Both the position numbers and the translations under genes were made by a program. A stretch of DNA of 60,913 nucleotides from a virus, in the IMG/VR virus record IMGVR_UViG_3300025706_000005; one strand, 5' to 3'. The notes below the pieces were generated by a model, which was not told where the DNA came from, made no database searches, and saw only the letters and a list, made by a program, of their open reading frames with translations. This document shows, one piece after another, positions 1 to 60,913 of the stretch. How positions within the stretch are numbered: position 1 is the first letter of the stretch; each line of letters begins with the position of its first letter.

Positions 1-127
1 CGCTACACCATTTTAATCCGCTATTTCTATTGTCGAGATATTGAATTAGGCTTACGCCTGTTTTCCTTGCTGCAACCAATAACGCGCCATATTCTGTTTG
101 CGACATACCTGTAATATAGTGTTATAA
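1..127. repeat. Terminal overlap, copy 1 (identical to 60787..60913); indicates a circularly closed contig
   Basis: Bases 1-127 (cgctacaccattttaatccg ... gtaatatagtgttataa) are repeated base for base as the last 127 nt of the window. Confidence 0.95.
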
Positions 128-141
128 ACTGTTTCTGTCAA
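113..141 (-). promoter_or_regulatory. Sigma70-type promoter of the HNH gene, spanning the contig junction
   Basis: Minus strand reads TTGACA (141-136), a 17-nt spacer GAAACAGTTTATAACAC, then TATATT (118-113). ACAGGT follows, then the ATG at 106 (equivalent to 60892). Confidence 0.6.
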
Positions 142-143
142 CT

Positions 144-470
144 CTATTCGTTATTGTGAACCTTATAGCCTTTGGCCTCTGCAATTGTAGGGCTCGTTGC
201 TATGGCCGTATAAGAGCCGCTGCAATCAGGACATTCCAGGTTAAGGCTCTTGCTGCCCAGCATAGGGAAGGCCCTCAATACGGCTCCGCAATCTCCGCAT
301 AGAACCTTGTGCGGATTGGTGATGCAAACTGCGTCGGCTCCGTTTTTAGTTCCACGGACCAGATAACAGCAGGCGCCGCGCTCCAGCTGCTCAAATACGC
401 TGGGCTTCAGGGCCTCTTTCTTCACAGTTTTCAGGACCGCCTGCATCCTCAACCTTTCGGTGCGCTTCAT
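144..470 (-). CDS. Hypothetical Cys-rich protein, zinc-ribbon-like, 108 aa
   Basis: ATG-started ORF with paired Cys motifs (CGDCG ... CPDCSG). It is the last gene before the HNH promoter. The reading frame stays open upstream as far as 626. Confidence 0.5.
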   Translation of the reverse strand: MKRTERLRMQAVLKTVKKEALKPSVFEQLERGACCYLVRGTKNGADAVCITNPHKVLCGDCGAVLRAFPMLGSKSLNLECPDCSGSYTAIATSPTIAEAKGYKVHNNE

Positions 471-626
471 AGGCGCCTGGCTTTCAGGCTTCGTAGGTGC
501 AGCTGTAGGCTTGGTCCTGGCAACGTCCGGGGGTACTGGCTCCAGGTATCCTGGCGTCAGGACGTAATCATCGACGTAATATTTTTCCTTTGGTGGTCCG
601 ACGTGTATTTCTTCCTGGAAAATGGT

Positions 627-854
627 TCACCCCAGCAAGTGTTCGTTTAAAATCATGCGCCCGGTTTCGCCTTCGGTGATGTCGGTGGTCGAAAGGACCT
701 TATCTTTCAGGTCATTCACGGATTTAATGAGACTATTCAGAAACACCTTCTTGACGCTGCTGTCCACCAGGGACGTGACCTTCGTAAACTCCAGGGCATT
801 ATCGGCAACTGTTCCGGCCAGCAGGGCAATGGTTATGCGCTCTACTGATTTCAC
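627..854 (-). CDS. Hypothetical protein, 75 aa
   Basis: ORF with an ATGA start/stop overlap to the upstream gene. Its TGA stop is in frame with the 144..470 ORF. Confidence 0.5.
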   Translation of the reverse strand: MKSVERITIALLAGTVADNALEFTKVTSLVDSSVKKVFLNSLIKSVNDLKDKVLSTTDITEGETGRMILNEHLLG

Positions 855-1399
855 TTAACCGGCTCCAGGTCCATTACAACCCTGACTACTGTTTTGTCTT
901 CCCCCTCTACCGCCTTGTCGATGCCCAGCTCAAGCTGTCCGCGCTCCCCCATAATATAGGCCCTGGTCTGGACCAGCAACTCCTCCAGCTTCCTGACTGT
1001 ATGGGATTTCAGGCATTGTTCCGGCAGCGGATCGTCGTCGTTGTAGCTGTCGCTGGCCTTGTGGGGGGTATTCAGGCAAAGCGGACAGTTCGCCGTGGCC
1101 AGCTTAACCTGGAAGGTGATGGTAGCGCCCATAACTTCTTTGTCGCCGCCGTAGCTGAAGGATACGCCGCTGACTGTGACGACGTGTTTCTGAAAACTCT
1201 TCTTCAGCTCACACAATTCCAGGCAGTCTTCTGCCAGGGAAGCCAGGGCAACCGGAAGCTCCGGCTTCGGATTGGCCTTCTTGTAGGTGACAGAAAACTC
1301 GTCCCAGCGGTCTTCCTTCAGGCCGACAATCTGGCCATTAGGCAGGGCGTATTCGATGGTGAGCGTGCCATCCTTCAGTTTTACCTTGAGTATCCGCAT
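851..1399 (-). CDS. Hypothetical protein, 182 aa
   Basis: ATG preceded by AAGGAGAACC. Non-repetitive, protein-like sequence. First gene after the tRNA and repeat region. Confidence 0.6.
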   Translation of the reverse strand: MRILKVKLKDGTLTIEYALPNGQIVGLKEDRWDEFSVTYKKANPKPELPVALASLAEDCLELCELKKSFQKHVVTVSGVSFSYGGDKEVMGATITFQVKLATANCPLCLNTPHKASDSYNDDDPLPEQCLKSHTVRKLEELLVQTRAYIMGERGQLELGIDKAVEGEDKTVVRVVMDLEPVK

Positions 1400-1538
1400 A
1401 GGTTCTCCTTGTAAACCGCGTCCCGTAATGCCGGCACACGGCGCGATGATTTAAAAGTTTCGTCCTGAAGGGGAAGCCTGGGGTGGTCTGTAAGGGGAAC
1501 ACAACACTTCCCAGGATATTCGGCCTCGCGGCCTTATG

Positions 1539-1620
1539 TTGCAACTTTCGGGCTTTCAGCCTTACGGTCTTACCTGTTTGCAACCTTACAACCTTGCGGT
1601 CTTGCAACCTTGAGCCTTGC
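1539..1620. repeat. Iteron-like cluster of TTGCAAC(C/T)TT and CAACCTT direct repeats in a 270-nt non-coding region
   Basis: TTGCAAC at 1539-1545. TTGCAACCTT at 1578-1587 and 1602-1611. CAACCTT at 1589-1595. CTTAC twice at 1561-1574. GGCC-TCGC-GGCC hairpin at 1522-1533. Confidence 0.6.
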
Positions 1621-1668
1621 TGTGGCGGAACCCTGCCGGGCTCCAGGCCAGCCCTGACTTGGGCCGTT

Positions 1669-1745
1669 TGGTGTGCCGTATGGGATTTGAACCCATGACC
1701 TTCGGTTAGAAAAACCGATGCCCTAACCAACTGGGCTAACAGCTC
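1669..1745 (-). tRNA. tRNA, 77 nt with encoded CCA. Anticodon loop is UUUUCUA; the canonical register gives UUC (Glu), isotype uncertain
   Basis: Reverse complement folds as GAGCTGT-TA-GCCC-AGTTGGTTA-GGGC-A-TCGGT-TTTTCTA-ACCGA-AGGTC-ATGGG-TTCAAAT-CCCAT-ACGGCAC-A-CCA. There is one A2:A71 acceptor mismatch and a U at position 37. Confidence 0.8.
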
Positions 1746-1819
1746 ATGTTGCCAGTTATCGCTTGGCTGCGTCTTCCTTTTCAGTTTTTATCTCCCTGCA
1801 TACGAAACTTGTTATTCGA

Positions 1820-2356
1820 TTACTTTTCCGGGAAAACCAGGTCGGTCGTGGCGTTCACAACCTCCAGGGTGGCGTCGATGCGCGCCGGCTCCGCCATGTA
1901 GAGCATGACTTTCGCGTCGCGCGCGGCCTGGTCGTAGTAGCGCCGGACGTGTGACACTATGACCTGCTCGGATTTCGCGTCGGGCCGGTAGGCCTGGTCT
2001 TTCAGGCCGCGATTGGTCAGGCCTTCCCAGGCAGCCCGGTCCATTGCCGCCAGCTCTCGGCGCCGGAGTATCCAGCCCTGGATGGTCTTGCTGGGATTGG
2101 AGCCGTCCTCCATTTCGACGGGCACCTTGACCGTGACATTGGTGAAGGTGATGGCGATGCGGAGCTTTTCGATTTCCCTGGTCAGGTCCTGGTGGGCCTG
2201 GAGCCAGGAAGCGATCTGCGCGCGCTGGTCCTCCGCCGTCTTGTAGGTCGGGCTATCGGTGTCGTAGTCCGCGCAATATGTCTGGATTTTCTTCTGAAGG
2301 TCAACTGCCTTGCGCGTCAGGTCCTTCAGCTTCTTCATGCCCTCAATAATCTTCAT
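1820..2356 (-). CDS. Hypothetical coiled-coil protein, 178 aa (faint DIP1984/septicolysin-like layout)
   Basis: ATG preceded by CAAGAGGAGCCC. Helical heptad-like N-terminus and a central TNVTV segment. The family resemblance is weak. Confidence 0.55.
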   Translation of the reverse strand: MKIIEGMKKLKDLTRKAVDLQKKIQTYCADYDTDSPTYKTAEDQRAQIASWLQAHQDLTREIEKLRIAITFTNVTVKVPVEMEDGSNPSKTIQGWILRRRELAAMDRAAWEGLTNRGLKDQAYRPDAKSEQVIVSHVRRYYDQAARDAKVMLYMAEPARIDATLEVVNATTDLVFPEK

Positions 2357-2395
2357 GGGCTCCTCTTGGTTTGTGGTTTATTCTTTCGCCTGGTA

Positions 2396-2584
2396 TTACC
2401 AGGTAGCTTTTGCAATTTGCAATTTGAGTTCAGGAATGCGTTCCGGGTCGTCGGTCCATAAGCATTTTTTAACGCCCAGCTTCTTGATGCGATATACTGT
2501 TTTCCCGGTGCGCTTGCTCTTCCTGTCGGTCACTTTGATTTCAGCCATAGCAGGGTTGCCTCCGTTTAATTTTAATGTAAACAT
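2396..2584 (-). CDS. Hypothetical basic protein, 62 aa
   Basis: Tightly packed ORF sharing one base with the upstream stop. Lys/Arg-rich. Confidence 0.45.
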   Translation of the reverse strand: MFTLKLNGGNPAMAEIKVTDRKSKRTGKTVYRIKKLGVKKCLWTDDPERIPELKLQIAKATW

Positions 2585-3087
2585 TAATTGCCTCCGTAGC
2601 AGCCGCGTAAAGCCGCGACAATGCCAGCAAAAAGCAGGATGCCGGCCAGGATAAAGTCTTTCCTGGTGAGCCTGCGCTTCGGCGCCTGTGCCGGCTTCGC
2701 CTTCTCGTTCATGGTGTATTTTGCCAGCTGGGCAATCATCTGCGCGTTCTCTCTCTTCACGGCCTGATACTCGGCCCTGGCCTGGTGAAACATGGTGTAG
2801 TAGTAGGCCGTGGTGTGAAAAGGGTTCTTCGGGTTAAGCGGCTCTCCGTTCAAAGTCCCGCCCTGCGGTATCTCGCTTGCAGCTGCTGAAGCCATGACAA
2901 TCACCTGGTCGTCGGTCATAAACTTCTGCTCAACCGGAATGAAAAACATTTTGCATGAATGGGCTCTATTGTATTCATGCCCGGAAATGGCGCCGTAGGG
3001 CTTGCACTCCCAGTCGCTCATGGCGCCTTCGCCGCTGAATACGGCGGAGCCCTTTATGAAGTATCCGCATTTTGAGCAAGCCTTCAT
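2584..3087 (-). CDS. Hypothetical C-terminally membrane-anchored protein, 167 aa
   Basis: N-terminal CSKCG motif. C-terminal hydrophobic segment FILAGILLFAGIVAAL. ATGA overlap with the upstream gene. Confidence 0.55.
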   Translation of the reverse strand: MKACSKCGYFIKGSAVFSGEGAMSDWECKPYGAISGHEYNRAHSCKMFFIPVEQKFMTDDQVIVMASAAASEIPQGGTLNGEPLNPKNPFHTTAYYYTMFHQARAEYQAVKRENAQMIAQLAKYTMNEKAKPAQAPKRRLTRKDFILAGILLFAGIVAALRGCYGGN

Positions 3088-3593
3088 CGTCCCACGTCCT
3101 CAAGTGTGAAGCCGATGACGCGCTTGTCCCAGAAGGCTGATTTGCCAAACACCTTCACGGCTTTCTCGTAAGCGTCTTCCGCCAGGTCGAGCTGGGCATT
3201 GAATTTCCGCCGGGCCAGCCAGAGCCGTGGCTTCACCAGGCTTCCACCCATAATTTTCAGAACCTGCATTTCGTAATGGTCACGGATAAGCCGGTCCATG
3301 TTATCGCCAAAAGTCTCGTCGGCCACCATCTTGTCTTCCCGGTCCTTTCCGAATTGGTAAGACCAATTATGAATATGGCCGGCAATCGTGACGCAAACTC
3401 CCAGGATGCGGTCAGGGACCATGGCGCCGTATCCTGAAGGACCGCACCCATTACAGATTGGCTTGCCGCCGCCCAGGTCTGGGTCGAATTTCTGAGGCCA
3501 TAAAGCCTTCTCAAACTTGAAATGGCAGGTCAGCTCAACTGTGGTGCCGTAGTCGGTCAGGTGAAAATACTTGGCCTTAAATCTCTCGCTCAC
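3084..3593 (-). CDS. Hypothetical protein, 169 aa, DUF1353-like
   Basis: GTG start preceded by GGGAGGAAAC. Segment IAGHIHNWSYQFGKDREDKMVADETFGDNM resembles the conserved core of DUF1353 (recalled from memory, not searched). Confidence 0.5.
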   Translation of the reverse strand: MSERFKAKYFHLTDYGTTVELTCHFKFEKALWPQKFDPDLGGGKPICNGCGPSGYGAMVPDRILGVCVTIAGHIHNWSYQFGKDREDKMVADETFGDNMDRLIRDHYEMQVLKIMGGSLVKPRLWLARRKFNAQLDLAEDAYEKAVKVFGKSAFWDKRVIGFTLEDVGR

Positions 3594-3771
3594 GTTTCCT
3601 CCCGCCCTTCTTCGGCTTCGGCCTCTTGGTATCCCAGGGAAGATACCAATTCTTGCCGCGCTTCTCGATTTCAGGCAGCCGCCCTTCAGCGGCCCATTGT
3701 CTCGCCCTCTGTTCGCTCACTCCCACGTTGTCCGCCCAATGCGTCAGTCCGATTTTAATCCTTGAAGGCAT
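3577..3771 (-). CDS. Small HTH DNA-binding protein, 64 aa, Xis/AlpA/MerR-like
   Basis: LTHWADNVGVSEQRARQWAAEGRLPEIEKRGKNWYLPW fits the winged-HTH excisionase-like pattern. Basic C-terminal tail. Confidence 0.5.
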   Translation of the reverse strand: MPSRIKIGLTHWADNVGVSEQRARQWAAEGRLPEIEKRGKNWYLPWDTKRPKPKKGGRKREREI

Positions 3772-3807
3772 GGCTGTAATATACCTTGTTGTAGCGATTA
3801 ACGCAAC

Positions 3808-4107
3808 CTATTTCTTTTGGTCGCTGATTTCCATGAGATACTTGTAAACGCTGTCGGCCTTCCCGTCCCAGTAAAGCGTCCGCGTTGCTTTGATTGGCCG
3901 GACCTGGTAGGTGAAGCCGTCCTGTTCAAAGGTGAAGCCTGGGACCTGTGACCTGGGGATGACGACGTAGCTTTTCCCGGCATGGCCGCCGATGGCTACT
4001 CCTGCCACCAGGGCCACGGCCAGGACAATGAGAAGCGGCGCCGAATACCTAATGATGGTCCAGAGTATCCAGGGAACGTGACGGACCATGAGAAGGCGCT
4101 CGATCAT
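3808..4107 (-). CDS. Membrane protein, 99 aa
   Basis: Start trimmed to the ATG at 4107, which forms an ATGA overlap with the upstream stop. Hydrophobic span VPWILWTIIRYSAPLLIVLAVALVAGVAIGG. The longer 169-aa version has a low-complexity R/G extension overlapping the upstream gene. Confidence 0.55.
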   Translation of the reverse strand: MIERLLMVRHVPWILWTIIRYSAPLLIVLAVALVAGVAIGGHAGKSYVVIPRSQVPGFTFEQDGFTYQVRPIKATRTLYWDGKADSVYKYLMEISDQKK

Positions 4108-5270
4108 GGGTTCTCCACGTTTGGCGCCTCCGGCCTCGATGTCAGGATTTCCTGCTGCGTCTGTCCGGCTTCCTGGCCTGCCTTGAAGGCCTGCTCCTCT
4201 TCTTTCTCCTCCGCCTGCTCGTCCAGGGCGCGCCTCTTCTCCGTTCCCAGGGGAACGCTGTTGTTTCCGGTCTGGTTGTCGTTGACGCTCATTACGTCGT
4301 CCGGGACTGTATCGCATACCAGACTAACCTCCAGCTGGTAAACGCGCTTCATTCCGTCCGGGATGTTGAAGCCGTATGGCTTCAGGTGTTCCGCCTTCAT
4401 TTCAAGGCGCTTTACCGCCCTCCAGGCCCGGAGAGTAGGGCTGATGTCTTTGGGGACCTCCAGCTCTCCGTGGCGGACCAGGCCTTCCATGAAAAAGTCG
4501 CCTCCGCCTTCAAAGGGCTTCTGCTCGATGTATTTCTGGAGCTGTCTGGCAGCTGTCAGACATTCTGCGGCGTCCGGCGCGCTTCCGTCCGCAACCTGCT
4601 GCTCGGTAGGAATTTCCTTCGACGGCGGTTCCGTGAAGATTTCTTCGTTGCTGTTCGGTTCCATTGGTCCTCCTTCGGGCTTGTTGCCCATTACAAGTTT
4701 CACGTTAAGCTCATAGGTCCTGGCCATTCCTTCCGGGACTGCGGTTTTGAAAGCCGTGAGCTGGTAGTTCTGGTAGTTCCTGGATTTGAATATCTGGAAA
4801 ATGCGGGTGCCCTTCGGCCTGTGCGTCGCCCGGTCTTCGCCTTCCCGGACAGTCATTTCCAGGATGCAGGCCTTTCCCTGTTCCGGCGTCCCGTAGCCCT
4901 TAAACTCCAGCATTTCCTGAACAAAGCCGGCTACCATAAGAACCTCTGCATTGGTGACACGCTCCGCTGCCATCGGAGCCTCCTGCTGCTTTTCCATAGG
5001 TTCCCAGCTGGTGTCTTTGACGTATCGCTTACCGTCTATTACAACCGGGTCGCCCTGGCCCTTCATCTGCCTGACAACCTCGTCTATCTCCGAAAGCAGC
5101 GATCCCACGTTGGCCGGCGCCGGCGGCCTGGGCTCGTTGATGCTGGCCGATACTTTCTTCAGGTCTTCCAGGACCTTCTGGATTTCAGGGTCCTGGTTCT
5201 TCGGCTCTTCCGGCTTCGGGACCAGGTGCGCCTCTTTGTTGGCCATTGGATTGAAATTGTTAATTCTCAT
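4104..5270 (-). CDS. Hypothetical protein, 388 aa, with a weak internal duplication
   Basis: Long protein-like ORF. AVPEGMARTYELNVKLVMG is echoed by NIPDGMKRVYQLEVSLVCD. Confidence 0.65.
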   Translation of the reverse strand: MRINNFNPMANKEAHLVPKPEEPKNQDPEIQKVLEDLKKVSASINEPRPPAPANVGSLLSEIDEVVRQMKGQGDPVVIDGKRYVKDTSWEPMEKQQEAPMAAERVTNAEVLMVAGFVQEMLEFKGYGTPEQGKACILEMTVREGEDRATHRPKGTRIFQIFKSRNYQNYQLTAFKTAVPEGMARTYELNVKLVMGNKPEGGPMEPNSNEEIFTEPPSKEIPTEQQVADGSAPDAAECLTAARQLQKYIEQKPFEGGGDFFMEGLVRHGELEVPKDISPTLRAWRAVKRLEMKAEHLKPYGFNIPDGMKRVYQLEVSLVCDTVPDDVMSVNDNQTGNNSVPLGTEKRRALDEQAEEKEEEQAFKAGQEAGQTQQEILTSRPEAPNVENP

Positions 5271-5557
5271 ATCAGTCCTCCGTCGGGCGGGTTCGTGGTC
5301 AATTCCTTCGGCAGCAGAAGCTGGACTGTGCAGATACCTCTGTCGTCGTCATGGGCTTCGTGGAAAAGGAGCCTGGCCTGGATTTGCCCGATAACCTCCA
5401 GGGTCTTCTGGCTCATTTCCCGGTGCATGGCGTCCGCGTGCTTCTGGGCAATCGGCGCCAGCTCTCGCCGGATTTCGGCTTCGATGGCGTTCTGCCAGGC
5501 GGCCTTGAATATCTTGGCGTTTCTGGCCAGGGGGTTTGGCTTTTGGTTCGGCGTCAT
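5267..5557 (-). CDS. Hypothetical protein, 96 aa
   Basis: ATGA-coupled ORF in the early operon. Confidence 0.5.
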   Translation of the reverse strand: MTPNQKPNPLARNAKIFKAAWQNAIEAEIRRELAPIAQKHADAMHREMSQKTLEVIGQIQARLLFHEAHDDDRGICTVQLLLPKELTTNPPDGGLI

Positions 5558-5757
5558 AGAGTGTCCCTGCTTTTGGTGTTTCTCAACTCATTTCCGTAGA
5601 GCCATTCTGAAAGCAATTTGCCTTCAAAAAAATACCTGCACCTGTAAAGCCTGCCCTCAAAAACAGAACAGGATACCTCTACGACGCGCGCGTAAAGGTC
5701 CAGGTCGATGACGTAAACCCTGTCGCCCGGAACATACTCAAACTCAACCTGCTTCAT
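5554..5757 (-). CDS. Hypothetical small beta-rich protein, 67 aa
   Basis: ATGA-coupled ORF. Sequence VPGDRVYVIDLDLYARVVEV is SH3/KOW-like in character. Confidence 0.45.
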   Translation of the reverse strand: MKQVEFEYVPGDRVYVIDLDLYARVVEVSCSVFEGRLYRCRYFFEGKLLSEWLYGNELRNTKSRDTL

Positions 5758-6149
5758 TCAATACCCCTCACGATGTATTTCTTCCCGGATTTCACGCATT
5801 GCTTTATAGAGCAATCGCAAATGTTAATACGCTTTTCTTTTGTCTTCGGGTCCATGACGACGATAAAGCCCTGTCCGTAGTTGCATTTTTTACAGCTCTT
5901 GCTGGCCGGAAACTCCGTCAGGAATTGCCTTGCCGTGACAAATTTGATGCCGCCCTTCTTGGCTCTTATCCATGTCACAATCAAAGCGACACGGGCCTTA
6001 AAGAGCCGGAACAGGACCAGGAAAAAGGCTTTGATGTAGGTGGTGATGACTGTCACTCTGAAGCCGGCTTTCGCTTTCAGCTTCAGGAATATCTTGGCCA
6101 CGGCCTCGATGTCCAGGGGCGCGTCGGGTCTGTCGGTCATGTCAGGCAT
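5754..6149 (-). CDS. Hypothetical membrane / zinc-ribbon protein, 131 aa
   Basis: Hydrophobic segment VITTYIKAFFLVLFRLF. C-terminal CKKC ... CDCSIKQC motif. Confidence 0.5.
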   Translation of the reverse strand: MPDMTDRPDAPLDIEAVAKIFLKLKAKAGFRVTVITTYIKAFFLVLFRLFKARVALIVTWIRAKKGGIKFVTARQFLTEFPASKSCKKCNYGQGFIVVMDPKTKEKRINICDCSIKQCVKSGKKYIVRGIE

Positions 6150-6439
6150 AGGGCTTCAACCTCCTTCTCAAGTTCTGCGCCGTCGCAAGGCTTCAGCAAG
6201 CCAGTCTCAAAAAGCCTCCTCGGGACCGCCGGGTAGTTATTTGGGATACGCTGGCCGCCAGGAAGTTTGCAGGCGTGGCGCCATTCATCGTTTCCGTGAA
6301 AAGTCCAGCCGCCCAGGGCAACCTTCAGCGGACTGGCGCACGCCGCGCACGCAAGGTCGGCAGCCTCGGCCTTCATTATGGCCCTTTCCAGGTGACTTAC
6401 CTGGTGCCGGTGTTTTCGGGCTTTTGACGGGTCAAACAT
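6137..6439 (-). CDS. Hypothetical protein, 100 aa
   Basis: Start trimmed to the ATG at 6439, overlapping the upstream stop by 8 nt. The longer version is R/P-rich and overlaps 6432..6989. Confidence 0.45.
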   Translation of the reverse strand: MFDPSKARKHRHQVSHLERAIMKAEAADLACAACASPLKVALGGWTFHGNDEWRHACKLPGGQRIPNNYPAVPRRLFETGLLKPCDGAELEKEVEALCLT

Positions 6440-6989
6440 TTTCGTCCTCCTCGATGTCGGCTTCAGGGCTTTCCGGGGCTCCTGGAGGCTCCGGCGCCGC
6501 TTCCCTGGGCTTTCTGACGGCTCCCAGGCCCTCCAGCATGGCCAGGACCTGCGGAAGATGGCTGGCATGGCTCTCCGCGATGGCGGTGCAAACCTCATTC
6601 AGCAGGTTCACGTCGTCCGGCGGCCTGCCGGTTTCGTTCCAGGTCCGCATTTTCCAGACCTTATTCGCTGCCCTGCTGGCAGCAGCTTCAAAGGCGCTCA
6701 CGCTCTGCGGGTTCGCCTCATTCTTCAGCTCCTGGTAGATCAGGCTACTTATCATCACCAGGAAAACCTGGACCGGGAAAAAGCCTCCGCCGCCGGCCTG
6801 GGCCCTCTCCTTCATTTTCAGGTAAAGGTAGTCAAAAAACAGGGCCTTCTCGTAGTTGTTAAGCAGGGACGGCAGGGCTTCAACTCCAAGCTCCTGGGAA
6901 GGCGGGGCTCCGACGTTCACCAGCTTGAAAAGATAGGCCTCGCAATGCTCGATGAAATCACCTGGTTTGTTCAATCCTCGGACCATCAT
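6432..6989 (-). CDS. Hypothetical protein with acidic C-terminus, 185 aa
   Basis: ATG preceded by CAGGAGGAATG. Tail sequence is PESPEADIEEDENV. Confidence 0.6.
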   Translation of the reverse strand: MMVRGLNKPGDFIEHCEAYLFKLVNVGAPPSQELGVEALPSLLNNYEKALFFDYLYLKMKERAQAGGGGFFPVQVFLVMISSLIYQELKNEANPQSVSAFEAAASRAANKVWKMRTWNETGRPPDDVNLLNEVCTAIAESHASHLPQVLAMLEGLGAVRKPREAAPEPPGAPESPEADIEEDENV

Positions 6990-7051
6990 TCCTCCTGTGC
7001 GGTTTCTGAATTTTATGATTTCCCGTTTTTTCCTGGAGTTTAATGGGTATC

Positions 7052-7456
7052 CTACTTCTTGGTAGGCAATTTTTGCCTGGTCCCATTATTCGGGCAACTG
7101 TCGCACGCTGTCCTCCAGCCATATACGCAAAGGCTTCCGGGCCGGTAGTTGTAGCAGGTTCTGGTCTTCGGGTAGTCCTCGCTCTTGATGCCGCCCATGA
7201 TGACCATTGCTTCGTGGGCGCTGGTAATGATGGCCCATTGGCCGTTCCATTTGCCGATGAATTTCTTTTCGTCTGCGGTCAGGACCTCGCTGCCTGGGGT
7301 CTTGATTTCAAACAGGAAGGTGACGCCGCCGCGCCCGACAATGATGTCACCGGCTCCGCCTTTGAGCTGGGAAATGTCGTGGACGCTGATGCCTACGCGG
7401 CGGAGAGCTTCTACGATTTCCTTGTGAACGTCGTCCCTCTTGTGCCTGTTATTCAT
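7052..7456 (-). CDS. VRR-NUC-like PD-(D/E)xK nuclease with a Cys-rich tail, 134 aa
   Basis: Start trimmed to the ATG at 7456 (ATGA overlap). GAGDIIVGRGGVTFLFEIKTPGSEVLTADEKKF fits the G-x-x-D ... E-x-K ... Q/E-x-x-F VRR-NUC layout. C-terminal CYNY...C...CDSC. Confidence 0.6.
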   Translation of the reverse strand: MNNRHKRDDVHKEIVEALRRVGISVHDISQLKGGAGDIIVGRGGVTFLFEIKTPGSEVLTADEKKFIGKWNGQWAIITSAHEAMVIMGGIKSEDYPKTRTCYNYRPGSLCVYGWRTACDSCPNNGTRQKLPTKK

Positions 7457-8121
7457 AAACCCTCCTTTTTGAGATACTCTACAACCTCTTCGTAAAGAGC
7501 AAAGGAATACTGCTGGCGTATCCGTTTCAGATATTCCAGAGCTTTCTCTTTCTTCTGCTTCTCGATGTCCACCAGGGCCTGAATGGCCCATTTCTGGTTC
7601 ACGGCTTCCCTGCGTCCTGCGTCGGCCTGGAAGGCTGCGTCCTTCATCTTGTTCCCCCAGGCTTCCTCTCTCTTCAGCCGCTTCTTCAGGGACCAGATAC
7701 GCAAGGCTCCCAGGCGGTAGAGTTTTGCCATTTCTTCCTGGCTCCAGGGCCGGGTGTCCTGGGTTTGGGCTTCCCGGATGCAGCCGCACTTTCCATTTTC
7801 CCGGACCAGGATTATTCCCGCGTGCGCCGGGACAAAAGACTGGGCCTTCTGGTTCTCTGCCAGGAAGGCCGGCATTGCAAAAAACAGATACTTGATGCGC
7901 TCTGACTTGTGGCCATGCTTCTTGATGGCGTCGCGGCGTAGGTCGTTGAGGCTGACTTTGATTTCAACCTCTGTTGCGTATCCTGCCGGGCTTATAACCA
8001 GCAGGTCCAGCTCATGCCTGAAATTCATTCCCCAGGATATGTTTGGGATAACCAGGTTCCTGCGGCAGTAAAATGGCCCGTATTGGTTTGTCAGGGCCAG
8101 TTCGATGTCCAGGGCGGTCAT
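7453..8121 (-). CDS. MmcB-like PD-(D/E)xK nuclease, paralog A, 222 aa, with coiled-coil C-terminal extension
   Basis: True start is the ATG at 8121, preceded by AGGAGGAGTTTCTG (the track start at 8148 is TTG). ELDLLVISPAGYATEVEIKVSLNDLRRD...HGHKSERIKYLFFAMP...PAHAGII aligns well with 58117..58725. Confidence 0.7.
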   Translation of the reverse strand: MTALDIELALTNQYGPFYCRRNLVIPNISWGMNFRHELDLLVISPAGYATEVEIKVSLNDLRRDAIKKHGHKSERIKYLFFAMPAFLAENQKAQSFVPAHAGIILVRENGKCGCIREAQTQDTRPWSQEEMAKLYRLGALRIWSLKKRLKREEAWGNKMKDAAFQADAGRREAVNQKWAIQALVDIEKQKKEKALEYLKRIRQQYSFALYEEVVEYLKKEGL

Positions 8122-8303
8122 CAGAAACTCCTCCTGCAATCCGGGCAATAATGCTCCCAGCGATCCAGGCTCTTCAGAACCTTCCAGCCCTTTTCTTTGG
8201 CCAGCAGCCTGGCGTCGTCGAAGTCCAGGGCCTGAAGCTCTGCGGTGCAGTTCTCGCCGTCACACCGGACAACTGTGGTATCGGCGTCGATGGTTTTAAG
8301 CAT
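8121..8303 (-). CDS. Hypothetical small protein, 60 aa
   Basis: ATG at 8303 preceded by GAGGAGCCAAGCCA. Contains C...C ... CPDC. Confidence 0.5.
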   Translation of the reverse strand: MLKTIDADTTVVRCDGENCTAELQALDFDDARLLAKEKGWKVLKSLDRWEHYCPDCRRSF

Positions 8304-9294
8304 TGGCTTGGCTCCTCGCTTTGGGGTCAAAGAAAACCCATTTCTTCGTCTTCAGGTAATGGTCCTCGTCCCAGAAAAGGTCACGCTTTCGGTCTTCGGG
8401 TAGTATCCGGTAATCGGCGTCCTCAATCTTCCCTCCGGCTGCCAGTATCTTCTCCGCCGTGGCGATGCGCTCCGTCATCAACCTCTCGGCCTCGGCCTTC
8501 TTCTCCTCCAGGGCGATGTCTTTCCCGGTCTGGAAATCCTGGAAGTTCTGGGTCAGGGCCTGCGCGAAGAAAGCCTGCGGGTTCTCAAGGGTCTTGAACC
8601 GGCGCTGGGTCAGCCTGGCCTTCTCCGCGATATACTCCATCGTGTAGTTCTGGGAAATCTGGTAGAGCCGTGAAACTGAAAGATGCAGCTTCCGGTTTAA
8701 AAAATCAAAGATGCCGTCCTGCTCCGCGTAGGCGTCTTCAGCGATCTGCTGCTCCCGGCTCTTTGCTTCCATGCCTTCGGGAGGTGACGCCTCTCTTGCA
8801 GCAGCATTTTCTTTTTCTTTTCTTTTACTTTTACTTTTACTTTCCCCCTCATTTGAGGGAGTTTCGCGGGGCTCCTGCGGAATAACTGCGGGATTGTTGC
8901 GGGTGGTTTCATCACCATCTTGCTGAAATTCGTCTGATTTCGCCGTTCTTTGTTTGCGGTGATTAATTGAGTCTATTCGCCGGTCAACGGCGTCCGATTT
9001 CATCTTTTTTAATGTTCTCCAGTTCACATCTGAAAAGAGTCCAAGTTCTACTGCTTTGGCCGCAATCTCCTCCAACTTTTTTTTGGTGATATGCAGGTCC
9101 CTGGCGAATAGAATTACGGCGCTTTCTGACAGGATATATTCGCCGTTGTTCCGGTAAATCCGTTCCAGGGTTTTGAAGTAGAAGGCGTATCCGGTTGGCC
9201 CGTATTCTGCCTCCAGGAGCCGGAGCTTTTCGTCGCTGCTGGCGTCGGTATCGTGGGGGAAGTAGTCGAGCCCTGTTTTATTTACGCGCGCCAT
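8296..9294 (-). CDS. Replication organiser/initiator with DUF4373 (Lin1244/Lin1753-like) N-terminal domain, 332 aa
   Basis: Start trimmed to the ATG at 9294, preceded by GGAGAACGA. MARVNKTGLDYFPHDTDASSDEKLRLLEAEYGPTGYAFYFKTLERIY matches the DUF4373 N-terminal signature seen in phage DnaD-like replication proteins (from memory). Confidence 0.65.
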   Translation of the reverse strand: MARVNKTGLDYFPHDTDASSDEKLRLLEAEYGPTGYAFYFKTLERIYRNNGEYILSESAVILFARDLHITKKKLEEIAAKAVELGLFSDVNWRTLKKMKSDAVDRRIDSINHRKQRTAKSDEFQQDGDETTRNNPAVIPQEPRETPSNEGESKSKSKRKEKENAAAREASPPEGMEAKSREQQIAEDAYAEQDGIFDFLNRKLHLSVSRLYQISQNYTMEYIAEKARLTQRRFKTLENPQAFFAQALTQNFQDFQTGKDIALEEKKAEAERLMTERIATAEKILAAGGKIEDADYRILPEDRKRDLFWDEDHYLKTKKWVFFDPKARSQANA

Positions 9295-9310
9295 TCGTTC
9301 TCCATAAAAG

Positions 9311-9395
9311 GCGCGCCCCCCAGGTCGCGCTTTGAAGTTTGGGAACAGGCAAAGGGCGCCGGAGATACCGGCCTTTGGACGCTGGGGGGGCGCGC
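9311..9395 (-). promoter_or_regulatory. Long-range GC-rich inverted repeat (candidate attenuator/structured leader) upstream of the replication gene
   Basis: GCGCGCCCCCCAG (9311-9323) pairs with CTGGGGGGGCGCGC (9382-9395), one extra G. An inner CCGG-N5-CCGG hairpin lies between them. On the minus strand the structure is followed by CTTTTAT and the RBS. Confidence 0.45.
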
Positions 9396-9427
9396 TGATT
9401 TTCTTTTCCTCATGCCTATTCCCGGTT

Positions 9428-9565
9428 TCATGATAATTCCTGGTCGTCGTCGAAGTCAAGGCCCTTTTCCATCGACCTGACAATCAAACAGACTGCCAGG
9501 CCGATGGCGTAAAGGATGCCTGAACAAATGACCAGTATGCCGATGCAGGTTAAAAAGCCGGCCAT
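9428..9565 (-). CDS. Candidate micro-protein, 45 aa, single-pass membrane with acidic tail
   Basis: ATG at 9565 preceded by GGAGCAAAG. MAGFLTCIGILVICSGILYAIGLAVCLIVRSMEKGLDFDDDQELS. Below the ORF-track length cutoff. Confidence 0.35.
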   Translation of the reverse strand: MAGFLTCIGILVICSGILYAIGLAVCLIVRSMEKGLDFDDDQELS

Positions 9566-9580
9566 CTTTGCTCCAGGGCT

Positions 9581-10108
9581 TTAGAAAGGTAGGTCCGGGT
9601 CGTCGTCAATCGGGCCAGCAGGAGGCTCTGGCAGCCTCGCGGAGCCCGGTTGCGCCTGGTTGTGGTGGTTCTGGGTGTCCGGCGGTCCTCCAGGCCTTCC
9701 AGGCGGGTTGCTGTCGTATTCCCTGGATTGCTGGCCAGGCGCGCCTTCAGTCTTCGACTGGCCCGGATTGATGATTATGAGCTGGTGGGCGTGGCGGTTG
9801 TAGTTCACCAGCTCAAAGGTCTGCCGGTCGCGCTGGTCCCTGTCCTTCCACTTTCGGATGGTCATTTCACCAGAGAAAAAGACCTTCGTGCCCTTCGTCA
9901 TGCGGGGCTTTATGGCCTCGGCCAGCTTCCCCCAGAGAACGCACTTAAACCAGGTGGTTTCCTCCGGCCTGTTGGCCTGCGGGTCAGCCGGCTTCGTCGT
10001 GGCCACGTCGAAAGACATAACCGGCGTCTGGTTGTTGGTGTATCGGAGTTCGGCTCCGTGGCCCAGGTTTCCTACGATTTCAGCGTGGTTTAACCAGATT
10101 TGGCTCAT
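9581..10108 (-). CDS. ssb: Single-stranded DNA-binding protein, 175 aa
   Basis: ATG at 10108 preceded by AAAAGGAGGGCAA. OB-fold-like N-terminus (NHAEIVGNLGHGAELRYTNN...WFKCVLWGKLAE). Gly/Pro/Gln-rich linker and acidic tip DDDPDLPF. Confidence 0.85.
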   Translation of the reverse strand: MSQIWLNHAEIVGNLGHGAELRYTNNQTPVMSFDVATTKPADPQANRPEETTWFKCVLWGKLAEAIKPRMTKGTKVFFSGEMTIRKWKDRDQRDRQTFELVNYNRHAHQLIIINPGQSKTEGAPGQQSREYDSNPPGRPGGPPDTQNHHNQAQPGSARLPEPPAGPIDDDPDLPF

Positions 10109-10299
10109 TTGCCCTCCTTTTTGATGGCCCTGACAATTCGGCCCATTGCGGTCCAGATTAAGACTGAACGAAACGGCCATGACATAAACCAGGCAGTAGA
10201 TACCGCCCGGTTCCAGGTGGTGCAATAAACCACCTGCGTCTTGGCCAGCTGATCTACGCTTCTGAAGCGTCGCCCTGGTTCGTATTTCCTGCGGCTCAT
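10105..10299 (-). CDS. Hypothetical protein, 64 aa
   Basis: ATG at 10299 in an ATGA overlap with the annealase stop. Its own stop overlaps the ssb start. Confidence 0.4.
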   Translation of the reverse strand: MSRRKYEPGRRFRSVDQLAKTQVVYCTTWNRAVSTAWFMSWPFRSVLIWTAMGRIVRAIKKEGK

Positions 10300-11972
10300 T
10301 TCTCCGCCTCCTTCAACTTCAGGCAGGCGACTGGGACCGGGTAGGCTACGCCGATGGTCTTCACGCACAACTGCTTCGTGACCGGCTCCAGGAAGGCAGG
10401 GCCCGTGATGGTAGTGGTGCAGTATGGCTTGCTGCCGGGCAAGGCGCTTACCTCAACGTCCGCGCCTACTTTCACCCATTCCGGCACCTGGTCGTTGGCG
10501 CCGTAAAAGGATTTGATGGGCTCCTTCTTCGGCGGCTCCATGCCGGGGATGCAGGTCTGCTCCAGCTTCTTGGGCTTTGTTTCAGACTTGGGGACTGTGG
10601 CTGAGATCGCGTCTTTGGTGTTCTGAATGTAGTGCTTGGCCATGTCGTAGTCGGCCTGGGTCATGCCGGCGGCTTCCGCGTCCAGGGCCTTCATGATGGC
10701 GTCGCACATAGCCCGGTTCTTGGCGCCGTCGGCGCTGTTGATGATGCGCTCCAGGATTTCCTTGCTCTTCGCCGGGTCCTTCGGAGCCTCTGCGGTGGGC
10801 GGTTCCTGCGGCTGGGGTTTGGCCTTGGCTTGCTTCTCAAGCTCTTCGTTGTGGCGCTTTTCCTGGCTGGCTTTCCCGTGGTCTTCGGGAAGTTTGGCGT
10901 TGTGGTCGATGGGGTCGAAAATACCAGGCTTCGTTTCAGCCGGTTCAGAAACCGTAGTTTCGGGTATAGGACAACCGGAAGCCGGTGCCTTCTCCTCTTT
11001 CTTGGCCGACGGAGTGATGAAGGCGTGCTTTTCCTTGTAGATGGCGGAGAGAAGGTCCAGGTGTTCCGGCAGCATTTGGGCCTCTGTCTTCCTCACGGCC
11101 TCGATGGCCTTGTCCAGCTCTTCAAAGGTCGTGGCGTTCCTGATGGCGGTTTCGTGGGATACCATGACCTGTGTGCTGCTCTCGCTTGTGACCTGCGTGC
11201 CGGGCACGCTGCCAAACATGAGGAGCTTCTTCTTGGTCTTGTAGGCGTCCTCGGCCATCTTCCTGTGGCCCTCTTCCATGCCCAGGATAGTGATTTTGTG
11301 GGTGCCCTTCACAACCTCGTCCAAAGTCACGATGTCCTGGGCGGAGTCGATGGCCTCCATTACTGCGTCCAGGAGCTGCTGGCGCTCGTCTTCGACGGCT
11401 GAAGGCGCCTGGGCCTGGGGTTCTTCTAGCTGCATCTGCGGAGCGATTTCGTTGGCAGCCCGGATGCGGCGCCGGCGGGTGTTGCCTTCGTCGTTGTCCG
11501 GTAGGTCGCGCTCAATCTCCTCGGTATTCATGCCGCCCAGGATGCCGGGGTCCATGAGCCCGACACCTTCAGAGATAACGCGCGCGGTCAACATTTGCCG
11601 GGGGTAGGAAATCCATACATCCTTCGTCGCCAGGCCGGCGGCCTTCGCCATTTCGATTGTCCAGGTGATGATTTGCTTCTCGCCGTCCTTCTCAAAGACG
11701 GCCTCAACCTTCGTCGCGGTGCGCTCGGTGAAACAGACGTGCCCTCCGCGCTCTTTGAAGGCAGATAGAAGGGCGCTGCTCTTCCAGGTCGGACGGCCTT
11801 TGATGATGTGATACCGGGCCAGGGCCTTCATCGGGTGCAGGCCTTCGGCGTTGCATATCATCATCAGGGCAAAGGCCTGCTCTGTGGTTTCCAGGCCAGG
11901 GAACAGGCGGCTCTTGGCCACGGCAGCGGCCATCGAGCTGACTTCTGGGATGGTCATTAAGGCGTTTGACAT
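10296..11972 (-). CDS. Redbeta/RecT-superfamily single-strand annealing protein with a roughly 390-aa C-terminal extension, 558 aa
   Basis: The N-terminal ~165 aa parallel lambda Bet. QAFALMMICNAEGLHPMKALARYHIIKG corresponds to QFIALLIVANQYGLNPWTKEIYAF, and YPRQMLTARVISEGVGL to HPKRMLRHKAMIQCARL. The gene sits in an exonuclease/annealase/SSB cluster. Confidence 0.6.
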   Translation of the reverse strand: MSNALMTIPEVSSMAAAVAKSRLFPGLETTEQAFALMMICNAEGLHPMKALARYHIIKGRPTWKSSALLSAFKERGGHVCFTERTATKVEAVFEKDGEKQIITWTIEMAKAAGLATKDVWISYPRQMLTARVISEGVGLMDPGILGGMNTEEIERDLPDNDEGNTRRRRIRAANEIAPQMQLEEPQAQAPSAVEDERQQLLDAVMEAIDSAQDIVTLDEVVKGTHKITILGMEEGHRKMAEDAYKTKKKLLMFGSVPGTQVTSESSTQVMVSHETAIRNATTFEELDKAIEAVRKTEAQMLPEHLDLLSAIYKEKHAFITPSAKKEEKAPASGCPIPETTVSEPAETKPGIFDPIDHNAKLPEDHGKASQEKRHNEELEKQAKAKPQPQEPPTAEAPKDPAKSKEILERIINSADGAKNRAMCDAIMKALDAEAAGMTQADYDMAKHYIQNTKDAISATVPKSETKPKKLEQTCIPGMEPPKKEPIKSFYGANDQVPEWVKVGADVEVSALPGSKPYCTTTITGPAFLEPVTKQLCVKTIGVAYPVPVACLKLKEAEK

Positions 11973-11985
11973 TAAAGGTTCTCCT

Positions 11986-12387
11986 TTAGGGGTTAAAGCA
12001 GCCAGGGTTTCTGCGTTGGAAGTCCCTCACCACGTCCAGGTAATCCGGGATTGTGAATAGGCGTATCTGGCGCCCGTGATTGCCGGCCATGCGTGTAATT
12101 TTCCAGGCAACCGGGACAAATTGGTCGCGCTGGCCTACGACGGCTCCGAAAAATCGGTTGTCGCCTATGTTGTCCAGAACCTGAAGCGGCAACCGATCTC
12201 TCAAGTCATCGGTGGTAAAAACATGGGGTATCCCATAAACGGCCAGGCCGATGTTCCGGTGGCAAAGATGCCGGCAGTAATCCCGGACGCGCTGCGTCAG
12301 CTCCGGGCTCTTCTGCCTCTGAAGCTCCAGGATTTCATCGCGGAGCTTCAGGCCCTGGTCAATCAGCTCGGCCCTGGTAATACTCAT
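11986..12387 (-). CDS. Hypothetical protein, 133 aa
   Basis: ATGA-coupled ORF between the exonuclease and annealase genes. Confidence 0.5.
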   Translation of the reverse strand: MSITRAELIDQGLKLRDEILELQRQKSPELTQRVRDYCRHLCHRNIGLAVYGIPHVFTTDDLRDRLPLQVLDNIGDNRFFGAVVGQRDQFVPVAWKITRMAGNHGRQIRLFTIPDYLDVVRDFQRRNPGCFNP

Positions 12388-12680
12388 TTATCCTCCTTGT
12401 GCATGAGTATCATCCCAGTCGTGGCGTCGATGCGGATACGCTTTCCGAATTTCTGAAGCCGGGCCTCCAGCTGGCTCCAGAACAGGCGCCGCGTGCTTTC
12501 GTATTTCGCGGCGGCGTCCTCGGCTTCGGCCTTCAGAGTGTCCAGCAGGTTCCAGGTCTTGACCTCGCCTTCGTCCAGCATACCCAGATTAATGGTGAAG
12601 TCGTCTTTGCTGATGCCTTGCAGCATTTCCATCAGCTTTCTCACGGGTGCCGGCACGCCTTCCAGTTCTTCCGGGCTCAT
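12384..12680 (-). CDS. Hypothetical acidic protein, 98 aa
   Basis: ATGA-coupled ORF. Confidence 0.5.
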   Translation of the reverse strand: MSPEELEGVPAPVRKLMEMLQGISKDDFTINLGMLDEGEVKTWNLLDTLKAEAEDAAAKYESTRRLFWSQLEARLQKFGKRIRIDATTGMILMHKEDK

Positions 12681-13408
12681 TCGTCCCTCCCGGCCCAGCT
12701 GTCCAGGACCTTCTTGTAGGGGTGGACGGCCTTCAGGAGCTTGAAGACCTCCCAGCCATGCCGGAGCTTTTCTTCGACGATGGGGTGGGGCATGAAGCTG
12801 CCGTCCTCCTTGTTCATCTGGAGAATGAGAACCTGGTGAATGTCGTAGCGGTGGGTCCTCAAAAGCTCCCGGTAGGCGGCTACCTGGATGATGTAGTCGG
12901 CATAGACGGCCTTGCTGGTCTTGTAGTCCACCAGGACCAGAGTATCGCGGATAAGAGCCAGGGCGTCGATGGTGCCGGCAAAGTCCTGGGCTTCGTCAAT
13001 CAGTTCCAGCTCCGTTCCAACCCATTTCGGCTTCTCGCGCTGGGCCCAGTCGTAGAAGCCCAGGAAAGCGGTCTGCGCCTTCGCTTCGCAATCCGTCTTC
13101 TTCTGGCGCTGCTCCTCGGTTTCCGTGGGGATTTTGGTTAGATCGGGGCGGAGCTGCTTCGCAAAGCAATCCGCAAAGTAGTGGGCCATCTTGCCGGCGT
13201 CGGCTTCGGGCTTCCGGCCATCTTCCAGGGTCCGGCCTTCCAGGCCCAGCTTGTTCGCCCAATGCAGCAGGCCAGGCTGGCTCCAGGCCAGGTTCTTCAG
13301 GATGGTGGTGACGCTGGGAATGGTCCGGCCCTTGAGCTTGTAGGGCTTCTTGCGCTCGGACAGAAGCAGGGGATCTGCCATCGGCCAGTCGGGTAAAAAG
13401 ACGTTCAT
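12677..13408 (-). CDS. RecB/Cas4/lambda-Exo-type PD-(D/E)xK exonuclease, 243 aa
   Basis: FAGTIDALALIRDTLVLVDYKTSKAVYADYIIQVAAYRELL carries the D ... D-Y-K ... QxxxY motifs typical of this exonuclease family. Confidence 0.7.
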   Translation of the reverse strand: MNVFLPDWPMADPLLLSERKKPYKLKGRTIPSVTTILKNLAWSQPGLLHWANKLGLEGRTLEDGRKPEADAGKMAHYFADCFAKQLRPDLTKIPTETEEQRQKKTDCEAKAQTAFLGFYDWAQREKPKWVGTELELIDEAQDFAGTIDALALIRDTLVLVDYKTSKAVYADYIIQVAAYRELLRTHRYDIHQVLILQMNKEDGSFMPHPIVEEKLRHGWEVFKLLKAVHPYKKVLDSWAGRDE

Positions 13409-13596
13409 GATGCGGTCCCTTTCTCTATGTTCGCCAGCTTCGCTGCGAAGTTAAGGTGTTTCTGGAGTGCGGTTTCTACCACGTCCTCCTGAATGTGACG
13501 CTCTCCGTCGATTTCGCCTTTGCAGTAGGCTTCAAGTCGCGCCTTCGTGGCGGCCTTCACCCTCGCGGTGATTGTGACGATTTCTTCTTTCGGCAT
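13405..13596 (-). CDS. Hypothetical small protein, 63 aa, possibly ribbon-helix-helix
   Basis: N-terminal beta-like IVTITARV followed by two helical stretches. The assignment is weak. Confidence 0.4.
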   Translation of the reverse strand: MPKEEIVTITARVKAATKARLEAYCKGEIDGERHIQEDVVETALQKHLNFAAKLANIEKGTAS

Positions 13597-13614
13597 TGAC
13601 AGGACCTCCTTCAG

Positions 13615-13929
13615 TTAAGAGTTAATGAGCTTGAAAGCTCCGTGGGTTATCATGTTCTCCAGCCTGGCCAGTTCCATCCTGACGACGATGGCGCCGGGCT
13701 CCCTGTGCAGGTGAACAAGGCCGGAGCCGCTGTCGATGCAGATTACTTTGAATGTTCGCACCTGTTCGCCTTCTGCCCGGTAGGTGGAGCCGATGCGCGG
13801 GACCATCTGCGGGTTGCCGGACAATGCCCTGGAGTAGCATGGCTGGCAAATTCCATGCGTGATGTTCTTGTCTTCAAAGGGCTCTTTCTCGCCCATGCTC
13901 TTCTCGCACCATGAACAGACGATAATCAT
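13615..13929 (-). CDS. Hypothetical zinc-finger protein, 104 aa
   Basis: CSWC ... CQPC pairs at the N-terminus. Confidence 0.5.
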   Translation of the reverse strand: MIIVCSWCEKSMGEKEPFEDKNITHGICQPCYSRALSGNPQMVPRIGSTYRAEGEQVRTFKVICIDSGSGLVHLHREPGAIVVRMELARLENMITHGAFKLINS

Positions 13930-13948
13930 TTTACCTCTGGGGTAAAGG

Positions 13949-14281
13949 TTAAATCCTGAAGCCGGCAGTCATGAGCCGGCCCCTTGCAGCCAGGTCCCTG
14001 GCGTTTTTGATGTGTTCCATGAGAACGTGGTAGGTGTAGCAACTGCTCCGGCCTTCCTGGTCCCAGTCGCCGTTGAATTTCTTGTAGTCCGCCTCAATCT
14101 CGTCGAGCTGCCTCTTTATGCTGTCAAATACTTTCTGGGCCGGATTTCCGGACCTGGCTTCTTCTTCTCGCCTCTCCTCTTGCTGCTTCCTGTTCTTCCA
14201 CCATAACCGGGCGGCTTCCATGCGTTCAGCTTCCCGGAGGTCTTCATTCAGGCGGCCAAAATATTCATTGTAAAGGTCCAT
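13949..14281 (-). CDS. Hypothetical protein, 110 aa, first gene of the early/middle operon
   Basis: ATG preceded by AAAGGAGTTTTA, directly downstream of the AT-rich promoter region. Confidence 0.55.
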   Translation of the reverse strand: MDLYNEYFGRLNEDLREAERMEAARLWWKNRKQQEERREEEARSGNPAQKVFDSIKRQLDEIEADYKKFNGDWDQEGRSSCYTYHVLMEHIKNARDLAARGRLMTAGFRI

Positions 14282-14310
14282 TAAAACTCCTTTGTCTGTT
14301 CCCAGAATAA

Positions 14311-14348
14311 GAAATAATTTATTTGCAATAAATTGTCAACAATTTATT
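14311..14348 (-). promoter_or_regulatory. Candidate early promoter (TTGACA-N17-TATTTC) embedded in a 9-4-9 palindrome
   Basis: Minus strand has TTGACA at 14339-14334 and a weak -10 TATTTC at 14316-14311. The palindrome AATAAATTG-TCAA-CAATTTATT spans 14327-14348 and covers the -35. Confidence 0.4.
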
Positions 14349-14360
14349 TCATTTATTTTT

Positions 14361-14400
14361 AGAAAAGAAAAGGGACCGGAAAGGCGGGTGCCCGGTCCCT
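14361..14400 (-). terminator. Rho-independent terminator closing the late operon
   Basis: Minus strand reads AGGGACCGG-GCACCCGCCTTT-CCGGTCCCT (9-bp stem) followed by TTTCTTTTCT. It lies 46 nt after the last late gene. Confidence 0.75.
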
Positions 14401-14445
14401 TAAAGACAATGATGGGATGCAGGTGGTAAAATAGGTTTGCCGGCG

Positions 14446-14637
14446 TCAGGTCGGCAACTTAAACCTTGCCTTCAGCTGCTCGGTGACGAAATGGATGGCT
14501 GCCAGGACCAGGGGGACGCTTACCTCGACCGGCATATCCCGGAGCCCTGGGACTGTTGTTGCCAGGTAAGATGCCAGGCTGCCGGCGCCTGCGGCCATGC
14601 CGTAGCGTGGGGCGTGTTTCTGGAATTGCTGTTTCAT
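14446..14637 (-). CDS. Small membrane-associated protein, 63 aa (holin/lysis-accessory candidate by position)
   Basis: ATGA-coupled to the upstream enzyme gene. Hydrophobic stretches GMAAGAGSLASYLATTV and VSVPLVLAAIHFV. Confidence 0.45.
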   Translation of the reverse strand: MKQQFQKHAPRYGMAAGAGSLASYLATTVPGLRDMPVEVSVPLVLAAIHFVTEQLKARFKLPT

Positions 14638-15071
14638 TTTGTTATCCTGTCGATGATGTTTAAATACCAGCTCTGCTGGTTCAAGGTCGCGGCCAGCAGT
14701 TCAAAGAAAGCCTGCTTGCTGGAGCTGATGCCAGGGCCCTTCCGTCCGTCCGGCAGAACAATGTCGTCGTATCCATTGCCGACGGCGATGCAGCCTTCCA
14801 GTTGCTCGGCCAGGTTCGCGCAATGAACCAACACGCCTTCGCGGAAAGGAACATTGTTCAAAAGAAAAGTCCAGGCCTTCAGTCTGTTGCTGAAGTGCCT
14901 GGTGCAAAGATACTGGCCGGCGGGGATGCGGCTTATCTTCTTTGCGTTGTTCTTCCACGGCAGTTCCAGCGTGCAGCAGAAGGGGATTGCACCCTTCTTC
15001 ATCACCCCGAAAGTTCCATATTTCGGGTCATCGCATATCCTGATAGTGTCAATCTCAATCAGCTTTTTCAT
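14634..15071 (-). CDS. DUF5675-like protein with a YkuD-like His/Cys motif, 145 aa (candidate cell-wall enzyme)
   Basis: ATG at 15071 in an ATGA overlap with the giant ORF stop. RIPAGQYLCTRH ... VLVHCANLAEQLEGCIAVG resembles the IPAGxY ... HxGN ... GCI pattern (from memory). Confidence 0.5.
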   Translation of the reverse strand: MKKLIEIDTIRICDDPKYGTFGVMKKGAIPFCCTLELPWKNNAKKISRIPAGQYLCTRHFSNRLKAWTFLLNNVPFREGVLVHCANLAEQLEGCIAVGNGYDDIVLPDGRKGPGISSSKQAFFELLAATLNQQSWYLNIIDRITK

Positions 15072-18000
15072 TTTACCGCCTTCCATTTTTTCACCAGCTC
15101 AACCTGCTTGTGACGGATAAGATGGTCGATATTGTCCAGGGATTTCTGGAGTTTCTTCTTCATTGCCGGGTTGTCCTTCGCCTCTTTATTCAACTCGTTC
15201 TTCATTTTACGAAGCCCGATGATGATGCCGTCCATGCTTCCGGGCACGCTGTCCTTCTGCTCTTCCATGTAAAGGTTCCAGATTGCCATCTGGCCAGGCG
15301 TCGCCCGTCCATTGGCAACCGTCCACGAAATCGTGCCTTCCTTCGACGGGCCGCCCAGGTCCTTGAATACTGTGGTTTTCTCGGTCTTTTCCAGGCCTCC
15401 GCCGATGTTCCAGTAATAGAGCTTTCCGGCCAGGGGGACGGACTGCCAAATATCCCAGTCCGCAATCTTCACGGCCTTTCCGTCTTGGACCGCGCCTACT
15501 GTCCTGGCAACGTCTTTGATTGCGCTCTCAAAAATACGGAATGGCGGAGCAACGATGTGGCTCAAGGCTTCAGCAAGTTCCAGCTTCTCGCCCTGGGGTC
15601 GGAATTGATAAATCTGATACTTGGTGAAGCCAAATAGCTTCAGCAGGTTGTCCACGGCGGTCTGTCCCAGACGCAACGGGCGGCCAGATAAGAAGTCTTT
15701 GATGGTGTCGCTGGTCATACCCAGGGCGATGGCGCCTCCGATGAAGGCCGCCAGCATACCAGCTGCGCGCTTGCGGACAGCCGGGTCCTTGTGCTTCAGC
15801 ATTTTGAAGAGCTGTTTCCGATAATTATTTAACTGCTTTATCGGATATTGCCGGAGCATATAAAGCGTCCTCAAGTTTCCGCCAGTTGAATAAAAAGGCG
15901 GAAGCTCAATCGGGTCAGCTGGGTGGAAGTCAAGTAGGACGTTGAACATGGCCAGCATGGTGTTGTCGGTGAGTTCGCCCTTCTTAAACTCATTCGCTGT
16001 TTGTTCCGCCAGGTCGGCTCCGACGTATTCCGTCAGCTCTGTCACCAGGAGCTTGCGCTGCTTCGGGCTGTTGGCCATGCTCCGATATTTGTAGAAGGCA
16101 GCATTAATCAGGTTGTTCTTCGCAAAGCGGTCGAAGGATGCCAGGCCAGACAGCTTAAAAACTTTTTCCATCGTCTTCGCCAGTTTCGTGGGCTCGGTAA
16201 ATTCGACGGCCAGGTTTTCAATTCCAAAGTCTTTCAGCACGTTGACTTTATTCTTCGACGTGATTGCCTTCAGCCAGTTCCAGGGCCCGGCAAAGCCGAC
16301 GGCAAAGGCCTGGTCCTGAAGCTGAGTGATGGCGCTGTGAATATGGCCCAGAGTTTCGATGTATTCAATGGTTCTGAAGGTGGACCAGAAATTTGTCATG
16401 GCCGTTGGAGAGAAGTAGCTGTTGAGAAGATACTTGGCGCGCGCCTCTGCGTCGCGGGTCAACTGGCCCTTCTCTATTAAGCTGTCCAGAACCTGCCCGA
16501 TGCTCTGCGGAACGTCCAGCTGCTCGTCCTTCAGGACTGCATACTGGCCAAAAAATTTCCGCATTTCAATACTCTCGGTCATTCCGTCGATGTATTTGAG
16601 AAGTGCGATGTCGCTGTGGTCGTAATAGATGTTAAGCTCCGGGCCGATAAATTCCACCATGCGCGCCTCTGTAAATCCGGGCTTCGGAATTTTCAGGCCG
16701 GCGGCATTGTATCCTCGGATTAAGGAGTTAATGAGCTTCCAGCGTTCTTCATTGGTCAGGGGTCGCTGCTTGCTTACCTGCTCCTGAATACGGCCCTGAA
16801 GCTCGTCATTCATGTCTTTGATGCGCTCGTCCAAGGCAGCTCGTTCTTTTGCGATGGATACTTGCAGTTCCTCTTCAGCCTTCTTCTGCTTCTCCTTGAT
16901 GCCGGGGTCCACGGCCTTCATCTGCTGCTGGGCCTGCGGTTCCTGCTGAAGTAGGGCCATGTATTTGGCCTGGAGTTCCGCAATTCTGGCGCCGGTCTTT
17001 TCTGTGATTTCTTTCAGGCGCTTTTCATAGTTTGCTTCCAGCTCCTTGATTTTGGCGTCGGCCTTCTCCCGCATGGCCTTTTCTTTTTCGGTGACGGCCT
17101 CCCGGATAACTGGATCGGCGTCGCCGTAGATATACTGCATGAAGCCTTCAAGGTCGCTGGTGGACCTGGGGGCATAAACATTCTGCCAGCCCATGTCAAA
17201 GCCGGCGCGCTTCGCCTCTGTGTAGATGCGGTCCAGGGCCGCGCGCTTCATGGCGTATTCGGCTTCCATGCCGTATTTCTTATTGAACCTCTCGATTTCC
17301 TTGTCCCAGCCATTCTTCTCCGCCAAGTCGTAGCTGGCCTTGTCCAGCTCATTCATGGCGCGCTTCTTTTGAAGGAACGGAATAACCATCATCCTCATTT
17401 CATTCCTGAAGCGCACTTTGTCCCGGACATATCGGCGCAAAGATACCCGTAAATCCGGGGCGATATTGAGGAGCTGGTCGCTGATGGGCACCACGGCCTT
17501 CTGCAAGAAAGTTCCTTCCTGCTTAATCTGCCGCAAGGCGCGCAATTTCTCCGGCTTCTTTTTCGCCTTCAGGCCCTTCATCTTCTCAAGGTTCTGCTTG
17601 TAGAGAAGGTCCAGGGCTTCGGGTTCGTCCTGTCCGATTGGCTGGCTGCCCATCATCCGGGCCTCGGCCTCGGAAAGCGAATATCTTACGTCGTGCTGTC
17701 CAGGAACGTCAGGCAGTTCCGCCCATAAGTCTGCCGCGTCAGCAGGCTGAAGGCTGAATTGCTCTCCGGCCTCTCGCCATTTCAGAACGTCAGATTTTTT
17801 GATGGTCTTGCCGGCGTAGAAATTGTCGATGTCGGCCATGATAACCGATGTCGGCGTTCCGTCAGGATATTCGTATTCAAAGACGCGCAACGGGCGCTCA
17901 TAATATCCGCTGGTGTTTAAGTCGCCCAGGCCTTCCCATAAGTCGATGACGATTTCTCCATTCTTCCCGCTGATGTATTGCTCCAGGGCCCTTCTCTGCT

Positions 18001-21000
18001 GCGGGTTCGGAGCCGTCACCATGTCCAGGGTTCCGCTGTTGTAGTCCATGCGGATATTCCCGGCAGCCATAAACTCTCTCATGCCGGCTGTTCCGCCAGG
18101 CATTTCTTCGTCGGCCTGCCCGATATCCCGGTGGTCCATCTGTCTCAGGCCGGCGCTGCCGCCGAATTTCTTACCAGAGAAGTCCAGGTATGAGCCTTTG
18201 GAATTGATGTAGCCGGCTTCTCTCAAGTCTGAAGTCGTGCCGAAATACCTGGTGACTTTCGCCGTTAGCCTGTCGGCGTCCGTCTTCTCGTATTTCCCGT
18301 GGCCCAGGGCGTATCTGATGGCTTCTGCGTGGTCGCCAGTCAGATCGCTCTTGAAGTTGGAAATAGCTCTCTTCGCGTCGTCCGGGCCTCTCCAGTCGTA
18401 TCCCAGGCGCTTCATGTAGGAATTGACCTTCGCCCATTGAGAGCGACGAATACTGTCAGGGGAGTAGATGGTGACGCTGCCGTCGTCGTGGAAATTAACC
18501 ATCGGCTTCATGGCCTCGCCTTCTCCGGCAACGGAGAATTGAGGCAAGGCCATGTTTTCTATTTCTATGGCGTCTGCTTCGCTCGGGGCAATCATGCCCA
18601 GGTCCCAGCCGTCTTCCGGCAGATATTCCCGGACTGGCACCCAGTCGTAGCCAAGCTGCCTGGCCGCTTCCCAGCGGTGGTGTCCGTCCACGATATAAAG
18701 GCCATCGGCGTCGCGCTCAACAATGATGGGCGGCAAGTCGATTTCTCCGGCTTTGATTATGTCCTTCATCTTCTCGACTTTGGCCCGTTCCTTCATGTCC
18801 TCGGTCGGCATGAGTTCGGAAGTCTTCGCCAGAACCATGTCCAGGAGCTTTCCGCCTTCGCTTACCACGTTCTTGTAGTCCGGGCTTGGCTTGGCGTCGC
18901 CGGTCCACGGCAGGCGGCTGTCGGGCACGCTGCCGGCTGGCTGGGTTGTGGTCTTCGGCTGGTCCGGCAGAGCCTGGACCTTCCTTGTTTCAATACTGAA
19001 CATGGGCAGGCCCAGCTCGGCAGCCTGCTTCATGGGTTCGGTAATGCGGATTGCCCAGACCTTTGTTTTCCGGCCCTGGTCGTCTTCGATTTCCCAGGTT
19101 TCAATCTGGCCGGCAGCCGGGTCCAGGGCCTTCGCTGCGCGCTGCATGGCGCGCGCGAAATTGAGACTGGATTTCCCTTCCGGGTCATAAAAGGAAGCCA
19201 TGCCCTCGCCGCCGATTTTCAGGTTCTCGGTCAGGACGTAGGCGTTCCCATTCGGATAGACGTTCTCGCGCTCGATAAGGCGCCTGGCAACGTCCTTTCC
19301 GACGTATTCAGCGATCTGCGCCTCGTCCTTCATCTTTCCGATGGTCTGGTAGGTTTCCTGGTTCTTTGGAACAAAAGCCAGCTCCTTCGTCTTTGGGTCG
19401 TAGGCAACCTTCTCGACGTAATTTGAGAGCTTGTATCTTTCGGCCTGGGTTTCTCCGGTGGTCCAGGTGACTGCCGGATATTCGTCAGTCGCGGCCTTGA
19501 TGATTGCCAGGCGCGCGGCCAGGTCGTTCCAGTTCTTTCCCCAGGGCGCCCATTCCGGCCTGCCAGAAACCTCCTGCCTATCTCTGGCAGACATTTTTCT
19601 TTCTTCCTCGTTAAATATTTCAACGGCCATCTCTCTGGCAAAGTCAGCGTCTGGAGCATCACCTGGTCCGTCGCCCTCTCTTATATCAACAAAATGCTGC
19701 CCGTCGTTGCTTTCAAAGGCCCAGGCACCATAAGGTCTGCGATCTGTTGGTGGCCTATACGCTTGCAGAGTAATATCTGGAATAGCGTAGGTTTTTTGTG
19801 CCGCGCTCTCCGGCTCAAAATATCCACCTTTCTGGACTGCTGCTTCGTGCCAATCGCTCTGGGCTTCGTCGATATGCAGGACACTTCCCAGGCCAGAGTC
19901 CGGGCTCCGGCGCGCCAGGTATTCTCCTACACGGAGCCGGAGAACCTGGTTAATGTCGGCTTCGTCGCCGTAAGCGTGGCCTACCGGGGTCCGATAGCGA
20001 AGTCCTATTTTCTCCTGCGGAATTGTCAGCAGGATTTCAGTATGGTTCTGGCCGCCTCGCAAAACGTAGTCTGATTTTCCCCACTTTGATTTTCCAGTTG
20101 CCGGTTCGATGCGATAATACTTTTCAAATTCATAGAAGTTTTGTTCGTTGGCGTATTCCTTTGCCGCGTCCATCGTGTCAAAGGCTTTGTCTTCTTCAAG
20201 ATACTGGGTCTGAAATTTTCCGTAATACGGGTCTTTGTAAATCAATATATTCGTTCCGTCAAATTTCTTGGCCTTGACGGCCTTGACCATGTTGTCGCCA
20301 CGCCTTGCGTGCGGAAAATTGATGGATAGTTCTATCTCTTTTTCGTCACCCCATTCCAGCTTTGTCGGAGCCTTTGCGCGCTGGATGACTTGGCGCTGGG
20401 CCATCGTCATTGTATTTTCCAGCGTCGTCCCGGTATAGATAACGGCGTTTTCTTCTGGTCCTGGATTGACCTCTTCAAGATGCCAGTAATTCGGACCTGA
20501 AGACCTGATGTGATACCTCAAGCCATCGTCCGCTTTTGTTTCGTAATAGGTGTCGCCGGTTGCTGTTTTGCGTTCCAGCCATACCAGCTTCTTTGCATAG
20601 GTTGGCTTCCTGGGCTCTGGTTTTGGCTGACCGCCAGGGGCAAGCGGCCCCTTGTATATCGGCTTCAGCTCGATGGCCTTCTGTTTGATGGCGCTTATTA
20701 GCTCGTCTTTGGTAATGGTCTGGCCTGGAGCCTGTTCGTCCAGCCATTTCAGGATGCCGGTTTCCTTCAGCTCGTCGGCTTTTGTGCCGCGTCCGCTGGA
20801 GGGGTCCAGATATTTCCGCCATTGTGCTGCCGGCGCAGCCTTCATCTTGGCTTCGCTGACGACTTTCTCCAGGTTGGAGTAAAGCCCTGTTTCCTGAACC
20901 TGATACGGAAGACCAGGTATCTGCGCCTGGCCAATTTCACCTGCCTGCGCCTGACCGGACAGGAAAATGTTGTTAGTCCGCTTCAGCTCTTCCACGGATC

Positions 21001-24000
21001 GACGGAGTTGCCCGACAACCGCTTCCCGGTAGTCCTTTAGGTGTTGCAGTTTCTCCAGGCGCCTGGCCTCATTCATCTTCCCGATGGTGGTCTTCTTTCC
21101 ACGGAATACTGTCGGGGTATTGTTCGGCTCATACCGGAGCTTGGCGGTTTCGCGGATTTGCTTGTCCAGGATGTTGATGGCGTCGAAAAGGTCATTGGCC
21201 GTCATGCCTTCGGTTCCGGGGACAGGGGGCGTCGTAGCAGGCGCCATGCTCATGGCCGGGCCTTCCGGCAGCTCTTCTGTTCTGGCGTCGATAACCAGGG
21301 CCGGCAGGCTCTTCTTGCCTAATACGGCCAATGCCGCAAGGCGGTGGCCGCCTTCCAGAATGTAGTAGCCTTCATTGTCCAGGACGGCAATCAAAGGCTT
21401 TATCTGTCCGCTGGCCTTTATGCGCTGCGCCAGCTCTTCGGACCATTCAATATCGTCCTTCGTGACATAAAGGTCCCTGGGCTTGGTCACGTTGAATTGG
21501 TCTAATCCTATTTCCCGGATGCCCGGAAGCTCCTCGTATTCGCCTTCGTTGAAGGTGGCGCTGATGCTGCTGGTGTTCGGTATGTCGTCCAGGACCTCCA
21601 GACCAGATACCACGGCGCCGGCTCTGGGCGGCTCTTCAAAAAGGCCCAGGCGTTTCTTCGCGGCCTCTACTGTCTCGCCTTCCTTCATCATCCAATGCGG
21701 ACTGTCTTTCCCGCCTTTGAACAGGACGTATGAAAAGAGCCGGTCGGCCTCGTTCTCGCCGTAGTTCTCGATTATCTTTGCTCCGTCGTAGCCCAGAGCC
21801 TCCAGGACCTGCGGGTCCATCGTCGCCCAGTCCACGTTCCGCTTGCCGTCCTCGCCTTTTGGCGCCATAAAATCGAAGTGCTGGAAGGTGAAGGTTTCTT
21901 CATCGCCGTCCACGTTCTTGTATTTCTTCCCGACGAAAGCCTGGAGCTTCTTGATGTCTTTCTGGCTCGTCGTGTCAAAGATGTTCCTGGTATCCACCAG
22001 GAATGAGTGAACGGCGCCGGCTCCGCCTGGGGCGTGCCCGGCAAAAGTCCTGGCGAATTGCGGTTCCGGGGTGAAGAATATTCCGCCGTAATCCTGGCCT
22101 TTTCCCAGGTTCTCTTCCGTGACCTGGCCGGCAACCCGTCCTCCCAGGACCAGCTTTTCTCCGATAATTTTCTCGGAGCCTCCATGATAGAGCCGGAGAT
22201 ACCTTTGCTGGGCCGGCTTCGGCGCTGCCGGCGCTATGCTCATTTGCGGAGCCTCGGCTTTTCTGGCCTTTGCGATGTCGCGCGCAATGGCTATTTCTGC
22301 TCCGGCTTCGTCGATGTAAACGTGGCCGGCAGGCAGGCCCTTGCTGTTCATATAGGTAATGCGCCAGCGGACGCCGCCGTTGTTGGCCAGCTCTGTGGAG
22401 TTGGCCCTGGAAAGGAAGCTGCCGTCCTGGAAGACATAAGAAGACCGCTTCGCCAGGACCTCCTTCGCCGTAGGCAACTGCATCTGGATTGTGGCTCTGA
22501 TGCGCTCCGGGGCGTCCGGGTCAAAGTTCTCCAGGTCCGCCGGCAATTCAGGGATTTGCTGTTTCCCGATTTCTTCAAGAAACTTATCCTGCTCGGCTTT
22601 GCTAAAGAGCTTCATCTGGGCTGCTGCCGCGCGCTCGGCTTCGTTGTCGTTGAAAAGGGGAAGGTCCTCGGCGCCACGGGCCTGGGCCGCTTCTTTCTCG
22701 GCCTTCTCCCGCTTATATTGCTCGATGGCCTGTCGCTCCGGGTTCACGGCCTGGCCAAAAAGGTCGGTCGCGGCAAGGGCGGTGCGGCGGTCCCAGGGCA
22801 ATTTTTTTTCTGGCTCTGCTTTTTCGGAAGTTGCAACACCTGTTATTTCAAAAGCCTTTTCTTGGGTTATTGGCCTGGCCATTCTGAAAGACTTTGAAAC
22901 ATGGAAGTATTTTCCACCAGGAGTTCTTATTACGCCTTCCTTCGCGTTGTCATTAATCCGCATGGCTGCGCTTTTAAATTCTTCGCCAGAAGTAGGTTTT
23001 TCAATGACTACTTCTTTTCCGTTGTAAATTGCGACGTGATGTTTTTTAATCGCTTTCGTGGTTGGTGTTTTTTGCTTCAGAAACTCCGGCGCCTCTTTCT
23101 CTTCGGACCAGGGCTTCTTGTTCGCAATCTCGTAGGTAAGCCCGGCCATAATCGGCTTCCCGGTCACGGCGTCTTTGGCTCCGCTTGGTGCGGGAACGGC
23201 ATGAGATACCCAGGCCAGGATGGTAGGCTTCTTCAGGCTCTTCACGGCCAGGAGTCGTCGGTGGCCATCTACCAGGCTCAACCTTCCGTCTTCCATTTCC
23301 GTGATTTCAACCGGGGGATATTGCTTCCCCTCCTTCATCCATTGAGCATACCTTTCGTCGTCGCCCCTCTTCACGGGGTCCAGGCGTCCTTCCCGGTCCA
23401 GCTCTGGCGCCAGAACGTCGGACACCTTGACCTCCATTAAGTGATCGATGGGATGGCCGTAAAGACTATTCAGCTTATCGTCGATGCGCCAGCTGCCTAC
23501 TGGCGGAACATCGATTTCAACCGGCGTCGTGCGGCTACTGGCGCCTTCGGCGTATGGAGCATAGAGCTTCCGCCGGTATTCGCTTGCCAGAATGTAGGCG
23601 CCTTTGTCAGCAGGCGGCTTCATTTCTGGGGCCAGCTCTTCAGCTGCCTTTGGAGCTTCAGGTATGGGTGCCGCGAACAAATCCATCTGGCCGGGTTTGG
23701 CTGACAACATGGTTTCTTTTCCTGGCCGATACTTGCCCTGGGCAACAATGCTTTCGTCGTTGAAGACAGCCAGGGCGTCGCCAGGATGGTCGTTCACGAT
23801 GTAGCTGTCGAATCCCTGCTGCTTTATCATGTCGATTACAGACGGCTTCTCCAGTATTTCCCAGTCGCCAGCCTTCGCTTCTTCGGTCCACCAGCTTTCC
23901 CAGTCAGCCTCTTTCTTCAGGGCTGCCTGGAGGCGCTTCTGATGCGTCGGGTTGTGATAGTCGAAGACGTTTTTGACGTTGACCTTTGCGGTTGTTATCC

Positions 24001-27000
24001 TGGGCCCGTATTGCTCGGCCAGGGCCGGCTCTCTGTGGAAATAGAGGGCTCCGCCTGCTCTGTCGCCCATGCCGGTCTGGAGCTGCGGATACCATTGCTT
24101 CGCCCCGTGGTAGAGAGGAACATTGTTCCAGGTGTCAGCCAGTCTTTTCGGGGCCACGCTGAAGGCTCGGCCCGTGGGCCTGGTTCCGGCCATTTCCGCG
24201 CGCGCCATCGCCGCCTTCTGCATTTCAAAGGTGCCTTCCCAGCTGGGTCCTCGCTGCCGCAAGACGGCAACAATGTCTTTGATGGCTTCGTCGATAAAGC
24301 GTTTGCGGTCCAGAGGCTTTCCGTTCCGCCCGATAAGGTTTTTGATTTTTGCGAAAAGCTGGTTCAAAAGCTGTCTGAAATAATGCAGCAGTCTTCCGGG
24401 GATGCCGGAAACAATCTGCTCCTTCCAGACGCGCTCCAGCTGGCGCGCCGCCCATTCGCTTCGGAGATATTTGTAGGCGGCTGCCTCACCGAAACCTTCT
24501 TTTCTCTGCTTCCAGGTCTGGTAGTAGTCCGGGAAGGCTCCGTATCGCGCGCGAAATTCTTTCCATTCCTTCTCTTCTTCGTAGCCGGCGCCATGTTTCT
24601 CCGCAATCCGTCGCCATTCCTGGTTGTAGTTGGCTTTGGCCCATTCCCATTCAGAACGGAAAAGGTCGTCCACCTGCTTCCTGATGCCAGGGTTTAAGGC
24701 CAGAACGATGTCGATGCCCAGGTGTCCTACTAGCTCATGCGCCAGAACATACTCCAGGCGCTCCGGGCCCAGGTTCGCGTTTATCCAGAGAAGTGAGTGC
24801 CCGACGCCTCCATGTCCACGGATAACAAAGCCCTCAATCATTCCTTCGCGCGCAACCGGAAGCTCCGCCGTCAGCGGTGCGTCTTCAGACACCACCAACT
24901 TTACCTTGTCCATTAGCTTTGCCATCTTCATCTTGGCGATGACTTTGGCATTGATTTCATCCAGGACCATCTTGTTGGTCAGGAGCTGCTTCGGAGTGGG
25001 ACGGCCCAGGGAAAACGGAAGTTCGCCGGTGTCGGCGTTGGGGTCGTAATCCAGGTTGCTGTCGTCGTATTCAGAACGCGGCGGCTCCGGTATTTGTCCG
25101 TTCTCGCCTGTCTCTGCTTCGTTCTGTATTTGGGCGTCCTTTTCCTTCTGCTCTGCCGGCGTCTGGGTGTCGATTTCTTCAGGAGTATCCAGGTCCACGT
25201 TCTTGCCAGGCGTCAGGTCTTCGGATACGGCCTCCTGCATGGTGTCTTCGTTGGCGTTCCTGGCTTCCTGGGGCTCGTTGGCAGCCAGGTTGCCCTGTTC
25301 CTCCTGAACAGCAGTCATGTAGTTGATATATTCCTGCTCGTCCTTCAGAGATTTCCTGGCCTGCTCCTCAACTGATTTCCAGAGCTGTGGCTTCGTCCGG
25401 TGCTTTCCGTCTTGATACCAATTGATTGCCGTGAGTATGGCCTCGCCGTGGCTCTGGGGCTCCTGGTATTCGGTTTCCTGCTCTTCCATATCAAAAGCCC
25501 GTTCCGTGGTTCCGGTAATGGCTTCTGATAAAACGCCAGGAAGGTCTGTGTCGATGGCTGGCTTGCGGTAGCCGTTAGGGCCAAGTATTCGCCCGTCTTT
25601 CTCCAGGATATCATTGTCGGTCATTCTGAAGAATTGTTTGATACGGGCCTTGCCCTTTGTCGCCCATTCCTCTCCGAAATAGGCTTTCATGCTCATGTAA
25701 GGTTCAAGGGTGGCCGGGTCTGTTGACCGCATTAAATCCAGCACGCTGTCGTTGAGATTAAACTCGGCCAGCTCTTTCTCGTAAATCCTCGCTCCGGCTT
25801 CAAAGATGTCTTGCCCGGTGTGCATATCAGCGCCGTAGGAAATGATGTATCGGCCAGGCCTCATGCCCATTTTCTGCATGCCGTAATTCTCAAGCTCCCG
25901 GCGCGCCTTGCGGACGGCCTGGTCATCAATTCTGAAGGTAATGGCCCTGGCGGCTTTAATGGCCTCATTCAGCTTGTTGGGGTCGCCCTGGTAGGTCTTC
26001 CAGTCCAGGACCAGCTTCTTCATGGCCGCATATTCCGGGACCTGGGCCGCGCGTATCCTGATGAATTTTGGATTGCCGGCCAGCTCGTATCCGCCTTCGT
26101 TCAGCTGTTCCCGGCTGATTAAGTGGGTCACAACCTCCGGCGGCTGATAGTCCGGCTTCTTAATGGGGTCATATCCGCGCTCACTCAACGGCAGATCGCG
26201 GCGCCCTGTCTTTGCCCAGGTTAAAAAACTGGCCATGTCCGGGAAGACGTAGTGCCCTTTGGCCAGCCTGATGTCGCGCTTCCCGCCTTTTTTGATTACG
26301 GCTGCGGTGTTCCTGGTGTATGCTTCCAGGGCCTCTTCCGGGCTCTTCCAGCCAATCATCGCAACGTGCTTGTCCAATCCTCCGTCTTCCATGAGACTGC
26401 GCTGGTTCACCACGACAACCGGGGCGTTCTTGGCCGGCGCCTGGTCATTGGTGTAGGCCCAGAGCTGCGGGTGGTCCGGCGCTTCCGTGTCAGGCAGTTT
26501 GCCGTAGGGGTTCTCGGTGACAAGCTGAACAGTCTGCTTTTTGCCTGATTTTTGGATGGTTCTAAAATCTCCGGGATTGCTGGTGACTTCGATTTTTACG
26601 CCGGCGATGGTCTTTGTCCTGGCGGCAATGGCTCTTTGCTCGGCCTCTTTGGCCTTTCTGTTCGCTTCCGCAACAATGGCTTCGGATTTCTTCTTGCCGG
26701 CTTCCGTGGTCGCGGTCATGTCCGGGTATTCCCGGAGAACGGACAGCGGAACATCCTTGCCAGCGTCCAGGGCCGCCTGAACGATGGCCCGGTGAGTAAA
26801 GCGGTCGTCCCTGGCTTTCTTGGCCTGGCTGATGGCCTTTGCATCCTTCGGGACAGAGGCTTCGTATTCAGCCTTCCAGGTGTCGGCCAGCTCCTTGCCG
26901 CGCGCCTCCTGGCCAAAAGGATTGAAGAGCATGGGATTGCCACGATACTGGCGCTCTACTGCGACAAATTGCTTGAACGGCTGGGCCCAGGGCACAAGGT

Positions 27001-30000
27001 TCTTCTCTCTCTTTTCCTTGAGCTGCTGATTGATGAAGGTGGTGGCTGCCTGCTTCGGGTTCTGGGCGTCTATGCGCCTGCCATCGGCCTCGGCCAGCCT
27101 GAAAAGGGCGTGCTTCGCCTCCGCCCCTTTTACTGGGTGGATGGTGGAGTCCTTGATGTCGCTGATTTCTTCGGCTGAAATACCGCTGTCCGCCAGCCTG
27201 GCTTCCAGATTGGCGGACAGCTCTTCAACCTCTTCCGGCAATAATTTGACTTTTGCTTCGGCTTCGGTGCCTTCGGGCCAGGTCAGTTGACCGGCTTCTT
27301 GTTTTCCAGGTAAAGGCGCTCTACCTCCGCCAGTTCCGCCAGCACCTTCGGGTTCTTCTCGCCTTCCCGTAATTTCGCCAACTTCTCTGGTATCGGCAGC
27401 CCTTCTACCCCCAGCCTGCGTGCGAGATTTTCTCGGCTCATAAGAGTTTTTCTCCTCGCTATAAACGTAATTTAATTTGTTTGCAATTTCAAGCAATTTC
27501 TTTTCTTTCATCGCGTCGGCCAGTTTGTCGGCCTCTTTTATCTTTGCTTGAACGTCGTCGCCCGGCTTTACCTCGGACACCCCATAATCAATTCCCAGGG
27601 CTCCGGTCGGCATACCCGCGTGTTTCGGATGCTTGGTTTCAGTAAGGCCTTTCTCGACTTTCTTGGCCTCGATGTTTGCTGCCGCCGCCTGCATCACGGC
27701 TTCAATTTCTTCGGCGGTCTTATAGGGAAATACGGCCTTAAACTCTTCGCCTTTGCTGCGCTCGATGACGCCTTTGGCGTCTTTGACTGCTTTGGAAAGG
27801 TTCTCTCCCCATATTTCGGCCATCAGCTCATTGGCGCCGTCGTGGCCGTAAACCTTATTTACTCCGCCCAGGTTCTGCCCGTCCGCCATGACGACGGCAA
27901 AAGGGATTTGCCGTTGCTGCATTTCCTTGATGGCCCGGCTTACGGCTCCGGCGTTGTAGGTGTCCGGGATGATGGTATCGTGGAAAGCGTCAGCGGCTTC
28001 GGTGAGAAGACCTTTTATTTCCTCGTCATCGGTCCTTTTGGCCGCGTTCCTATATCGGATAGTCGGGTCCAGAATATTGTCGATTACTTTGTCGTCGGCC
28101 CGGAGTTCCGGGACCGGAGCTGCCGCAATCACGGCTTCCCGCCGGTCCTTCTCTGGATCGGAGTATTCGCCCGTTTCTGTCGGAGTCTTGGCTTCAGGGG
28201 TCGGGGCGGTAAGCATTTCTCTGGTGGGCGGAGCCTCCAGCTTTTTGGCTGGTGGTTGTTCCGTCGGCTCCGCCCCGGCCTTTGGAGCCGGCGCCGTGGG
28301 TTCGGTTCGCTTCTGTTCAAAAGGACCTTCAGGAGCTTCCTGGTCAGCCTTCTTCTTGCCAGGCTGTCCCTTGTTCTCCATGAAATTGAGCATGGTTTCA
28401 AGGTTGATGCGTTTTACGTCCAGGTGGTCCAGCTCTTTCGTTGTGGCTGCGCGCTCCTCCGCGCTCATGGCCTGCCAGTCCTTGCCTTTCATTACGTCGC
28501 TGATGTCGGCCTGGTTCCGTTCCATTTCCAGCCGGATGGCTTCGGCGCCGCGTGCATAGAAGTCGTCCATCTTCCCGGCCTTCGCGGCCTGGTCTGCCGC
28601 CCGGTATTTGATGGCCGCTTCAGGGGTGGTGAAGTTGCCTCTTACTCCCCAGGCATGGAAAAGCATGATGCTGGCAGCTGCCGTCGCCAGCTCTTCAGGC
28701 GGCGGTGTTTCTCCGCCTTTCATCTTGGCCGCCAGGTATTCTGTGCCTGCGGACACGGCGCCTACTGTCAGGGTCTGGCCGGTGGTCTTGGCGATCTGTT
28801 CTGCCCGGCTGATACTCTGCATGACGGCCTTCTGGCCGATACCGGGCAAGGCGCCTACTGCACCCAGGGAGCCGAATACAACCGCTGATTTGCCTATGTC
28901 GGCAACCGAAAACTCCTGCTCCGGGTCCAGGACCTGCCCTGAAGCTCCGAATATGGCGCCTGTGCCTGTGCCTTCGATGATGTGCTGCGCTGCGGCGCCG
29001 GCCTTTGTGCCTGTCCTGGTGGCTCCGGCCAGGGCTTCCGGGACAAGGGCGGTAGCGCCCAGGGCCCTGCCTTCTGCCGCCAGCTTGGTCAGTCCTGCTT
29101 TGGATAGGGCTCCTGCACCCTTGAGCGCCGGCAATGACGCTGCAAAGTCGATAAGGCCCATTGTGAAGTTCTTGGCCGCAATCATACCGGAGTTCATTCC
29201 GTAGAATGTTTCCGGGTCGTCCTTAATCTCGTCCGGGGTGGTCAAGGCAACCGCGTCAACCGGGGAAATCGTAGTTCCCAGGCGCTTGGTGGCGCCCATT
29301 GTAGCTGCTGCCAGGCGTCCTTTCACGCTGGCCAGCAGCTCCGGCGTCATTCCGCCAGTCAGATACTTGCTCTGGGTCAGGCCGTCGGCCCATACCATTG
29401 CTTCACGGGCCAGTTCCTTAACCTTCTGCTGATATGCCGGGGTGTTCTGGTCCAGGCCCTTCAGTTGGTTCGCGGCCAGGTCCTGAAATCGCTGCTCCGT
29501 CGCGGCCTGCCGATATTCCGATACCTCTTTTAAAAACTCCTGGTCGCCGGAGCCCAGTTCTTCTGGCTTGGCTTTGGTCTGCGGCCTGGCTTCAAACTCT
29601 TCTTTCGGCTTTGCCGGTTGCTGCGGCTTCTGCTGGCGCTGCTTCTTTATGTCCATGCGGACCTGGGCCTGGGTCTTTGCAGCTCCAGTGATGGCGTCAG
29701 GTTCGGGTTCGGCAGGCGGTGGGACAATGGGTTGTGCTGTTATGTCCGGCGCGTTTTTAATTAGTATCGGGCGGACAGTGGGTTCGGTCTGGAATGTGGA
29801 CTGGGCCTCGTCAAGTCGGAGTCCGGCGTCAGGTAGCGGACCTATGGCCGGTGGCTCCGGCGGCAACATACTGGCAGGAGTATTTGCGCGTATCCTATCC
29901 AGCATATCCCGGTAAGGAACAACTGTTGTTTCTTCTGTTTCGGTAATGCTGGGTAGGTATTGTTCCGACTGCTTTGAAACACTGATACCGGAAATCGCTT

Positions 30001-30097
30001 CAAGGGCGCTCTTAAACTGTTCCGGTGTAGGGTTGTCGCTGGGAAATTCTACCTCATAGACCTGCCCGGTCCTCGGATGCGTTATTTCGTAGAGCAT
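15068..30097 (-). CDS. Giant multidomain (polyvalent-type) virion/ejection protein, 5,009 aa
   Basis: Uninterrupted 15,030-nt ORF in the internal-virion-protein position of the late operon. It carries multiple recognisable enzymatic motifs, listed as separate features. Confidence 0.9.
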   Translation of the reverse strand: MLYEITHPRTGQVYEVEFPSDNPTPEQFKSALEAISGISVSKQSEQYLPSITETEETTVVPYRDMLDRIRANTPASMLPPEPPAIGPLPDAGLRLDEAQSTFQTEPTVRPILIKNAPDITAQPIVPPPAEPEPDAITGAAKTQAQVRMDIKKQRQQKPQQPAKPKEEFEARPQTKAKPEELGSGDQEFLKEVSEYRQAATEQRFQDLAANQLKGLDQNTPAYQQKVKELAREAMVWADGLTQSKYLTGGMTPELLASVKGRLAAATMGATKRLGTTISPVDAVALTTPDEIKDDPETFYGMNSGMIAAKNFTMGLIDFAASLPALKGAGALSKAGLTKLAAEGRALGATALVPEALAGATRTGTKAGAAAQHIIEGTGTGAIFGASGQVLDPEQEFSVADIGKSAVVFGSLGAVGALPGIGQKAVMQSISRAEQIAKTTGQTLTVGAVSAGTEYLAAKMKGGETPPPEELATAAASIMLFHAWGVRGNFTTPEAAIKYRAADQAAKAGKMDDFYARGAEAIRLEMERNQADISDVMKGKDWQAMSAEERAATTKELDHLDVKRINLETMLNFMENKGQPGKKKADQEAPEGPFEQKRTEPTAPAPKAGAEPTEQPPAKKLEAPPTREMLTAPTPEAKTPTETGEYSDPEKDRREAVIAAAPVPELRADDKVIDNILDPTIRYRNAAKRTDDEEIKGLLTEAADAFHDTIIPDTYNAGAVSRAIKEMQQRQIPFAVVMADGQNLGGVNKVYGHDGANELMAEIWGENLSKAVKDAKGVIERSKGEEFKAVFPYKTAEEIEAVMQAAAANIEAKKVEKGLTETKHPKHAGMPTGALGIDYGVSEVKPGDDVQAKIKEADKLADAMKEKKLLEIANKLNYVYSEEKNSYEPRKSRTQAGGRRAADTREVGEITGRREEPEGAGGTGGGRAPLPGKQEAGQLTWPEGTEAEAKVKLLPEEVEELSANLEARLADSGISAEEISDIKDSTIHPVKGAEAKHALFRLAEADGRRIDAQNPKQAATTFINQQLKEKREKNLVPWAQPFKQFVAVERQYRGNPMLFNPFGQEARGKELADTWKAEYEASVPKDAKAISQAKKARDDRFTHRAIVQAALDAGKDVPLSVLREYPDMTATTEAGKKKSEAIVAEANRKAKEAEQRAIAARTKTIAGVKIEVTSNPGDFRTIQKSGKKQTVQLVTENPYGKLPDTEAPDHPQLWAYTNDQAPAKNAPVVVVNQRSLMEDGGLDKHVAMIGWKSPEEALEAYTRNTAAVIKKGGKRDIRLAKGHYVFPDMASFLTWAKTGRRDLPLSERGYDPIKKPDYQPPEVVTHLISREQLNEGGYELAGNPKFIRIRAAQVPEYAAMKKLVLDWKTYQGDPNKLNEAIKAARAITFRIDDQAVRKARRELENYGMQKMGMRPGRYIISYGADMHTGQDIFEAGARIYEKELAEFNLNDSVLDLMRSTDPATLEPYMSMKAYFGEEWATKGKARIKQFFRMTDNDILEKDGRILGPNGYRKPAIDTDLPGVLSEAITGTTERAFDMEEQETEYQEPQSHGEAILTAINWYQDGKHRTKPQLWKSVEEQARKSLKDEQEYINYMTAVQEEQGNLAANEPQEARNANEDTMQEAVSEDLTPGKNVDLDTPEEIDTQTPAEQKEKDAQIQNEAETGENGQIPEPPRSEYDDSNLDYDPNADTGELPFSLGRPTPKQLLTNKMVLDEINAKVIAKMKMAKLMDKVKLVVSEDAPLTAELPVAREGMIEGFVIRGHGGVGHSLLWINANLGPERLEYVLAHELVGHLGIDIVLALNPGIRKQVDDLFRSEWEWAKANYNQEWRRIAEKHGAGYEEEKEWKEFRARYGAFPDYYQTWKQRKEGFGEAAAYKYLRSEWAARQLERVWKEQIVSGIPGRLLHYFRQLLNQLFAKIKNLIGRNGKPLDRKRFIDEAIKDIVAVLRQRGPSWEGTFEMQKAAMARAEMAGTRPTGRAFSVAPKRLADTWNNVPLYHGAKQWYPQLQTGMGDRAGGALYFHREPALAEQYGPRITTAKVNVKNVFDYHNPTHQKRLQAALKKEADWESWWTEEAKAGDWEILEKPSVIDMIKQQGFDSYIVNDHPGDALAVFNDESIVAQGKYRPGKETMLSAKPGQMDLFAAPIPEAPKAAEELAPEMKPPADKGAYILASEYRRKLYAPYAEGASSRTTPVEIDVPPVGSWRIDDKLNSLYGHPIDHLMEVKVSDVLAPELDREGRLDPVKRGDDERYAQWMKEGKQYPPVEITEMEDGRLSLVDGHRRLLAVKSLKKPTILAWVSHAVPAPSGAKDAVTGKPIMAGLTYEIANKKPWSEEKEAPEFLKQKTPTTKAIKKHHVAIYNGKEVVIEKPTSGEEFKSAAMRINDNAKEGVIRTPGGKYFHVSKSFRMARPITQEKAFEITGVATSEKAEPEKKLPWDRRTALAATDLFGQAVNPERQAIEQYKREKAEKEAAQARGAEDLPLFNDNEAERAAAAQMKLFSKAEQDKFLEEIGKQQIPELPADLENFDPDAPERIRATIQMQLPTAKEVLAKRSSYVFQDGSFLSRANSTELANNGGVRWRITYMNSKGLPAGHVYIDEAGAEIAIARDIAKARKAEAPQMSIAPAAPKPAQQRYLRLYHGGSEKIIGEKLVLGGRVAGQVTEENLGKGQDYGGIFFTPEPQFARTFAGHAPGGAGAVHSFLVDTRNIFDTTSQKDIKKLQAFVGKKYKNVDGDEETFTFQHFDFMAPKGEDGKRNVDWATMDPQVLEALGYDGAKIIENYGENEADRLFSYVLFKGGKDSPHWMMKEGETVEAAKKRLGLFEEPPRAGAVVSGLEVLDDIPNTSSISATFNEGEYEELPGIREIGLDQFNVTKPRDLYVTKDDIEWSEELAQRIKASGQIKPLIAVLDNEGYYILEGGHRLAALAVLGKKSLPALVIDARTEELPEGPAMSMAPATTPPVPGTEGMTANDLFDAINILDKQIRETAKLRYEPNNTPTVFRGKKTTIGKMNEARRLEKLQHLKDYREAVVGQLRRSVEELKRTNNIFLSGQAQAGEIGQAQIPGLPYQVQETGLYSNLEKVVSEAKMKAAPAAQWRKYLDPSSGRGTKADELKETGILKWLDEQAPGQTITKDELISAIKQKAIELKPIYKGPLAPGGQPKPEPRKPTYAKKLVWLERKTATGDTYYETKADDGLRYHIRSSGPNYWHLEEVNPGPEENAVIYTGTTLENTMTMAQRQVIQRAKAPTKLEWGDEKEIELSINFPHARRGDNMVKAVKAKKFDGTNILIYKDPYYGKFQTQYLEEDKAFDTMDAAKEYANEQNFYEFEKYYRIEPATGKSKWGKSDYVLRGGQNHTEILLTIPQEKIGLRYRTPVGHAYGDEADINQVLRLRVGEYLARRSPDSGLGSVLHIDEAQSDWHEAAVQKGGYFEPESAAQKTYAIPDITLQAYRPPTDRRPYGAWAFESNDGQHFVDIREGDGPGDAPDADFAREMAVEIFNEEERKMSARDRQEVSGRPEWAPWGKNWNDLAARLAIIKAATDEYPAVTWTTGETQAERYKLSNYVEKVAYDPKTKELAFVPKNQETYQTIGKMKDEAQIAEYVGKDVARRLIERENVYPNGNAYVLTENLKIGGEGMASFYDPEGKSSLNFARAMQRAAKALDPAAGQIETWEIEDDQGRKTKVWAIRITEPMKQAAELGLPMFSIETRKVQALPDQPKTTTQPAGSVPDSRLPWTGDAKPSPDYKNVVSEGGKLLDMVLAKTSELMPTEDMKERAKVEKMKDIIKAGEIDLPPIIVERDADGLYIVDGHHRWEAARQLGYDWVPVREYLPEDGWDLGMIAPSEADAIEIENMALPQFSVAGEGEAMKPMVNFHDDGSVTIYSPDSIRRSQWAKVNSYMKRLGYDWRGPDDAKRAISNFKSDLTGDHAEAIRYALGHGKYEKTDADRLTAKVTRYFGTTSDLREAGYINSKGSYLDFSGKKFGGSAGLRQMDHRDIGQADEEMPGGTAGMREFMAAGNIRMDYNSGTLDMVTAPNPQQRRALEQYISGKNGEIVIDLWEGLGDLNTSGYYERPLRVFEYEYPDGTPTSVIMADIDNFYAGKTIKKSDVLKWREAGEQFSLQPADAADLWAELPDVPGQHDVRYSLSEAEARMMGSQPIGQDEPEALDLLYKQNLEKMKGLKAKKKPEKLRALRQIKQEGTFLQKAVVPISDQLLNIAPDLRVSLRRYVRDKVRFRNEMRMMVIPFLQKKRAMNELDKASYDLAEKNGWDKEIERFNKKYGMEAEYAMKRAALDRIYTEAKRAGFDMGWQNVYAPRSTSDLEGFMQYIYGDADPVIREAVTEKEKAMREKADAKIKELEANYEKRLKEITEKTGARIAELQAKYMALLQQEPQAQQQMKAVDPGIKEKQKKAEEELQVSIAKERAALDERIKDMNDELQGRIQEQVSKQRPLTNEERWKLINSLIRGYNAAGLKIPKPGFTEARMVEFIGPELNIYYDHSDIALLKYIDGMTESIEMRKFFGQYAVLKDEQLDVPQSIGQVLDSLIEKGQLTRDAEARAKYLLNSYFSPTAMTNFWSTFRTIEYIETLGHIHSAITQLQDQAFAVGFAGPWNWLKAITSKNKVNVLKDFGIENLAVEFTEPTKLAKTMEKVFKLSGLASFDRFAKNNLINAAFYKYRSMANSPKQRKLLVTELTEYVGADLAEQTANEFKKGELTDNTMLAMFNVLLDFHPADPIELPPFYSTGGNLRTLYMLRQYPIKQLNNYRKQLFKMLKHKDPAVRKRAAGMLAAFIGGAIALGMTSDTIKDFLSGRPLRLGQTAVDNLLKLFGFTKYQIYQFRPQGEKLELAEALSHIVAPPFRIFESAIKDVARTVGAVQDGKAVKIADWDIWQSVPLAGKLYYWNIGGGLEKTEKTTVFKDLGGPSKEGTISWTVANGRATPGQMAIWNLYMEEQKDSVPGSMDGIIIGLRKMKNELNKEAKDNPAMKKKLQKSLDNIDHLIRHKQVELVKKWKAVK
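15698..17110 (-). other. Giant ORF aa ~4330-4800: long coiled coil followed by a hydrophobic C-terminal segment
   Basis: KEKAMREKADAKIKELEANYEKRLKEITEKTGARIAELQAKY ... then RKRAAGMLAAFIGGAIALGMT. Confidence 0.5.
18608..18865 (-). other. Giant ORF aa ~3745-3830: ParB/Srx-like domain 3
   Basis: LPPIIVERDADGLYIVDGHHRWEAARQLGYDWVPVREY. The DGHHR codons were verified at 18674-18688. Confidence 0.6.
21278..21535 (-). other. Giant ORF aa ~2855-2940: ParB/Srx-like domain 2
   Basis: IKPLIAVLDNEGYYILEGGHRLAALAVLGKKSLPALVID. Confidence 0.5.
21698..22210 (-). other. Giant ORF aa ~2630-2800: ADP-ribosyltransferase-like domain 2
   Basis: LRLYHGGSEKI ... DYGGIFFTPEPQFARTFAG ... VHSFLVDTRNIFD ... LGYDGAKIIENYGENEADRLFSYVLF. 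Confidence 0.55.
23198..23515 (-). other. Giant ORF aa ~2195-2300: ParB/Srx-like domain 1
   Basis: YPPVEITEMEDGRLSLVDGHRRLLAVKSLKKPTILAWV. The DGHRR codons were verified near 23255-23270. Confidence 0.55.
23738..24145 (-). other. Giant ORF aa ~1985-2120: ADP-ribosyltransferase-like domain 1 (ART-PolyVal-like, H-Y-[EDQ] type)
   Basis: VPLYHGAKQW ... GGALYFHREPALAEQYG ... VKNVFDY ... GFDSYIVNDHPGDALAVF. Confidence 0.5.
24668..24865 (-). other. Giant ORF aa ~1745-1810: HExxxH motif region (possible metallopeptidase)
   Basis: GHGGVGHSLLWINANLGPERLEYVLAHELVGHLGIDIV. The HELVGH codons were verified at 24722-24739. This is not the canonical HExxH spacing. Confidence 0.3.
27488..28000 (-). other. 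Giant ORF aa ~700-870: GGDEF-like nucleotide cyclase domain (KGEEF variant, no RxxD I-site)
   Basis: FAVVMADGQNLGGVNKVYGHDGANELM ... VIERSKGEEFKAVF ... ALGIDYGVS ... EADKLADAMKEKK is collinear with the DxDxFKxxNDxxGHxxGDxxL ... RxGGEEF ... SxGxx ... ADxAxYxAK layout. The KGEEF codons were verified at 27740-27754. Confidence 0.6.
28628..29200 (-). other. Giant ORF aa ~300-490: Gly/Ala-rich hydrophobic segments
   Basis: GMIAAKNFTMGLIDFAASLPALKGAGAL, GAIFGASG, SAVVFGSLGAVGALPGIG, ATAAASIMLFHAWGV. Confidence 0.5.
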
Positions 30098-30106
30098 TAT
30101 CGCCCT

Positions 30107-31450
30107 TTATTTGATTTTTGGTTTGACCTTTATTACTGTCCCGTCAGGTAATTTAATCTCTTGGGCGCCGGAAGGCAAAGCAGAACCTGGTCCCGGTGCC
30201 GGTGCCGGTTCAGGGTTCATCGGCGCCGGAGCCGGTTCCGGCTCTCCGTCCAGGCCTTCTCCGAAATTGAGATCGCCGGTCCTGATATTCGGGTTCGCGG
30301 CTTCGTGGGTCGGCGTAATAAGGTCGATGCCAAAGTCCTGCTTCATGTCGCGGACAAATATCGTCTGCTGGTCCGTGGTGTATTTCAGGGTCTTGGCATA
30401 ATCCTCGGCTGCGGACCGATACCTGGTAATTTCGTCGTCGATATCCTGGACCAGCTTTGCAGCCGCCTCAAACTTGCCCTCGTAGAGCTTTTTGGCTTCC
30501 GGGTCCTCGATGCTGCCCATACTGGCCTTCGCCTGGTTCATGAGTGCCTGGGCGGTCTGCCGGCGCTTGTTCGCGTCCTTCACGGCCTGTTCCATTTTTG
30601 CGACGTTCAGATTGATATCCTCAACCTGCTTCGCATACTCCAGATTGACCTGCTCCGCGTCCTTCCGGTTCTTCATCTCGTCGCCCTTCACCTTCCTGGC
30701 GGCCAGGGCAAGTTTCGCGGCGTCGCCTCTCCTCTTCAGCTCGTCGGCCTTTTGCCGGTATTCCAGTTTCGCTGCTTCAGCGTCAGCCTTCGCCTGGGCT
30801 GCCAGCTTCTTAGCTTCGTTGGCCAGGTAGGTCGCCTCCTTCGTTCCGGTCATTCTGAACATTTCCATGCCCTGTGCCGGAGCCTCGCCCGTGAAGCCGG
30901 TGTCCTGAATTGCAGCTGCGGCCTTCTGTTCCAGGGTTCCGGGCTGTGCGACGCCTTTCCGCAAGGCTTCCAGGTTTGACTGCTCGATGCCGGCCTTGTC
31001 CTGGTCTTTAATCATCTGTTCAAAGCCCTGCACCATTTTCTGAAAGCCTGCGTCGTCCGTGGCAAAGGCCAGCTGCTGTATGGTTTCTTTCGGCGCCAGG
31101 GTTTTCCTCGGCTTGCCGGTGGTCGGGTCCGGCTTGATGGCTGCCCTTGCCTGGTCATAAAGGGCGTCGGTAATTGTCATTTGGTAGGCCCCGCGCGCCA
31201 CGTCCTCAAAAGACGGGTTCGGCTTCATGTATTTCAGGACGTGCGGAGCTTTCTGCTGAAGCTCGGACAGGATGCCGGCCTTCAACTGCTCCTTGTTCTT
31301 GGTTTCCTCAACCTGCTGAAAGCCTCTGATGATGTTGCCCAGCAGGGCCCCGCCCTTGTCGATGGCGGAGCCGACGGTCTGCCCGTATTCGGAATAGTTC
31401 ACCGGCCTTGGCGCTGCCGGAATATCGACGTTGGTGGGTAATTGCAACAT
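30107..31450 (-). CDS. Internal virion / ejection-associated coiled-coil protein, 447 aa (assigned by position)
   Basis: Long Ala/Lys/Glu-rich helical ORF immediately upstream of the giant ORF, with a Pro-rich C-terminus. Confidence 0.6.
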   Translation of the reverse strand: MLQLPTNVDIPAAPRPVNYSEYGQTVGSAIDKGGALLGNIIRGFQQVEETKNKEQLKAGILSELQQKAPHVLKYMKPNPSFEDVARGAYQMTITDALYDQARAAIKPDPTTGKPRKTLAPKETIQQLAFATDDAGFQKMVQGFEQMIKDQDKAGIEQSNLEALRKGVAQPGTLEQKAAAAIQDTGFTGEAPAQGMEMFRMTGTKEATYLANEAKKLAAQAKADAEAAKLEYRQKADELKRRGDAAKLALAARKVKGDEMKNRKDAEQVNLEYAKQVEDINLNVAKMEQAVKDANKRRQTAQALMNQAKASMGSIEDPEAKKLYEGKFEAAAKLVQDIDDEITRYRSAAEDYAKTLKYTTDQQTIFVRDMKQDFGIDLITPTHEAANPNIRTGDLNFGEGLDGEPEPAPAPMNPEPAPAPGPGSALPSGAQEIKLPDGTVIKVKPKIK

Positions 31451-31462
31451 GGCGGCTCCTTG

Positions 31463-32335
31463 TTATGCGGTCGCTGCGCGACGTTCCCAGAAATTGTAGT
31501 TCTGCTGCTTTCCAGCTTCGGAGTTAAACAAATTCATGGTCCCCATGATAAGCTGGATGGCCTGGTTGATGCCGTTGACGCGGTTCTGCTCCGCGATGTC
31601 GGCCTTCTTCATGGAGATCGCTTCTTTTGTGGAGTATTCTTCCAGGTCAGCCTTCCGCCTGGCGGAGCCTTCGGCCACCAGCTGCGCCCTCTCGGCTTCA
31701 TCCAGCTGGCGCTCTGTGAGCTTTCGGTTTAATTCCCAGCGGCGCTTTTCTTCGGCTACCTGTTCGGCCTGGAATTGTTCGGCTCTTTTTTGCGCGGCCT
31801 CTTCAGCCTTCCGCTGTTTGCTGGCGTAATACCATTGGACACCCAGGCCAATAAGGCCGGCCACGGCTCCGACAATGGGGACTACGGCGCCGGCTGTTGC
31901 CAGGATGCCCGTGGTAGCTGCCGCTGCGCCGGTTCCGATAAGGCCTGCCGCCTTCGCTGCCGTAGCTGCTCCGCCTGCGATATTGGCTGCCGCTGCTACA
32001 TTCTCCAGGGCTCCTGGGCTCTGCTGCATACCTGCGCCAGTATTGTCCATGCTGGGCTGAAACTGGGGGCTTGCAATGTTCCTGCTTCCGCCACGCTCCA
32101 GCATTTCCTGGGTGAGCGATGGCGGTGCCGCTTCGATGACGCTGGGCCTCGGTGTCGTTGTTCCAAAGTCCATCGCGCGCTCCGATGAAAGGCCCAGGCT
32201 CAACGGCCTGGGGGCCGCCATGAATAACGACTGGCCAGGAGTGAATTGGCTTTGCAATTCTTCTGGTTTGTAGCCGAAAGTCTCTTCAAAAGAGAACGGC
32301 TTTGTCGGCGGGAGATTGATGTCGAAAGTTGCCAT
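31463..32335 (-). CDS. Internal virion protein with a Gly/Ala-rich membrane segment and coiled coil, 290 aa
   Basis: AGGATAAKAAGLIGTGAAAATTGILATAGAVVPIVGAVAGLIGLGVQWYY followed by a charged helical region. Confidence 0.6.
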   Translation of the reverse strand: MATFDINLPPTKPFSFEETFGYKPEELQSQFTPGQSLFMAAPRPLSLGLSSERAMDFGTTTPRPSVIEAAPPSLTQEMLERGGSRNIASPQFQPSMDNTGAGMQQSPGALENVAAAANIAGGAATAAKAAGLIGTGAAAATTGILATAGAVVPIVGAVAGLIGLGVQWYYASKQRKAEEAAQKRAEQFQAEQVAEEKRRWELNRKLTERQLDEAERAQLVAEGSARRKADLEEYSTKEAISMKKADIAEQNRVNGINQAIQLIMGTMNLFNSEAGKQQNYNFWERRAATA

Positions 32336-32346
32336 TTGCTCCTCCG

Positions 32347-35300
32347 TTATGTGCTATAAATGGTTCTGATAGTTTCTTCGCCAGTCGCCATATTGACAAA
32401 TGTAAACGGATATTCATAAACCTGGTGGCCGCCGAAAGCTGTCCCTGTGCCTTCTTTCCTCGCTCCGGCAGTCTTGGAGTAGTAGTAGGTGCCATCTATG
32501 GATATGACATTTCCAGGATTAAAAGTTGCACTCATTGAGGCCTGGTCAATGAGGTATCTCGCACCACTTACGCTGGCTGGTGGTGTTTTAGAAATGTTCG
32601 ACAATGCGGTTGCTATTTTTGGATTACTGTAATAATCCTTATAGTTTCCTGTTTTTAGCTTTTCAATGATGTAGCTGATTGCCGATGTGCTTCCATTGTC
32701 AACAAATGCTTTTAGTATAGTGGCATCTGGAGTTCCGTAGGCCCCTACTGCTTGTTCCATGTAGTTCGTGAATATTTTTCCTTCTGCATCAAGGGCGGCT
32801 ACGGCCTTCAGGGTTTCCGGGCTTCCAGCCAGGGCCGCAATATCGGCTCCTTTTATCGTGTTCGGAGTCATTTGGATTGCCGTATCAGCTCCTTTCGAGA
32901 GCTTATACAGATTTCCATCTACGACGCCGTAGGCTGTTCCATCCTGTGCTATCGACTGAACCTTAATGCTCTGCCCGGTTGTGGTGGTTATCGCTGAACC
33001 ATCGGGCTTGGCAAAGTTTCCGCCTACTTTCATGGGGATTATCGGAGTGGCTTTCCCGGTGCTGTCGATTTTTACTTCGGTTCCGTCCTGGGTTTTATAG
33101 CCGGTATCTGTCTTAAAGACATACTGGCTCTTCCCGTCGATGGTGACTTTTACGACGTTTCCGTTCCAGGTCACGGGCCTGTTGGTGTTGTCGCCTTCCG
33201 TGGTGGCCATGACGTTGCCGCTGGTATCTACGGCGTATTTGGCCAGGCCTTCTCCGGTCGTTCCGGTTCCCGTGGCCATCGCCTCAATTGCGCTCCAGCT
33301 GCCGTCGTTGTTCTTCTTCATGGTGTAGGTCTTTTCGTCGGCGCCTATGGCCATGAAGGTTCCAGCCTGCGTTCCTGCTGAATAGATGCGGTAGTTGTCG
33401 CCCAGGAGTTCGACTGTCTTTCCGACGGCAGGCTCTTCTGACGGCGTGCCATGCGCTGAAATCTTGGGCATATACTGGAGAACCTTCGTGATGTCCACGT
33501 TTGGAACGCGGTTGCCATCGGCGTCTGTCGTCCAGGTAATCGCCGCATAAGACGGGCTCGACATTGTGACCAGGTAATTTCTGAAGCCTGCGGCTCCCTT
33601 CGCATTGGGATCGTTCTGGTCCATGAACGGGTTGACGAAATTGGCCATTTCAGCTGGCTGCGAGCCAAAGAAAAGGGTTGATATTTCGCTGTCCGTGTAG
33701 CGGTTCATGAGCCGGTAAACGTCGCTGTTCTTGGTCCTGAAATCTGAAGCAAAGTTCCGGGCCCAGGCCTCGTCCATCGGGACGCCTGGATGCTGGCTGT
33801 TCCAGATTTTCTGGAGAGCCGGCTTCATATAGAGCTGGCCCTGCTGGCTATCATAATCCATGTTGGCGTCGAGCTTGAAAGCGGCCAGCAGGTCCCTGGT
33901 GCCGGCGGCAACGTCGCTGGACTGCTGTTTCGTCGTCAGGGTTGTGGTATCAAGGTCAATGCCGTAGAGCTTCTTGTAGAGGCTGGCAGCCGTCTTCACA
34001 TCGCCGGCGTCGAGAGCAACCTGAAAAGCCTTCTCGTCTGCGGTGCGCTGTCTCTGCTCTTCAGCCTGGTTCCTGGAATACTGCCGGCCTTCGGCCTCAA
34101 TCATCATGTTCCGTTCCGCGCTCTGTTGGGCCATCGAAGTCGTCAGCAGCTCTTTGCTGGCCAGCCTGGCTTCGTCCATAACCTTCTGGGCGAAATCACC
34201 TCGGAGCTTGTTCTCTTCAATCCTGGAATTGCGGTCGTAGCTGGCCAGGATGGCGTTGGCAGCCGGGCCCGTGATGCCCTGGCGCGCCAGGTCCATCTTC
34301 AGGGCTTCCATGCCGGCAGCGGTGTCGCTTCCGAATTGCTGCATGGTTTCGTTGATGATGCCGTCCATCACCGGGTTCTTTCCGGCAGCGTAGTCCTGGA
34401 GCATACGGAGCCCGGCTTCTACCTGGGCGTCCCAGCGGGTTTTCGGGACTGCTCCGGCTGCTCCGGCCTGGTAGGCCTCTGCGCCTGGAGCTGTCGGGTT
34501 GGCGGTATAGTAGGCGGTTTTCGTCTTGGCGGCCTGGTCCTGGCTGATGGCGCCTTCGTTCAAAAGGAAATCCGCCAGCTGGGCCGGGTTCGCGGTTTTG
34601 ATGAAATTGAGTTCCTGGGCTGTCAGCGTGCGCCGGCCTTTCATCAGATTGATGGCTGCATTAGCCTGCGGTGTCACGGTCCTGGCAGCATAGAATTGCT
34701 GCGGGGTAGCGCCCGTGGTCTGGGCTTCCTGGTAGTCGGCCAGGCTTTCAAAGCCAGCTGCTCTGGCAGCGTCCAGGGCCGCTTTATCTGATTCCGCTTT
34801 CGGGATGCTGAAACTTACTGGAGCCGGAGCTGGAGCTGCGGCAGGCGTTGAAATTGCAGGCTGGGCCTGTGCCGGAGCCGGGACCTGGATGCCTGCGGCG
34901 TCTGCTACCAGCTGACTGCCTGGCGCCTTGCTCAAGTCGATGGTGCCTTCATTGTCCTGGGTGAGCCTGGGTTTGGTGTAGTCCATGCTCTCCATCTGGT
35001 TCGGTGCCTGCTGGAGTTGGGGCGGAAGACCGCCTCCACCTGTTCCGGCAACCGGCTCAAAAGATATTCCGCCGGCGTCTTCGCGCTGGAGCTGTTCGGG
35101 CTCGTCCGGCAAAGTGATGCCGCCGGTCTGAAAGCCTGGTCTGGGAAGCTGCCCTGGGCTCTTGGCTATGTTCTGGTCGCCCTTGTTCATAATAGGCATG
35201 GCGTTTTTATCCGGGCTAATTTTGGACCGGATGATTTTTCTGGCTTCATTCAGAAGTATGTTTTCGACGGCTTTGCCTCCGCCCAGGATTTGAGTTAGGG

Positions 35301-35901
35301 GCGCGCTGGCGTAAAACTCGCCTTCGTGGTCGTCGAATTTCTTGGTGTTCACCACCTTATCGGACTGGATGACATTCGGGTCACTCTGCCCGGTTCCGCC
35401 GCCGAAAAGGTTGTCGAATTTCGTTTCGGGCTCGGTCGTCCCGCCTTCCTGGTATCCTGGTTTCCTCCGGTGTCCGGCGTTGACGCTGCCCGTGTATCCG
35501 ATGCTTTTCATACAGATAGGAGCCGGCGCCGGAGAGCCTTCGGATTTCAGCTTTTCAACACACCTGTCGAATTTCTGGGAATGGACGTTGCCTCCGCCCA
35601 TATATCCTTCCCGGACCTCGCCGCCCATATTCAGCTCTACCTTGCCACCCTTGCAGTAGTGCTTCATTACCTCTCCGCCCTTGCACATTTCAATCCGGCC
35701 TCCGCACTCTTTTGAGTGCGCGCACTTGAGCTTGTCTGCGGCCATGTCCACGGGAAGGCCACGTCCATTTGCGATGATGATGACGGCTTCATTTGGCTCG
35801 TTTAACCGGCCTTCTCGGAGTAGGCGCTGGGTTTCGCTCTTCGGGCCTCCCCTTAACGGAAGAGGCAGGGTGTTTGCCCAGGCAACGGGTTTGCTTTCCA
35901 T
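32347..35901 (-). CDS. Large internal virion / structural protein, 1,184 aa
   Basis: Long ORF in the structural block. The N-terminus carries GG[EK]V repeats and PGYQEGG/PGFQTGG motifs. Confidence 0.7.
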   Translation of the reverse strand: MESKPVAWANTLPLPLRGGPKSETQRLLREGRLNEPNEAVIIIANGRGLPVDMAADKLKCAHSKECGGRIEMCKGGEVMKHYCKGGKVELNMGGEVREGYMGGGNVHSQKFDRCVEKLKSEGSPAPAPICMKSIGYTGSVNAGHRRKPGYQEGGTTEPETKFDNLFGGGTGQSDPNVIQSDKVVNTKKFDDHEGEFYASAPLTQILGGGKAVENILLNEARKIIRSKISPDKNAMPIMNKGDQNIAKSPGQLPRPGFQTGGITLPDEPEQLQREDAGGISFEPVAGTGGGGLPPQLQQAPNQMESMDYTKPRLTQDNEGTIDLSKAPGSQLVADAAGIQVPAPAQAQPAISTPAAAPAPAPVSFSIPKAESDKAALDAARAAGFESLADYQEAQTTGATPQQFYAARTVTPQANAAINLMKGRRTLTAQELNFIKTANPAQLADFLLNEGAISQDQAAKTKTAYYTANPTAPGAEAYQAGAAGAVPKTRWDAQVEAGLRMLQDYAAGKNPVMDGIINETMQQFGSDTAAGMEALKMDLARQGITGPAANAILASYDRNSRIEENKLRGDFAQKVMDEARLASKELLTTSMAQQSAERNMMIEAEGRQYSRNQAEEQRQRTADEKAFQVALDAGDVKTAASLYKKLYGIDLDTTTLTTKQQSSDVAAGTRDLLAAFKLDANMDYDSQQGQLYMKPALQKIWNSQHPGVPMDEAWARNFASDFRTKNSDVYRLMNRYTDSEISTLFFGSQPAEMANFVNPFMDQNDPNAKGAAGFRNYLVTMSSPSYAAITWTTDADGNRVPNVDITKVLQYMPKISAHGTPSEEPAVGKTVELLGDNYRIYSAGTQAGTFMAIGADEKTYTMKKNNDGSWSAIEAMATGTGTTGEGLAKYAVDTSGNVMATTEGDNTNRPVTWNGNVVKVTIDGKSQYVFKTDTGYKTQDGTEVKIDSTGKATPIIPMKVGGNFAKPDGSAITTTTGQSIKVQSIAQDGTAYGVVDGNLYKLSKGADTAIQMTPNTIKGADIAALAGSPETLKAVAALDAEGKIFTNYMEQAVGAYGTPDATILKAFVDNGSTSAISYIIEKLKTGNYKDYYSNPKIATALSNISKTPPASVSGARYLIDQASMSATFNPGNVISIDGTYYYSKTAGARKEGTGTAFGGHQVYEYPFTFVNMATGEETIRTIYST

Positions 35902-35902
35902 G

Positions 35903-36061
35903 TCATTCCCCTTGTTCTATGCTGTCCAGCCTGCTCTCCAGGTTGTTCAGCCGGTTCCAGATTTGGTCGAAGATGCGCTGAACGGCCATCCTGAAGGTTC
36001 TTTCATCGCCGTCCAGCGGGATTTCATCGAGTCGTGATGTTTTTTCGCTTCTCTGCGGCAT
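35903..36061 (-). CDS. Candidate small helical protein, 52 aa
   Basis: ATG at 36061. MPQRSEKTSRLDEIPLDGDERTFRMAVQRIFDQIWNRLNNLESRLDSIEQGE. Its TGA lies 1 nt before the next start. It fills an otherwise unexplained 163-nt gap. Confidence 0.4.
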   Translation of the reverse strand: MPQRSEKTSRLDEIPLDGDERTFRMAVQRIFDQIWNRLNNLESRLDSIEQGE

Positions 36062-36064
36062 TGG

Positions 36065-36535
36065 CTACCTGTTCGGAAGTAGGGCCTTGCCCTGGTTTTC
36101 GTAGATGTCGTCGTAGTAGTAGTCCGACGCAACTTTCGACACGGACCTGGGGATAACGCGCGGGTCAAACAAGTAGCCTTCCGCGCCGTCCATGAAAATG
36201 AAATTGCCGGAATAAGTCACCAGGCTTCCCAGGGCAACTGTCACGGGCTCGTTCTTGTCCAGGGTGACGATTAAGTTGTTGCCAGACCTGTTGACCTTTA
36301 TAATCATCCAGTCGTTGCCAGCCAGCTGCTCCGCTGTCACCGGAAGATTTGCAACGACGCTGTTGTGCCCGTCCCAGAACAGGAGAATAACTGAAGAACC
36401 CTGGCGCCGGACAAATATCTTCAGTCCTCCGACGCTGGATTTGATAATGCAGCCTCCGCCAGCTGGGACCTCTCCTCCCCAGCCGCCAGTCACCATGAGG
36501 CCGCCGCCCAGGCCTTTTGCGACGATGAAATTCAT
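36065..36535 (-). CDS. LamG/concanavalin-like jelly-roll protein, 156 aa
   Basis: The ending GAEGYLFDPRVIPRSVSKVASDYYYDDIY resembles the LamG C-terminal signature. It lies adjacent to the tailspike gene. Confidence 0.45.
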   Translation of the reverse strand: MNFIVAKGLGGGLMVTGGWGGEVPAGGGCIIKSSVGGLKIFVRRQGSSVILLFWDGHNSVVANLPVTAEQLAGNDWMIIKVNRSGNNLIVTLDKNEPVTVALGSLVTYSGNFIFMDGAEGYLFDPRVIPRSVSKVASDYYYDDIYENQGKALLPNR

Positions 36536-39500
36536 TTATGCCTCGTTCTTGTGTCTGATGCTAGGCGTCAGGCTTCCGATGATGCTTCCTTCGATGCCGC
36601 CTCCGCCGTATTTCTCTACCTTGTGCTTCAGCAGGTAGGCGGTTTCAGCTTCGTTCCAGACTACAAAATACCAGTCCGGGTCCTCAAAAATAAGCTCCTG
36701 CTTGTTCGTGAAGAACTGGCGCAAGTCGGTCGTGTTATCGCCGTTCTCAACGATGTCGTTGGCAAAGCCGGTTCCGGCTCCGGTTTCCAGGACAATGACG
36801 CCCGGCCCGTTGCCGGTGTTCCCGGAAATATGATGGCCGCTGTTTGCCTCGACTTTGATGCCGGCCTTTCCTGTTGCAATCTCTATGAATGAGTTGTTGC
36901 GGATAACCAGGCCATTGACGCCGGCGTCCGTGAAATCGAGTGCGTCTTCTTTGAATTTCCAGAAAAGGTTGTTCTCGATGAAAACACCCAGGCAGTCGTC
37001 GGCATAGATGGCGTTGTTGCAGAACTGGGTTGTCTCATAAATGCCTTCAAATAGGTTGTGATGGATGCGCCCGTGATAGACGTAATCCATCATCACCCAT
37101 CGGTCAAAGCTGCCCAGGACGGCTGCTCCGCCGAAAGAACAATCCTCGATTTCGCACCCGGAAGAAAAGGCGATGACGTTGGTGATGTGGTCCGCAAAGA
37201 GCTTGTGAAGCCGAATATTCTTAATCCGGCTGGTGGAGCCCATTGTAATAATGGGGGTTGCCTCTGAAACAAAGGTTCCTGCAATCTTCGCCCTGGTTGA
37301 AGAGCCGGAGCAAACACCCTGGAGGGTGACGCCGGCAGGCAGGCTGACGTTTTCCTGGTAATCAACGTCATTGGATACCAGGAAGATGGTGCCCTTGTTC
37401 TTGTTGGCCGTGAAGTAGGCCGTGGCCTCTGCGATGGTTTTGAAGGCTGTGGCCTGGCTCAATCCGTTGCCCGATGTCGTGATGCTCTTATCAACCCAGA
37501 TTTCAACGGCGTCCCGTTCTTCGCTGTGGACGTTCTCTGCCGCGACGACGTTGTTGCCTCCGGTCCAGAAGCCGGAGAGTCCGCGCCAGCGGTTATTGGA
37601 AATGGTCAGGCGGCCAGGAGAAAGAGAGCCGGTCGCCAGGCGGACACAATAATATCCGGCGCCGCCCATGAAGGAGTTGTCCGTGATGTCGATGAAGTCC
37701 AGATCGCCAGTTGTGCTGCCGGTGATACTGATAACGTCAGCAGCCGCTGTCTGAAGAACATTGTGCCGGATATGAGAATTGGCCAGGATGCCGGCGATGA
37801 CTGTGATGGGGGTTGGCGCTCCGGCGTTCCCGGAAAGGAAACAGTCGATGATGTCAACAAAGCCATTTTCGACATAGACGTAAGAAGTGAGTCCAATTTC
37901 ATTGAAACCGAAAGCTGCGTGCCCGGCATGAATGAGCCTGCACCCCTTCGCCATTTTGACGACGTAAGTGTCGCCGCTGGCCAGGCTCTGTTTTCCGGTG
38001 ACACACCTTTCCAGGGTTGAATTGTCCGACATAACGACTGTCGCCTGGGTAGAGCCGCTGGCCAGACCTCTGATGTAGCAGTCGCCGTATCCTCGGACCG
38101 TGACGCCTTCAGGAATTGTGATATCTTCCTGCCAGGTGTTCTCGCCTACATGGAGAATACCTTTCTTGGTCGTCAGGAGGGCCAGGCCGTTTGCGATGGT
38201 ATCCTTTGCCGTGGCCCAGGTCTTTCCGTCGTTCCCGGAAGAGCCGCCTACTGCGACGTAGTAGTTCGGAATAATGCTTTCAAATATGGCCTGGTCCAGC
38301 GTCAGGACGTTATCAATTTTCCCGTCAATGGTTGCCAGGCTGCTGTTTGCGTCGCTGATACCCAGGAGTGCTGTATCGAGCTTCCCGTCTGCCGTTGCCT
38401 GGGCCGCGTCAACATCGTCAAAGCGGTCCAGAAGGTCGTCCTCGATGCTTCCGGTGACTGCCGGCGTAGCTGATACGTCGCGGGTCTTGAGAGCCTTCGC
38501 CACGATGTCGGCATTGGTGGTATTGTCGGCCAGGGTTGTCGTTCCGGGTTCTTCGGTCAGGACCAGGTTGGTCCGGCTGAAGTAGCGCCGGAGTGCGTTT
38601 TCGTCGAAAGCAAAGCCATACATGAACTGCGCCACGCTTTCGGTTGAAGCTACTTTGATGTAGCAGAAATAAACGCCGGCGTCCGCGCGCTCCAGCTTCT
38701 TGTGGCCGCTGATGCCGGAGCTGTCCAGGGCCGTGGTGCAGGCGTCGTCCTTGAAAAGAAGGGCGTTCTTGTCTGTGGCTCCGATGGCCACTTCAAGTTT
38801 AAGGCCTAGGTCGTTGCTGTCCGGGTCCTCCATCTGGCCAGCTTCGTCGTAGATGTTGACGCGGACCTTGTAAACATTGAAGGAGCTGCCCGGAATGAGC
38901 ATATACTCTGGGATGCTGGCGACGAAATTGGTGTTGTTCTGGATGCTATCTACGCTGCTTTGCCTGGCTACGCCGTTGGCGCTGTCGTAGGCGTTAAGGG
39001 CCGCCGTGGCCTGGACCTGGACGGCTGCCAGGGCTGCCGCCGACAATTCGACTGTGGGCTCGGCTGCATCCAGAGAAGCCTTCTGGAGTGCGCCAAAGTC
39101 GATGTTTTCCTGGGCCACGACATTGACCTCAACCTTCTGGCCTTGTCCGGTTCCGTAGGATACTGCCAGCTCTCCGTTGTGGTTTCCAAAGCCTGTGGCT
39201 GTTCTGATTGAAACAGCGGAGAAATCAGCTGAGACTGCATCAATGTAAAATGGGGCATAGCCCATTCCGTTTACATCAATCTGGAGAGTATCGCCTGCTT
39301 TTACGCCGAAAAACTTGTAGAGATTGTCGGCGGTGTAGGTATGGTAGTCATAGCCTCCGGCGCTGGCAAAATCGCTTAATGCGCCGGACTGATAGATTGT
39401 CTCGGTCTTGAATTTGATGTTATTTGCGATATTCCAGATTTCGACAATGCGCTCGATTTCGGTTCTCAAGTCGGTCGCCAGTTTCTGAATGGATATGGCG

Positions 39501-40015
39501 CCGTCAGCCAGGACGGAATGGGTTATGGCTCCGGTCCCGAATTTTGCAGCAGTCAGGGCCGCCGCCTGGATAGAAGCTGCCGTAATAACGTCGTTGGCCA
39601 GGGCAACAATGTTTGCGTCAATGCGTCCGTTTGCTGGCTGGTTAATCTGGCCGGCGCCGGTTCCTCGCGTGAAAAGTCCTCCGGCAGCTTCCGCCGCTGC
39701 ATTTGGAAGGGCAGAAAGGCCTAGGCGAACCGCGTCCGCTGGGTCTGCCGCCGTTGCCTCGACATTTATCACAGCATTGATGGCGCTTGAATTAACAAAA
39801 GTAAAGACAAGGTGATTTGCGTTGGTGTCGGCCTGGGTGCAGGCGTATTCCCATTCTCCATTGCCCTTGTGGGTGGCCGTGGTATTTCCGCCTGCCGCCT
39901 GCGCGGCCCCGTCCTTTGAAATAAAAACATTGGTGGTCCCGGAAGTCACCGGGCTTCCATCTGTTTTGTTTATGAGGACTGCGGATATATATTGACTGGC
40001 TACGTTTTTTCTCAT
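36536..40015 (-). CDS. Tailspike with right-handed parallel beta-helix repeats (depolymerase-type), 1,159 aa
   Basis: ATG at 40015 (ATGA overlap, GGAGGCGTCTT RBS). Repeated PbH1-like units: IRHNVL, ITDNSF, ISNNRW, IHHNLF, IENNLF, IRNNSF, ISGNTG. Confidence 0.75.
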   Translation of the reverse strand: MRKNVASQYISAVLINKTDGSPVTSGTTNVFISKDGAAQAAGGNTTATHKGNGEWEYACTQADTNANHLVFTFVNSSAINAVINVEATAADPADAVRLGLSALPNAAAEAAGGLFTRGTGAGQINQPANGRIDANIVALANDVITAASIQAAALTAAKFGTGAITHSVLADGAISIQKLATDLRTEIERIVEIWNIANNIKFKTETIYQSGALSDFASAGGYDYHTYTADNLYKFFGVKAGDTLQIDVNGMGYAPFYIDAVSADFSAVSIRTATGFGNHNGELAVSYGTGQGQKVEVNVVAQENIDFGALQKASLDAAEPTVELSAAALAAVQVQATAALNAYDSANGVARQSSVDSIQNNTNFVASIPEYMLIPGSSFNVYKVRVNIYDEAGQMEDPDSNDLGLKLEVAIGATDKNALLFKDDACTTALDSSGISGHKKLERADAGVYFCYIKVASTESVAQFMYGFAFDENALRRYFSRTNLVLTEEPGTTTLADNTTNADIVAKALKTRDVSATPAVTGSIEDDLLDRFDDVDAAQATADGKLDTALLGISDANSSLATIDGKIDNVLTLDQAIFESIIPNYYVAVGGSSGNDGKTWATAKDTIANGLALLTTKKGILHVGENTWQEDITIPEGVTVRGYGDCYIRGLASGSTQATVVMSDNSTLERCVTGKQSLASGDTYVVKMAKGCRLIHAGHAAFGFNEIGLTSYVYVENGFVDIIDCFLSGNAGAPTPITVIAGILANSHIRHNVLQTAAADVISITGSTTGDLDFIDITDNSFMGGAGYYCVRLATGSLSPGRLTISNNRWRGLSGFWTGGNNVVAAENVHSEERDAVEIWVDKSITTSGNGLSQATAFKTIAEATAYFTANKNKGTIFLVSNDVDYQENVSLPAGVTLQGVCSGSSTRAKIAGTFVSEATPIITMGSTSRIKNIRLHKLFADHITNVIAFSSGCEIEDCSFGGAAVLGSFDRWVMMDYVYHGRIHHNLFEGIYETTQFCNNAIYADDCLGVFIENNLFWKFKEDALDFTDAGVNGLVIRNNSFIEIATGKAGIKVEANSGHHISGNTGNGPGVIVLETGAGTGFANDIVENGDNTTDLRQFFTNKQELIFEDPDWYFVVWNEAETAYLLKHKVEKYGGGGIEGSIIGSLTPSIRHKNEA

Positions 40016-42258
40016 AAGACGCCTCCGAATACTGGGGTTTCTACCATCGACCTGTTGGCCTTTGCCGCCCAGGCAGGTGAAAATGCTGATGTCACCCAAT
40101 TCGTTGTATTGCTCAATGTTCCGTTGGCGTCAACAACCTGGTTGCTTGCAGCATTGTCTTGGACATTAATATACTGTGTTGAAATGCCAGCAGGAACAGT
40201 CCAATTACTTTTCGTTCCCGCGCTAGAGGACCTGATAATCGTATTACTTCCTGCCGTTCCATCCCAATCGCCAGAGGTATAGGCCGAAATGGTCAGCGTT
40301 CCAGAGGCGTCCGTGGTAATCTGCGTCCCTGGTTTAATTTCAAGTCTGGCCAGGGTTGCGCTCCCGGTCACGGCAATTATGGCGCCGGAAGCGTTCAAAA
40401 CAGTATGTGGCAGGCTCTTTCCGTTGGTGGCAAAAGTCGCCGCTGCCGTGAAGGTGATTTTGGCAGCCGTATTATAAACATTCGTTGATGCGCCTATGGT
40501 CAGGTTCGCGGCATGGGATATTTGGGCGGAGTCGAAATAGACGTTCAGGGTTCCGGTTGAAACAGTCAGACTTTCCGCTGCTGTCCGCGTTCCAGTAGAT
40601 GTCTGGTAGTTTAATGTGATGGAGCTTGTGGCGTGCAGGCAGGTGGTGATAATATTGGCTATGTCAATTACTGATGAGCCAAAATTAGCCGTTATCGAAC
40701 AGCCAGAATATGCGCCCGATGGAATAGTAAACTGGAGCTGCCCTGACGATCCGGCCAGGGTAATGGTTTTGTCGTTGGTATTTACGACAATCGTGGTATT
40801 TGCTGCCTGGCATGAGAATAGAACCTGGCGGCAGGCTATGTCAGCCCCTAAATAATAAGTGCAGGATTGGCCATTTACGCCGTAGGCATTGACAAGTAAA
40901 TTACCTCCCGACGTGAATTTCGGAAGAGTCACAATACTTCCCGCTGTTTGCGGCTTGAAATCAAAAGGGTTTCCTGTCGTTGCCTTGATAGTTCCGCCAT
41001 TATCCACGATTGGGGTGGTTGTGCCGGAATTGTAGCAGGTGATTGTTCCTGCGGTCAGGTGAAGGACTGTGTTTGAGTTTCCCAGCGTGATGCTTGTTGC
41101 TCCGTCGTTCCTGAAAAGCTGGCCGCCTGCTGTTCTGACATAGCAGCCGCTTCCGATTGTCCATGCAGTCATTCTACCGGAAGAGTCAGGCGTTTTTCCA
41201 AAAGAAGTTGTGCCGGCATACTGCTGGATAAAGGTTGTTCCGTCAACGCTGAAAGCAGAGGCTGAAGATGTGACATTAAGCCAGTCATAAGTGATGGTCG
41301 AATTATCGAGAGTGACGGAGCCGGTGCCCTTCCATTCAAAGCCTCCGTCCAGCGTCAGAGAATATCCTCCAGAGCTGAAATTGCCAGAGTATCCCGATGT
41401 TGCCCGGACCATTCTGGCTACTGATGCAACGTCAATCGTGCAGTTTTGAGAGCCGCTTGAAAACTCTACGATGTCGGTTGAAATAGGAACGCGGCCCAGG
41501 CTCCAGTTTCCTGCCGTGTTCCATGAAGTTGTCGTGCCCTGCCATACATTGACCTGGGCTGCCATCTTTGCCGGAAGCGTCCAGTCGTCCCAGATTGCAA
41601 GGCGGCTGAAGAACATGGCATTGTATGAGCTTGTCGATACCATCTGACCTATACTTAATTCGACAATATCTCCGCCGTTGTGCGTCGTAAAAGAACAGGT
41701 CTGCGTTGAACCTATCTGTGTTTGTCCGTCCTCGCTCCATACCTCAAACTCGGCCCCGTTTGCCGTATTCCGCTTGTGTCTGAAAATAATCTGATACCAT
41801 GTGCTTAAAGTCAGGCTGATGGCTGAACCGAAATCCTTGAGCGTGTTGTCAGCGTTATCCCGCGCCTGTCCTTGAATGGTGTAGGTTCCTGCCGCGTCCA
41901 CGCATTTTATGGCAAAGTGAATTGTCGAGCTTCCGCTTTCGGCCATCTGGAAAATACGGACGTTTGATGCGTCACCGATATTCGTTGGCTTGATGCAGAA
42001 GCGTCCGCTGAATTGATTAGTCAGAGACAGGCTCGTTTTCCTGGCATAAATGGCTGAAGAAATTGAGTGCCAATGGCTGAATTGGTCGTAGGCCCAGCCA
42101 AGATAATTCTCAACCTTCGTTCCGTTGACGCCTTCGTTGGTCACGGACGAATAAGCGTCCTCTCCGGGACTGGCCGGAGCCAATGTATTGATAAGCCACG
42201 GGCGTGCCGCACTTGTTCCGAGTCCGCCCTGCTTATAAACGTCAAATACTTTGGTCAT
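40012..42258 (-). CDS. Tail fibre / receptor-binding protein, 748 aa
   Basis: Jelly-roll-like N-terminal part, then a long Ser/Thr/Gly/Asn-rich beta-repeat region (TITCYNSGTT, IVVNTNDKTITLAGSSG and similar). Confidence 0.65.
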   Translation of the reverse strand: MTKVFDVYKQGGLGTSAARPWLINTLAPASPGEDAYSSVTNEGVNGTKVENYLGWAYDQFSHWHSISSAIYARKTSLSLTNQFSGRFCIKPTNIGDASNVRIFQMAESGSSTIHFAIKCVDAAGTYTIQGQARDNADNTLKDFGSAISLTLSTWYQIIFRHKRNTANGAEFEVWSEDGQTQIGSTQTCSFTTHNGGDIVELSIGQMVSTSSYNAMFFSRLAIWDDWTLPAKMAAQVNVWQGTTTSWNTAGNWSLGRVPISTDIVEFSSGSQNCTIDVASVARMVRATSGYSGNFSSGGYSLTLDGGFEWKGTGSVTLDNSTITYDWLNVTSSASAFSVDGTTFIQQYAGTTSFGKTPDSSGRMTAWTIGSGCYVRTAGGQLFRNDGATSITLGNSNTVLHLTAGTITCYNSGTTTPIVDNGGTIKATTGNPFDFKPQTAGSIVTLPKFTSGGNLLVNAYGVNGQSCTYYLGADIACRQVLFSCQAANTTIVVNTNDKTITLAGSSGQLQFTIPSGAYSGCSITANFGSSVIDIANIITTCLHATSSITLNYQTSTGTRTAAESLTVSTGTLNVYFDSAQISHAANLTIGASTNVYNTAAKITFTAAATFATNGKSLPHTVLNASGAIIAVTGSATLARLEIKPGTQITTDASGTLTISAYTSGDWDGTAGSNTIIRSSSAGTKSNWTVPAGISTQYINVQDNAASNQVVDANGTLSNTTNWVTSAFSPAWAAKANRSMVETPVFGGVL

Positions 42259-42446
42259 TATACCTCGTAAAGAGTGACGCTTCCGGCAATTTTAAGCCCA
42301 GTTGAAGGGACGCCTTCTGTTCCTACTTTCATTTCCGTTGAAGCCTTCTCTTCTCCGTTGATGAAAGCCTTAACCACAAGGGTTTCTCCGGCCTTTATTT
42401 TACACGGAAAAAGAACACTGTTGGTGACTGGAGAAAAGGCCATCAT
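42258..42446 (-). CDS. Hypothetical small beta protein, 62 aa
   Basis: Translationally coupled ORF between tail genes. Confidence 0.45.
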   Translation of the reverse strand: MMAFSPVTNSVLFPCKIKAGETLVVKAFINGEEKASTEMKVGTEGVPSTGLKIAGSVTLYEV

Positions 42447-42700
42447 TTCCCCCTTACGGCATTGAGCCCATTGGTCAGGTCGTGCCGGATACCTTTCAGT
42501 TGCCCGTTGACCATTTCTTTTTCCATACCATGCGCCTTGTCGTGGGCGTCGTGGTGGAGCTTGCAGACCTCTTTGGTCTGAAAGGTATCCATCTTCGCGT
42601 CCATCTTCTTAATCAGAAAAATGGCAAGCGCCACCAGGAGCCCAAGAAGGCCCTGGAGGGCATACATAAGAATTGCCTGAAGGCTCATTGTTTCGTTCAT
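42443..42700 (-). CDS. Single-pass membrane protein, 85 aa
   Basis: N-terminal hydrophobic helix ILMYALQGLLGLLVALAIFLI followed by a His/Lys-rich tail. Confidence 0.5.
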   Translation of the reverse strand: MNETMSLQAILMYALQGLLGLLVALAIFLIKKMDAKMDTFQTKEVCKLHHDAHDKAHGMEKEMVNGQLKGIRHDLTNGLNAVRGK

Positions 42701-45700
42701 GCTGGCGCTCCGTCGTGGTATCCGGTATCGTCGATGTATCCGGTTGCCCTGGGCTGCGGGTCTGCTGTGGTCATTGTGAAAAAAGCCATTTTCCCTGGGT
42801 AGTTGATGGTGTCAATCCATGAAAAGAGAGCCGGGTTGTAGGTGCCCGGCAGGTCGTCGCGGAAGTTTGTGACCTGCACGTTTCCATCCAGGACACCGAC
42901 GACGTTTCCGTCAATCCAGAATATCCAGCAGGCTCTGTTCTGGTCGTAATAGATGGCCATTTCCGTGGCCGGCGCCATTGTGGCCGGCTCCACGTTGGTC
43001 CAGCCATCAGTCAGATTAAGCCAGGCGCGCGCGACGTTTCCGACAACAAAGTCGAACCTGGCTTCTGTCCGATTAAGAACAATTTTCGTGGTGTCGTTCC
43101 CGATGAAGTCCAGGCCTTCCCATTCGCTGCCATCAGGGATCGGTGGGACAGGCGGAATAACCTCTGGGGTTTCCGGCAGCCGGAAGCCAAACTGGATGGT
43201 CATGTCGCCAGTCAGGGCCTGGTAGGTAGGGACGATAACCGGGTCAACTACGCCGTCAAAGCTCATGGCGCTGCCGGCTACTCCGTCCGGTCCCTGGACC
43301 TGGCTTTCGGGCCCGTCGCCCGTCGCTACGTTCCCGATGCTTCTGTTAAGAAGGGGCTGCCGGCCACGGGACAGCCAGAGTATCTGCTGGGCATATTCCC
43401 GCTGCTGGTTAAGTTCCTGGGTGGACCTGCTGGTCAGAGCCTGGTTCCCTGCCTTGTCCCTGGAGGCATAAATGCGGTCTATCCCGACAATCTGAACCTG
43501 TCCGACGGCCAGGATAAACTCTGTCTGGATGCGGGGGCCCTGGCTCTTCCGGTCAAAGGACACGTCGCCAGGTATCGGAATATTCAGGGTCTGGGCCGTG
43601 TAGATGACGCGGCCATCGTTATAAATCCGGCAATTAACAGCTTGGCCAGTCCGGTAGGTCGGGTTGCCGTCGCCGTCAACGGAGTCTGAAGTTGGACGGA
43701 GATAGATGTGAGCTGTTAGAAATTCCAGTTGCTCGTTCTCCGGGTTTGCCCTGTCTTCCCGGAGAATTATCTGGCCCTGGATTTCGGCTTCATCGGAGTC
43801 GCCTTCCCTGTCAACCCAGACCTCTTCCATGTCGCTGCCTTCGGGCCCGTCAAAGGTGCTTATGTTAAACCATTTTCCTGTTTTCTGGTCCAGGATGGCC
43901 TGAACAAGATAGCCCTTCGCGTTCTCAATCCGTAGGCCTTCGGTGAGAGGCATGGGCATTACCATGTTGGGGCCGCCGTAAATGGCCCAGCCCTGGCCGG
44001 CGCCGTTGGCCACGTCCAGGTCGATATGAAAACAGAGTCCGTTGGCCGGAGTGATTTTGTTGGCAGCGTGTTCCGTTTCCTTCATGGTGCAGTAAATCAG
44101 GTATCCACCATAAGGGTCGTAGCTGGTATAAACAATGCGCGCGATGTTGGTGATGTAGGTCATGATGCCGGCGGCCAGGTTCTTTGAGCCATACTGGCGC
44201 CCGTCGAAAGCCCGGATGGCCGGCTCATGGGTTATCATCACGGACTGGCCAATACCGATGTCCTGCAAGCTGCCTGTGTGGACCAGGCCGATATTGTCCA
44301 GGAGGGCCATGTGCGGCAGCAGGAATATCTTTTCACCGATGTCCGGTGTATCCATGCTGTTGATGGTAGCCATGCTGGAAGCCCAGGTGCTGCGCCTGCA
44401 AAAACAGACAATCCGGTCGGCGTATCGCTTGATGTAGGTGATAACGTCTTCTGTGTTATCGTCCTTCTGCCAGCCAGGGTGATAGTATCCCAGGCGGTGC
44501 TTCTTTCCCAGAGGGACGGCGCCGTAATAAAGGATGGTGCTGTTGTCCGGCGCAACGAAAACAAAGTTGTTCGCCATTTCTCCGATGCTGCTGCTGGGAA
44601 GAGGCTCGTAATACCTGGTCTGGAGAACAAAGTCGTCATCGCTGCCGCGCTGCTTCAGGATTTTATCGGTCACGTTGTCGCGGACGCTGCGGTTGGGAAG
44701 CGGATTGAAAGAGCCATCCTGCTTCTCGTAATCCCAGCCGATTGCCAGGTCTGTGAAATCACCTGTTTCCTGGACCTCGGCTTTATTGTCGCTGATTTTT
44801 CTTACGATATGTCGGAGCGTTCCGTCTTCCAGGAAAATGATTTTTCCTGCGTCGTCGTCGGAAAAAGTGTAGGTGTCGTAGAAGCCTGTTGCCAGCTCGA
44901 TAATGTTTCCGCTTTGGCTTGCCTTTGATATCTTCTGGGCTCCAAAAGCGCAAGGCCCGGACACGTTCAAGGTCGGGGCCGTATCTGCCTGGGCGTAATC
45001 TTCTTCTTCCTCGTAGGAAGGCGCGCCTTCATAGGTGGCGGTGATGTAGTCCATGCGGCCTTCGGAGCCGTCATAAAATCTGAAGTTGCTTCCTACGTCG
45101 GCCTGGTGGAATGGTCCGCCAGACATTTGGCCGGCGTCCGCGCTCCAGAGTGCCGTAAAGGGGCGAATAATCGGAACGTCTTTGTTGAATATCAGCTTCT
45201 CGGTCTTGTTCTTCAGGGCGACGCCGGCAGCTCCAATATCAACTGTGGTCCAGAGGGTGAAGTGCGTGAAGTGGCGCCCGTCGTCCGGGACTGCCATCTC
45301 TCCATAATTCACCGGAGCCTTTGCCTGGCTGGTAAAAACCGCGTGCGGCGTTTCCCCCGTGTAATTCATCCATAAGATGTTAAGCTGCGGGAGTGCGCCT
45401 ACATTGGTCATGTTGTCGCCGGCGTCCGGCGCAATCACGGCCTCGTTTGGATAGGTGCTGGCGTCCGGCTCTTCGATGGTTCCGCCCTCGCCAGGTGAAA
45501 ACTCGATAATCGGATTTCCGGCGTCAGAAACATAATACCGCGCCGTCGCCTTTGGATATTCAACACGGAGAGCCAGCTGCAATCTGTCGGCAACCTCAAA
45601 CATGGTCGTGACGCCTGTGAAGTCCGGCCTGATGTTGGCGGTCTTGGAATTAAAACGGACCTTGAAGCCGTGGGTATTGAGATAGGCTTCCCAGGTCGCC

Positions 45701-46686
45701 GCGTTATTTGAAATATGGTCGGTGCTGTCGTCTTTGCTGGTCAGCCTATAATTCAGTTCGCTGCCCAGGCCTACTGGAAGGCTCGTAAATACCTTCGCCG
45801 TGTCTCGCCTGGTGGTTTCATCGGGCTGGCAGGGTGAGCTTTCCTGGAGCAATTCGCTGCCGGTGCCCAGGCGTCCTTCGTTGAAGTTTCCGCCTACTAT
45901 CCTGGAGAGAGAGTAGATGGCCTGGCGCCCGTAGGTCAGGAGATTTGTTTCTTCAACCTCGTCCAGCAGCAGGCTCGGATTTTCTGCGTTGGTTTTGAAG
46001 TAGTGATTGAAGGGTTTGTTTCGGATAATCCTGAAGATGCCGTTGGCATTGAAGGCCAGAACGTCGTCGTCGCTGGGCCTGAACCTGGTCTGCGATCTGG
46101 CCAGGCCGGCTCCCAGAGAGCCGACAAATAGAACCCTTGAATATCCTGCTCCAAAGTCGATGGTGCTGATTTTATAGAGCGTGTTTCCCAGGTGCAGGTA
46201 GATGGCCTTCGCCTTGTCGTGGTAGAAAGCTCCGAAAGGCTGCTCGATGCAGGTGCAGTTGTCTTCTTCGGCTCTTGTTTCAGAAAAAAGAGACTCAAAG
46301 GTGTCGCCGTCGATTTCAGTCACCTGGTCCAGAAGCCCGTCGCTACTCCACCTGAAAAAATCGCCTACGTTGAGATTGGCAAAGTCTCCAGTCACGGATG
46401 AAGTGACTGTCGTTCCTGCTTTGCTGGCCCGGAAAGTGAACTCAAATTCTTCTTCGTAGATATCGTGCTTTGCCGGCAGCAGGACTGAAGAGAGCTTCTG
46501 ACTGCCGGTCCTGCTTTCGGCATAGCTGCCGTAGGCCACCAGGTTCACCAGGCGGACAACCTCTGCGGCGCCTATCAAAGACGCCGGGTCATCCTCATTC
46601 ATGCCGGAGAAAACATTTTGCTGGAGCCGCACCTGGCGGGTGCTGCTCTGAAGTGTCCTGGGAAAAGCCAGTTCTCTTTGGCTCAT
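42697..46686 (-). CDS. Large tail structural protein, 1,329 aa (nozzle / tail-tubular-B-like by size and position)
   Basis: Long ORF directly after the adaptor-like gene, in a T7-like gene order. I recognised no enzymatic motif. Confidence 0.6.
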   Translation of the reverse strand: MSQRELAFPRTLQSSTRQVRLQQNVFSGMNEDDPASLIGAAEVVRLVNLVAYGSYAESRTGSQKLSSVLLPAKHDIYEEEFEFTFRASKAGTTVTSSVTGDFANLNVGDFFRWSSDGLLDQVTEIDGDTFESLFSETRAEEDNCTCIEQPFGAFYHDKAKAIYLHLGNTLYKISTIDFGAGYSRVLFVGSLGAGLARSQTRFRPSDDDVLAFNANGIFRIIRNKPFNHYFKTNAENPSLLLDEVEETNLLTYGRQAIYSLSRIVGGNFNEGRLGTGSELLQESSPCQPDETTRRDTAKVFTSLPVGLGSELNYRLTSKDDSTDHISNNAATWEAYLNTHGFKVRFNSKTANIRPDFTGVTTMFEVADRLQLALRVEYPKATARYYVSDAGNPIIEFSPGEGGTIEEPDASTYPNEAVIAPDAGDNMTNVGALPQLNILWMNYTGETPHAVFTSQAKAPVNYGEMAVPDDGRHFTHFTLWTTVDIGAAGVALKNKTEKLIFNKDVPIIRPFTALWSADAGQMSGGPFHQADVGSNFRFYDGSEGRMDYITATYEGAPSYEEEEDYAQADTAPTLNVSGPCAFGAQKISKASQSGNIIELATGFYDTYTFSDDDAGKIIFLEDGTLRHIVRKISDNKAEVQETGDFTDLAIGWDYEKQDGSFNPLPNRSVRDNVTDKILKQRGSDDDFVLQTRYYEPLPSSSIGEMANNFVFVAPDNSTILYYGAVPLGKKHRLGYYHPGWQKDDNTEDVITYIKRYADRIVCFCRRSTWASSMATINSMDTPDIGEKIFLLPHMALLDNIGLVHTGSLQDIGIGQSVMITHEPAIRAFDGRQYGSKNLAAGIMTYITNIARIVYTSYDPYGGYLIYCTMKETEHAANKITPANGLCFHIDLDVANGAGQGWAIYGGPNMVMPMPLTEGLRIENAKGYLVQAILDQKTGKWFNISTFDGPEGSDMEEVWVDREGDSDEAEIQGQIILREDRANPENEQLEFLTAHIYLRPTSDSVDGDGNPTYRTGQAVNCRIYNDGRVIYTAQTLNIPIPGDVSFDRKSQGPRIQTEFILAVGQVQIVGIDRIYASRDKAGNQALTSRSTQELNQQREYAQQILWLSRGRQPLLNRSIGNVATGDGPESQVQGPDGVAGSAMSFDGVVDPVIVPTYQALTGDMTIQFGFRLPETPEVIPPVPPIPDGSEWEGLDFIGNDTTKIVLNRTEARFDFVVGNVARAWLNLTDGWTNVEPATMAPATEMAIYYDQNRACWIFWIDGNVVGVLDGNVQVTNFRDDLPGTYNPALFSWIDTINYPGKMAFFTMTTADPQPRATGYIDDTGYHDGAPA

Positions 46687-47384
46687 TAGAGAAGCCTCGG
46701 CGGCGTGTTTCTCTGCTTCCCTTCGTGGTTGGCTTCGTTGCCCTGGGCCCAGAACCGGATGCAGGCGTCGTTTGCAAAGGCCGTCCAGCGGTCGCTGCGG
46801 CCATAATCGGCTCGTTCAATCAAAGCCAGGACACCTTCAATCAGGTCCGGCTCCCATTGCTCCTCCACCATCAGCGGAATGGTGTCTTCGGTAAGGCGCA
46901 ACGGCTCCAGCAGAACCTTCATTCGGTATCTGGTTGCGTAGCTGCCAGGGTTTGTGGAAAAAACCACCTTTGCCTTGTTGCTTTCGGTGGCCGGAATGAG
47001 GGTGCAATTCAGGATGATGCGGTCGGGCCGGACCTCTCCTACACCCTCAAACCCTGGCCGCAACGGGTCCAGCATGAGCGTCTGGTATTCGCTGACGGCT
47101 CCATTTGGAATGTAAATCTCCAGGGCCCTCGCCATGCGAATTGTCCTGGGGATGCCGTCGATGGTCATTGAAATATCGGCCAGCTCATACTCATACTGAT
47201 TTTCCGTTGTGACCAGGTAGGGGTGCTTCCCCGTGGTGCCGTCGATGCGGACTGTCTGGTTGCAGGCCTTTGAAAACATGAACTTTTGGCATTGGTCCAG
47301 CTTCTGAAGGATGGCTGAAGAGCCATCCCTCGCCCAGCCAGGCGCCTTCAGTTTGATTTCATCGACGACTGTTTGTGTTGACAC
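46686..47384 (-). CDS. Head-to-tail adaptor / tail-tubular-A-like protein, 232 aa (assigned by position)
   Basis: Lies between the capsid block and the 1,329-aa protein. Its stop overlaps the next start. Confidence 0.45.
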   Translation of the reverse strand: MSTQTVVDEIKLKAPGWARDGSSAILQKLDQCQKFMFSKACNQTVRIDGTTGKHPYLVTTENQYEYELADISMTIDGIPRTIRMARALEIYIPNGAVSEYQTLMLDPLRPGFEGVGEVRPDRIILNCTLIPATESNKAKVVFSTNPGSYATRYRMKVLLEPLRLTEDTIPLMVEEQWEPDLIEGVLALIERADYGRSDRWTAFANDACIRFWAQGNEANHEGKQRNTPPRLL

Positions 47385-47397
47385 GGGGTTTTCTCCA

Positions 47398-48219
47398 TTA
47401 TTTCACCAGGGCTTCTTCACCTTCCGGCTCTTCCACCGGGGGCTTCTCTGCGCCCAGGCCGGCCAGCTTCATCAGCTCGGCCTTTATTTGCTCAATTTCA
47501 GGTTTGATGACCTGCTTGTATTCGGCCAGGCCCTTGTAGCCCTGGGGGCTCTTCTTCTTCATGAAGTCGATTAAGGCCGCATACTTGGTCATGACCTGGT
47601 TTTCAGCCATTTCCTCGGCTTCGTCAATTGTATTGGGAATGGCGCCCGTGGGCAGCTGGGGCTCTTTGGCAGGCGCTCCATCAGAGATCGCTGAAGGCTC
47701 CTGCGGGGCCGCCGGTTTGACCTGGGCCTGGATAGGCGGTTTCTCTGCGCCTTTGGTCTTCAGGCTGTCCAGGTGGCGCTGGAAGGCGCTGTTGTCGCGC
47801 GCCGGCTTGATGCCCAGGTAGTCCGCGCGCTCTTTCACCCTGGCGATGGCCTGGGCCTGCGGAATGGTGCCCTCGGGCGTCAGGATTTCCATGAGAACGA
47901 ATTGGTTGGAATAGAAGTGCGTGGCAATCACGTCGAAATTGCGGCGGGTGCCGGGGACATAGGCCGTTGCTACGCCTTCTTCGTTGGGCTCAAACATGGT
48001 GTAGCTGCAAGGGTGCATATTCAGGCGGTAGTTGACCTCCATCGAATTGGGGGATTTGTAGGTTTCTACCCTGATGTCGTCGAACCCGTGAATGGGAAGC
48101 GGATACTCCGTAATGACGCGGAGCCGGAGAACAAAGATGTCGTATCCGCGTTCCAGAAGCATTTTGACCTGCTTCTCGCGGGTAGTTTCTTTGTTTCCGA
48201 TGTTGATTGTAGGCTTCAT
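47398..48219 (-). CDS. Hypothetical head-associated protein, 273 aa
   Basis: Immediately downstream of the major capsid gene. Two-domain layout with a Pro/Ala-rich linker. Confidence 0.55.
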   Translation of the reverse strand: MKPTINIGNKETTREKQVKMLLERGYDIFVLRLRVITEYPLPIHGFDDIRVETYKSPNSMEVNYRLNMHPCSYTMFEPNEEGVATAYVPGTRRNFDVIATHFYSNQFVLMEILTPEGTIPQAQAIARVKERADYLGIKPARDNSAFQRHLDSLKTKGAEKPPIQAQVKPAAPQEPSAISDGAPAKEPQLPTGAIPNTIDEAEEMAENQVMTKYAALIDFMKKKSPQGYKGLAEYKQVIKPEIEQIKAELMKLAGLGAEKPPVEEPEGEEALVK

Positions 48220-48298
48220 TTTTTGCCTTCCTTTTGGTTTATGGTCGTTAAAAACTGGGCCTGGATTTCTCCAGGCCCAGTCGCTTTTCCTTCACCGA

Positions 48299-49741
48299 TT
48301 AGGTGTGGGTAACAAGCTGCGGGGTCGTCATGAGGACGACGCAAGAGCTGTTCTGCTGATAGGACGTGTCGGACTGGCCCGGCCCATAAGCATTGAGAGC
48401 GTCTTCGTCGAACTTGACCAGCTGGATGCCGGCCATCTGATAGGCGCCCTTGCCCTGGAACTTGCCGTATTCGGTCTGTTCCGTGGCATACTTCAGGTCG
48501 TTGGCAACCCATTCCACCAGGGCACCTTTGCCCAGCACGAACCCTACCTGGAACACCTTATTGGTGCTTTCGGAGTAGGCGCGCTTGTTCCGGCCATCGG
48601 CGCGTCCGGGGGCCAGGAAGCCAGGGGTCAGGGTCGGAGTGACGGAAGTGCCGCCGACTGTCAGCGTCGGATACCTGCTGTCCTTCACCAGAACCAGGTT
48701 GTTCACACGGCCCAGGACGGCAGGAATATCCTGCTCCTTCTTGGACAGCGCGCTCACGTCCTTCCAAATGTCGCCCAGCTTGCTGTTCGTGGTCGAAAAG
48801 CCGGAGAGCCAGACGGCGGTGGTGGAGGGAATGAGGAAGATGTAGGACGGCTGCCCGTCAATCATCAGAGGGTCGAGCAAAAGCTCGTCCTCGACATAGT
48901 TGGACAGCGCCAGGAGCATTTCGACTGTCAGGTTCATCTTCGCCGGCGCGTCGAAGGGGTCGGTGCCGGTCGTGGCGGCAGCCAGCGCGTCGTAGATGTT
49001 CTGGACGAAATAGTTTTTCCCGGCAGGCTCGGTGTAATGGCCTTTGTAATCCGCGCCGGAGATTTCGCCGTAGCGGTTGTGGGGCCAAACGCCGTCGTCT
49101 TCGGCAGTCGCCGCGCTCCGCCCTTCAGCGTCGGTATAGTCACCCGTGTCGGTCTGGATGCGTTCATACTTCGGCTGGTTGGCGAACTCGGTATTCGTGA
49201 CGAAGATGTTGGGGTTAAACATCTGATGAAGGTTGATGGGGTCCTTCGTCAGCTCCGACGCATAGGTCAGAAGCAGCGCCTCCCGGATGCGGCGTCCACG
49301 GAGTTCCGCGAAATACCGCGTCATGAGGGGCGTAATCTGCCCGTAAACGTCGAGGTAGGAAAGGTCATTGAAGTCAACACCCCAGCCGAAACTGGCAACG
49401 CTTTTCTTGATCTCGTTGTAGTAAACGGTCAGGTGCTTGAGCTTCAGGTTCTCTTCGCTGCCCAGCATGTTTTCGCTGGTGCCCATCTGCGGGGCGCCGG
49501 ACAGAGATTTGAGAAGCGGAATGGTGACGGAGTGCGCGCCTTTGGGCGGCGTATCCATCTTCAGGAAGACGGCCTCGGGGACCATCGTGCCTTTGGGATC
49601 GGTGCGGATTTCACCGGAGAGCTTCTCAAACACGTCGTAGAGAATACTCTCGGTGCGGAGCGTTTTGTTGTAGGCTTTGACCTTCAGGGCGGCGGCCTTC
49701 ATCGCGTCGAGGCCCTGGGGTGCGGCGGGAACGTATGCCAT
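48299..49741 (-). CDS. Major capsid protein, 480 aa
   Basis: Position after the scaffold gene, appropriate size, strong RBS context, no low-complexity sequence. Fold not verified. Confidence 0.7.
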   Translation of the reverse strand: MAYVPAAPQGLDAMKAAALKVKAYNKTLRTESILYDVFEKLSGEIRTDPKGTMVPEAVFLKMDTPPKGAHSVTIPLLKSLSGAPQMGTSENMLGSEENLKLKHLTVYYNEIKKSVASFGWGVDFNDLSYLDVYGQITPLMTRYFAELRGRRIREALLLTYASELTKDPINLHQMFNPNIFVTNTEFANQPKYERIQTDTGDYTDAEGRSAATAEDDGVWPHNRYGEISGADYKGHYTEPAGKNYFVQNIYDALAAATTGTDPFDAPAKMNLTVEMLLALSNYVEDELLLDPLMIDGQPSYIFLIPSTTAVWLSGFSTTNSKLGDIWKDVSALSKKEQDIPAVLGRVNNLVLVKDSRYPTLTVGGTSVTPTLTPGFLAPGRADGRNKRAYSESTNKVFQVGFVLGKGALVEWVANDLKYATEQTEYGKFQGKGAYQMAGIQLVKFDEDALNAYGPGQSDTSYQQNSSCVVLMTTPQLVTHT

Positions 49742-49771
49742 GAGAAAACCTCGTTTGGTTGAGTTTTTTGG

Positions 49772-51151
49772 TTAGAGTAGAGCGTCCCTCTGGCCGTTGA
49801 CGTTCAAAGCCGGCAGATTTATTTTCTGGTAAACCGCGTCCAGGAGTTTCTTCTTGGACGGGTTCGCCCGGAGCTGGTCAGGCGTCATTCTGAAAAGCTC
49901 GTCAATCTGCTCGTCGGACAGGTCATCCACGCTGTCGCCCTTCCCTGAAGCTCCGGGCGGGATTTCGGTCGCTTCTCCGCTTTTCAGCTTTTCAGCTTCA
50001 AGACGGATGCGCTCTTTATCCTGCGCCTTCTTCTCTTCGGGTGAGAGTTCTTTTCGCGGGTCCGCTGCCGGCGGTGCGGCTCTCCCGGCCTGGACGTAAA
50101 GGTCGGGATACGTCATTCTGAAGGCTTCGTCAAGGGTAGCGTGCCTCGGCTGTTTTGCGCCTCTGTCGATTAACAAGTGATTTCCTGCCGCTTCCCGGAT
50201 GATCATTACGCGGAGATAGGGCTCCAGTTCTTCCGGTGCCTTAACGCCGGCCTTTTCCGCCGCTGCCCTTAATACGTTGCCGTCCTCTCCTTTGTCACGG
50301 AGAAAGACGCTGACGAATTTCAAGGCGTCGTCGTCGTTGGTGGCGCCGGTCACGGCCTTGATGCCCTGAACGAATTTCCCGTAGTCGCGGTCAATCTCGT
50401 CGATGGGCCTCTTGGTCTGAAGGGCTGGGTGCTGCGCCTGAAAGGCCCGTAGCTCGTCCAGCTCTCTGCTGATGCGAACTCGGTCCTGTTCCTGCTGCTT
50501 GGTCTGATTGACGACTGTTCGCAACTCCGCCAGCTCCTTCTCCATCTGGTCCATGCGCTGAATTTTCTTCAGCTGTTCCTTCATGAAGTCGGGGTCGTAG
50601 AGCTTCGCGTCGTCAATTTCTCCGGCGGCTGATGCACGTTGCTGGGCTTCGGTGGCCGCGCGCTGGCGCTCCTCCTTCTCCCTGTTCAACTGCTGCTCCA
50701 GCTCTGTAATGCGGTGGTCGCGCTGCTTAACCTGGTCTTGAACGCGGTCGATATAGGCCTGCTTTTCCTTCAGGCTCTTAAACACCTTTCCAGGTGTGTC
50801 GAACCCTTCCGGTAATTCGCCGGCTTTTATCGTGAATACCTTGTTCTCTCCGGTGTCCGCCGCTGCGTCCGGTTTCGCGGCAGGCGCCTGGCCTGGCTGG
50901 TTTGCGGGGGTCGAGGCAGGTTGGCCGCTGGCCGCTGGAGCCGCTGGGGCTCCGGCTTTTGAACCTGCATCCGCGTCGCCATTGGGCTTGGCACCCTTGT
51001 CAACAATCCGGCCTTCGGCGTAGGCCTTCGCAAAAGCATCATCTTCGTCGATGCGTTTTGAAATGGCGTCCGCGTCCAGTCCGGTGATGTCGGCTTCAAC
51101 GATTGCCGATTTGACTTGCCCTTCATCAACTTGGGCTTCACTTGTAGGCAT
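49772..51151 (-). CDS. Scaffolding protein, 459 aa
   Basis: Ala/Pro-rich N-terminus and a long charged coiled coil (RITELEQQLNREKEERQRAATEAQQR ...). Lies between the portal and capsid genes. Confidence 0.6.
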   Translation of the reverse strand: MPTSEAQVDEGQVKSAIVEADITGLDADAISKRIDEDDAFAKAYAEGRIVDKGAKPNGDADAGSKAGAPAAPAASGQPASTPANQPGQAPAAKPDAAADTGENKVFTIKAGELPEGFDTPGKVFKSLKEKQAYIDRVQDQVKQRDHRITELEQQLNREKEERQRAATEAQQRASAAGEIDDAKLYDPDFMKEQLKKIQRMDQMEKELAELRTVVNQTKQQEQDRVRISRELDELRAFQAQHPALQTKRPIDEIDRDYGKFVQGIKAVTGATNDDDALKFVSVFLRDKGEDGNVLRAAAEKAGVKAPEELEPYLRVMIIREAAGNHLLIDRGAKQPRHATLDEAFRMTYPDLYVQAGRAAPPAADPRKELSPEEKKAQDKERIRLEAEKLKSGEATEIPPGASGKGDSVDDLSDEQIDELFRMTPDQLRANPSKKKLLDAVYQKINLPALNVNGQRDALL

Positions 51152-51173
51152 TACTATCCTCCCTTTGCGGCTC

Positions 51174-51236
51174 TGCGGGGGTAATCCGCGTCGGCCAGTT
51201 TATTGATTTGGCGTCTTTGCGGGGGTGGTCCGCGTC
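51174..51236. repeat. Imperfect 19-nt direct repeat pair in the gap before the scaffold gene
   Basis: TGCGGGGGTAATCCGCGTC (51174-51192) and TGCGGGGGTGGTCCGCGTC (51218-51236). Each contains GCGG-N7-CCGC. Confidence 0.6.
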
Positions 51237-51855
51237 AGACAACCACTTCTTCGGTGTTCATTGCTTCCGGGCCGATAACCTGGTCAGGGCGGTTTTCGTA
51301 GTCCGCGCTGTTCTCGGCTTCGGCCAGGATATTTTCGATGCTCACTACCAGGTCCCTGGCGTCGCCCAGCATTTCCTTCAGGGCGCGCATAAGCTCCGGG
51401 TCGCCGGCCTGCATGGCCTCTTCCCTGGTGGCTTCGACGGAAGAAACAAAGTCCTTCGCCTCCTGGAGAAACTGCTCTTTGGCGGAAGGGTCAGAGCTGC
51501 CGGCGATCTCCTGGATGCGGTTGGCCAGGTCATTTCCCCTGTCCACCAGGTCCTGTTTTACGCCAGCCTCGACGTAGCTGTCGAAAGCTCCTGTCTTTTC
51601 CATGTCTTCTCCTTCGGGCGCTTCCATCGCCTCGCCAGGTTCTTCAGTTTCAACGGGTCCGCCTTCCTGGTAGCCGGGACCTGCCGGTTTCGCTTCCTGG
51701 GGAACGCCTTGCGCGTCCAGGACCACTACGTAAGTGAGATTTGGGTCGTAGGTGCCCTGCTTTATCGCCGGGCCCACGGGTTTCAGATTATTCAGTTTTT
51801 CGCCCTTCATTCGGACGACTCCGGCTTCCTTCCCTGCGGTCATCATGTCGGCCAT
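51235..51855 (-). CDS. Acidic head-module protein, 206 aa
   Basis: Lies between the portal and scaffold genes. Very acidic and contains a PGYQEGG motif. Confidence 0.55.
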   Translation of the reverse strand: MADMMTAGKEAGVVRMKGEKLNNLKPVGPAIKQGTYDPNLTYVVVLDAQGVPQEAKPAGPGYQEGGPVETEEPGEAMEAPEGEDMEKTGAFDSYVEAGVKQDLVDRGNDLANRIQEIAGSSDPSAKEQFLQEAKDFVSSVEATREEAMQAGDPELMRALKEMLGDARDLVVSIENILAEAENSADYENRPDQVIGPEAMNTEEVVV

Positions 51856-51866
51856 ATTCGCTCCTT

Positions 51867-54053
51867 TCAGACTCTGGGTATGGCGCTGGAGCCGCCAGCA
51901 GCTTCAGGAGCTGCCTGGCCCTCGCCGGCCCCGGAAAGAGCCTGCATTAATTCTTCTTCGGTAGGCGCCGGCAGGCTGCCCTGGGCCGGCTGCCCGGCAC
52001 CTTGCGCCTGCATGGCCGCGTTTGCTCCCAGGGGCGGCATTTGAGGCGCCGGAGCCGCTGAAGGCGCGCCCATTCCAATAGGCGCCTGGGGCTGGTTCTT
52101 CTGCTGCTCCAGGGTTTTGATTTGCATTTCCACGTTCAACTGCTGGAGCTTCAGGTTCTGGATGCCGAATTTCAGCGTTTCCAGGGCCTGCTCTTCCTCC
52201 AGTTTGCGGAACTTTTTGAGCCGTTCTTTGTCGTCGGCGCTGAAGGTGTCGATGCTGTTCACGATGGTCCCGGTTAGAACTGTTCGGGTTCCGATGTTCT
52301 CCGGGGGTATCGTCGCCATAACCTCGGCGGCCACGGCCCTGGAAATCAGCCGATTGGTCAGGCCTGAAGGGCTTTCAGATACCACGACTTTATGGCGCGG
52401 CAACTGTGAAATATCGGCTTTGATGTAGGTCTGGCCGTTGACCTCAACCTTTTCATTCAGGCTGATGGTTTTGTTGCCATCGCTGGGGACCAGGAAGTCG
52501 CGCTGCCAGCCTCCGACGGAATACTGGCGCTTGGCCTGCTCCAGATACGCCTCGCCCTTCTCGTTAAGGTGGCGCTTCAGGCCTGCGAAAAGAACATACT
52601 GCTGCTGTTCGGCCTGCCGGACCTTCTGGGCAAAAAGGTATCCGCTTTCTCCGCTGGCTTCCGTCCGCGCGTCGTAGGCCGCCGGGCTCTTGCTGATGCG
52701 GTCGGCGTAATCCCACATACGGACCAGCTGCGCCTGAATATCATTCGGAAACTCCGCCTTTCGGAGCTTCTGCGGCATGAGATTGCGGCCAATGGCTCCG
52801 GGGGCTGAAATGAAAGTCCTGTTCGGCTGGTTCCGGGTAGCGATGTAATCATCAATCTGGGTCTGGTCGTTCCCGAAAAGCATGGGGTCCATGACCTCGC
52901 CGCCCTGGGCGCTGGTCTGGATGATGTAGGAAATAAGCATTTCCCGATGATTGATGTTTCGCTGAATATCTTTGATAAGGTCGATGATGCCGCTGGGAAC
53001 GCCGTTAATCCTGGCTGCGGACCATGGGAAAAACTGGAGCCGGCCTACTTGGATGGCCGTCGCCTTGCGCTCGATAATCACGTCAGGCGCAATCTGCGGA
53101 ATGATGACTGTGCAGTATTGGACCAGCTTCTCTACTTGGCGCTGCAAAATTTTATCCGGTTCCCATTTCGGATTTCGCGCGTCCAGCCAGGCCTTCTTGA
53201 AAGCCACGTCGTCCGTTGCCGGCAAAACCATTCCGGTCATGGCGTCGTATTCTTCCCAGACCTTTTCCCGCACCATTTCATAGAACTGGATGACGCGGAA
53301 TTTTTCGTTGATGCCAGACTCCTGGAGAACGTCGAAGTTTGGAGTGACGCCTTTGGAGAGAGGGTCGAAGTCGGAGCCCAGGGCCCGGTTCTGGAGAACA
53401 TACTGCCGCACCAGAGGGTCGAGCTTGGGCCAGAGCTGGAGTATCTTCTCCGCCGTCAGGTATGAAATCTTCCAGGCTTTCTGGCAGTCTTTCCCGGAAG
53501 ACGTTTTCCAGTTGGGGTCAAAAACAACCTGGCCCGGCAGCGCCGTTCTCCATGCAATATTTCCCAGCGGGTGATTGCGCTGGTCGATATACATTTCTTC
53601 TACGCCTTCGTAAATCAGGCCGGCAATAACCAGGTCGGTGTATGACACCTCCCAGTCCATCAGCTCTTTGTCGGAGAGGGCAGCCTGCTTCACGGCCTGG
53701 GTCAACTCGGCTTCTCCGGGCTCCACGGCCAGGAAATCCATGTCGAAAGGATTTTTTAGGATGGCGCCGGCCAGACTATCAACCTTCTGCCTGGTGATGT
53801 TGTAGGTGTCGGGGATGCGGCCTTCGGCCAGGAGCTGCGCCAGCTGGGCCGGGCCATACTGGCCAAATTCCAGGCCGCCGTAATTGCGCCAGTTGTCCTG
53901 GTTCCGCTGCCTGTTGTTGTAGTCGTATTGAACGGCGCTTTCAAATTCCTGCTGGATGGCGCGCGCCGTCATGTCCGGCCTCGCGGGGGCGCCGGGCTGC
54001 TGCTCGATTATGTCAGAACCTTCAAGCTCGTTGGCAGCCAGGGCGTTTTCCAT
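51867..54053 (-). CDS. Portal protein, 728 aa
   Basis: Size and position downstream of terL. The Gln/Ala/Pro-rich C-terminal tail is common in portals. Confidence 0.7.
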   Translation of the reverse strand: MENALAANELEGSDIIEQQPGAPARPDMTARAIQQEFESAVQYDYNNRQRNQDNWRNYGGLEFGQYGPAQLAQLLAEGRIPDTYNITRQKVDSLAGAILKNPFDMDFLAVEPGEAELTQAVKQAALSDKELMDWEVSYTDLVIAGLIYEGVEEMYIDQRNHPLGNIAWRTALPGQVVFDPNWKTSSGKDCQKAWKISYLTAEKILQLWPKLDPLVRQYVLQNRALGSDFDPLSKGVTPNFDVLQESGINEKFRVIQFYEMVREKVWEEYDAMTGMVLPATDDVAFKKAWLDARNPKWEPDKILQRQVEKLVQYCTVIIPQIAPDVIIERKATAIQVGRLQFFPWSAARINGVPSGIIDLIKDIQRNINHREMLISYIIQTSAQGGEVMDPMLFGNDQTQIDDYIATRNQPNRTFISAPGAIGRNLMPQKLRKAEFPNDIQAQLVRMWDYADRISKSPAAYDARTEASGESGYLFAQKVRQAEQQQYVLFAGLKRHLNEKGEAYLEQAKRQYSVGGWQRDFLVPSDGNKTISLNEKVEVNGQTYIKADISQLPRHKVVVSESPSGLTNRLISRAVAAEVMATIPPENIGTRTVLTGTIVNSIDTFSADDKERLKKFRKLEEEQALETLKFGIQNLKLQQLNVEMQIKTLEQQKNQPQAPIGMGAPSAAPAPQMPPLGANAAMQAQGAGQPAQGSLPAPTEEELMQALSGAGEGQAAPEAAGGSSAIPRV

Positions 54054-54054
54054 G

Positions 54055-54390
54055 TCAGGCTCCTGCCATTGACGGGGCCAGACTTTGCTGTATTGGCAGC
54101 TCCATCCTCAACCCCGTGTCTTTGCGATAACTCTTTTTGGTGGATCGCGGGACTCTGCGAAAAACAACTGCGTCGGTCTTGTCTTTTTCAACCAGCCACT
54201 CGACGCGGCATGAAGGGCATTTGAAATTTTGAACTGTGTGAACGCCGTGAACCATGTCACCCAGGAAGCTCATGCAACGCTTCCCCTCGGCTCCGATGTT
54301 GATGCACCGGATTTCGATTAACGGGCGATTGAAGAACTCCTGGGCGTCCATATATGAAAATAGGGCGTAGTGAAGCCTCCTGGGCTTCAC
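54055..54390 (-). CDS. Hypothetical Cys-containing protein, 111 aa (GTG start; the start is uncertain)
   Basis: ORF between terL and portal with C...C ... CPSC. An 8-bp hairpin GTGAAGCC-N5-GGCTTCAC sits at its 5' end. Confidence 0.4.
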   Translation of the reverse strand: MKPRRLHYALFSYMDAQEFFNRPLIEIRCINIGAEGKRCMSFLGDMVHGVHTVQNFKCPSCRVEWLVEKDKTDAVVFRRVPRSTKKSYRKDTGLRMELPIQQSLAPSMAGA

Positions 54391-54455
54391 CCGCCCTTTA
54401 TTTTGATTTGAACCGGGGCCCGTTATTGAGCCCTGCGGCCATGCCTTTAACCCAT

Positions 54456-54484
54456 AATCTACTTTAACGCGGCAATAATGTCAA
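54456..54484 (-). promoter_or_regulatory. Sigma70-type promoter between terL and the portal block
   Basis: Minus strand reads TTGACA (54484-54479), a 17-nt spacer TTATTGCCGCGTTAAAG, then TAGATT (54461-54456). Confidence 0.5.
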
Positions 54485-54495
54485 TTTTACTGTTT

Positions 54496-56667
54496 TTATA
54501 GATTTACCGGGTCCAGGCCGGACCTGGGCTTTGAAGGTAAAATCATTCCAGCTTTCCTGGCTTCAAGCTGGGCCAGGTAGCCTTCTTTGTCGGCCTGGTT
54601 TATTTGCTCCAGGCTGTATTCTTTGGCCTTTGAATAGGGCGCCAGCTTCGGTAGAAACTTTCCCGTCCTTCCCCATTGATGCAGCAGGCTGACGATGTTG
54701 CAGAGGGCTAGGCATAGTCCGCAACTGTCGTCCGTGGCCTTTCCGTTCTCGATGGCCCAGTCCTGAAACTGTCTGATGGTTTCCTGGCAGGATGAATGAA
54801 CGACAATCATGTTGCTGGCAATCATGCTGGCAGCTACTGTCTGGGCTCCTGGTAGGTCCAGCATGAGATTGGGCTGAAGGAATAGCCCGTATTCCGACTG
54901 TTCAAAGGCCATCGCGCTGCCGTCCCTCATGCCGGCCATTGACCTGGCTTTCTCGGTCAGGCCAAACATTTCCTGGTTGGCATACCAGAGAAATTTATTC
55001 AGCTTCAGGGAAATGCCGTGATCCCTGAACTGCTGAAACATGGCCGCCTGAAGTCTCGGAACAATGTTCTCCGGCCTGGGGTTTGGGCTCACAACCTCGT
55101 TGAAGATGTAGAGCTTCCCGTCTTGTCCGTCCCAGAGGCAGGCCAGGGCATTGGTGGTCATGTCCTTCTCCTGGTAGAGCGTGATATAAACCTGGGCGTT
55201 TCTCTTCAGCAGCTGCTTCCAGTTGATTTTGAAGTCCCGGACCTGCTTGTCGTTCCACGGATGGAAGGCTGGCCAGACCTTCTTCGACTCGGAGCCGCCG
55301 GTGAAGGCCAGGATAGTAGCGTCGGCAAGGTCCGGGCTCTGTCCATACTCGGCTTTGTAGCTGTCCTTGCTCTCAACCTTCAGCAGACCGCCGGAATGGG
55401 TTTCTTTTCGCCTGGTCGATAACTGCTCCGTCAAATACTCGTCGTTTGGGATTTCCAGATACTTAAGCTGACTGGCAAAGTCAAACCACATTTTACTGGC
55501 CATGTCCGCGTGCTTCCCGTCCTTCGGGCTGGCGCCGAAATTTATTGGCAGCACCTGGATTTTATGCGTGCGGTTCCTCTTCAGAATATCCGTGACACCT
55601 CCGCCGACACCCGTGTCGTCCACCTTCACCTTGACCGGGCCCGTGTAGCCGGTGATGTCTCGGTATTTTTCTACGGCCACCAGGACGCGCGCGGCCACCT
55701 GAACAGTATCAAGTTTTGAAAACTTTTCCAGCTCATAGAGCTTGTTCCCCTGGCGGACTGCAATTACAGTCATGTCGTCGCCATACCTGGCAACGTCAAC
55801 ACCAATTTCAAAAGGGCCTACCGCCTTTACGCCTTCCCGGTGAACTGCTGCCATCACGTCGGCGTATTGCATAATGGCCATCGGGTTGCCTGAAGGAAAT
55901 TCCCCTTTTACTCGGACCAGGTAAACGTCGGAGTTTTCGCCGTATTTCTTCTTCATGCGGACGCAATAGGCCGCGTCTGCAATCGGGCTCTTCTCGCTGT
56001 CGAAGTGCAGTTTACTCCATTGGTCCTTGTCTTTATGGTGGCTGTCAAAGTAGTATCCGCGCGTCTGGTTCGGCTGCCCAGTTAAAACGATTTTGTTTCC
56101 GGGCTTCGTTAGGTTTCCTTCAATGACTTCGTAAATCAGGTCGTCGATGGCGCTGGCTTCATCACATATAAAAAGGCTTTCCTCTGCGTGAAGGCCTGCC
56201 AGTCCCTGCGGCTCTTTGCAGGTTCTGGCGATGATGGCCCACATATCATATCCTTCGGCGTCGCGCGCAAAAAACGGCCTGATGCTGTCAGCTCCTACAT
56301 GGAAGAGCCTGCCCAGGGGCGAATAAAGCTGCCACCTTTGAAACTCTTTCCAGAAGGTGTCTTTTATCTGTTCAAATTTTGGGCCAGTCACTACAATCAA
56401 TGACAATGGCCTGGTGATTAAATAACAGGATGACGCCAGGACCAGGGCGCTGGTCTTTCCGGTTCCAGTCCCGGACCTGGCTGACGTGGCTTTGTTGAAA
56501 AATATTGACTCGATTAATTCTTTTTGATTACTGTCGAGAGACTTGATTTTCGGATGAAACTTGGTATAAAAATCTTCGGCAAATTGGACCGGCCTATTCC
56601 GGTATCTCGTCATTAACTCATAAAGCCAGTCGGCCTTAATTCTTGCCAGGTCTTGCTGGGGCTGCAT
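54496..56667 (-). CDS. terL: Terminase large subunit, 723 aa
   Basis: Walker A SGTGTGKTSAL. Walker B-like LFICDEAS. Nuclease-domain motif IGVDVARYGDDMTVIAV. Confidence 0.9.
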   Translation of the reverse strand: MQPQQDLARIKADWLYELMTRYRNRPVQFAEDFYTKFHPKIKSLDSNQKELIESIFFNKATSARSGTGTGKTSALVLASSCYLITRPLSLIVVTGPKFEQIKDTFWKEFQRWQLYSPLGRLFHVGADSIRPFFARDAEGYDMWAIIARTCKEPQGLAGLHAEESLFICDEASAIDDLIYEVIEGNLTKPGNKIVLTGQPNQTRGYYFDSHHKDKDQWSKLHFDSEKSPIADAAYCVRMKKKYGENSDVYLVRVKGEFPSGNPMAIMQYADVMAAVHREGVKAVGPFEIGVDVARYGDDMTVIAVRQGNKLYELEKFSKLDTVQVAARVLVAVEKYRDITGYTGPVKVKVDDTGVGGGVTDILKRNRTHKIQVLPINFGASPKDGKHADMASKMWFDFASQLKYLEIPNDEYLTEQLSTRRKETHSGGLLKVESKDSYKAEYGQSPDLADATILAFTGGSESKKVWPAFHPWNDKQVRDFKINWKQLLKRNAQVYITLYQEKDMTTNALACLWDGQDGKLYIFNEVVSPNPRPENIVPRLQAAMFQQFRDHGISLKLNKFLWYANQEMFGLTEKARSMAGMRDGSAMAFEQSEYGLFLQPNLMLDLPGAQTVAASMIASNMIVVHSSCQETIRQFQDWAIENGKATDDSCGLCLALCNIVSLLHQWGRTGKFLPKLAPYSKAKEYSLEQINQADKEGYLAQLEARKAGMILPSKPRSGLDPVNL

Positions 56668-57262
56668 CCGGCGCTTTCGGCTTTCCGCTGGTGGCGTCCA
56701 TCTTAAATCTCTCCATAAGCAGAGCCATCACGTCGGCCTGTTCGCCTTTCTTGAAAAGATTAAGGTGGTCGCCCAGCAGCTCCAGAGCCTTTATTTTGTC
56801 ATTCATTTTGAAGGCGATGCCTTCAGCTGTTTCTTTCACGGAGCCGATGGCCCTGGTATCCAGTTCATGCCAGGGCCGGAGCCTCACTACCTCCACGTCG
56901 TAGGTTTCGGTGGTTTCTGGGCCTCGCCCGTTCTTCCCCTTCGTCGTCCGCGTGCGCTGTTCTGTTTCTATTCCGACGTAGGTGTTGATGTCGGCAAAGG
57001 CGACGGCTGCAATCTCGTCCAGGACGCGCTGGGCGTCGAATTTACATTTCTGCTTTCGCTCTTCAATCAGTCCGTCTATTCTGGCGCGCACCAGAGGGCG
57101 CTCCATAAGGCTGGATGCGATGCTGTTGCTGTTTGGGGATTTCTTGTATCCGGCCCGGATTGCGGCCTGGCAGGCGTTAAGGTCCTTGATATATTCGTGA
57201 CAGAATATATCTTCGGCGTCGGTAAGAGTAGATGGAGTTTTTCTTTTTCCCATAGCCTTCAC
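56636..57262 (-). CDS. terS: Terminase small subunit, 208 aa
   Basis: FCHEYIKDLNACQAAIRAGYKKSPNSNSIASSLMERPLVRARID matches the Terminase_2-type N-terminal HTH signature. Immediately upstream of terL. Confidence 0.8.
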   Translation of the reverse strand: MKAMGKRKTPSTLTDAEDIFCHEYIKDLNACQAAIRAGYKKSPNSNSIASSLMERPLVRARIDGLIEERKQKCKFDAQRVLDEIAAVAFADINTYVGIETEQRTRTTKGKNGRGPETTETYDVEVVRLRPWHELDTRAIGSVKETAEGIAFKMNDKIKALELLGDHLNLFKKGEQADVMALLMERFKMDATSGKPKAPDAAPARPGKN

Positions 57263-57281
57263 CTTCGGCTTTCACACCATA

Positions 57282-57310
57282 AAGATACTTTCAGAAGGTG
57301 AAGATTGCAA
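57282..57310 (-). promoter_or_regulatory. Candidate late promoter upstream of terS (TTGCAA-N17-TATCTT)
   Basis: Minus strand reads TTGCAA (57310-57305), a 17-nt spacer, then TATCTT (57287-57282). It overlaps a 10-bp inverted repeat CTTCACCTTC/GAAGGTGAAG (57257-57266 and 57294-57303). Confidence 0.4.
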
Positions 57311-57319
57311 ATAAGCCGG

Positions 57320-57652
57320 TCAGGCAGCCTGCAAAACGCTCCTGAAATCATCCATGACCATCGCCATAATATTGGCCCTGAAGCCTTCGTCCATGTCGCT
57401 CCAGTCCATGCAATGCAGGCTTGAATAGATGTAGAGCCTGTCGCTTGGAATATGAATATTGAAGGCTTCGGCGCTGTTCTTTATGAAGCAAATATCAAAG
57501 TGCTTCGTCGGATTGAATAGCTTTTTCAGGCCCAGGACCAGGGCCTGTTCTTTCATGTTCTTGGCATTGGACAGGGCCCGGTCAACCTCCTGGTAGAGAT
57601 CGGCAAGGCTTCCTACTTTTCGGACCTGAAGGCCAAGTTTATCAAATATCAT
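57320..57652 (-). CDS. Hypothetical protein, 110 aa
   Basis: ATGA-coupled to the HAD gene. Confidence 0.5.
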   Translation of the reverse strand: MIFDKLGLQVRKVGSLADLYQEVDRALSNAKNMKEQALVLGLKKLFNPTKHFDICFIKNSAEAFNIHIPSDRLYIYSSLHCMDWSDMDEGFRANIMAMVMDDFRSVLQAA

Positions 57653-58041
57653 TGTGCCTCCCGTAGATGATGTTTCTTGCCCAGGCCTTTTTCCAGTTGC
57701 GGCTTAATGAGCTTCAGAATATCAATCCAGCTCTCCGGCAGTCCGCCGGCCTGCCGGTCGTCGATGTAGATGTCGGCATAAATCTTCGGCGTCTGAACAA
57801 ATGGAACAAAGTGGTTCACGTTCACGGCGTCGTATTTAATGCCGGCCTCATTGAGAAAAGCCTTCATGGCGTCCAGGTCGGGCTTCAGGGACCGGCAGGT
57901 CCAGATAATGATTTTGCAGCCCAGCACGTCCCGGAGATAATTGATGCAGACAAAAGCGTCAGGTCGAAGTGTCCCTATCTTCGGGAAGTCAGAAAACTGC
58001 GCGTCGGTGATGGTCCCGTCGAAGTCGATGGCGATTATCAT
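57649..58041 (-). CDS. HAD-superfamily phosphatase/nucleotidase-like protein, 130 aa
   Basis: N-terminal IAIDFDGTI (DxDxT motif I). Later IIWTCRS and YIDD, consistent with HAD motifs II-IV. Confidence 0.65.
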   Translation of the reverse strand: MIIAIDFDGTITDAQFSDFPKIGTLRPDAFVCINYLRDVLGCKIIIWTCRSLKPDLDAMKAFLNEAGIKYDAVNVNHFVPFVQTPKIYADIYIDDRQAGGLPESWIDILKLIKPQLEKGLGKKHHLREAQ

Positions 58042-58116
58042 GGTTCTCCTCTTGAATTGTTGGACGCGGTTTTAATCGCGCACAACGGATTGCCGCACCT
58101 GACGGACAGTCCATAT

Positions 58117-58725
58117 TTATTTATCTCCGGCAGGTTCGCCGGAAGGCCCGCCCTCGGGCTTTACGACTGCGGCTTGTTGTAACCTGTTTAGCGCGATGTC
58201 TTTTTCTTCCGCCGCAGTTATTAAGTATTTAATGTCGTTCGTAAGCCCCGTAATGGTATTCCGCATAGTCCATATACGCGTTGTTGCCAGATAGCCAAGG
58301 TGCATTCTTTCTTCGTCTGTGAGTTTGCGATGTTCTTCGTTTTCGACTGCATCTCGAACGTGTTTAACCCGCCAGCCATACCCCGGAGCATTTGAGTAAA
58401 CGTGGAGTATGCCAGCGTGGGCTGGAATAAACTCATGACAATGGGCCAAGTGTTCGGGAATGGCGAAAAACAGGCGCTTTATCTTTTTACTTTTGTGTCC
58501 GTGCCATTTACTGGAATCCTTTTTAAGGTCGGCGCGGCTGATTTTTATTTCAATTTCTGTCGCATAACCGCATTTCGTCACAACAAGTAAGTCGCATTCG
58601 TGAAGTTGAAGCCCGTAGGAAACATTGGGAACAATCATGTGAACGCGCCAATCAAAATAGCTGGCAAGTGCTGTTTCCATGTCTCCCGTATCCGGTCTTT
58701 TTGTCTTTGCGGCGGTGGTCTTCAT
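58117..58725 (-). CDS. MmcB-like PD-(D/E)xK nuclease, paralog B, 202 aa
   Basis: ECDLLVVTKCGYATEIEIKISRADLKKD...HGHKSKKIKRLFFAIP...PAHAGIL parallels 7453..8121. Confidence 0.7.
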   Translation of the reverse strand: MKTTAAKTKRPDTGDMETALASYFDWRVHMIVPNVSYGLQLHECDLLVVTKCGYATEIEIKISRADLKKDSSKWHGHKSKKIKRLFFAIPEHLAHCHEFIPAHAGILHVYSNAPGYGWRVKHVRDAVENEEHRKLTDEERMHLGYLATTRIWTMRNTITGLTNDIKYLITAAEEKDIALNRLQQAAVVKPEGGPSGEPAGDK

Positions 58726-58860
58726 TTTTTGTCTTTCGCGCTAAATTGCTTACAACGTCCTGTAGTTACAAGAAGTTTGCTCCGCAAATTTGCCGTGAAG
58801 CGCGGAAACGCGCTGAACCTTGTAACCACTTGTTGTGCGAAGTAAACCATGCCGCTGCCT

Positions 58861-59031
58861 TTAATCTTTCGGGTCGGGGTTGCCAAAATTAATATCAATT
58901 TCGTGTGCGAGATTGATAATTTTGTTTTTGTATTCGTCTTCACTTTCGGATAATTTATCATCCATGTGCTCAAAACAATCTTGTAAATCAAGAAAAGTAT
59001 TTTCAAACCGACAGTATCCCATGTTTGCCAT
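58861..59031 (-). CDS. Candidate small acidic protein, 56 aa
   Basis: ATG at 59031 preceded by AAAGGACAAG. MANMGYCRFENTFLDLQDCFEHMDDKLSESEDEYKNKIINLAHEIDINFGNPDPKD. More protein-like than the overlapping 119-aa track ORF. Confidence 0.45.
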   Translation of the reverse strand: MANMGYCRFENTFLDLQDCFEHMDDKLSESEDEYKNKIINLAHEIDINFGNPDPKD

Positions 59032-59131
59032 CTTGTCCTTTCAGCGGGTTTATCCAGCGTTTGTTTTATGCCTTGCGGCATGGTTTATTTTGCACAACGG
59101 ACACTGAAGGGCGAAGTGGCGGGCACCATAA

Positions 59132-59374
59132 TCAAATATTCCCGCCATTTGGGAGAGGGTTTGTAAAACCCGAACCGCCCTTTAGGTTGTTAGGTGCTGT
59201 GTTTTTTGGCGCTGCCTTTTGTATTAAAACAATGTTCCTTAAATCTTGCAATTCTATTTCCAGCCATTGAAGATAAGAAACAAAATTTAAAGGGTTGTGG
59301 GTATGAATCTTCATATCACTTTTATATTCGTGATACAGAGAATAATTATTGCAACCCTTTGGATAGTTTTTCAT
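59132..59374 (-). CDS. Hypothetical protein, 80 aa
   Basis: ATGA-coupled to the 56-aa ORF upstream. Lies in the AT-rich island. Confidence 0.4.
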   Translation of the reverse strand: MKNYPKGCNNYSLYHEYKSDMKIHTHNPLNFVSYLQWLEIELQDLRNIVLIQKAAPKNTAPNNLKGGSGFTNPLPNGGNI

Positions 59375-59541
59375 TTTGTATTTATTTCTCTTCGATACCT
59401 AAAATCACAATCCTTTTGAACCACCCTTCCGGCAAAGTCCGTTCCGACCCACTCTGATTTATCACCACCATTTTTATCTATCAACTCCCATTCATCGCCT
59501 GGGAGTATTTTTTCGCCTGGCTTTAAGATTCTGTATTCCAT
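59371..59541 (-). CDS. Candidate small protein, 56 aa
   Basis: ATG at 59541 preceded by AAAGGAAAATACA. MEYRILKPGEKILPGDEWELIDKNGGDKSEWVGTDFAGRVVQKDCDFRYRREINTK. Confidence 0.4.
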   Translation of the reverse strand: MEYRILKPGEKILPGDEWELIDKNGGDKSEWVGTDFAGRVVQKDCDFRYRREINTK

Positions 59542-59611
59542 TGTATTTTCCTTTCGAGGCTGTAAGCCGCGCTACTGTCTTGCGCCAAAAAACATTGCAC
59601 CTAACTATTTG

Positions 59612-59633
59612 TATCACGCAATCATGCGTGATA
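59612..59633. promoter_or_regulatory. Operator-like palindrome TATCACGCA-ATCA-TGCGTGATA overlapping promoter elements
   Basis: Perfect 9-bp arms with a 4-bp spacer. On the minus strand CTGCAA (59661-59656), a 17-nt spacer and TAGTAT (59638-59633) abut the palindrome. The half-site resembles the lambda operator half-site TATCACCGC. Confidence 0.5.
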
Positions 59634-59798
59634 TACTACTGGCCTGTTCTTCTCTTTGCAGTCGCCTGGGGCTTTCGCGCACCAGGCAATCTTCCCGTTG
59701 GTCCGCATGGGTCCGCCGCAACCTCGGCAGTTAATCCCAGGAGCAATCGGAAACTTGCCGGCAACGAAAGCCGGGGCTTCTACTTTTTTCTTGGCCAC
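59622..59798 (-). CDS. Candidate zinc-ribbon micro-protein, 58 aa, GTG start
   Basis: GTG at 59798 preceded by GAGGAAACCC. Four Cys arranged CRGC-x12-C-x6-C. Overlaps the upstream gene by 19 nt, and its stop lies inside the palindrome. Confidence 0.3.
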   Translation of the reverse strand: MAKKKVEAPAFVAGKFPIAPGINCRGCGGPMRTNGKIAWCAKAPGDCKEKNRPVVYHA

Positions 59799-60415
59799 GG
59801 GTTTCCTCGATACTCCTGAATATTATTCTTCCAGAAGAGCTTTCCTTCCGGCACGTTCTCTTCGACGCTGCGTATCCATTCCAGCTCCGGCTTCGTGGCT
59901 CCGGGCCCGGTCATGGATCCGACAATAACCCGGTCAACGTATGACGGCAGCGGCTCCTCAAAGCAGCCCAGCAGCGGTTCCAGGCTGATGAAGCGTTTAC
60001 TGGCTCCAGCTTCTTTCAGGTCCATGAGCCTGGCGCCCTCATCGTATGTCACCAGCTTCTCCAGCGTCAGGCCGGCCCAGCAGTTCTTTGGCATGAAAAG
60101 GCCATGATATGCCTGGGCGTTCTTGGTCAGGAAAAGAAACGTGTGCTGCCGGCACCTATCTGCAACGTCCAGGATGGCTGCCGTCCATGCCGGCTCCCAG
60201 AAGAATATGTCGCTCATGCTTCCGACAAATATCACGGAAGGCTTCTTCAGTTTGGCCGGCTCCAGAAGGCGCTTGGGATAAAACTTAACATGGCTGAAAT
60301 CGTCCTTGAAAAACCTGTCATGGATTTTCTTGGCATAACAATATTTGCAGCCGTTCTTACAGCCGACAACCGGGTTCCAGGTAAAATCACAGTATTCTAT
60401 ACGAGTTTTATTCAT
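59780..60415 (-). CDS. Phage Gp37/Gp68 (DUF5131) family protein, 211 aa
   Basis: IEYCDFTWNPVVGCKNGCKYCYA is the characteristic N-terminal signature of this family (from memory). Confidence 0.7.
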   Translation of the reverse strand: MNKTRIEYCDFTWNPVVGCKNGCKYCYAKKIHDRFFKDDFSHVKFYPKRLLEPAKLKKPSVIFVGSMSDIFFWEPAWTAAILDVADRCRQHTFLFLTKNAQAYHGLFMPKNCWAGLTLEKLVTYDEGARLMDLKEAGASKRFISLEPLLGCFEEPLPSYVDRVIVGSMTGPGATKPELEWIRSVEENVPEGKLFWKNNIQEYRGNPWPRKK

Positions 60416-60892
60416 TTATTTGCCATGTCTTTTATGGTGACATTCTGAACACAAGCAAACAACAATTTCTTGGTTTTTTATAGTATAGCTATCATGATGA
60501 TATTCGTGCCTTTTATCTTTGCCTCTATGTCCGCAATCAACACAAGACACGCTGTTTGGATTTGCAATAATACCTATTTCAACAAGGTGATTAATCCTAT
60601 GCCTTGCCTGTTTTTTGTCGCCACCTCTCGGAACTGAATATCTGCACCCTTTCTTAGACTTTCTTATTTTACGAACATATGACTCTTGATATAATTTCTT
60701 CCTGAACAATGCGCACACAGAAGACAGCCCATCGTATCTTGACTTGTCTTTTGTAAACAATTCTTTCTTGTGCCATTCCTTGCACGCGCTACACCATTTT
60801 AATCCGCTATTTCTATTGTCGAGATATTGAATTAGGCTTACGCCTGTTTTCCTTGCTGCAACCAATAACGCGCCATATTCTGTTTGCGACAT
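60416..60892 (-). CDS. HNH endonuclease, 158 aa
   Basis: CVDCGHRGKDKRHEYHHDSYTIKNQEIVVCLCSECHHKRH (CxxC ... H-N-type core ... CxxCH). AT-rich relative to its neighbours. Its start lies in the terminal overlap. Confidence 0.75.
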   Translation of the reverse strand: MSQTEYGALLVAARKTGVSLIQYLDNRNSGLKWCSACKEWHKKELFTKDKSRYDGLSSVCALFRKKLYQESYVRKIRKSKKGCRYSVPRGGDKKQARHRINHLVEIGIIANPNSVSCVDCGHRGKDKRHEYHHDSYTIKNQEIVVCLCSECHHKRHGK

Positions 60893-60913
60893 ACCTGTAA
60901 TATAGTGTTATAA
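60787..60913. repeat. Terminal overlap, copy 2 (identical to 1..127)
   Basis: Exact 127-nt identity with the first 127 bases. Confidence 0.95.

Follow-up and report, generated by a model that had tools for sequence, protein, structure and literature searches.

What kind of protein takes up a quarter of a viral genome, and at which stage of infection would it act? The window, by which we mean the entire 60,913-nucleotide stretch of the IMG/VR virus record IMGVR_UViG_3300025706_000005, carries a 127-bp direct repeat at its ends and thus represents a complete circular assembly of about 60,786 bp. An open reading frame (ORF) with an ATG start, 5,009 codons and a stop (15068..30097) lies on its minus strand, as do all features located below. 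It accounts for 24.7% of the genome and encodes a protein of 558.8 kDa that contains no cysteine. A stop-free ORF of 15,030 nt, a quarter of the genome and about 550 kDa, had been described in a first-pass annotation that left the strand unstated, and these figures are borne out, with codon usage that is uniform along the gene.

A single gene of 15 kb

The ATG is preceded, at a distance of 6-7 nt, by an AAGGG ribosome-binding site. In each 1,000-codon block, in-frame codon usage correlates with that of the phage structural genes (r = 0.84-0.89), compared to r <= 0.20 in the remaining two frames. The 5,009-aa gene was also called in ENA ERZ27257456, JGI 3300010429 and ENA ERZ761563, three assemblies that were possibly built from one shared set of reads and are 100% identical to the window across the ~13.8 kb retrieved. 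An exhaustive HMMER search revealed two full-length orthologues, 4,492 and 5,020 aa long, in other samples, one of them in a syntenic ~62-kb sister phage, and because of these orthologues a chance or artefactual ORF is excluded. That an assembly or sequencing artefact joined several genes is accordingly an extremely improbable explanation: it could appeal to reads shared by the three identical assemblies, but their contig names are MEGAHIT-style, SPAdes-style and JGI, the one-frame codon usage extends evenly over all 15 kb, and both orthologues are collinear, with the 4,492-aa protein encoded in the same genomic slot.

Self-BLAST of the giant protein revealed no internal repeats, so the domain types that occur in it more than once did not arise by recent duplication. 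When deposited phages were searched with the ORF by DNA and protein BLAST, there were no matches or matches to isolated modules only, and a word-indexed protein search gave three weak matches in aa 3900-5009 and none in aa 1-700 or aa 4440-5009. These negatives reflect a problem of sensitivity rather than absence, since the exhaustive HMMER search later recovered the full-length orthologues.

Gene neighbourhood, cysteine suppression and the C-terminal backbone

Upstream on the same strand, the genome encodes TerS, TerL, a P22-type portal that defines the virion type (51867..54053; Pfam PF16510, E 7e-32, and PHROG) and the major capsid protein. The structural module closes with three consecutive cysteine-free genes, the largest last: a 290-aa candidate small ejection protein with one strong transmembrane helix at aa ~144-162 (31463..32335), a 447-aa candidate middle ejection protein with orthologues in sister phages (30107..31450), and the giant protein. 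This agrees with the earlier placement of the ORF after the internal-virion-protein genes. Its placement before lysis stands in part: the lysis side is represented by one downstream gene, a DUF5675 lysin candidate (14634..15086; Pfam E 3e-22; bioRxiv 10.64898/2026.04.11.717860) that overlaps the 3' end of the giant ORF by 19 nt in conserved synteny, while no holin was found after the giant ORF.

Cysteine is absent from all 5,746 consecutive residues of the three proteins, versus a share of 1.165% in the remaining proteome; for the giant protein alone (0 of 5,009) this corresponds to P of about 3e-26. Among 88 relatives with 2,000 aa or more, 42 likewise lack cysteine (median 0.02%), and the avoidance recurs in our controls. 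P22 gp7, gp20 and gp16 as well as N4 gp52, gp51 and gp50 have no cysteine, T7 gp15 and gp16 have none and gp14 has one, and the phi24B run of 218, 148, 83, 421 and 2,807 aa contains 0, 0, 0, 0 and 2. For Schitoviridae ejection operons, suppression of cysteine has been published as a signature (PMC11445570). Since scaffolding and some other virion proteins are cysteine-free as well, this signature marks more than ejection proteins alone. Runs of cysteine-free genes offer a cheap means of finding ejection cassettes in phages without annotatable homologues.

The giant protein ends in an all-helical C-terminal backbone, the chassis, at aa ~4150-5006 (15080..17650; E ~0 to the relatives P0006 and P0013), with a core formed by aa 4150-4340 plus 4440-4907. 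The chassis is carried by 33 other viral contigs and 6 contigs of metagenome-assembled genomes (MAGs), always C-terminally, and it is terminal in 31/31 complete carrier ORFs (1,051-3,144 aa). In the 7 chassis contigs that we inspected, the chassis gene closes a run of cysteine-free genes, and the cassette order is the same in these contigs and in 4 sister or related phages. The neighbours of the 33 viral chassis loci have almost no homology to virion proteins of the window, T7 or P22. A scan of genome contigs hit only MAG contigs of disparate phyla and hence pointed to no host.

Two elements of the chassis had been noticed at first reading. The long coiled coil predicted at ~4330-4445 appears in the AlphaFold model as a long helical hairpin at aa 4329-4442 (16772..17113), a lineage-specific insertion inside the chassis. 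The C-terminal hydrophobic helix predicted at ~4780-4800 is conserved at aa 4778-4799 (15701..15766): it has a Kyte-Doolittle 19-residue mean of 1.63, is helical in the model and hydrophobic in 5/5 chassis homologues, and may be buried rather than membrane-spanning.

In a Foldseek comparison with BFVD, the chassis model, which rests on 27 sequences, matched gp16-class internal core proteins with E-values of 1.6e-5 to 7e-4 and a probability of about 1.0, at TM-scores of only 0.2-0.3; long helical proteins cross-match in Foldseek, and tape-measure and SMC proteins were seen at weaker E-values. Foldseek matched no solved structure in the PDB, and two short chassis carriers had no PDB sequence or profile match. 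No sequence homology was detected to the ejection proteins of T7, P22, N4 or phi24B (hhalign probability < 1% for T7 gp16, P22 gp16 and N4 gp50/gp51; phmmer bits near zero). Relatives of similarly giant size (4,000-7,000 aa) are frequent. In phage contigs of 61.6-62.9 kb, the same slot holds giants with other cargo, one of which (P0005) includes an SLT transglycosylase, the hallmark domain of gp16.

We infer that the giant protein is packaged and ejected. The position of the cassette behind a P22-type portal, its cysteine-free layout, the invariably C-terminal block and the weak gp16-class fold matches lead us to read the ORF, with a probability of roughly 70%, as the largest of three ejection proteins of a short-tailed phage with a P22-type portal, expanded into a carrier of polyvalent effectors. 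The first-pass annotation had proposed effectors welded onto a membrane-active ejection protein; these four indirect lines favour the ejection part, whereas the Gly/Ala-rich region, being just moderately hydrophobic, does not bear out membrane activity.

Two alternatives would remove the protein from the ejection machinery. It could belong to the tail structure of a long-tailed phage, tape-measure-like or otherwise, and have acquired enzyme domains; its long helical and Gly/Ala-rich stretches and the tape-measure and minor-tail proteins among the weak Foldseek matches (E 0.02-0.5) might suggest this. We consider this very improbable: the portal is P22-type, no tube, sheath, tape-measure, tail-chaperone or distal-tail proteins were matched among the window proteins, the best fold matches are podovirus internal core proteins, and the relative P0002 resides in an SU10-type podovirus. 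Alternatively, the product could be a non-packaged, late cytoplasmic multi-enzyme that counters defences or remodels metabolism inside the infected cell. Every recognisable domain is indeed a cytoplasm-acting enzyme, sequence homology to known ejection proteins is lacking, and packaging is deduced from indirect evidence. This scenario is nevertheless improbable, because the giant gene stands last in the structural operon, in the slot of ejection proteins, effectors made late would miss the early, decisive stage of infection, and phi24B gp47 was detected in virions. The near-total cysteine avoidance shared with the two upstream genes and dozens of relatives would also have no reason in a purely cytoplasmic enzyme.

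Backbone blocks and exchangeable enzyme modules

A search for orthologues had been proposed to see which modules are swapped, and the two that were found share a backbone with the giant protein (aa 228-593, 940-1948, 2445-2519 and 4131-5006) and differ in the enzyme cargo between these blocks. Block 1 (aa 228-593; 28319..29416) is Gly/Ala-rich and 31% identical to P0013, beyond which no homologues were found; the composition noted earlier is confirmed (32% G+A in aa 251-500), while the hydrophobicity ascribed to these segments is only moderate. Block 2 (aa 940-1948; 24254..27280) shares 37% identity with P0006 and 31% with P0013 and holds the pyrophosphatase and metallopeptidase regions described below. 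A short, hyper-conserved linker (aa 2445-2519; 22541..22765) shows 58-62% identity among the three orthologues and contains three LF motifs (DLFG, DLPLFN and Q..LFS). In the ~62-kb sister phages, giants in the same slot share the common backbone and have exchanged inter-block enzyme modules. The locus therefore records the arms race between phage and host, and it offers a very clear natural case of a backbone with swappable cargo.

Nearly all domains named from the translation hold when compared with profiles; the metallopeptidase does so at motif level only, and the ADP-ribosyltransferase (ART) matches and individual ParB matches fall below Pfam cut-offs. The GGDEF nucleotide-cyclase domain expected at ~700-870 is located at aa 720-866 (27500..27940) by Pfam (E 8e-12; 45.7 bits against a cut-off of 23.8 bits), NCBIfam and alignment to the DgcB structure 6tts. 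Its signature reads R-S-K-G-E-E-F, with the first Gly replaced by Lys (KGEEF), and the alignment shows conservation of the metal-binding Asp, the guanine-contacting Asn and Asp, GHD and EEF. The catalytic residues are thus present, and given the KGEEF signature enzyme activity is a prediction. An inorganic pyrophosphatase of the polyvalent-protein type (InPase; aa 1159-1269; 26291..26623) exceeds the Pfam cut-off (PF18823, E 4e-11), gave nothing in PDB sequence and profile searches, and is common to P0006, P0016, P0025 and P0056. This domain was absent from the first list of modules.

The region expected to carry an HExxxH motif is a putative zincin-type metallopeptidase (aa ~1700-1950; 24248..25000), assigned by motif and orthologue conservation. 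HELVGH at aa 1787-1792 and a downstream conserved (S/E/N)EW glutamate are kept in P0006, P0013 and P0016, which sustains the motif call; there is no Pfam match, even on trimmed segments, and the resemblance to M78 is at motif level (E 0.15). An HEXXXH peptidase variant has been described for polyvalent proteins (PMC5512222).

Both ART-like domains predicted earlier were recovered. ART-PolyVal #1 (aa 1994-2116; 23750..24118) matches Pfam PF18760 with E 1e-5 and 26 bits, under the 31-bit cut-off, scores 7.6 bits with an independent ART-PolyVal profile and displays the motifs LYHG, GGALYF and GFDS. The divergent ART-PolyVal #2 (aa ~2631-2796; 21710..22207) had no Pfam match, likewise on trimmed segments, and is the best match of the independent 85-member profile (10.9 bits, compared to a maximum of 7.4 in 200 shuffles), with the motifs YHG, GGIFFT, GYDG and YVLF.

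The three anticipated ParB/Srx-like domains are backed by Pfam, PHROGs, NCBIfam and PDB sequence matches. The first, at aa ~2195-2300 (23198..23515; phrog_1033, NCBIfam), has a DGHRR motif and shares 45% identity with P0001, which is annotated as ParB/Srx, and 41-44% with a Dolichospermum phage protein. A GGHR motif characterizes the second, at aa ~2855-2942 (21272..21535; Pfam ParB_N, NCBIfam, and PDB ParB 4umk with E 3e-7). The third, at aa ~3745-3830 (18608..18865), contains DGHHR, matches PHROG (E 1.6e-15), NCBIfam SerK (E 1e-7) and Pfam, and is nearest to the SerK/SbnI kinase branch. NCBIfam added nothing apart from GGDEF and ParB.

More than half of the length had been described as free of nameable motifs. 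Indeed, ~78% of the giant protein, with the backbone and the G and F3 modules among it, matches no Pfam family, and Pfam searches on trimmed segments yielded nothing for any dark region, yet ~75% of the protein has detectable relatives. A stretch of 1,200 aa that holds two large, unnamed, enzyme-like domain families, F3 and G, has 5,142 representative database relatives. F3 (aa ~3343-3706; 18980..20071) contains LHIDEAQSDWHEA at aa 3407 and the invariant features E-x-Q-S, W..G..A.RY and G..........YD among its relatives; no Pfam family or PDB profile match was found for it. Module G (aa ~3864-4120; 17738..18508), assigned from its relatives and the AlphaFold model (pLDDT above 90), is an alpha/beta domain with invariant residues D3972, S3974, R3985, D3988-H3989-R3990 and R4016 and no Pfam, PDB or Foldseek match. 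It is carried by 112 among the 150 relatives listed and also forms stand-alone proteins of 230-340 aa. A further small module without an assigned function (aa ~3056-3150; 20648..20932) recurs in 31-41 of the 150 relatives listed.

Under the ejection-protein reading, the giant protein would be produced late and enter the capsid, probably via its C-terminal block. At infection, it would leave the particle stretched out, through portal and tail and alongside the 290-aa and 447-aa proteins, which would explain the suppression of cysteine. It would help to bridge the cell envelope and bring in its enzymes at the same time as the DNA or before it. There, they could target early host responses: nucleotide signalling through GGDEF and the PPi-removing InPase, host targets that the ART domains would ADP-ribosylate, and DNA that ParB/Srx domains may nick or bind in an NTP-dependent manner. 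Recurrent junctions of the type P-x-[F/M]-S-[V/I/L] may be the sites where the metallopeptidase divides the chain into units.

Whether the chain would be cut at all separates two versions of delivery. The injected protein could stay uncut and keep its enzymes tethered in one hub, either where the phage enters or on the DNA coming in, with an HExxxH motif that is no autoprotease and F-S junctions that are structural end-caps. We regard this as somewhat unlikely, although packaging without processing is described for the N4 virion RNA polymerase (vRNAP), likewise a protein with a metallopeptidase-like region (PMC5512222), the metallopeptidase here lacks a Pfam match, and the junction motif occurs at just 18-34% of the module ends in relatives. 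Against a permanent hub, orthologues retain both the HExxxH site and a downstream Glu, the junction motif occurs more often than chance predicts (10 observed, 3.5 expected) with 8/10 copies at module boundaries, and the module targets need not be near each other. At the other extreme stands a self-dismantling vehicle, in which an undescribed C-terminal ejection backbone delivers interchangeable cartridges that its own HExxxH peptidase frees at the junctions, the conserved QLDLF-like linker attaches some of the pieces to the host sliding clamp, the very abundant G and F3 are new anti-defence enzyme families, and the injected GGDEF-InPase pair produces or blocks a nucleotide signal no more than seconds after entry. 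Taken as a whole, this scenario is speculative and we rate it as quite doubtful.

Relation to known ejection and polyvalent proteins

The polyvalent character proposed in the first-pass annotation is well supported. Phage-type polyvalent proteins (Iyer, Burroughs, Anand, de Souza, Aravind 2017; PMC5512222) likewise combine disparate conflict-type domains in one polypeptide, and InPase, ART-PolyVal, ParB/Srx, GGDEF and the HExxxH motif of zincin-type peptidases are all described there; they also adjoin virion genes of the portal and terminase type, and their delivery with the DNA was predicted. With 5,009 aa and at least 13 modules, the giant protein comes near the upper end of 15 domains given for polyvalent proteins in PMC5512222. 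The polyvalent hub domains are represented here by InPase above its cut-off, by ART-PolyVal below the cut-off together with an independent profile and motifs, and by the metallopeptidase through its motif and orthologue conservation. Unlike polyvalent proteins, the giant protein has no detected MuF, portal, DarA-N or N4 RNA polymerase anchor and no Pfam LPD family. A MuF-anchored head effector was rejected, since neither the giant ORF nor its neighbours matched MuF (SPP1 gp7).

N4 gp50 and DEV gp71 of the Schitoviridae are giant cysteine-free proteins of 3,400-3,500 aa that, like the protein studied here, are the last of a small, medium and giant cysteine-free trio (PMC11445570). They combine enzymatic cargo with ejection and encapsidation regions, and they are packaged in the head and ejected (PMC11445570). 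The present phage differs in its P22-type portal, the lack of sequence homology and an effector battery instead of one polymerase. An N4-like vRNAP was rejected, as no RNA polymerase domain (Pfam, NCBIfam, PHROG) and no similarity to N4 gp50 were found. The gp16 proteins of T7 and P22 are also the third and largest of a cysteine-free trio that ends the structural genes. The smallest chassis carriers (1,050-1,300 aa) are gp16-sized, and the same-slot giant P0005 has the gp16-typical SLT domain, whereas the giant protein itself has no SLT domain, no sequence or profile similarity to gp16 and low TM-scores.

In the Rhodobacteraceae phage LS06-2018-MD07 (OP947163.1), the 'methyltransferase' WBK39883.1 of ~3,100 aa takes up ~22% of a 42.6-kb genome. 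An 'internal virion protein' is encoded one gene away. What the methyltransferase has in common with the giant protein is part of the G module (45% identity over only about 100 aa), and the C-terminal chassis is absent within the 3,051 aa retrieved. Another relevant case is gp47 of the short-tailed, ~58-kb Stx phage phi24B, a 2,811-aa polyvalent protein that proteomics found in virions and for which a role as ejection protein was proposed (bioRxiv 10.64898/2026.04.10.717836). It likewise ends a cysteine-free gene run; it differs in its LPD5, LPD1, LPD38 and MuF-C domains, has no sequence similarity to the giant protein and is about half its size.

The underlying concept is already known, from polyvalent proteins in 2017 and cysteine-free ejection operons in 2024 to a virion-verified polyvalent ejection protein in 2026. 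Our giant protein is an unusually large example of this described kind, much of it without known function, and it provides leads that are all testable: the G and F3 families, a putative ejection backbone that is widespread at protein C-termini, and a motif that may mark processing sites or junctions.

The giant reading frame and its genomic setting

The giant gene runs on the minus strand from an ATG at 30097 to a stop at 15068 (5,009 codons), takes up 24.7% of the genome and encodes a product of 558.8 kDa. The ATG is preceded at 6-7 nt by an AAGGG ribosome-binding site, and in-frame codon usage correlates with that of the phage's structural genes at r = 0.84-0.89 per 1,000-codon block, against r <= 0.20 for the two other frames. 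The same 5,009-aa gene occurs in three further public assemblies with 100% identity across the ~13.8 kb retrieved; these may represent the same reads re-assembled. The decisive argument against an assembly artefact comes from collinear orthologues of 4,492 and 5,020 aa in other samples, which rule it out and, together with the ribosome-binding site and the one-frame codon usage, establish the reading frame as real. A 127-bp direct repeat forms the ends of the window (1-127 and 60787-60913), which shows the assembly to be complete and circular, at ~60,786 bp.

Gene order on the minus strand begins with the small terminase, the large terminase and a P22-type portal (Pfam E 7e-32). Between portal and capsid, in scaffold position, lie genes for a 459-aa and a 206-aa protein (49772-51855, minus strand) that contain neither Cys nor Trp; the scaffolding proteins of P22 and T7 are likewise Cys-free. 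After the major capsid protein come seven genes whose products (156-1,329 aa, four above 700 aa) could not be annotated, then the genes for a 290-aa protein, which has a single strong transmembrane helix, and for a 447-aa protein, and then the giant. Directly 3' of the giant, and overlapping its end by 19 nt, is a DUF5675 gene (14634-15086, minus strand), whose product is a candidate lysin of the C82-like peptidase type; no holin-like gene follows it in the window. This gene also adjoins the giant in the phages that encode the relatives P0006 and P0016, and lies a few genes downstream of it in the P0005 phage. An exonuclease/RecT/SSB/replication-initiator module closes the order. No tube, sheath or tape-measure proteins were detected among the window's genes, and the virion is most likely short-tailed.

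Enzyme modules and their boundaries

The domains that the first-pass annotation had read from the translation were borne out at varying depth; all lie, like the gene, on the minus strand. The GGDEF domain (aa 720-866; 27500-27940) matches Pfam above cut-off (E 8e-12), and alignment to the DgcB structure shows that the metal-binding Asp, the guanine-contacting Asn, the GHD Asp, the Arg and the EEF are all kept. Its signature reads KGEEF, in which Lys replaces the first Gly and the remaining catalytic residues are intact; its product, if any, may be other than c-di-GMP. An inorganic pyrophosphatase-type domain (InPase, aa 1159-1269; PF18823, E 4e-11, above cut-off), a family specific to polyvalent proteins, had been overlooked. 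The proposed HExxxH region corresponds to HELVGH at aa 1787-1792, a motif-level call for a region that gave no match in a Pfam search; orthologues carry HEILSH, HEIVGH or HETLH, and a downstream (S/E/N)EW glutamate is kept as well. An HEXXXH subset among polyvalent-protein metallopeptidases was described by Iyer et al. (PMC5512222).

Both ART-like domains contain the family motifs. The first (aa 1994-2116) matches Pfam ART-PolyVal below cut-off (E 1e-5), and the second (aa ~2631-2796), missed by Pfam, was recovered with our own profile of 85 ART domains from relatives, from which the giant itself was left out. The best match of this profile across the 5,009 aa was aa 2665-2793 (10.9 bits; the highest score among 200 shuffles was 7.4), and the first domain ranked second (7.6 bits). 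Pfam, PHROGs, NCBIfam and PDB sequence matches support the three ParB/Srx-like domains (aa ~2195-2300, ~2855-2942 and ~3745-3830), the third being closest to the SerK/SbnI kinase branch, and the expected coiled coil appears in the AlphaFold model as a long helical hairpin at aa 4329-4442. Because self-comparison revealed no internal repeats, the repeated domain types appear to have been acquired separately. Named families cover only ~22% of the giant's length.

Two further modules gave no match in Pfam or the PDB. Module F3 (aa 3343-3706), which includes the LHIDEAQSDWHEA segment picked out by the first-pass annotation, has the invariant motifs E-x-Q-S, RY and YD; module G (aa 3864-4120), confidently modelled as an alpha/beta domain, has invariant D3972, S3974, R3985, DHR 3988-3990 and R4016 (both together within 17738-20071). 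G is carried by 112 of the 150 relatives listed and also exists as stand-alone proteins of 230-340 aa. Both modules have enzyme-like invariant residues and are members of very large families: an exhaustive HMMER search with the 1,200-aa stretch containing both (aa 2950-4149) returned 5,142 representative proteins, 2,403 of them at E <= 1e-10, and many top matches are themselves giants of 4,000-7,091 aa. Part of G is also found in the Rhodobacteraceae phage LS06-2018-MD07 (OP947163.1), where a ~9.3-kb CDS (~3,100 aa, about 22% of the 42.6-kb genome) labelled only 'methyltransferase' and located one gene from an 'internal virion protein' is probably another under-annotated giant polyvalent ejection protein.

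The motif P-x-[F/M/Y]-S-[V/I/L/M] occurs 10 times in the giant (3.5 +/- 1.9 expected), with eight copies at module boundaries (aa 1695, 1979, 2619, 2949, 3700, 3854, 4114 and 4139; ~17680-25015). In relatives it is found at 34% of F3 ends (background 2.4%) and 18% of G ends (background 4.7%); it is a candidate processing site or structural end-cap.

A conserved backbone with exchanged cargo

Mapping the whole giant onto 150 retrieved relatives of the 5,142 identified two full-length collinear orthologues, P0006 (4,492 aa) and P0013 (5,020 aa). P0006 comes from a sister phage of 62.2 kb in which the gene order is the same (1,134, 294 and 444 aa, giant, DUF5675). The backbone comprises aa 228-593 (common to the giant and P0013 only), aa 940-1948, where both the InPase and the peptidase motif lie, a short linker spanning aa 2445-2519 (58-62% identity in all three orthologue pairs) and a C-terminal block at aa 4131-5006 (50-53% identity, E ~0). 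Between these blocks the segments differ: exactly where G sits in the giant, P0006 carries a strong ART-PolyVal domain (E 8e-17) instead, and it lacks the block at aa 2520-3342 that carries the second ART and ParB domains. A word-indexed protein search with the last 570 aa gave 0 matches, yet the exhaustive search found 50-53% identical orthologues there; negatives from indexed searches should not be taken as absence.

No other short stretch is as strongly conserved among the orthologues as the linker, which contains three LF motifs. P0006 reads QLDLFG and P0013 QMDLFG, and the giant has QMDLF at aa 2137-2141 and QMKLF at aa 2494 (22541-23689 with the linker). These sequences resemble the bacterial beta-sliding-clamp-binding motif QL[SD]LF, for which they are candidates.

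Three otherwise different proteins, with GGDEF, RadC/JAB or G as cargo, also end in the C-terminal block. Its carriers are 33 IMG/VR contigs and 6 MAG contigs, and in 31/31 complete cases, ORFs of 1,051-3,144 aa, it occupies the extreme C-terminus. The block's core consists of aa 4150-4340 and 4440-4907, the coiled coil between the two being a lineage-specific insertion. On phage contigs of 61.6-62.9 kb, the same slot holds P0007 (RadC, ART), P0005 (SLT, InPase, ART) and P0016 (GGDEF, InPase), which end in another C-terminal region; four neighbours of P0016 (983, 205 and 353 aa, and DUF5675) are homologues of the 1184-, 290- and 447-aa and DUF5675 proteins in the window. Overall, the contigs near the window's size (L056, L057, L058 and L011; 61.6-62.9 kb) each encode a 4,100-4,900-aa giant in this slot (20-24% of the genome) with RadC/ART, SLT/InPase/ART, GGDEF/InPase or InPase/ParB/ART as cargo, and the C-terminal region varies in some. 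This suggests a clade with a conserved slot whose content turns over. What makes the protein moderately interesting is its clear backbone-plus-cargo evolution, together with a candidate junction motif and two large, uncharacterised families of enzyme-like modules.

Cysteine suppression and a probable role in ejection

The giant contains no Cys among its 5,009 residues, and neither do the upstream 447-aa and 290-aa proteins (15068-32335, minus strand; 5,746 aa in total), against 1.165% in the remaining proteome (P about 3e-26). The avoidance extends through the family: among the 88 relatives that reach 2,000 aa or more, 42 lack Cys (median 0.02%). Across seven inspected contigs with the C-terminal block, and likewise among sister and related phages, a run of two to four Cys-free genes ends with the giant; the order is usually small, medium, large, and the flanking genes contain Cys. 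Comparable runs exist in P22 (gp7, gp20, gp16; 229, 471, 609 aa; Cys 0, 0, 0), T7 (gp14, gp15, gp16; Cys 1, 0, 0), N4 (gp52, gp51, gp50; 150, 644, 3,500 aa; Cys 0, 0, 0) and phi24B (218, 148, 83, 421, 2,807 aa; Cys 0, 0, 0, 0, 2). According to the DEV study (PMC11445570), suppression of Cys is conserved in the ejection operon of the Schitoviridae, and it is ascribed there to periplasm passage. Cys-free gene runs could mark ejection and scaffold genes independently of annotation.

A usable AlphaFold model was obtained for aa 3810-5009 (27-row alignment, mean pLDDT 75). Foldseek found no match to it among solved structures; in BFVD, it matched part of a further giant protein from a phage (E 2.8e-18). 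Further significant BFVD matches, with TM-scores of only 0.2-0.3, include gp16-class internal core proteins: the 'internal core protein' of Ralstonia phage RSB3 (1.6e-5), 'protein inside capsid D' of Marinomonas phage CB5A (4.5e-4) and, at about 3e-4, proteins that bear SLT or lysozyme domains.

With a probability of roughly 0.7, we regard the giant as a packaged-and-ejected polyvalent protein, by analogy with N4 gp50, T7 gp14-16 and phi24B gp47, a 2,811-aa polyvalent protein found in virions by proteomics and proposed as an ejection protein (bioRxiv 10.64898/2026.04.10.717836). The giant would be packed into the head, probably via its invariably C-terminal block. It would then exit through the tail in extended form together with the 290-aa and 447-aa proteins, contribute to a trans-envelope conduit and deliver its enzymes when the DNA enters. 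Following the roles proposed by Iyer et al. (PMC5512222), the GGDEF domain and a PPi-clearing InPase could produce nucleotide signals or disturb them, host proteins could be modified by the ARTs, and the ParB/Srx modules might be NTP-dependent nickases or binders; release of the giant's units by the peptidase is a possibility.

The first-pass annotation of an ejection protein fused to conflict-type enzymes was largely right in observation and interpretation, yet it rated the protein as more unusual than it is: the giant is a new, very large case of a kind already known, a phage polyvalent protein that probably serves as ejection protein. Because profile comparison with T7 gp16, P22 gp16 and N4 gp50/gp51 was negative, its relation to known ejection proteins is one of organisation and possibly of shared fold, not demonstrated homology.

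Follow-up and report, generated by a model that had tools for sequence, protein, structure and literature searches.

Very large, multidomain 'polyvalent' proteins encoded beside virion genes were described in 2017 by Iyer, Burroughs, Anand, de Souza and Aravind, who predicted that their domains are released autoproteolytically by embedded metallopeptidases (PMC5512222). No cleavage or junction motif is named in that work, from which the word 'linker' is absent. A further large polyvalent protein with a metallopeptidase domain is gp47 of the E. coli phage phi24B, a 2,811-aa ejection protein that was detected in virions; it is packaged in a podovirus capsid and its ejection has been proposed (bioRxiv 10.64898/2026.04.10.717836). 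Short consensus sequences in exposed segments also delimit the units of viral polyproteins, where the protease may belong to the substrate chain, and of processed, capsid-carried head proteins, the sites of the latter being L/I-x-E for T4 gp21, S/A/G-x-E in phiKZ and SPN3US, and A|S for the assemblins of herpesviruses and HK97. In polymorphic toxins, a conserved short peptide marks the border where variable modules are exchanged, namely VENN in CdiA and PxxxxDPxGL in Rhs proteins, the latter being also an autoproteolytic site.

The window analysed here is the whole 60,913-nt stretch of IMG/VR virus record IMGVR_UViG_3300025706_000005. Its giant ORF (nt 15068..30097, minus strand) specifies a polyvalent effector protein of 5,009 aa, as judged by domain matches, and is identical in the ENA, JGI and Logan assemblies. 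The genes upstream code for terminase, portal, major head and large tail/internal proteins, a gene order which suggests that the product is virion-borne. Like the proteins described in 2017, it combines ART-PolyVal (aa 1994–2116), InPase (aa 1159–1269), three ParB-like domains and a metallopeptidase-like domain, and it also carries a GGDEF domain (aa 720–866) and a C-terminal anchor domain. ParB-3 adopts the ParB/Srx fold. It differs from those proteins in having an HExxGH rather than an HExxH motif, with no MPTase-PolyVal match in Pfam for this domain, and in its anchor. The conserved C-terminal region (aa 4139–5009, nt 15071..17683, minus strand) has no match in Pfam, PHROG, PDB or INPHARED, and its core (aa 4449–4919) is a member of a very large uncultured family with variable N-terminal cargo (2,596 representatives). 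The giant ORF and phi24B gp47 have no sequence relationship.

Where exchangeable effector modules of this protein meet, there is an aromatic/Met-Ser-aliphatic peptide, a short linear motif that is specific to the lineage of the giant ORF. The preliminary description had listed nine such strings, and all are present at the residues given for them, the tripeptides running from F1695 (nt 25007..25015) to Y4139 (nt 17675..17683) on the minus strand. No more than three sites conform to the strict pattern, [FM]-S-[LIVM]-[AG]-P; what they have in common is the core aromatic/Met-Ser-aliphatic. Beyond that list there are two more core matches (F396, EQEFSVAD; M1468, EPYMSMKA), and other linkers hold relatives centred on F (QMKLFS at 2494, LGLFEEPP at 2817). 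The first 1,690 residues include several domains and just these two core matches, and M1468 is not conserved. Polymorphic toxins have a single junction before one C-terminal toxin, unlike the giant ORF with about a dozen between serial modules, and their junction sequences are unrelated to the motif.

The giant ORF contains nine occurrences of [FM]S[LIVM] (2.2 expected), a count reached by none of 1000 shuffles, six of [FM]S[LIVM][AG] (0.4 expected) and five of P.[FM]S[LIVM] (0.12 expected). The remaining 29 proteins of the window are at the background rate (five [FM]S[LIVM] per 12,034 aa). The excess over shuffled sequence anticipated in the preliminary description was thus found, yet it is unremarkable against tripeptide patterns in general: of 42,875 class combinations, approximately 12,000 degenerate patterns were seen at least five times, and among these [FM]S[LIVM] takes no better than 22nd place (Poisson p = 4.7e-4), so that the raw count loses its significance once multiple testing is allowed for. 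Placement is more telling. Across the five clade proteins, segments poor in hydrophobic residues hold 18 copies of [FMY]S[LIVM] where 3.2 are expected (P about 1e-8), whereas the pattern is depleted in the 153 other proteins of the set (20 observed, 33.9 expected). Of the nine listed sites, seven are no more than 15 aa from an end of a BLAST homology block, as are 31% of random positions (P = 0.005); a cruder test, which asked whether the sites are free of spanning HSPs, gave no significant result (P = 0.15). In AlphaFold2 models, F1695 and F1979 fall in tails with pLDDT below 50, and a low-confidence linker begins at aa 3701, directly after F3700; such segments adjoin folded domains directly. 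Block ends, linker enrichment and these models agree with the earlier claim that the sites are not randomly placed but lie at module borders. Sites bracket several small modules, namely the HExxGH domain (1695/1979), ART-1 (1979/2131) and ParB-3 (3700/3854).

Positional conservation was assessed in four other giant proteins with 25–47% identity, and the motif as defined on the giant ORF recurs with the same flanks in P0002, P0010 and P0012. Orthologs retain it at several of the borders. Directly N-terminal to the HExxGH domain (F1695, GELPFSLGRP), Phe-Ser is invariant in 5/5 within an otherwise unconserved acidic/Pro-rich linker. At the start of the C-terminal region (Y4139, DVRYSLSEAE), R-[YF]-S-L-S is present in 3/5 and aromatic-Ser-Leu in 4/5 when P0002 is counted, the counterparts being LPMFSLS (P0002), DIRYSLS (P0010 and P0011) and SRPSLS (P0012). 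At the border of the HExxGH domain and ART-1 (F1979, GRAFSVAPK, nt 24155..24163, minus strand, as for all sites below), orthologs read QYSL, MLSV or AMSR. The ETMLSAKPG string in the ART-1 tail (L2131, nt 23699..23707) takes the position of the ART-module tail 'PDIRYS' of relatives, its homologous linker in P0012 reading PMLSVPDGQMDLFG; from ART tails aligned by eye, TMLSAKPG is probably best read as an equivalent of 'DIRYS'. Orthologs show aromatic-Ser opposite sites 2498, 2619 and 3854 in the alignments. The first of these belongs to QMKLFS (Q2494, nt 22601..22618), an overlap of Qxx[LM]F with an F-S junction that ends a conserved DLFG...KREKAEKE...LPLFN module; all five orthologs have L/F-F-S there (QLRLFSL, QQSLFSL, QQRLFSI, QQSFFSR), and four of five retain the Qxx[LM]F match. 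M2619 (APQMSIAPAAP, nt 22235..22243), which precedes ART-2, aligns with GPAFSLDPS of P0002 at an HSP end, and M2949 (GPAMSMAPATT, nt 21245..21253) follows ParB-2, whose homology block ends at aa 2936. F3700 (GLPMFSIETR, nt 18992..19000) lies in the conserved C-terminal tail of a widespread 'GGEGM' domain. After ParB-3, F3854 (ALPQFSVAGEG, nt 18530..18538) is inside a linker with pLDDT below 50 (aa 3850–3865) and corresponds to NIRYSIPAN in P0010. F4114 (GEQFSLQPA, nt 17750..17758) follows the module at aa 3874–4112, where homology blocks end at aa 4102–4112, and is separated from site 4139 by a spacer of 25 aa. Aromatic-Ser ends module tails that are not homologous (ART ...NPDIRYS, GGEGM-domain G[QL]P[LM][FY]S, QQxLFS), and across different orthologs these tails are joined in register to the C-terminal region ([YF]S-LSE). 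In P0003, a distant homolog, the HEIMGH domain is preceded by QLSLFS and followed by TFFSP. The preliminary description had also reported related strings in the 290-aa and 1,184-aa proteins of the window, which could not be corroborated: the orthologs encoded on contig L001 show no alignment to the regions concerned and contain no [FM]S[LIVM].

The HExxGH zincin-like domain (approximately aa 1730–1950, nt 24248..24910, minus strand) is conserved, and profile and fold searches support a peptidase only weakly. The motif H1787-E1788-L-V-G-H1792 (nt 24722–24739) is followed by an invariant E1816, and its counterpart in P0012 is HETLH. A model based on five sequences (mean pLDDT 60) shows a beta-sheet followed by the helix that bears H1787-E1788-x-x-G-H1792. 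HEXXGH is a functional zinc site in the M49 DPP III peptidases, of which HEXXH variants are also known (PMC5805324, PMC9820243). The comparison with Peptidase_M78 gave E = 0.14, the top Foldseek match was a zincin-like protein (E = 0.5), and no sequence match was found in the PDB. The region had been proposed earlier as a candidate processing enzyme; it is indeed a conserved domain with an HExxGH helix, but its assignment as a peptidase is weak. As also noted earlier, no prohead protease gene is evident, as Pfam and PHROGs searches of the structural module detected none.

The favoured, though tentative, explanation on the sequence evidence is that the motif is a recognition site for endoproteolytic processing by the embedded HExxGH domain; this extends the published prediction for polyvalent proteins (PMC5512222). 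The scissile bond would be aromatic/Met↓Ser, with F, M, Y or L at P1, Ser at P1', L, I, V or M at P2' and often Pro at P4'–P5'. The likely cutter would be the HExxGH domain, itself bracketed by two sites; cutting may take place inside the capsid or once the protein has been ejected into the cell, and would detach the modules, ART and ParB-like ones among them, from the conserved anchor domain at the C-terminus. Cleavage itself, the bond cut, the enzyme and the timing are all predictions. In comparison with head-protein processing, the putative cleavage here has a different consensus, which is aromatic/Met-Ser-aliphatic and lacks a P1 Glu, and no protease gene of the gp21 or assemblin type is detectable. 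We counted for processing the linker enrichment, disorder, proximity to the ends of mosaic homology blocks, bracketing, convergent tails and protein-level selection, as well as the invariant Phe-Ser beside the HExxGH domain, a plausible active site and the lack of an alternative prohead protease. A newly exposed N-terminal Ser stabilises a fragment under the bacterial N-end rule, as N-terminal Leu or Phe would not; the expected stability of fragments freed with N-terminal Ser was likewise counted for this reading. Counted against it were the weak assignment of the domain as a peptidase, the degeneracy of the motif, its unremarkable raw count among tripeptide patterns, the scarcity of matches in the first 1,690 residues, and the existence of polyvalent virion proteins that are packaged unprocessed, such as N4 vRNAP (PMC5512222). 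The absence of the motif from phi24B gp47 was also counted against: over the 2,617 residues covered, and unlike the giant ORF, gp47 shows no enrichment of aromatic-Ser-aliphatic (1 found, 1.7 expected) or of QxDLF (0 found, 0.4 expected). The motif and the HExxGH domain are found together in only one clade, so that shared ancestry confounds their association.

Processing has a serious rival in docking, an alternative already raised in the preliminary description, since QxDLF strings adjacent to the junction motif match the consensus for binding to the beta sliding clamp. The linker motifs would then be multivalent docking peptides for a host hub, most plausibly the clamp or another replisome component, and would either tether or concentrate effector modules at the DNA of host or phage, or else sequester that hub; judged from the sequences, we regard both the docking and these roles as rather doubtful. 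Beta-clamp-binding motifs resemble the junction motif in being short, lying in disordered segments and having a hydrophobic-Ser/Asp-hydrophobic centre (QL(S/D)LF; PMC9690074, PMC4549789), and they are used by IS transposases (PMC4549789), MuC of phage Mu (PMC12867686) and the SocB toxin (PMC9690074). The second linker class, Q-x-[DS]-[LMI]-F-[GA], fits this consensus well (PMC9690074); it is represented by QMDLF (Q2137, nt 23675..23689, minus strand), by QLDLF, QLDMF, QIDIF, QVDMF and QMDLF in orthologs, and by QLSLFS in P0003. It is enriched in the clade (7 observed, 0.74 expected) and also in other proteins (31 observed, 10.6 expected). The junction motif shares its hydrophobic-Ser-hydrophobic centre with QLSLF, and Gln precedes three of the nine sites (QMSIAP, QFSVAG, QFSLQP). 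Reliance on the host replisome is plausible because the scanned proteins of the window yielded an SSB, a nuclease and a Lin1244/DnaD-like protein but no DNA polymerase; a RecT-like match was marginal (E = 0.0027, below Pfam's cutoff). However, the Phe/Leu anchor at position 5 of the consensus is absent from all nine listed sites and Gln from most, and, unlike clamp-binding motifs, the junction motif is present in many copies per chain. Where the two classes co-occur they are distinct neighbours, 4–8 residues apart (MLSAKPGQMDLF, YSLGKSAAAEQLDMF, AMSRAAEQIDIF), which argues for two separate functions.

In polar linkers, an isolated hydrophobic residue is typically a contact for chaperones or for packing. 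The motif could accordingly serve a structural or translocation role that involves neither a specific enzyme nor a host partner, being either a conserved hydrophobic 'cap' or hinge ending each module, or a chaperone-binding or ratchet site that aids capsid packing, tail-channel threading and module-by-module refolding of the 5,009-aa chain; we consider each of these variants unlikely. In at least two cases the motif is formed by the conserved last residues of domains that are widespread and occur in many unrelated architectures, namely G[QL]P[LM][FY][SQ] of the GGEGM domain, kept in many homologs, and ...QIKSA..NxGxF.P.NPDIRYS of ART modules, and F3700 is the final residue ahead of a low-confidence linker. 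Yet sites 1695, 2619, 2949, 3854 and 4114 are within predicted disordered linkers and not at domain edges, generic hydrophobic contacts do not explain an invariant Ser between two hydrophobic positions, and no corroborated copy of the motif was found in the other internal proteins that this virion module encodes. Very improbable, and disfavoured, is that the motif is a chance or historical residue: a post-hoc pattern, as the rank of 22nd might indicate, a relic of duplication or fusion in which Met-Ser marks former starts, or a recombination junction at the DNA level. Sites M2619 and M2949 are identical in 16 of 18 nucleotides by manual count on codons (ATG AGC AT[AG] GCG CC[GT] GC[AT]), and ART-2 is related to ART-1, with an equal distance from motif to LYHG that is consistent with a duplicated module. 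Independent recurrence at conserved positions in the four divergent relatives and the linker-specific enrichment with depleted controls speak against chance, self-BLAST revealed no recent internal duplication within the giant ORF, and M2619 is not a conserved start codon, being aligned with Phe in P0002. Over the sites, Ser is encoded by both codon families (six AGY and six TCN) and the flanking DNA varies from site to site, so there is no repeated DNA element and selection acts at the protein level.

The giant open reading frame (window 15068..30097, minus strand) is uninterrupted and specifies a protein of 5,009 aa, in which residue i begins at nt 30097-3(i-1). An assembly artefact can be excluded, as the ENA, JGI and Logan data sets each yielded an identical 5,009-aa product independently. 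The gene lies in a single minus-strand block, downstream of genes for the small and large terminase, portal, a 459-aa scaffold-like protein, the major head protein and several structural proteins of 750–1,330 aa. From this gene order we infer that the giant protein is virion-borne. Pfam and PHROG searches detected a GGDEF domain (aa 720–866, 7.8e-11), an InPase domain (aa 1159–1269, 1.8e-10), an ART-PolyVal domain (aa 1994–2116, 1e-6 as an isolated segment) and three ParB-like N-terminal domains (at about aa 2230–2295, 2869–2940 and 3760–3822; ParB_N 4.5e-9, together with PHROG ParB matches). The fold of the third (ParB-3) was confirmed by Foldseek matches to ParB/Noc/sulfiredoxin proteins (ParB/Srx fold, E about 1e-4). 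The polypeptide therefore combines more than one hallmark effector family (ART-PolyVal, InPase, ParB), and the surroundings of its phage gene suggest that it is delivered with the DNA, packaging itself being deduced from that context. Because both features that were examined, disparate effector domains and a phage-encoded delivery context, are present, the giant protein belongs to the polyvalent proteins as defined by Iyer et al. 2017 (PMC5512222).

A mosaic map, drawn from BLAST comparisons with all fetched proteins, displays a conserved N-terminal core (aa ~670–1950), a variable middle, the modules of which recur in other orders elsewhere, and then a C-terminal region. The core is found in all five members of a clade consisting of the giant protein and its orthologs P0002, P0010, P0011 and P0012. 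Within it, the GGDEF nucleotide cyclase and inorganic pyrophosphatase lie side by side (aa 720–1269, window 26291–27940, minus strand), and this pairing in a protein that is probably carried in the virion suggests nucleotide-signal synthesis or interference on entry. The C-terminal domain (core aa 4449–4919; region at window 15071–17683, minus strand) belongs to a family of 2,596 representatives at 50% identity, which is always C-terminal in proteins of ~600–5,000 aa whose N-terminal parts vary. Searches of Pfam, PHROGs, PDB sequences and INPHARED gave no match to this domain, which holds a hydrophobic stretch that is possibly membrane-spanning (GMLAAFIGGAIALGM).

All nine strings quoted from the giant protein in the preliminary description (F1695 to Y4139) are present at the residues assigned to them. 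Shuffles predict 2.2 copies of their core, [FM]-S-[LIVM], and the protein has 9; where Ala or Gly follows, the count is 6 against 0.4, and with Pro two residues upstream it is 5 against 0.12. The other 29 proteins of the window have 5 core matches in 12,034 aa, which is the background rate. While the recurrence does exceed the shuffle control, the pattern had been picked after seeing the sequence, and degenerate tripeptide patterns were therefore enumerated. Among these, [FM]S[LIVM] ranks only 22nd (p = 4.7e-4), about what the best of many patterns yields, so the count alone proves nothing and raw enrichment was dropped as proof of the motif. Stronger support does not depend on this count. Hydrophobic-poor segments of the five clade proteins have 18 copies of [FMY]S[LIVM] where 3.2 would be expected (P about 1e-8), and in 153 other fetched proteins it is depleted (20 against 33.9). 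The Ser codons at the twelve sites examined are evenly divided (6 AGY, 6 TCN) and the flanking codons differ, which argues for selection on the protein and rules out a repeated DNA element or recombination signal. Self-BLAST revealed no recent internal duplication at E ≤ 0.01. Former or internal start codons (Met-Ser) were also rejected as an explanation, as M2619 aligns with Phe in P0002.

The nearest relative in a collection of 5.8 billion proteins is P0002 (4,590 aa); P0010, P0011 and P0012 came from 1.84 billion cluster representatives, searched with a profile of the C-terminal region. The relatives carry peptides with the same kind of flanks: APFSID, LPFSLA, LRLFSLKP, LRFSLAP, PAFSLDP, LPMFSLS, LPFSIAK, SLFSLPG, MRFSLSP, IRMSLPA, LPLFSLAKP, IRYSIPA, TPFSLY, RLFSIRG, QPMFSLA and IRYSLAG. 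In the acidic, Pro-rich linker that precedes a zincin-like region (the HExxGH domain), the Phe and Ser of the motif are the sole residues invariant in the alignment of all five sequences. The sites at 2498, 2619 and 3854 align to aromatic-Ser in orthologs, often at the last residues of a BLAST block, and conservation of the motif positions is thereby borne out. The C-terminal region begins with DVRYSLSE in the giant protein, MFSLSGDE in P0002, DIRYSLSE in P0010, DIRYSLSD in P0011 and SRPSLSE in P0012. Blastn and tblastn searches of the INPHARED phages for further orthologs or annotation returned nothing, as did a search for orthologs in a viral contig set and PDB sequence searches. A metagenome contig set returned only the contig of P0002, already known, and a profile of the HExxGH alignment gave no scored matches in the 5.8-billion-protein set, the query's own members included. 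The motif is not enriched in the more distant fetched proteins P0003–P0009 or, with 1 match against 1.7 expected, in the 2,617 residues counted of phi24B gp47, a polyvalent ejection protein of 2,811 aa detected in virions (bioRxiv 10.64898/2026.04.10.717836). Together with the depletion in the 153 other proteins, this rules out a motif general to polyvalent proteins. It is lineage-specific and absent from more distant polyvalent proteins.

The preliminary description had placed the motif at the borders of modules, and the placement is indeed non-random. Seven of the nine sites lie within 15 residues of the end of a homology block, compared with 31% of random positions (P = 0.005). A cruder test, asking whether no HSP spans a site, was not significant because close orthologs span several modules, and distance to HSP ends was used for that reason. 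AlphaFold2 models agree, with low-confidence linkers at the sites: F1695 and F1979 fall in tails of pLDDT<50 around a moderately confident core (model of aa 1680–2000), and in the model of aa 3300–3880 one such linker begins at aa 3701, directly after F3700, and another (aa 3850–3865), between ParB-3 and the next module, includes F3854. A 20-sequence MAFFT alignment of aa 3300–4160 was discarded, as its last four fragments were misplaced.

Unrelated modules share the motif as a conserved terminus. ART modules in several proteins terminate ...QIKSA..N.G.F.P.NPDIRYS, and ETMLS at aa 2131 can be read, by its position, as the equivalent tail of ART-1. A "GGEGM...FYD" domain (aa 3336–3700, window 18998–20092, minus strand), which has no Pfam match and an AF2 model of moderate confidence, is found in at least 15 other giant proteins of varied architectures and always ends G[QL]P[LM][FY][SQ]. 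A highly charged module of ~55 aa (aa 2445–2499, window 22601–22765, minus strand), conserved in all five orthologs, has the pattern DLFG...YKREKAEKE...EDLPLFNxNE...AQ(Q/M)xLFS, with three Phe motifs, and ends QQxLFS. From ortholog to ortholog, different module tails run in register into one and the same C-terminal region, so the peptide behaves as a common junction. It is a conserved junction peptide, located in linkers and selected at the protein level.

The HExxxH region, proposed earlier as a processing enzyme, proved to be a conserved domain of ~220 aa which, within the fetched set, is confined to the five clade members and a distant version in P0003. It is bracketed by two copies of the motif, one of them invariant. 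The giant protein has HELVGH (H1787, E1788, H1792; window 24722–24739, minus strand), three orthologs have HELIGH, HEILSH and HEIVGH, and P0003 has HEIMGH. The putative zinc motif HE[LI]x[GS]H is found in four of the five orthologs, and P0012 has the classical HExxH spacing (HETLH). A Glu 28 residues downstream of the HExxGH motif (E1816) is invariant, and in the model the motif helix comes after three beta-strands, an arrangement like that of zincins. No peptidase family was matched significantly by profile or by fold: Pfam returned only Peptidase_M78 (E = 0.14, below cutoff), a PDB profile search nothing, and the two best Foldseek matches, a zincin-like protein and an M61 peptidase, both had E = 0.5. 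HEXXGH is the zinc site of the M49 dipeptidyl peptidases III, some members of which have HEXXH (PMC5805324, PMC9820243), and this alternation of hexapeptide and pentapeptide is shared with the clade. M49 enzymes differ in being two-lobed proteins of ~700 aa with a second motif, EEXR(K)AE(D); the domain described here has the hexapeptide only, and no sequence or fold match to M49. By analogy, M49 is a precedent and not evidence of membership, and the HEXXGH spacing is no argument against catalysis. The statement that a prohead protease gene is not evident holds, as no protease family match was found among the structural-module proteins. Sites of the T4 gp21 and phiKZ gp175 type have Glu at P1 (L/I-x-E or S/A/G-x-E) and a protease gene near portal and scaffold; with no such protease found there and no Glu consensus in the motif, processing of this type was ruled out.

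The reading we favour, plausible though not probable, is that the peptide marks sites where the polyprotein is cut by an endoprotease, probably the HExxGH domain; cutting would free the effector modules from a C-terminal anchor in the capsid or after ejection. The scissile bond would lie between the aromatic residue or Met and the Ser, because this pair is the invariant part of the motif and because a new N-terminal Ser would be stabilising under the bacterial N-end rule, as Leu or Phe would not. The main rival comes from a second class of strings in the same linkers, Q-x-[DS]-[LMI]-F-[GAS], represented by QMDLF in the giant protein (aa 2137–2141, window 23675–23689, minus strand), QLDMF and QLDLF in P0010, QMDLF in P0012, QIDIF and QVDMF in P0011, and QLSLFS directly before the HEIMGH domain of P0003. 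The clade has 7 of them where 0.74 would be expected, and other proteins 31 where 10.6 would be. Their QxD[LM]F form fits the beta-clamp-binding consensus QL(S/D)LF (PMC9690074), and the motif beside them might likewise act as a multivalent dock for a host hub, for instance the sliding clamp. We consider this rather unlikely, as the aromatic/Met-Ser-aliphatic motif lacks the terminal Phe and shares with the consensus only a hydrophobic-Ser-hydrophobic centre; set against Q-L-[SD]-L-F / QLxLxL, Gln occupies position 1 at three of the nine sites, and Phe or Leu position 5 at none. Beyond the HExxGH domain, members of the two classes lie 4–8 residues apart as distinct strings (MLSAKPGQMDLF, YSLGKSAAAEQLDMF, AMSRAAEQIDIF), and for this reason we read them as two functions side by side. 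Further Phe-centred strings in the giant protein are DLFG (aa 2445), LPLFN (aa 2479), QMKLFS (aa 2494) and LGLFEEPP (aa 2817).

The peptide might instead be a structural cap, hinge, chaperone or translocation element, which appears unlikely. Chance, or a relic of fusion or duplication, we regard as a very doubtful explanation. The longest shot is an extension of the cleavage reading, whereby a cut at aromatic↓Ser would also unmask C-terminal tails mimicking two classic bacterial replisome hub-binding peptides. Clamp-like tails (...Q-x-x-[LM]-F) would be QMKLF|S in the giant protein, QLRLF|S, QQSLF|S and QQRLF|S in orthologs and QLSLF|S in P0003. Tails like the SSB tip (...[DE]-L-P-F) would arise at the invariant junction (aa 1691–1696), from TGELPF|S in the giant protein, DEDLPF|S in P0002 and DEPLPF|S in P0010, and this string before the HExxGH domain would be C-terminal only if cut after Phe. 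If true, the polyprotein would be a processed effector set, each member directed to the host's replication fork, clamp or SSB interactome. The phage's own SSB (window 9581–10225, minus strand) ends ...PIDDDPDLPF.

Neither PMC5512222 nor any paper found by string search describes the junction motif, and literature on DIRYS/DIRFS-type strings offered nothing relevant. In logic, though not in sequence, the motif is like the cleavage sites of polyproteins and the junction motifs of polymorphic toxins. Phages and conjugative elements commonly encode polyvalent proteins, and whether and where they are cut into effectors has so far been a matter of prediction, domain release by embedded metallopeptidases having been proposed with no site named (PMC5512222). 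That prediction can now be tested directly, given a conserved junction peptide and a candidate enzyme next to its invariant copy. If the sites are real, they would provide rules for parsing the modules of giant polyvalent proteins, and either a new protease specificity or a new docking code tying injected effectors to host hubs (sliding clamp). The reach is limited for now, as the motif is confined to one sparsely sampled clade of uncultured phages.

Related strings had also been reported in two other internal proteins, of 290 and 1,184 aa. This was not corroborated. The 447-, 290- and 1,184-aa proteins encoded nearby are without the motif, as are the orthologs of these proteins on contig L001, and a general capsid-targeting signal common to internal proteins was rejected. 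The 290-aa protein (window 31463–32335, minus strand), whose gene is part of the cluster for internal proteins, has a segment that is holin-like or transmembrane (PHROG holin matches at aa 119–201, E about 6e-5), and only its C-terminal half is kept in the L001 ortholog. Elsewhere, two paralogues of PHROG 2776, with a weak match to a DNA-repair protein, are encoded on the minus strand at 7453–8148 and 58117–58725, some 50 kb apart and near the two ends of the window.

Follow-up and report, generated by a model that had tools for sequence, protein, structure and literature searches.

A divergent GGDEF-like nucleotidyl-cyclase domain in a giant phage polyvalent protein

RESULTS

A giant gene that closes the structural block

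The window analyzed here, which is the whole stretch of 60,913 nucleotides, holds a phage genome with a circular assembly of ~60.8 kb. All of the features described below are on the minus strand. According to the ORF list and its translation, a single ORF of 5009 codons (15068..30097, minus strand) harbors a GGDEF-like domain. The encoded 5009-aa protein has a mass of ~559 kDa, and its coding share is 24.7% of the genome. A Shine-Dalgarno-like AAGGG was located 7 nt 5' of the ATG of the giant ORF. The packaging and head genes (47398..57262) lie upstream of the giant gene and include those for the small terminase (56636-57262), the large terminase (54496-56667), a P22-like portal (51867-54053), and the major head protein (48299-49741). 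Five near-identical contigs carry the same head protein. The upstream neighbor of the giant gene stops 10 nt before its start, and the downstream neighbor overlaps its end. The giant gene thus comes last in the structural block, with translationally tight spacing. The preliminary description had regarded the carrier as a virion protein, and its place in the structural or late gene block, on the same strand as and after the terminase, portal, and head genes, agreed with that view.

In searches against GenBank phages, the large terminase gave the sole match (35% identity), and neither DNA nor protein searches returned a GenBank phage match for the GGDEF-like domain, the portal, or the C-terminal module of the giant protein. 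Two neighboring proteins of 1180 aa showed no match among PDB sequences with phmmer. In addition, a relative was found on a T7-like IMG/VR contig (L002), which encodes a giant of 2525 aa that carries LPD22 and GGDEF domains. This giant is flanked by internal virion proteins and a tail fiber, which is the slot of T7 gp16. The relative therefore fills an internal-virion-protein position of the T7-like gene order, consistent with the structural context claimed for the carrier.

The 5009-aa polypeptide combines GGDEF, InPase (PF18823), ART-PolyVal (PF18760), and three ParB-like domains, and its gene is grouped with the virion and packaging genes of a portal-terminase phage. Judged by its sequence, the 5009-aa protein is a phage polyvalent protein. 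We infer that it is probably carried inside the virion and delivered into the cell.

Identity and fold of the GGDEF-like domain

The GGDEF-like domain was assigned to residues 706-895 (27413..27982, minus strand) from Pfam, an AF2 model, and Foldseek. The preliminary description had placed it at 27488-28000, corresponding to residues 700-870; the domain does lie there, but those limits were slightly too narrow. The strings that it quoted are all in one minus-strand ORF, with FAVVMADGQ starting at residue 733, GHDGAN at 751-756, KGEEF at 782-786, and EADKLADAMK starting at 855. Upstream of the domain, residues 570-655 (28133..28390) form a linker with a high content of Pro, Glu, Lys, and Ala. 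The C-terminal boundary of the domain (27245..27463) contains a conserved β-hairpin, Y-V-Y-S-E-E-K-N-S-Y-E-P-R (residues 877-889), which is followed by a linker; the linker region (residues 879-951) has few hydrophobic residues.

The collinearity with GGDEF domains that had been noticed by eye was far above chance. Pfam PF00990 matched the domain over profile positions 19-157 of 161 with an E value of 6.1e-13 and 49.3 bits, against a gathering cutoff of 23.8 bits, so the profile search suggested in the preliminary description gave a significant match. NCBIfam TIGR00254 scored 34.3 bits (E = 1.7e-8), just under its cutoff of 37.4. A phmmer search against PDB sequences yielded an alignment with DgcB (6tts) identical to the one originally made by eye, and a 36-sequence family profile matched diguanylate cyclases in the PDB, with E values of 2e-13 for 3ign and 5e-8 for PleD.

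The AF2 model of the domain was of high confidence (pLDDT 95.4, pTM 0.89). Its elements run in the order α0, β1, α1/α2, β2-β3 hairpin, α3, β4, α4, and C-terminal β-hairpin, and the palm-type β-α-α-β-β-α-β core is present. The best 50 Foldseek matches in the PDB were all GGDEF cyclases, with E values down to 4e-10; among the fold matches were WspR (3bre, TM 0.66) and GcbC (5euh, TM 0.76 normalized to the target). The best viral fold matches were phage GGDEF proteins (E = 5e-10 to 2e-5). The structural comparison proposed earlier was thereby answered, as the predicted fold has the cyclase core and superposes on solved diguanylate cyclases. These results confirmed that residues 706-895 are a true but divergent GGDEF (palm-fold) nucleotidyl-cyclase domain.

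Identification as a Cas10, mCpol, or class III cyclase was dropped, as GGDEF profiles and structures alone matched. Pfam at E values up to 1 returned no family but GGDEF for the domain, with no mCpol or Cas10; Cas10 was absent among the best 50 fold matches listed, and PADLOC gave no match. A search of the giant protein with the family profile and the filters off found no second cryptic GGDEF copy. The window protein thus has one GGDEF-like copy, and it is without a recognizable dimerization element.

Active-site residues

The preliminary description had stated that the metal ligands are present, that Lys replaces the first Gly of the signature, and that the inhibitory RxxD site is missing, and alignment to PleD and DgcB upheld each of these statements. 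The motif M-A-D739-G-Q-N742-L-G744-G-V-N747 (27857..27889, DgcB alignment) is the counterpart of D-I-D-x-F-K-x-I-N. Within it, D739 is equivalent to the metal ligand D327 of PleD, and N747 is the canonical base-reading, sugar-face Asn (PleD N335). Gly744 stands in place of PleD K332, which is the D-x-D-x-F-K lysine. The segment G-H752-D-G-A-N756 (27830..27847), which was assigned from the alignment and clade counts, contains the equivalent of PleD H340 (H752), and N756 occupies the place of the guanine-specific Asp of PleD, D344, which is Ser in Hypr GGDEFs. The guanine-recognition pair is therefore incomplete, with N747 kept and position 756 being Asn, not Asp. The changes at Gly744 and Asn756 had been missed in the preliminary description.

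The signature hairpin R780-S-K782-G783-E784-E785-F786 (27740..27760) has KGEEF for GGEEF. E784 and E785 correspond to PleD E370 and E371, and K782 corresponds to PleD G368. Against the GGDEF signature stated as [G/A/S]G[D/E]E[F/Y] (PMC6456294), the hairpin deviates at the first position only, which is Lys782. Further downstream, A856-D857...K864 (27506..27532, alignment and clade counts) is the counterpart of R-A-D-x-A-L-Y-x-A-K, with K864 equivalent to PleD K442. Position 868 is Leu, and the Arg four residues after K864 (PleD R446) is missing. K332, K442, and R446 of PleD are phosphate and transition-state residues, and from PleD and WspR mutagenesis the loss of K332, R446, or D344 is in each case expected to harm a canonical enzyme. 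From the K332/K442/R446 set, the K442 equivalent (K864) alone is retained.

The loop before β4 carries a clade-specific insert, H823-P-K825-H-A-G (27614..27631), which aligned with a gap in canonical GGDEF sequences and was modeled with a pLDDT of ~98. K825, and with it H823, may stand in for the lost D-x-D-x-F-K lysine in binding phosphate, with its position relative to the active site drawn from the topology of the fold. The I-site position, five residues upstream of the signature (residues 773-776), reads D-A-K-G. Because RxxD is absent, the I-site receptor mode of degenerate GGDEFs is closed to the domain, and a role as a c-di-GMP receptor via the I-site was dropped. Identity as a Hypr GGDEF was also dropped, as the key position has no Ser or Thr (Asn756, with G-E-E-F).

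A distinct clade of GGDEF domains

Sequence comparison indicated that the domain is a member of a distinct GGDEF clade, mostly found in giant proteins. The clade has D-x-x-N-L-G-G-x-N for D-I-D-x-F-K-x-x-N-D, hence the loss of the PleD K332 lysine, together with a conserved H-P-K insert ahead of β4 and either Asn or Asp as the base-reading residue. Conservation was counted in a set of 94 members with 25-40% identity, defined by N742 and N747. Position 739 is D in 89 of the 94 members, and position 744 is G in 73 and, by clade definition, K in none. Position 756 is nearly evenly divided between N (51 members) and D (40 members). In the signature hairpin, R780 was found in 86/94, G783 in 90/94, and E785 in 92/94; position 782 is G in 66, K in 9, and Q in 9 members (K or Q, 18/94), and position 784 is D in 88 and Glu in the window protein only (D or E, 89/94). 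The insert residues H823 (82/94) and K825 (86/94) were conserved, as were D857 (80/94) and K864 (77/94), and position 868 was variable. This pattern of catalytic and insert residues fits an enzyme rather than a scaffold.

The clade comprises 205 representatives at E < 1e-3, and about half of the best 150 are in proteins of 1000-4700 aa. A tandem GGDEF-like pair was present in 29 of 149 representatives, as expected because the reaction needs two half-sites. Stand-alone members were located in ordinary chromosomal neighborhoods, thereby indicating that the clade is not confined to mobile elements. A single-sequence word-indexed protein search and an IMG/VR scan with a single protein found nothing, and a scan with a four-sequence alignment found a single locus each in IMG/VR and JGI, as well as three distant loci in MAGs. 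In the closest collinear giant (P0036), the GGDEF domain is more eroded, with NLTETN and GADEF and a Pfam E value of only 2e-5.

Other modules of the giant protein

The next recognizable domain after GGDEF is an InPase-like domain at residues 1141-1299 (26201..26677; PF18823, E = 7.7e-11). In all seven giants that have InPase, it directly adjoins the GGDEF-like domain, in either order, and the dyad is intact in relatives such as P0001. Alignment with six relatives showed that neither the D-x-D-x-x-D signature nor the I-E-N glutamate is present in the window's InPase-like domain, which is probably inactive. With the signature lost, removal of pyrophosphate (PPi) is probably uncoupled in the window protein. 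Because the InPase is degenerate here, the adjacency speaks for PPi release by the GGDEF domain at the family level only.

An HEXXXH motif, AHELVGH (residues 1786-1792; 24722..24742), was read from the sequence and is a candidate zincin-like processing peptidase. The region gave no Pfam match to an MPTase family, a kind of domain that is common in polyvalent proteins though not obligatory; an HEXXXH variant is mentioned in PMC5512222. The motif is followed by an ART-PolyVal ADP-ribosyltransferase domain (residues 1994-2116; 23750..24118; PF18760, E = 1e-8) and the three ParB-like domains. These lie at residues ~2230-2295 (23213..23410; VDGHRRL, PHROG 1033), ~2869-2940 (21278..21493; EGGHRLA, ParB_N E = 3.4e-6, PHROG 3264), and ~3761-3822 (18632..18817; VDGHHRW, ParB_N and PHROG 1033, E = 2.7e-14).

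The C-terminal end of the protein is an all-helical module of ~860 aa (15071..17647) with one hydrophobic helix (residues 4778-4796). In BLASTP, this module was common to the GGDEF-like giants P0036, P0020, P0145, and P0069 at 29-47% identity, and it may serve in virion anchoring or ejection. Its AF2 model was poor (pLDDT 59.8), the module had no PDB sequence match, and the poor model had no fold match; a virion role of the module is thus unsupported by that route.

DISCUSSION

Proposed mechanism

We give about even credence to the best explanation, that a GGDEF domain of a divergent clade serves as a module of an injected polyvalent protein and condenses NTPs to a cyclic dinucleotide; its activity, product, dimerization, packaging, and effect are what we infer. 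The giant protein would be a late product that is loaded into the capsid, where it is an internal or ejection protein, and that enters the cell together with the DNA. There, the GGDEF module would act while tethered by its flexible flanking linkers, or once freed by the putative HEXXXH peptidase of the protein itself. It would pair with a second copy, each binding one purine NTP and Mg2+ via D739, E784, and E785, and the two NTPs would be condensed to a cyclic dinucleotide, releasing pyrophosphate. Because the domain has neither an RxxD I-site nor a sensor domain, such an enzyme would lack regulation and escape inhibition by its product. This product may be c-di-GMP; with Asn756 in place of the guanine-specific Asp, a mixed or adenine-containing dinucleotide is also possible. 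The predicted outcome is that host second-messenger physiology is rewired at once (motility, pili, and surface, with exclusion of competitors) or that nucleotide-based immunity is disturbed. Lys782, the lost K332 and R446 equivalents, Asn in place of D344, the single copy, and the degenerate InPase count against this explanation.

Several of these features would also suit a catalytically dead GGDEF with a role in binding nucleotides or proteins or with a purely structural one, an explanation that we consider rather unlikely. K782 breaks the signature, K332 has become Gly, R446 is lost, and D344 has become Asn; the InPase-like neighbor is also degenerate, so enzymatic decay occurs in the same polypeptide, and the domain of P0036 is more eroded than that of the window. 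However, the metal ligands, R780, N747, H752, and K864 are present and kept across a deep clade, and the known c-di-GMP receptor mode is excluded without RxxD. The seemingly damaging changes occur throughout the clade and alongside a new conserved H-P-K element, which suggests a remodeled rather than a decayed site. That remodeling of the phosphate loop would also suit an active enzyme other than a diguanylate cyclase, whose 3',3'-cGAMP, c-di-AMP, or linear or oligomeric product may jam or decoy CBASS, type III CRISPR, or Panoptes-like immunity. GGDEF-family cyclase immune systems and decoy nucleotides exist (PMC12657218), and Asn756 and the near-even Asn/Asp division of the clade fall at the Watson-Crick-face position that sets base choice, where Asp in PleD (D344) restricts use to GTP and Ser allows promiscuous use (PMC6456294). 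Such a product is nevertheless unlikely, given that no Hypr-type Ser or Thr is present, that the sugar-face Asn N747 is canonical, and that the nearest structures and profiles are all diguanylate cyclases, with no mCpol or Cas10 match in Pfam at E values up to 1.

The timing of action depends on packaging. If the giant protein were unpackaged, as a late cytoplasmic effector or one acting in the producing cell only, the GGDEF domain would act late and not at entry. A protein of 559 kDa is heavy cargo for a capsid with ~61 kb of DNA, and the C-terminal module has no recognizable similarity to known internal virion proteins. In contrast, the tight position of the gene as the last of the structural block and the place of the L002 homologue between internal virion proteins and a tail fiber both argue for packaging. 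Combinations of ART-PolyVal, InPase, and ParB are moreover typical of phage polyvalent proteins for which packaging is predicted, and packaged giants are proven experimentally (PMC5512222); an unpackaged protein therefore seems improbable. A bolder reading, which we regard as quite doubtful, is that the D-x-x-N-L-G-G-x-N/H-P-K clade is a separate class of GGDEF-fold enzymes. In this class, the lysine would have moved from the P-loop to the insert before β4, Asn and Asp would form a base toggle, and the injected, ancestrally pyrophosphatase-paired enzyme would flood the cell at entry with a noncanonical cyclic dinucleotide that jams or decoys nucleotide-based immunity or shuts down the receptors that rival phages use.

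If the module is active, the cyclic-dinucleotide level of the host could be set within seconds of entry, before phage gene expression, and its action would touch on superinfection exclusion, the control of biofilm and motility, and the arms race around nucleotide-based immunity. The confidently predicted compact fold is a concrete target for cloning and assay, and the H-P-K insert and the Asn/Asp switch offer testable predictions on the rebuilding of a GGDEF active site.

Relation to known systems

To our knowledge, no injected phage protein has been experimentally shown to make a bacterial second messenger, and our literature search found no paper joining GGDEF to internal virion proteins. 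The preliminary description went further and supposed that the domain might be undescribed in packaged phage proteins, which did not hold: Iyer, Burroughs, Anand, de Souza, and Aravind (2017, J Bacteriol) listed GGDEF among the domains of packaged and injected polyvalent proteins, as predicted computationally, and proposed that it disturbs host nucleotide signaling or acts against rivals (PMC5512222). Since the idea dates from 2017, the window protein is a new example with sharper predictions and not a new principle. Like those polyvalent proteins, it joins unrelated enzymes (GGDEF, ART, InPase, ParB, and a zincin-type motif), is encoded near virion genes, and should, by prediction, enter the cell with the DNA, and the functional proposals for GGDEF are identical. 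It differs from their example from an Acetonema longum prophage (WP_004096050.1), in which GGDEF is combined with SWI2/SNF2, DNA methylase, MPTase, and ART, and the GGDEF-InPase adjacency is not mentioned in the text of PMC5512222. As a further precedent, a YfiN-dependent increase in host c-di-GMP caused by phage peptides has been described (PMC8085984).

The domain shares its fold with PleD, WspR, DgcB, DosC, and SiaD (TM 0.6-0.76; RMSD of ~3 Å for WspR and GcbC). As in canonical diguanylate cyclases, the metal ligands and the sugar-face Asn are present in the domain, as are the R-x-x-G-[DE]-E-F hairpin, the His, and the K442 equivalent. In contrast to these enzymes, it has no sensor or receiver domain, coiled-coil stalk, or RxxD I-site; it has Lys782 and Asn for D344, has lost the K332 and R446 equivalents, and carries the extra conserved H-P-K insert before β4. 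A long C-terminal helix and β-hairpin are found instead of the canonical G-R-N turn. The Hypr GGDEFs GacA and Bd0367, which make 3',3'-cGAMP, have Ser/Thr and GGDEF, whereas the window domain has Asn and K-G-E-E-F.

The giants that have been shown experimentally to be packaged are the N4 virion RNA polymerase and P1 DarB and DdrB (reviewed in PMC5512222). Like T7 gp16-type proteins, the N4 virion RNA polymerase, and P1 DarB, the window protein is large, its gene comes last in the structural block, and its delivery with the genome is predicted; the gp16 slot itself is filled by a GGDEF giant in L002. Sequence and fold comparisons detected no similarity of the window protein to the T7 gp16-type, N4, and P1 giants. 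The best viral fold matches, from Bacillus phage SP-15, phage G (gp350), and Bordetella phage CN1, are likewise phage-encoded GGDEF-fold proteins, but they are stand-alone proteins of 152-460 aa rather than modules of giant proteins and share 16-20% identity with the window domain.

Identification of the GGDEF domain

The GGDEF-like region of the giant protein sits within a single minus-strand ORF of 5009 codons (window 15068..30097), which encodes a protein of ~559 kDa and accounts for 24.7% of the genome. A Shine-Dalgarno-like AAGGG was found 7 nt 5' of the ATG, the ORF starts 10 nt past the end of the upstream gene, and the downstream gene overlaps its end. The preliminary description had located the domain at window 27488-28000, which corresponds to residues 700-870, and the strings that it quoted were all found in the ORF (FAVVMADGQ at 733, GHDGAN at 751, KGEEF at 782, and EADKLADAMK at 855). 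The I-site position reads DAKG, as had been claimed, and there is no I-site in the domain.

Pfam PF00990 matched the giant protein with an E value of 6.1e-13 (49.3 bits, with the cut-off at 23.8; positions 19-157 of the 161 in the profile), and no other Pfam family matched the GGDEF-like domain at E values up to 1. The NCBIfam diguanylate cyclase models likewise matched the domain, and a single-sequence alignment to DgcB (6tts) agreed with the alignment register proposed earlier. When a profile of 36 relatives was compared with PDB sequences, 48 matches were obtained, nearly all of them diguanylate cyclases, with E values of 2e-13 for 3ign, 6e-13 for DgcB, 1e-12 for DosC, and 5e-8 for PleD. 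The AlphaFold2 model of residues 696-895, for which the alignment of the 36 relatives served as input, had a mean pLDDT of 95.4 and a pTM of 0.89, and its elements followed the order α0, β1, α1/α2, β2-β3, α3, β4, α4, and a terminal hairpin. The best 50 Foldseek matches of this model in the PDB were all GGDEF domains (SiaD, WspR, DgcB, PleD, DosC, and GcbC), with E values down to 4e-10, TM scores of up to 0.66 (query-normalized) and 0.76 (target-normalized), and an RMSD of ~3 Å to WspR and GcbC. The top viral fold matches were phage GGDEF proteins. Because three independent routes, namely, the profiles, the PDB sequence matches, and the fold, agreed with each other, residues 706-895 almost certainly form a domain with the GGDEF fold that is a homologue of diguanylate cyclases. 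The significant profile and structure matches uphold the initial proposal of a GGDEF/palm fold.

A divergent clade with altered active-site residues

When 1.84 billion representatives were searched exhaustively with HMMER, 205 matches were obtained at E < 1e-3, including 48 at E < 1e-10. About half of the best 150 of these 205 matches were proteins of 1000-4700 aa, and in these large proteins the domain was usually 400-1100 residues from the N terminus. Canonical cyclases with D-I-D-x-F-K ... G-H-x-x-G-D ... R-Y-G-G-E-E-F ranked only among the weakest matches, and the stronger ones carried a distinct common motif set.

Residues were counted in 94 clade sequences, including the query. The canonical D-I-D-x-F-K-x-I-N-D is replaced by D739-x-x-N742-L-G744-G-x-N747, with Asp in 89/94; position 744 is Gly in 73/94, so that the clade lacks the lysine that corresponds to PleD K332. 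G-H752-x-x-A takes the place of the canonical G-H-x-x-G (His in 68/94), and position 756, equivalent to the guanine-specific Asp D344 of PleD, is Asn in 51/94 and Asp in 40/94. R780 (PleD R366), G783 (PleD G369), and E785 (PleD E371) are kept in 86/94, 90/94, and 92/94, respectively. Position 782 (PleD G368) is Gly in 66/94, Lys in 9/94, and Gln in 9/94, while position 784 (PleD E370) is Asp in 88/94 and Glu in the window protein only. H823-P-K825 (His in 82/94, Lys in 86/94) is an insert just before β4, where canonical sequences have a gap, and A-D857 ... K864 (Asp in 80/94, Lys in 77/94) corresponds to the canonical R-A-D ... K442. Position 868 (PleD R446) is not conserved in the clade. The changes that look damaging are clade-wide and are paired with a His-Pro-Lys that is conserved in the clade and new to it. 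At only 25-40% identity, the members still keep the metal ligands and a number of substrate-contact residues, and this conservation points to the clade members being enzymes.

Stand-alone clade members, 200-280 aa long and sharing these motifs, were found in ordinary bacterial chromosomal neighborhoods, so the clade is not confined to mobile elements. The members at loci L004 (9721-10437, 238 aa) and L005 (10001-10834, 277 aa) carry N-L-G-G-L-N, F-R-H-G-G-D-E, and H-P-K-H. One of these two adjoins an ECF sigma factor gene and an NrsF-like anti-sigma gene, and the second has Ser/Thr kinase genes on both sides. In addition, residues 877-890 of the giant protein (window 27428-27469, minus strand) form a conserved hairpin, [NG]-Y-x-Y-[NS]-x-E-x-x-x-Y-E-[PHY]-R. 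This β-hairpin ends the GGDEF-like domain in many giants, with a disordered linker directly after it, and is a place where a processing peptidase might dock or cleave.

Predicted catalytic activity and its likely product

In the palm fold, β4 is antiparallel to β1, so that the loop into β4 adjoins the β1 end, the site of D739. Because of this proximity, we propose K825 as a stand-in for the lost P-loop lysine; under this moved-lysine hypothesis, drawn purely from fold topology, K825 would take over from that residue.

A tandem GGDEF-like pair was present in 29 of 149 representatives and also in the giant of the IMG/VR contig L002, and such pairs fit a reaction needing two half-sites. The tandem carriers include the L002 giant (7082-14659, plus strand) and the representative proteins P0011, P0038, P0060, P0063, and P0094. 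In some pairs one copy is degenerate, for example, with Ser for the metal Asp or G-P-D for G-D-E, an arrangement reminiscent of the C1/C2 pseudo-dimer in class III cyclases. The window protein has the domain in single copy, so pairing in trans with a second copy would be required. Lacking both an I-site and a sensor domain, the enzyme would be constitutive as soon as it could dimerize.

An inorganic pyrophosphatase (InPase) domain was found in seven giants, which span both clade subgroups, and was a direct neighbor of the GGDEF-like domain in all seven (just after it in five, just before it in two). The InPase assignments in P0036, the closest collinear giant, and in P0001 were confirmed by Pfam. 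This adjacency, which is not mentioned in the text of Iyer et al. 2017 (PMC5512222), fits a nucleotidyl transfer that releases PPi. The InPase-like domain of the window protein (residues 1141-1299; window 26201-26677, minus strand) has lost the D-x-D-x-x-D signature, with D-H-P-Q-L-W against D-K-D-x-x-D in relatives, Thr against the Glu of I-E-N, and D-K-H-V against D-E-H-K. P0036 has the same signature losses, and five other giants have an intact InPase directly beside the GGDEF-like domain. Judging from its sequence, the InPase-like partner in the window protein is probably dead, and because of this degeneration the coupling serves as evidence at the family level only.

On balance, we lean toward the domain being an active NTP-condensing enzyme. 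That its product is specifically c-di-GMP is rather doubtful, and some other purine dinucleotide has a similar likelihood, because Asn756 occupies the GTP-specificity position, at which residue identity sets GTP specificity in known enzymes (PMC6456294).

Polyvalent architecture and possible roles

Beyond the InPase-like domain, the giant protein carries a HEXXXH motif (residues 1786-1792), an ART-PolyVal domain (residues 1994-2116), and three separate ParB/Srx-like domains at residues ~2230-2295 (23213-23410, minus strand; VDGHRRL), ~2869-2940 (21278-21493, minus strand; EGGHRLA), and ~3761-3822 (18632-18817, minus strand; VDGHHRW). A second, weak ART-like region (residues ~2635-2790, from window 22175-22195, minus strand; R-L-Y-H-G-G-S ... 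G-G-I-F-F-T-P-E-P) matched the ART-PolyVal domain at a pairwise E of 2e-4, with no Pfam call. The all-helical C-terminal module of ~860 aa, with one hydrophobic helix, is common to four other GGDEF-bearing giants. Hydrophobic-poor linkers (residues 570-655 and 879-951) flank the GGDEF domain, giving it the look of a bead on a string. The overall architecture is that of the polyvalent proteins named by Iyer et al. 2017 (PMC5512222). A long Gly/Ala-rich, mildly hydrophobic stretch at residues ~300-500 (window ~28600-29200, minus strand) may insert into or interact with membranes; the Gly/Ala-rich N-terminal part is common to P0001 (28% identity over residues 158-581).

Iyer et al. 2017 (PMC5512222) listed GGDEF among the rarer polyvalent-protein domains, with one prophage example, and stand-alone phage GGDEF proteins were already known. 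Therefore, GGDEF in polyvalent proteins is a known kind, to which the window adds an unrelated, uncultured phage. The fold, metal ligands, and gene context in the preliminary description hold, but its suggestion of possible novelty was wrong, given that earlier prediction. The present analysis adds a definition of the divergent clade, with the conserved features that set it apart from canonical cyclases, and the hypothesis of a moved lysine. It further adds the Asn/Asp switch, the occurrence of tandem pairs, the adjacency of GGDEF and InPase domains, and the gp16-slot homologue. No experimental study of such a GGDEF domain was found in the literature searched, and the window protein offers a useful, testable example, although one unsurprising to a specialist.

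The domain could let the phage quickly alter motility, pili, or surface physiology and exclude competitors; other ways in which phages manipulate c-di-GMP have been documented (PMC8085984). Alternatively, it could interfere with nucleotide-based immunity, and immune systems with GGDEF-family cyclases and decoy nucleotides exist (PMC12657218). The same two roles were proposed for polyvalent GGDEF by Iyer et al. 2017 (PMC5512222).

Genome context and probable packaging

The window covers nearly all of the ENA metagenome contig ERZ27257456 k141_477500 (60,927 bp). Window 1-127 is repeated at 60787-60913, and this terminal repeat indicates a complete circular phage genome of ~60.8 kb. Upstream on the same strand are the genes for the small terminase, large terminase, P22-like portal, major head protein, and several large unassigned proteins, and downstream of the giant gene are DUF5675 and then recombination and replication genes. 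GenBank phages yielded no match to the portal, to the GGDEF domain, or to the C-terminal module, and no head-to-tail match to the lineage either; by this comparison the phage lineage is new.

In L002, the gene order is T7-like: major capsid, tail tubular A and B, internal virion protein, lysozyme-type internal protein, giant, and tail fiber. The L002 giant (2525 aa; LPD22 and the tandem GGDEF-like pair, then HEAGH) occupies the slot that in T7 belongs to the ejection protein gp16, and is the best virion evidence besides the position of the window gene itself. The window giant is likely a virion protein, and we consider it quite probable that this carrier is of the polyvalent type and is delivered together with the DNA. 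The C-terminal module gave no structural support for a virion role, as its model had a pLDDT of 59.8 and no fold match.

Located after the large structural genes and before the giant gene, the minus-strand ORF 31463-32335 encodes 290 aa that weakly match holin families (PHROGs 4237 and 20, E ~6e-5). Two minus-strand genes directly ahead of the terminase genes (59780-60415 and 58117-58725) encode a protein of the DUF5131 family (E = 3e-36) and an MmcB-like nuclease. The genome also carries a single tRNA-Glu (anticodon TTC) at window 1669-1745 on the minus strand.
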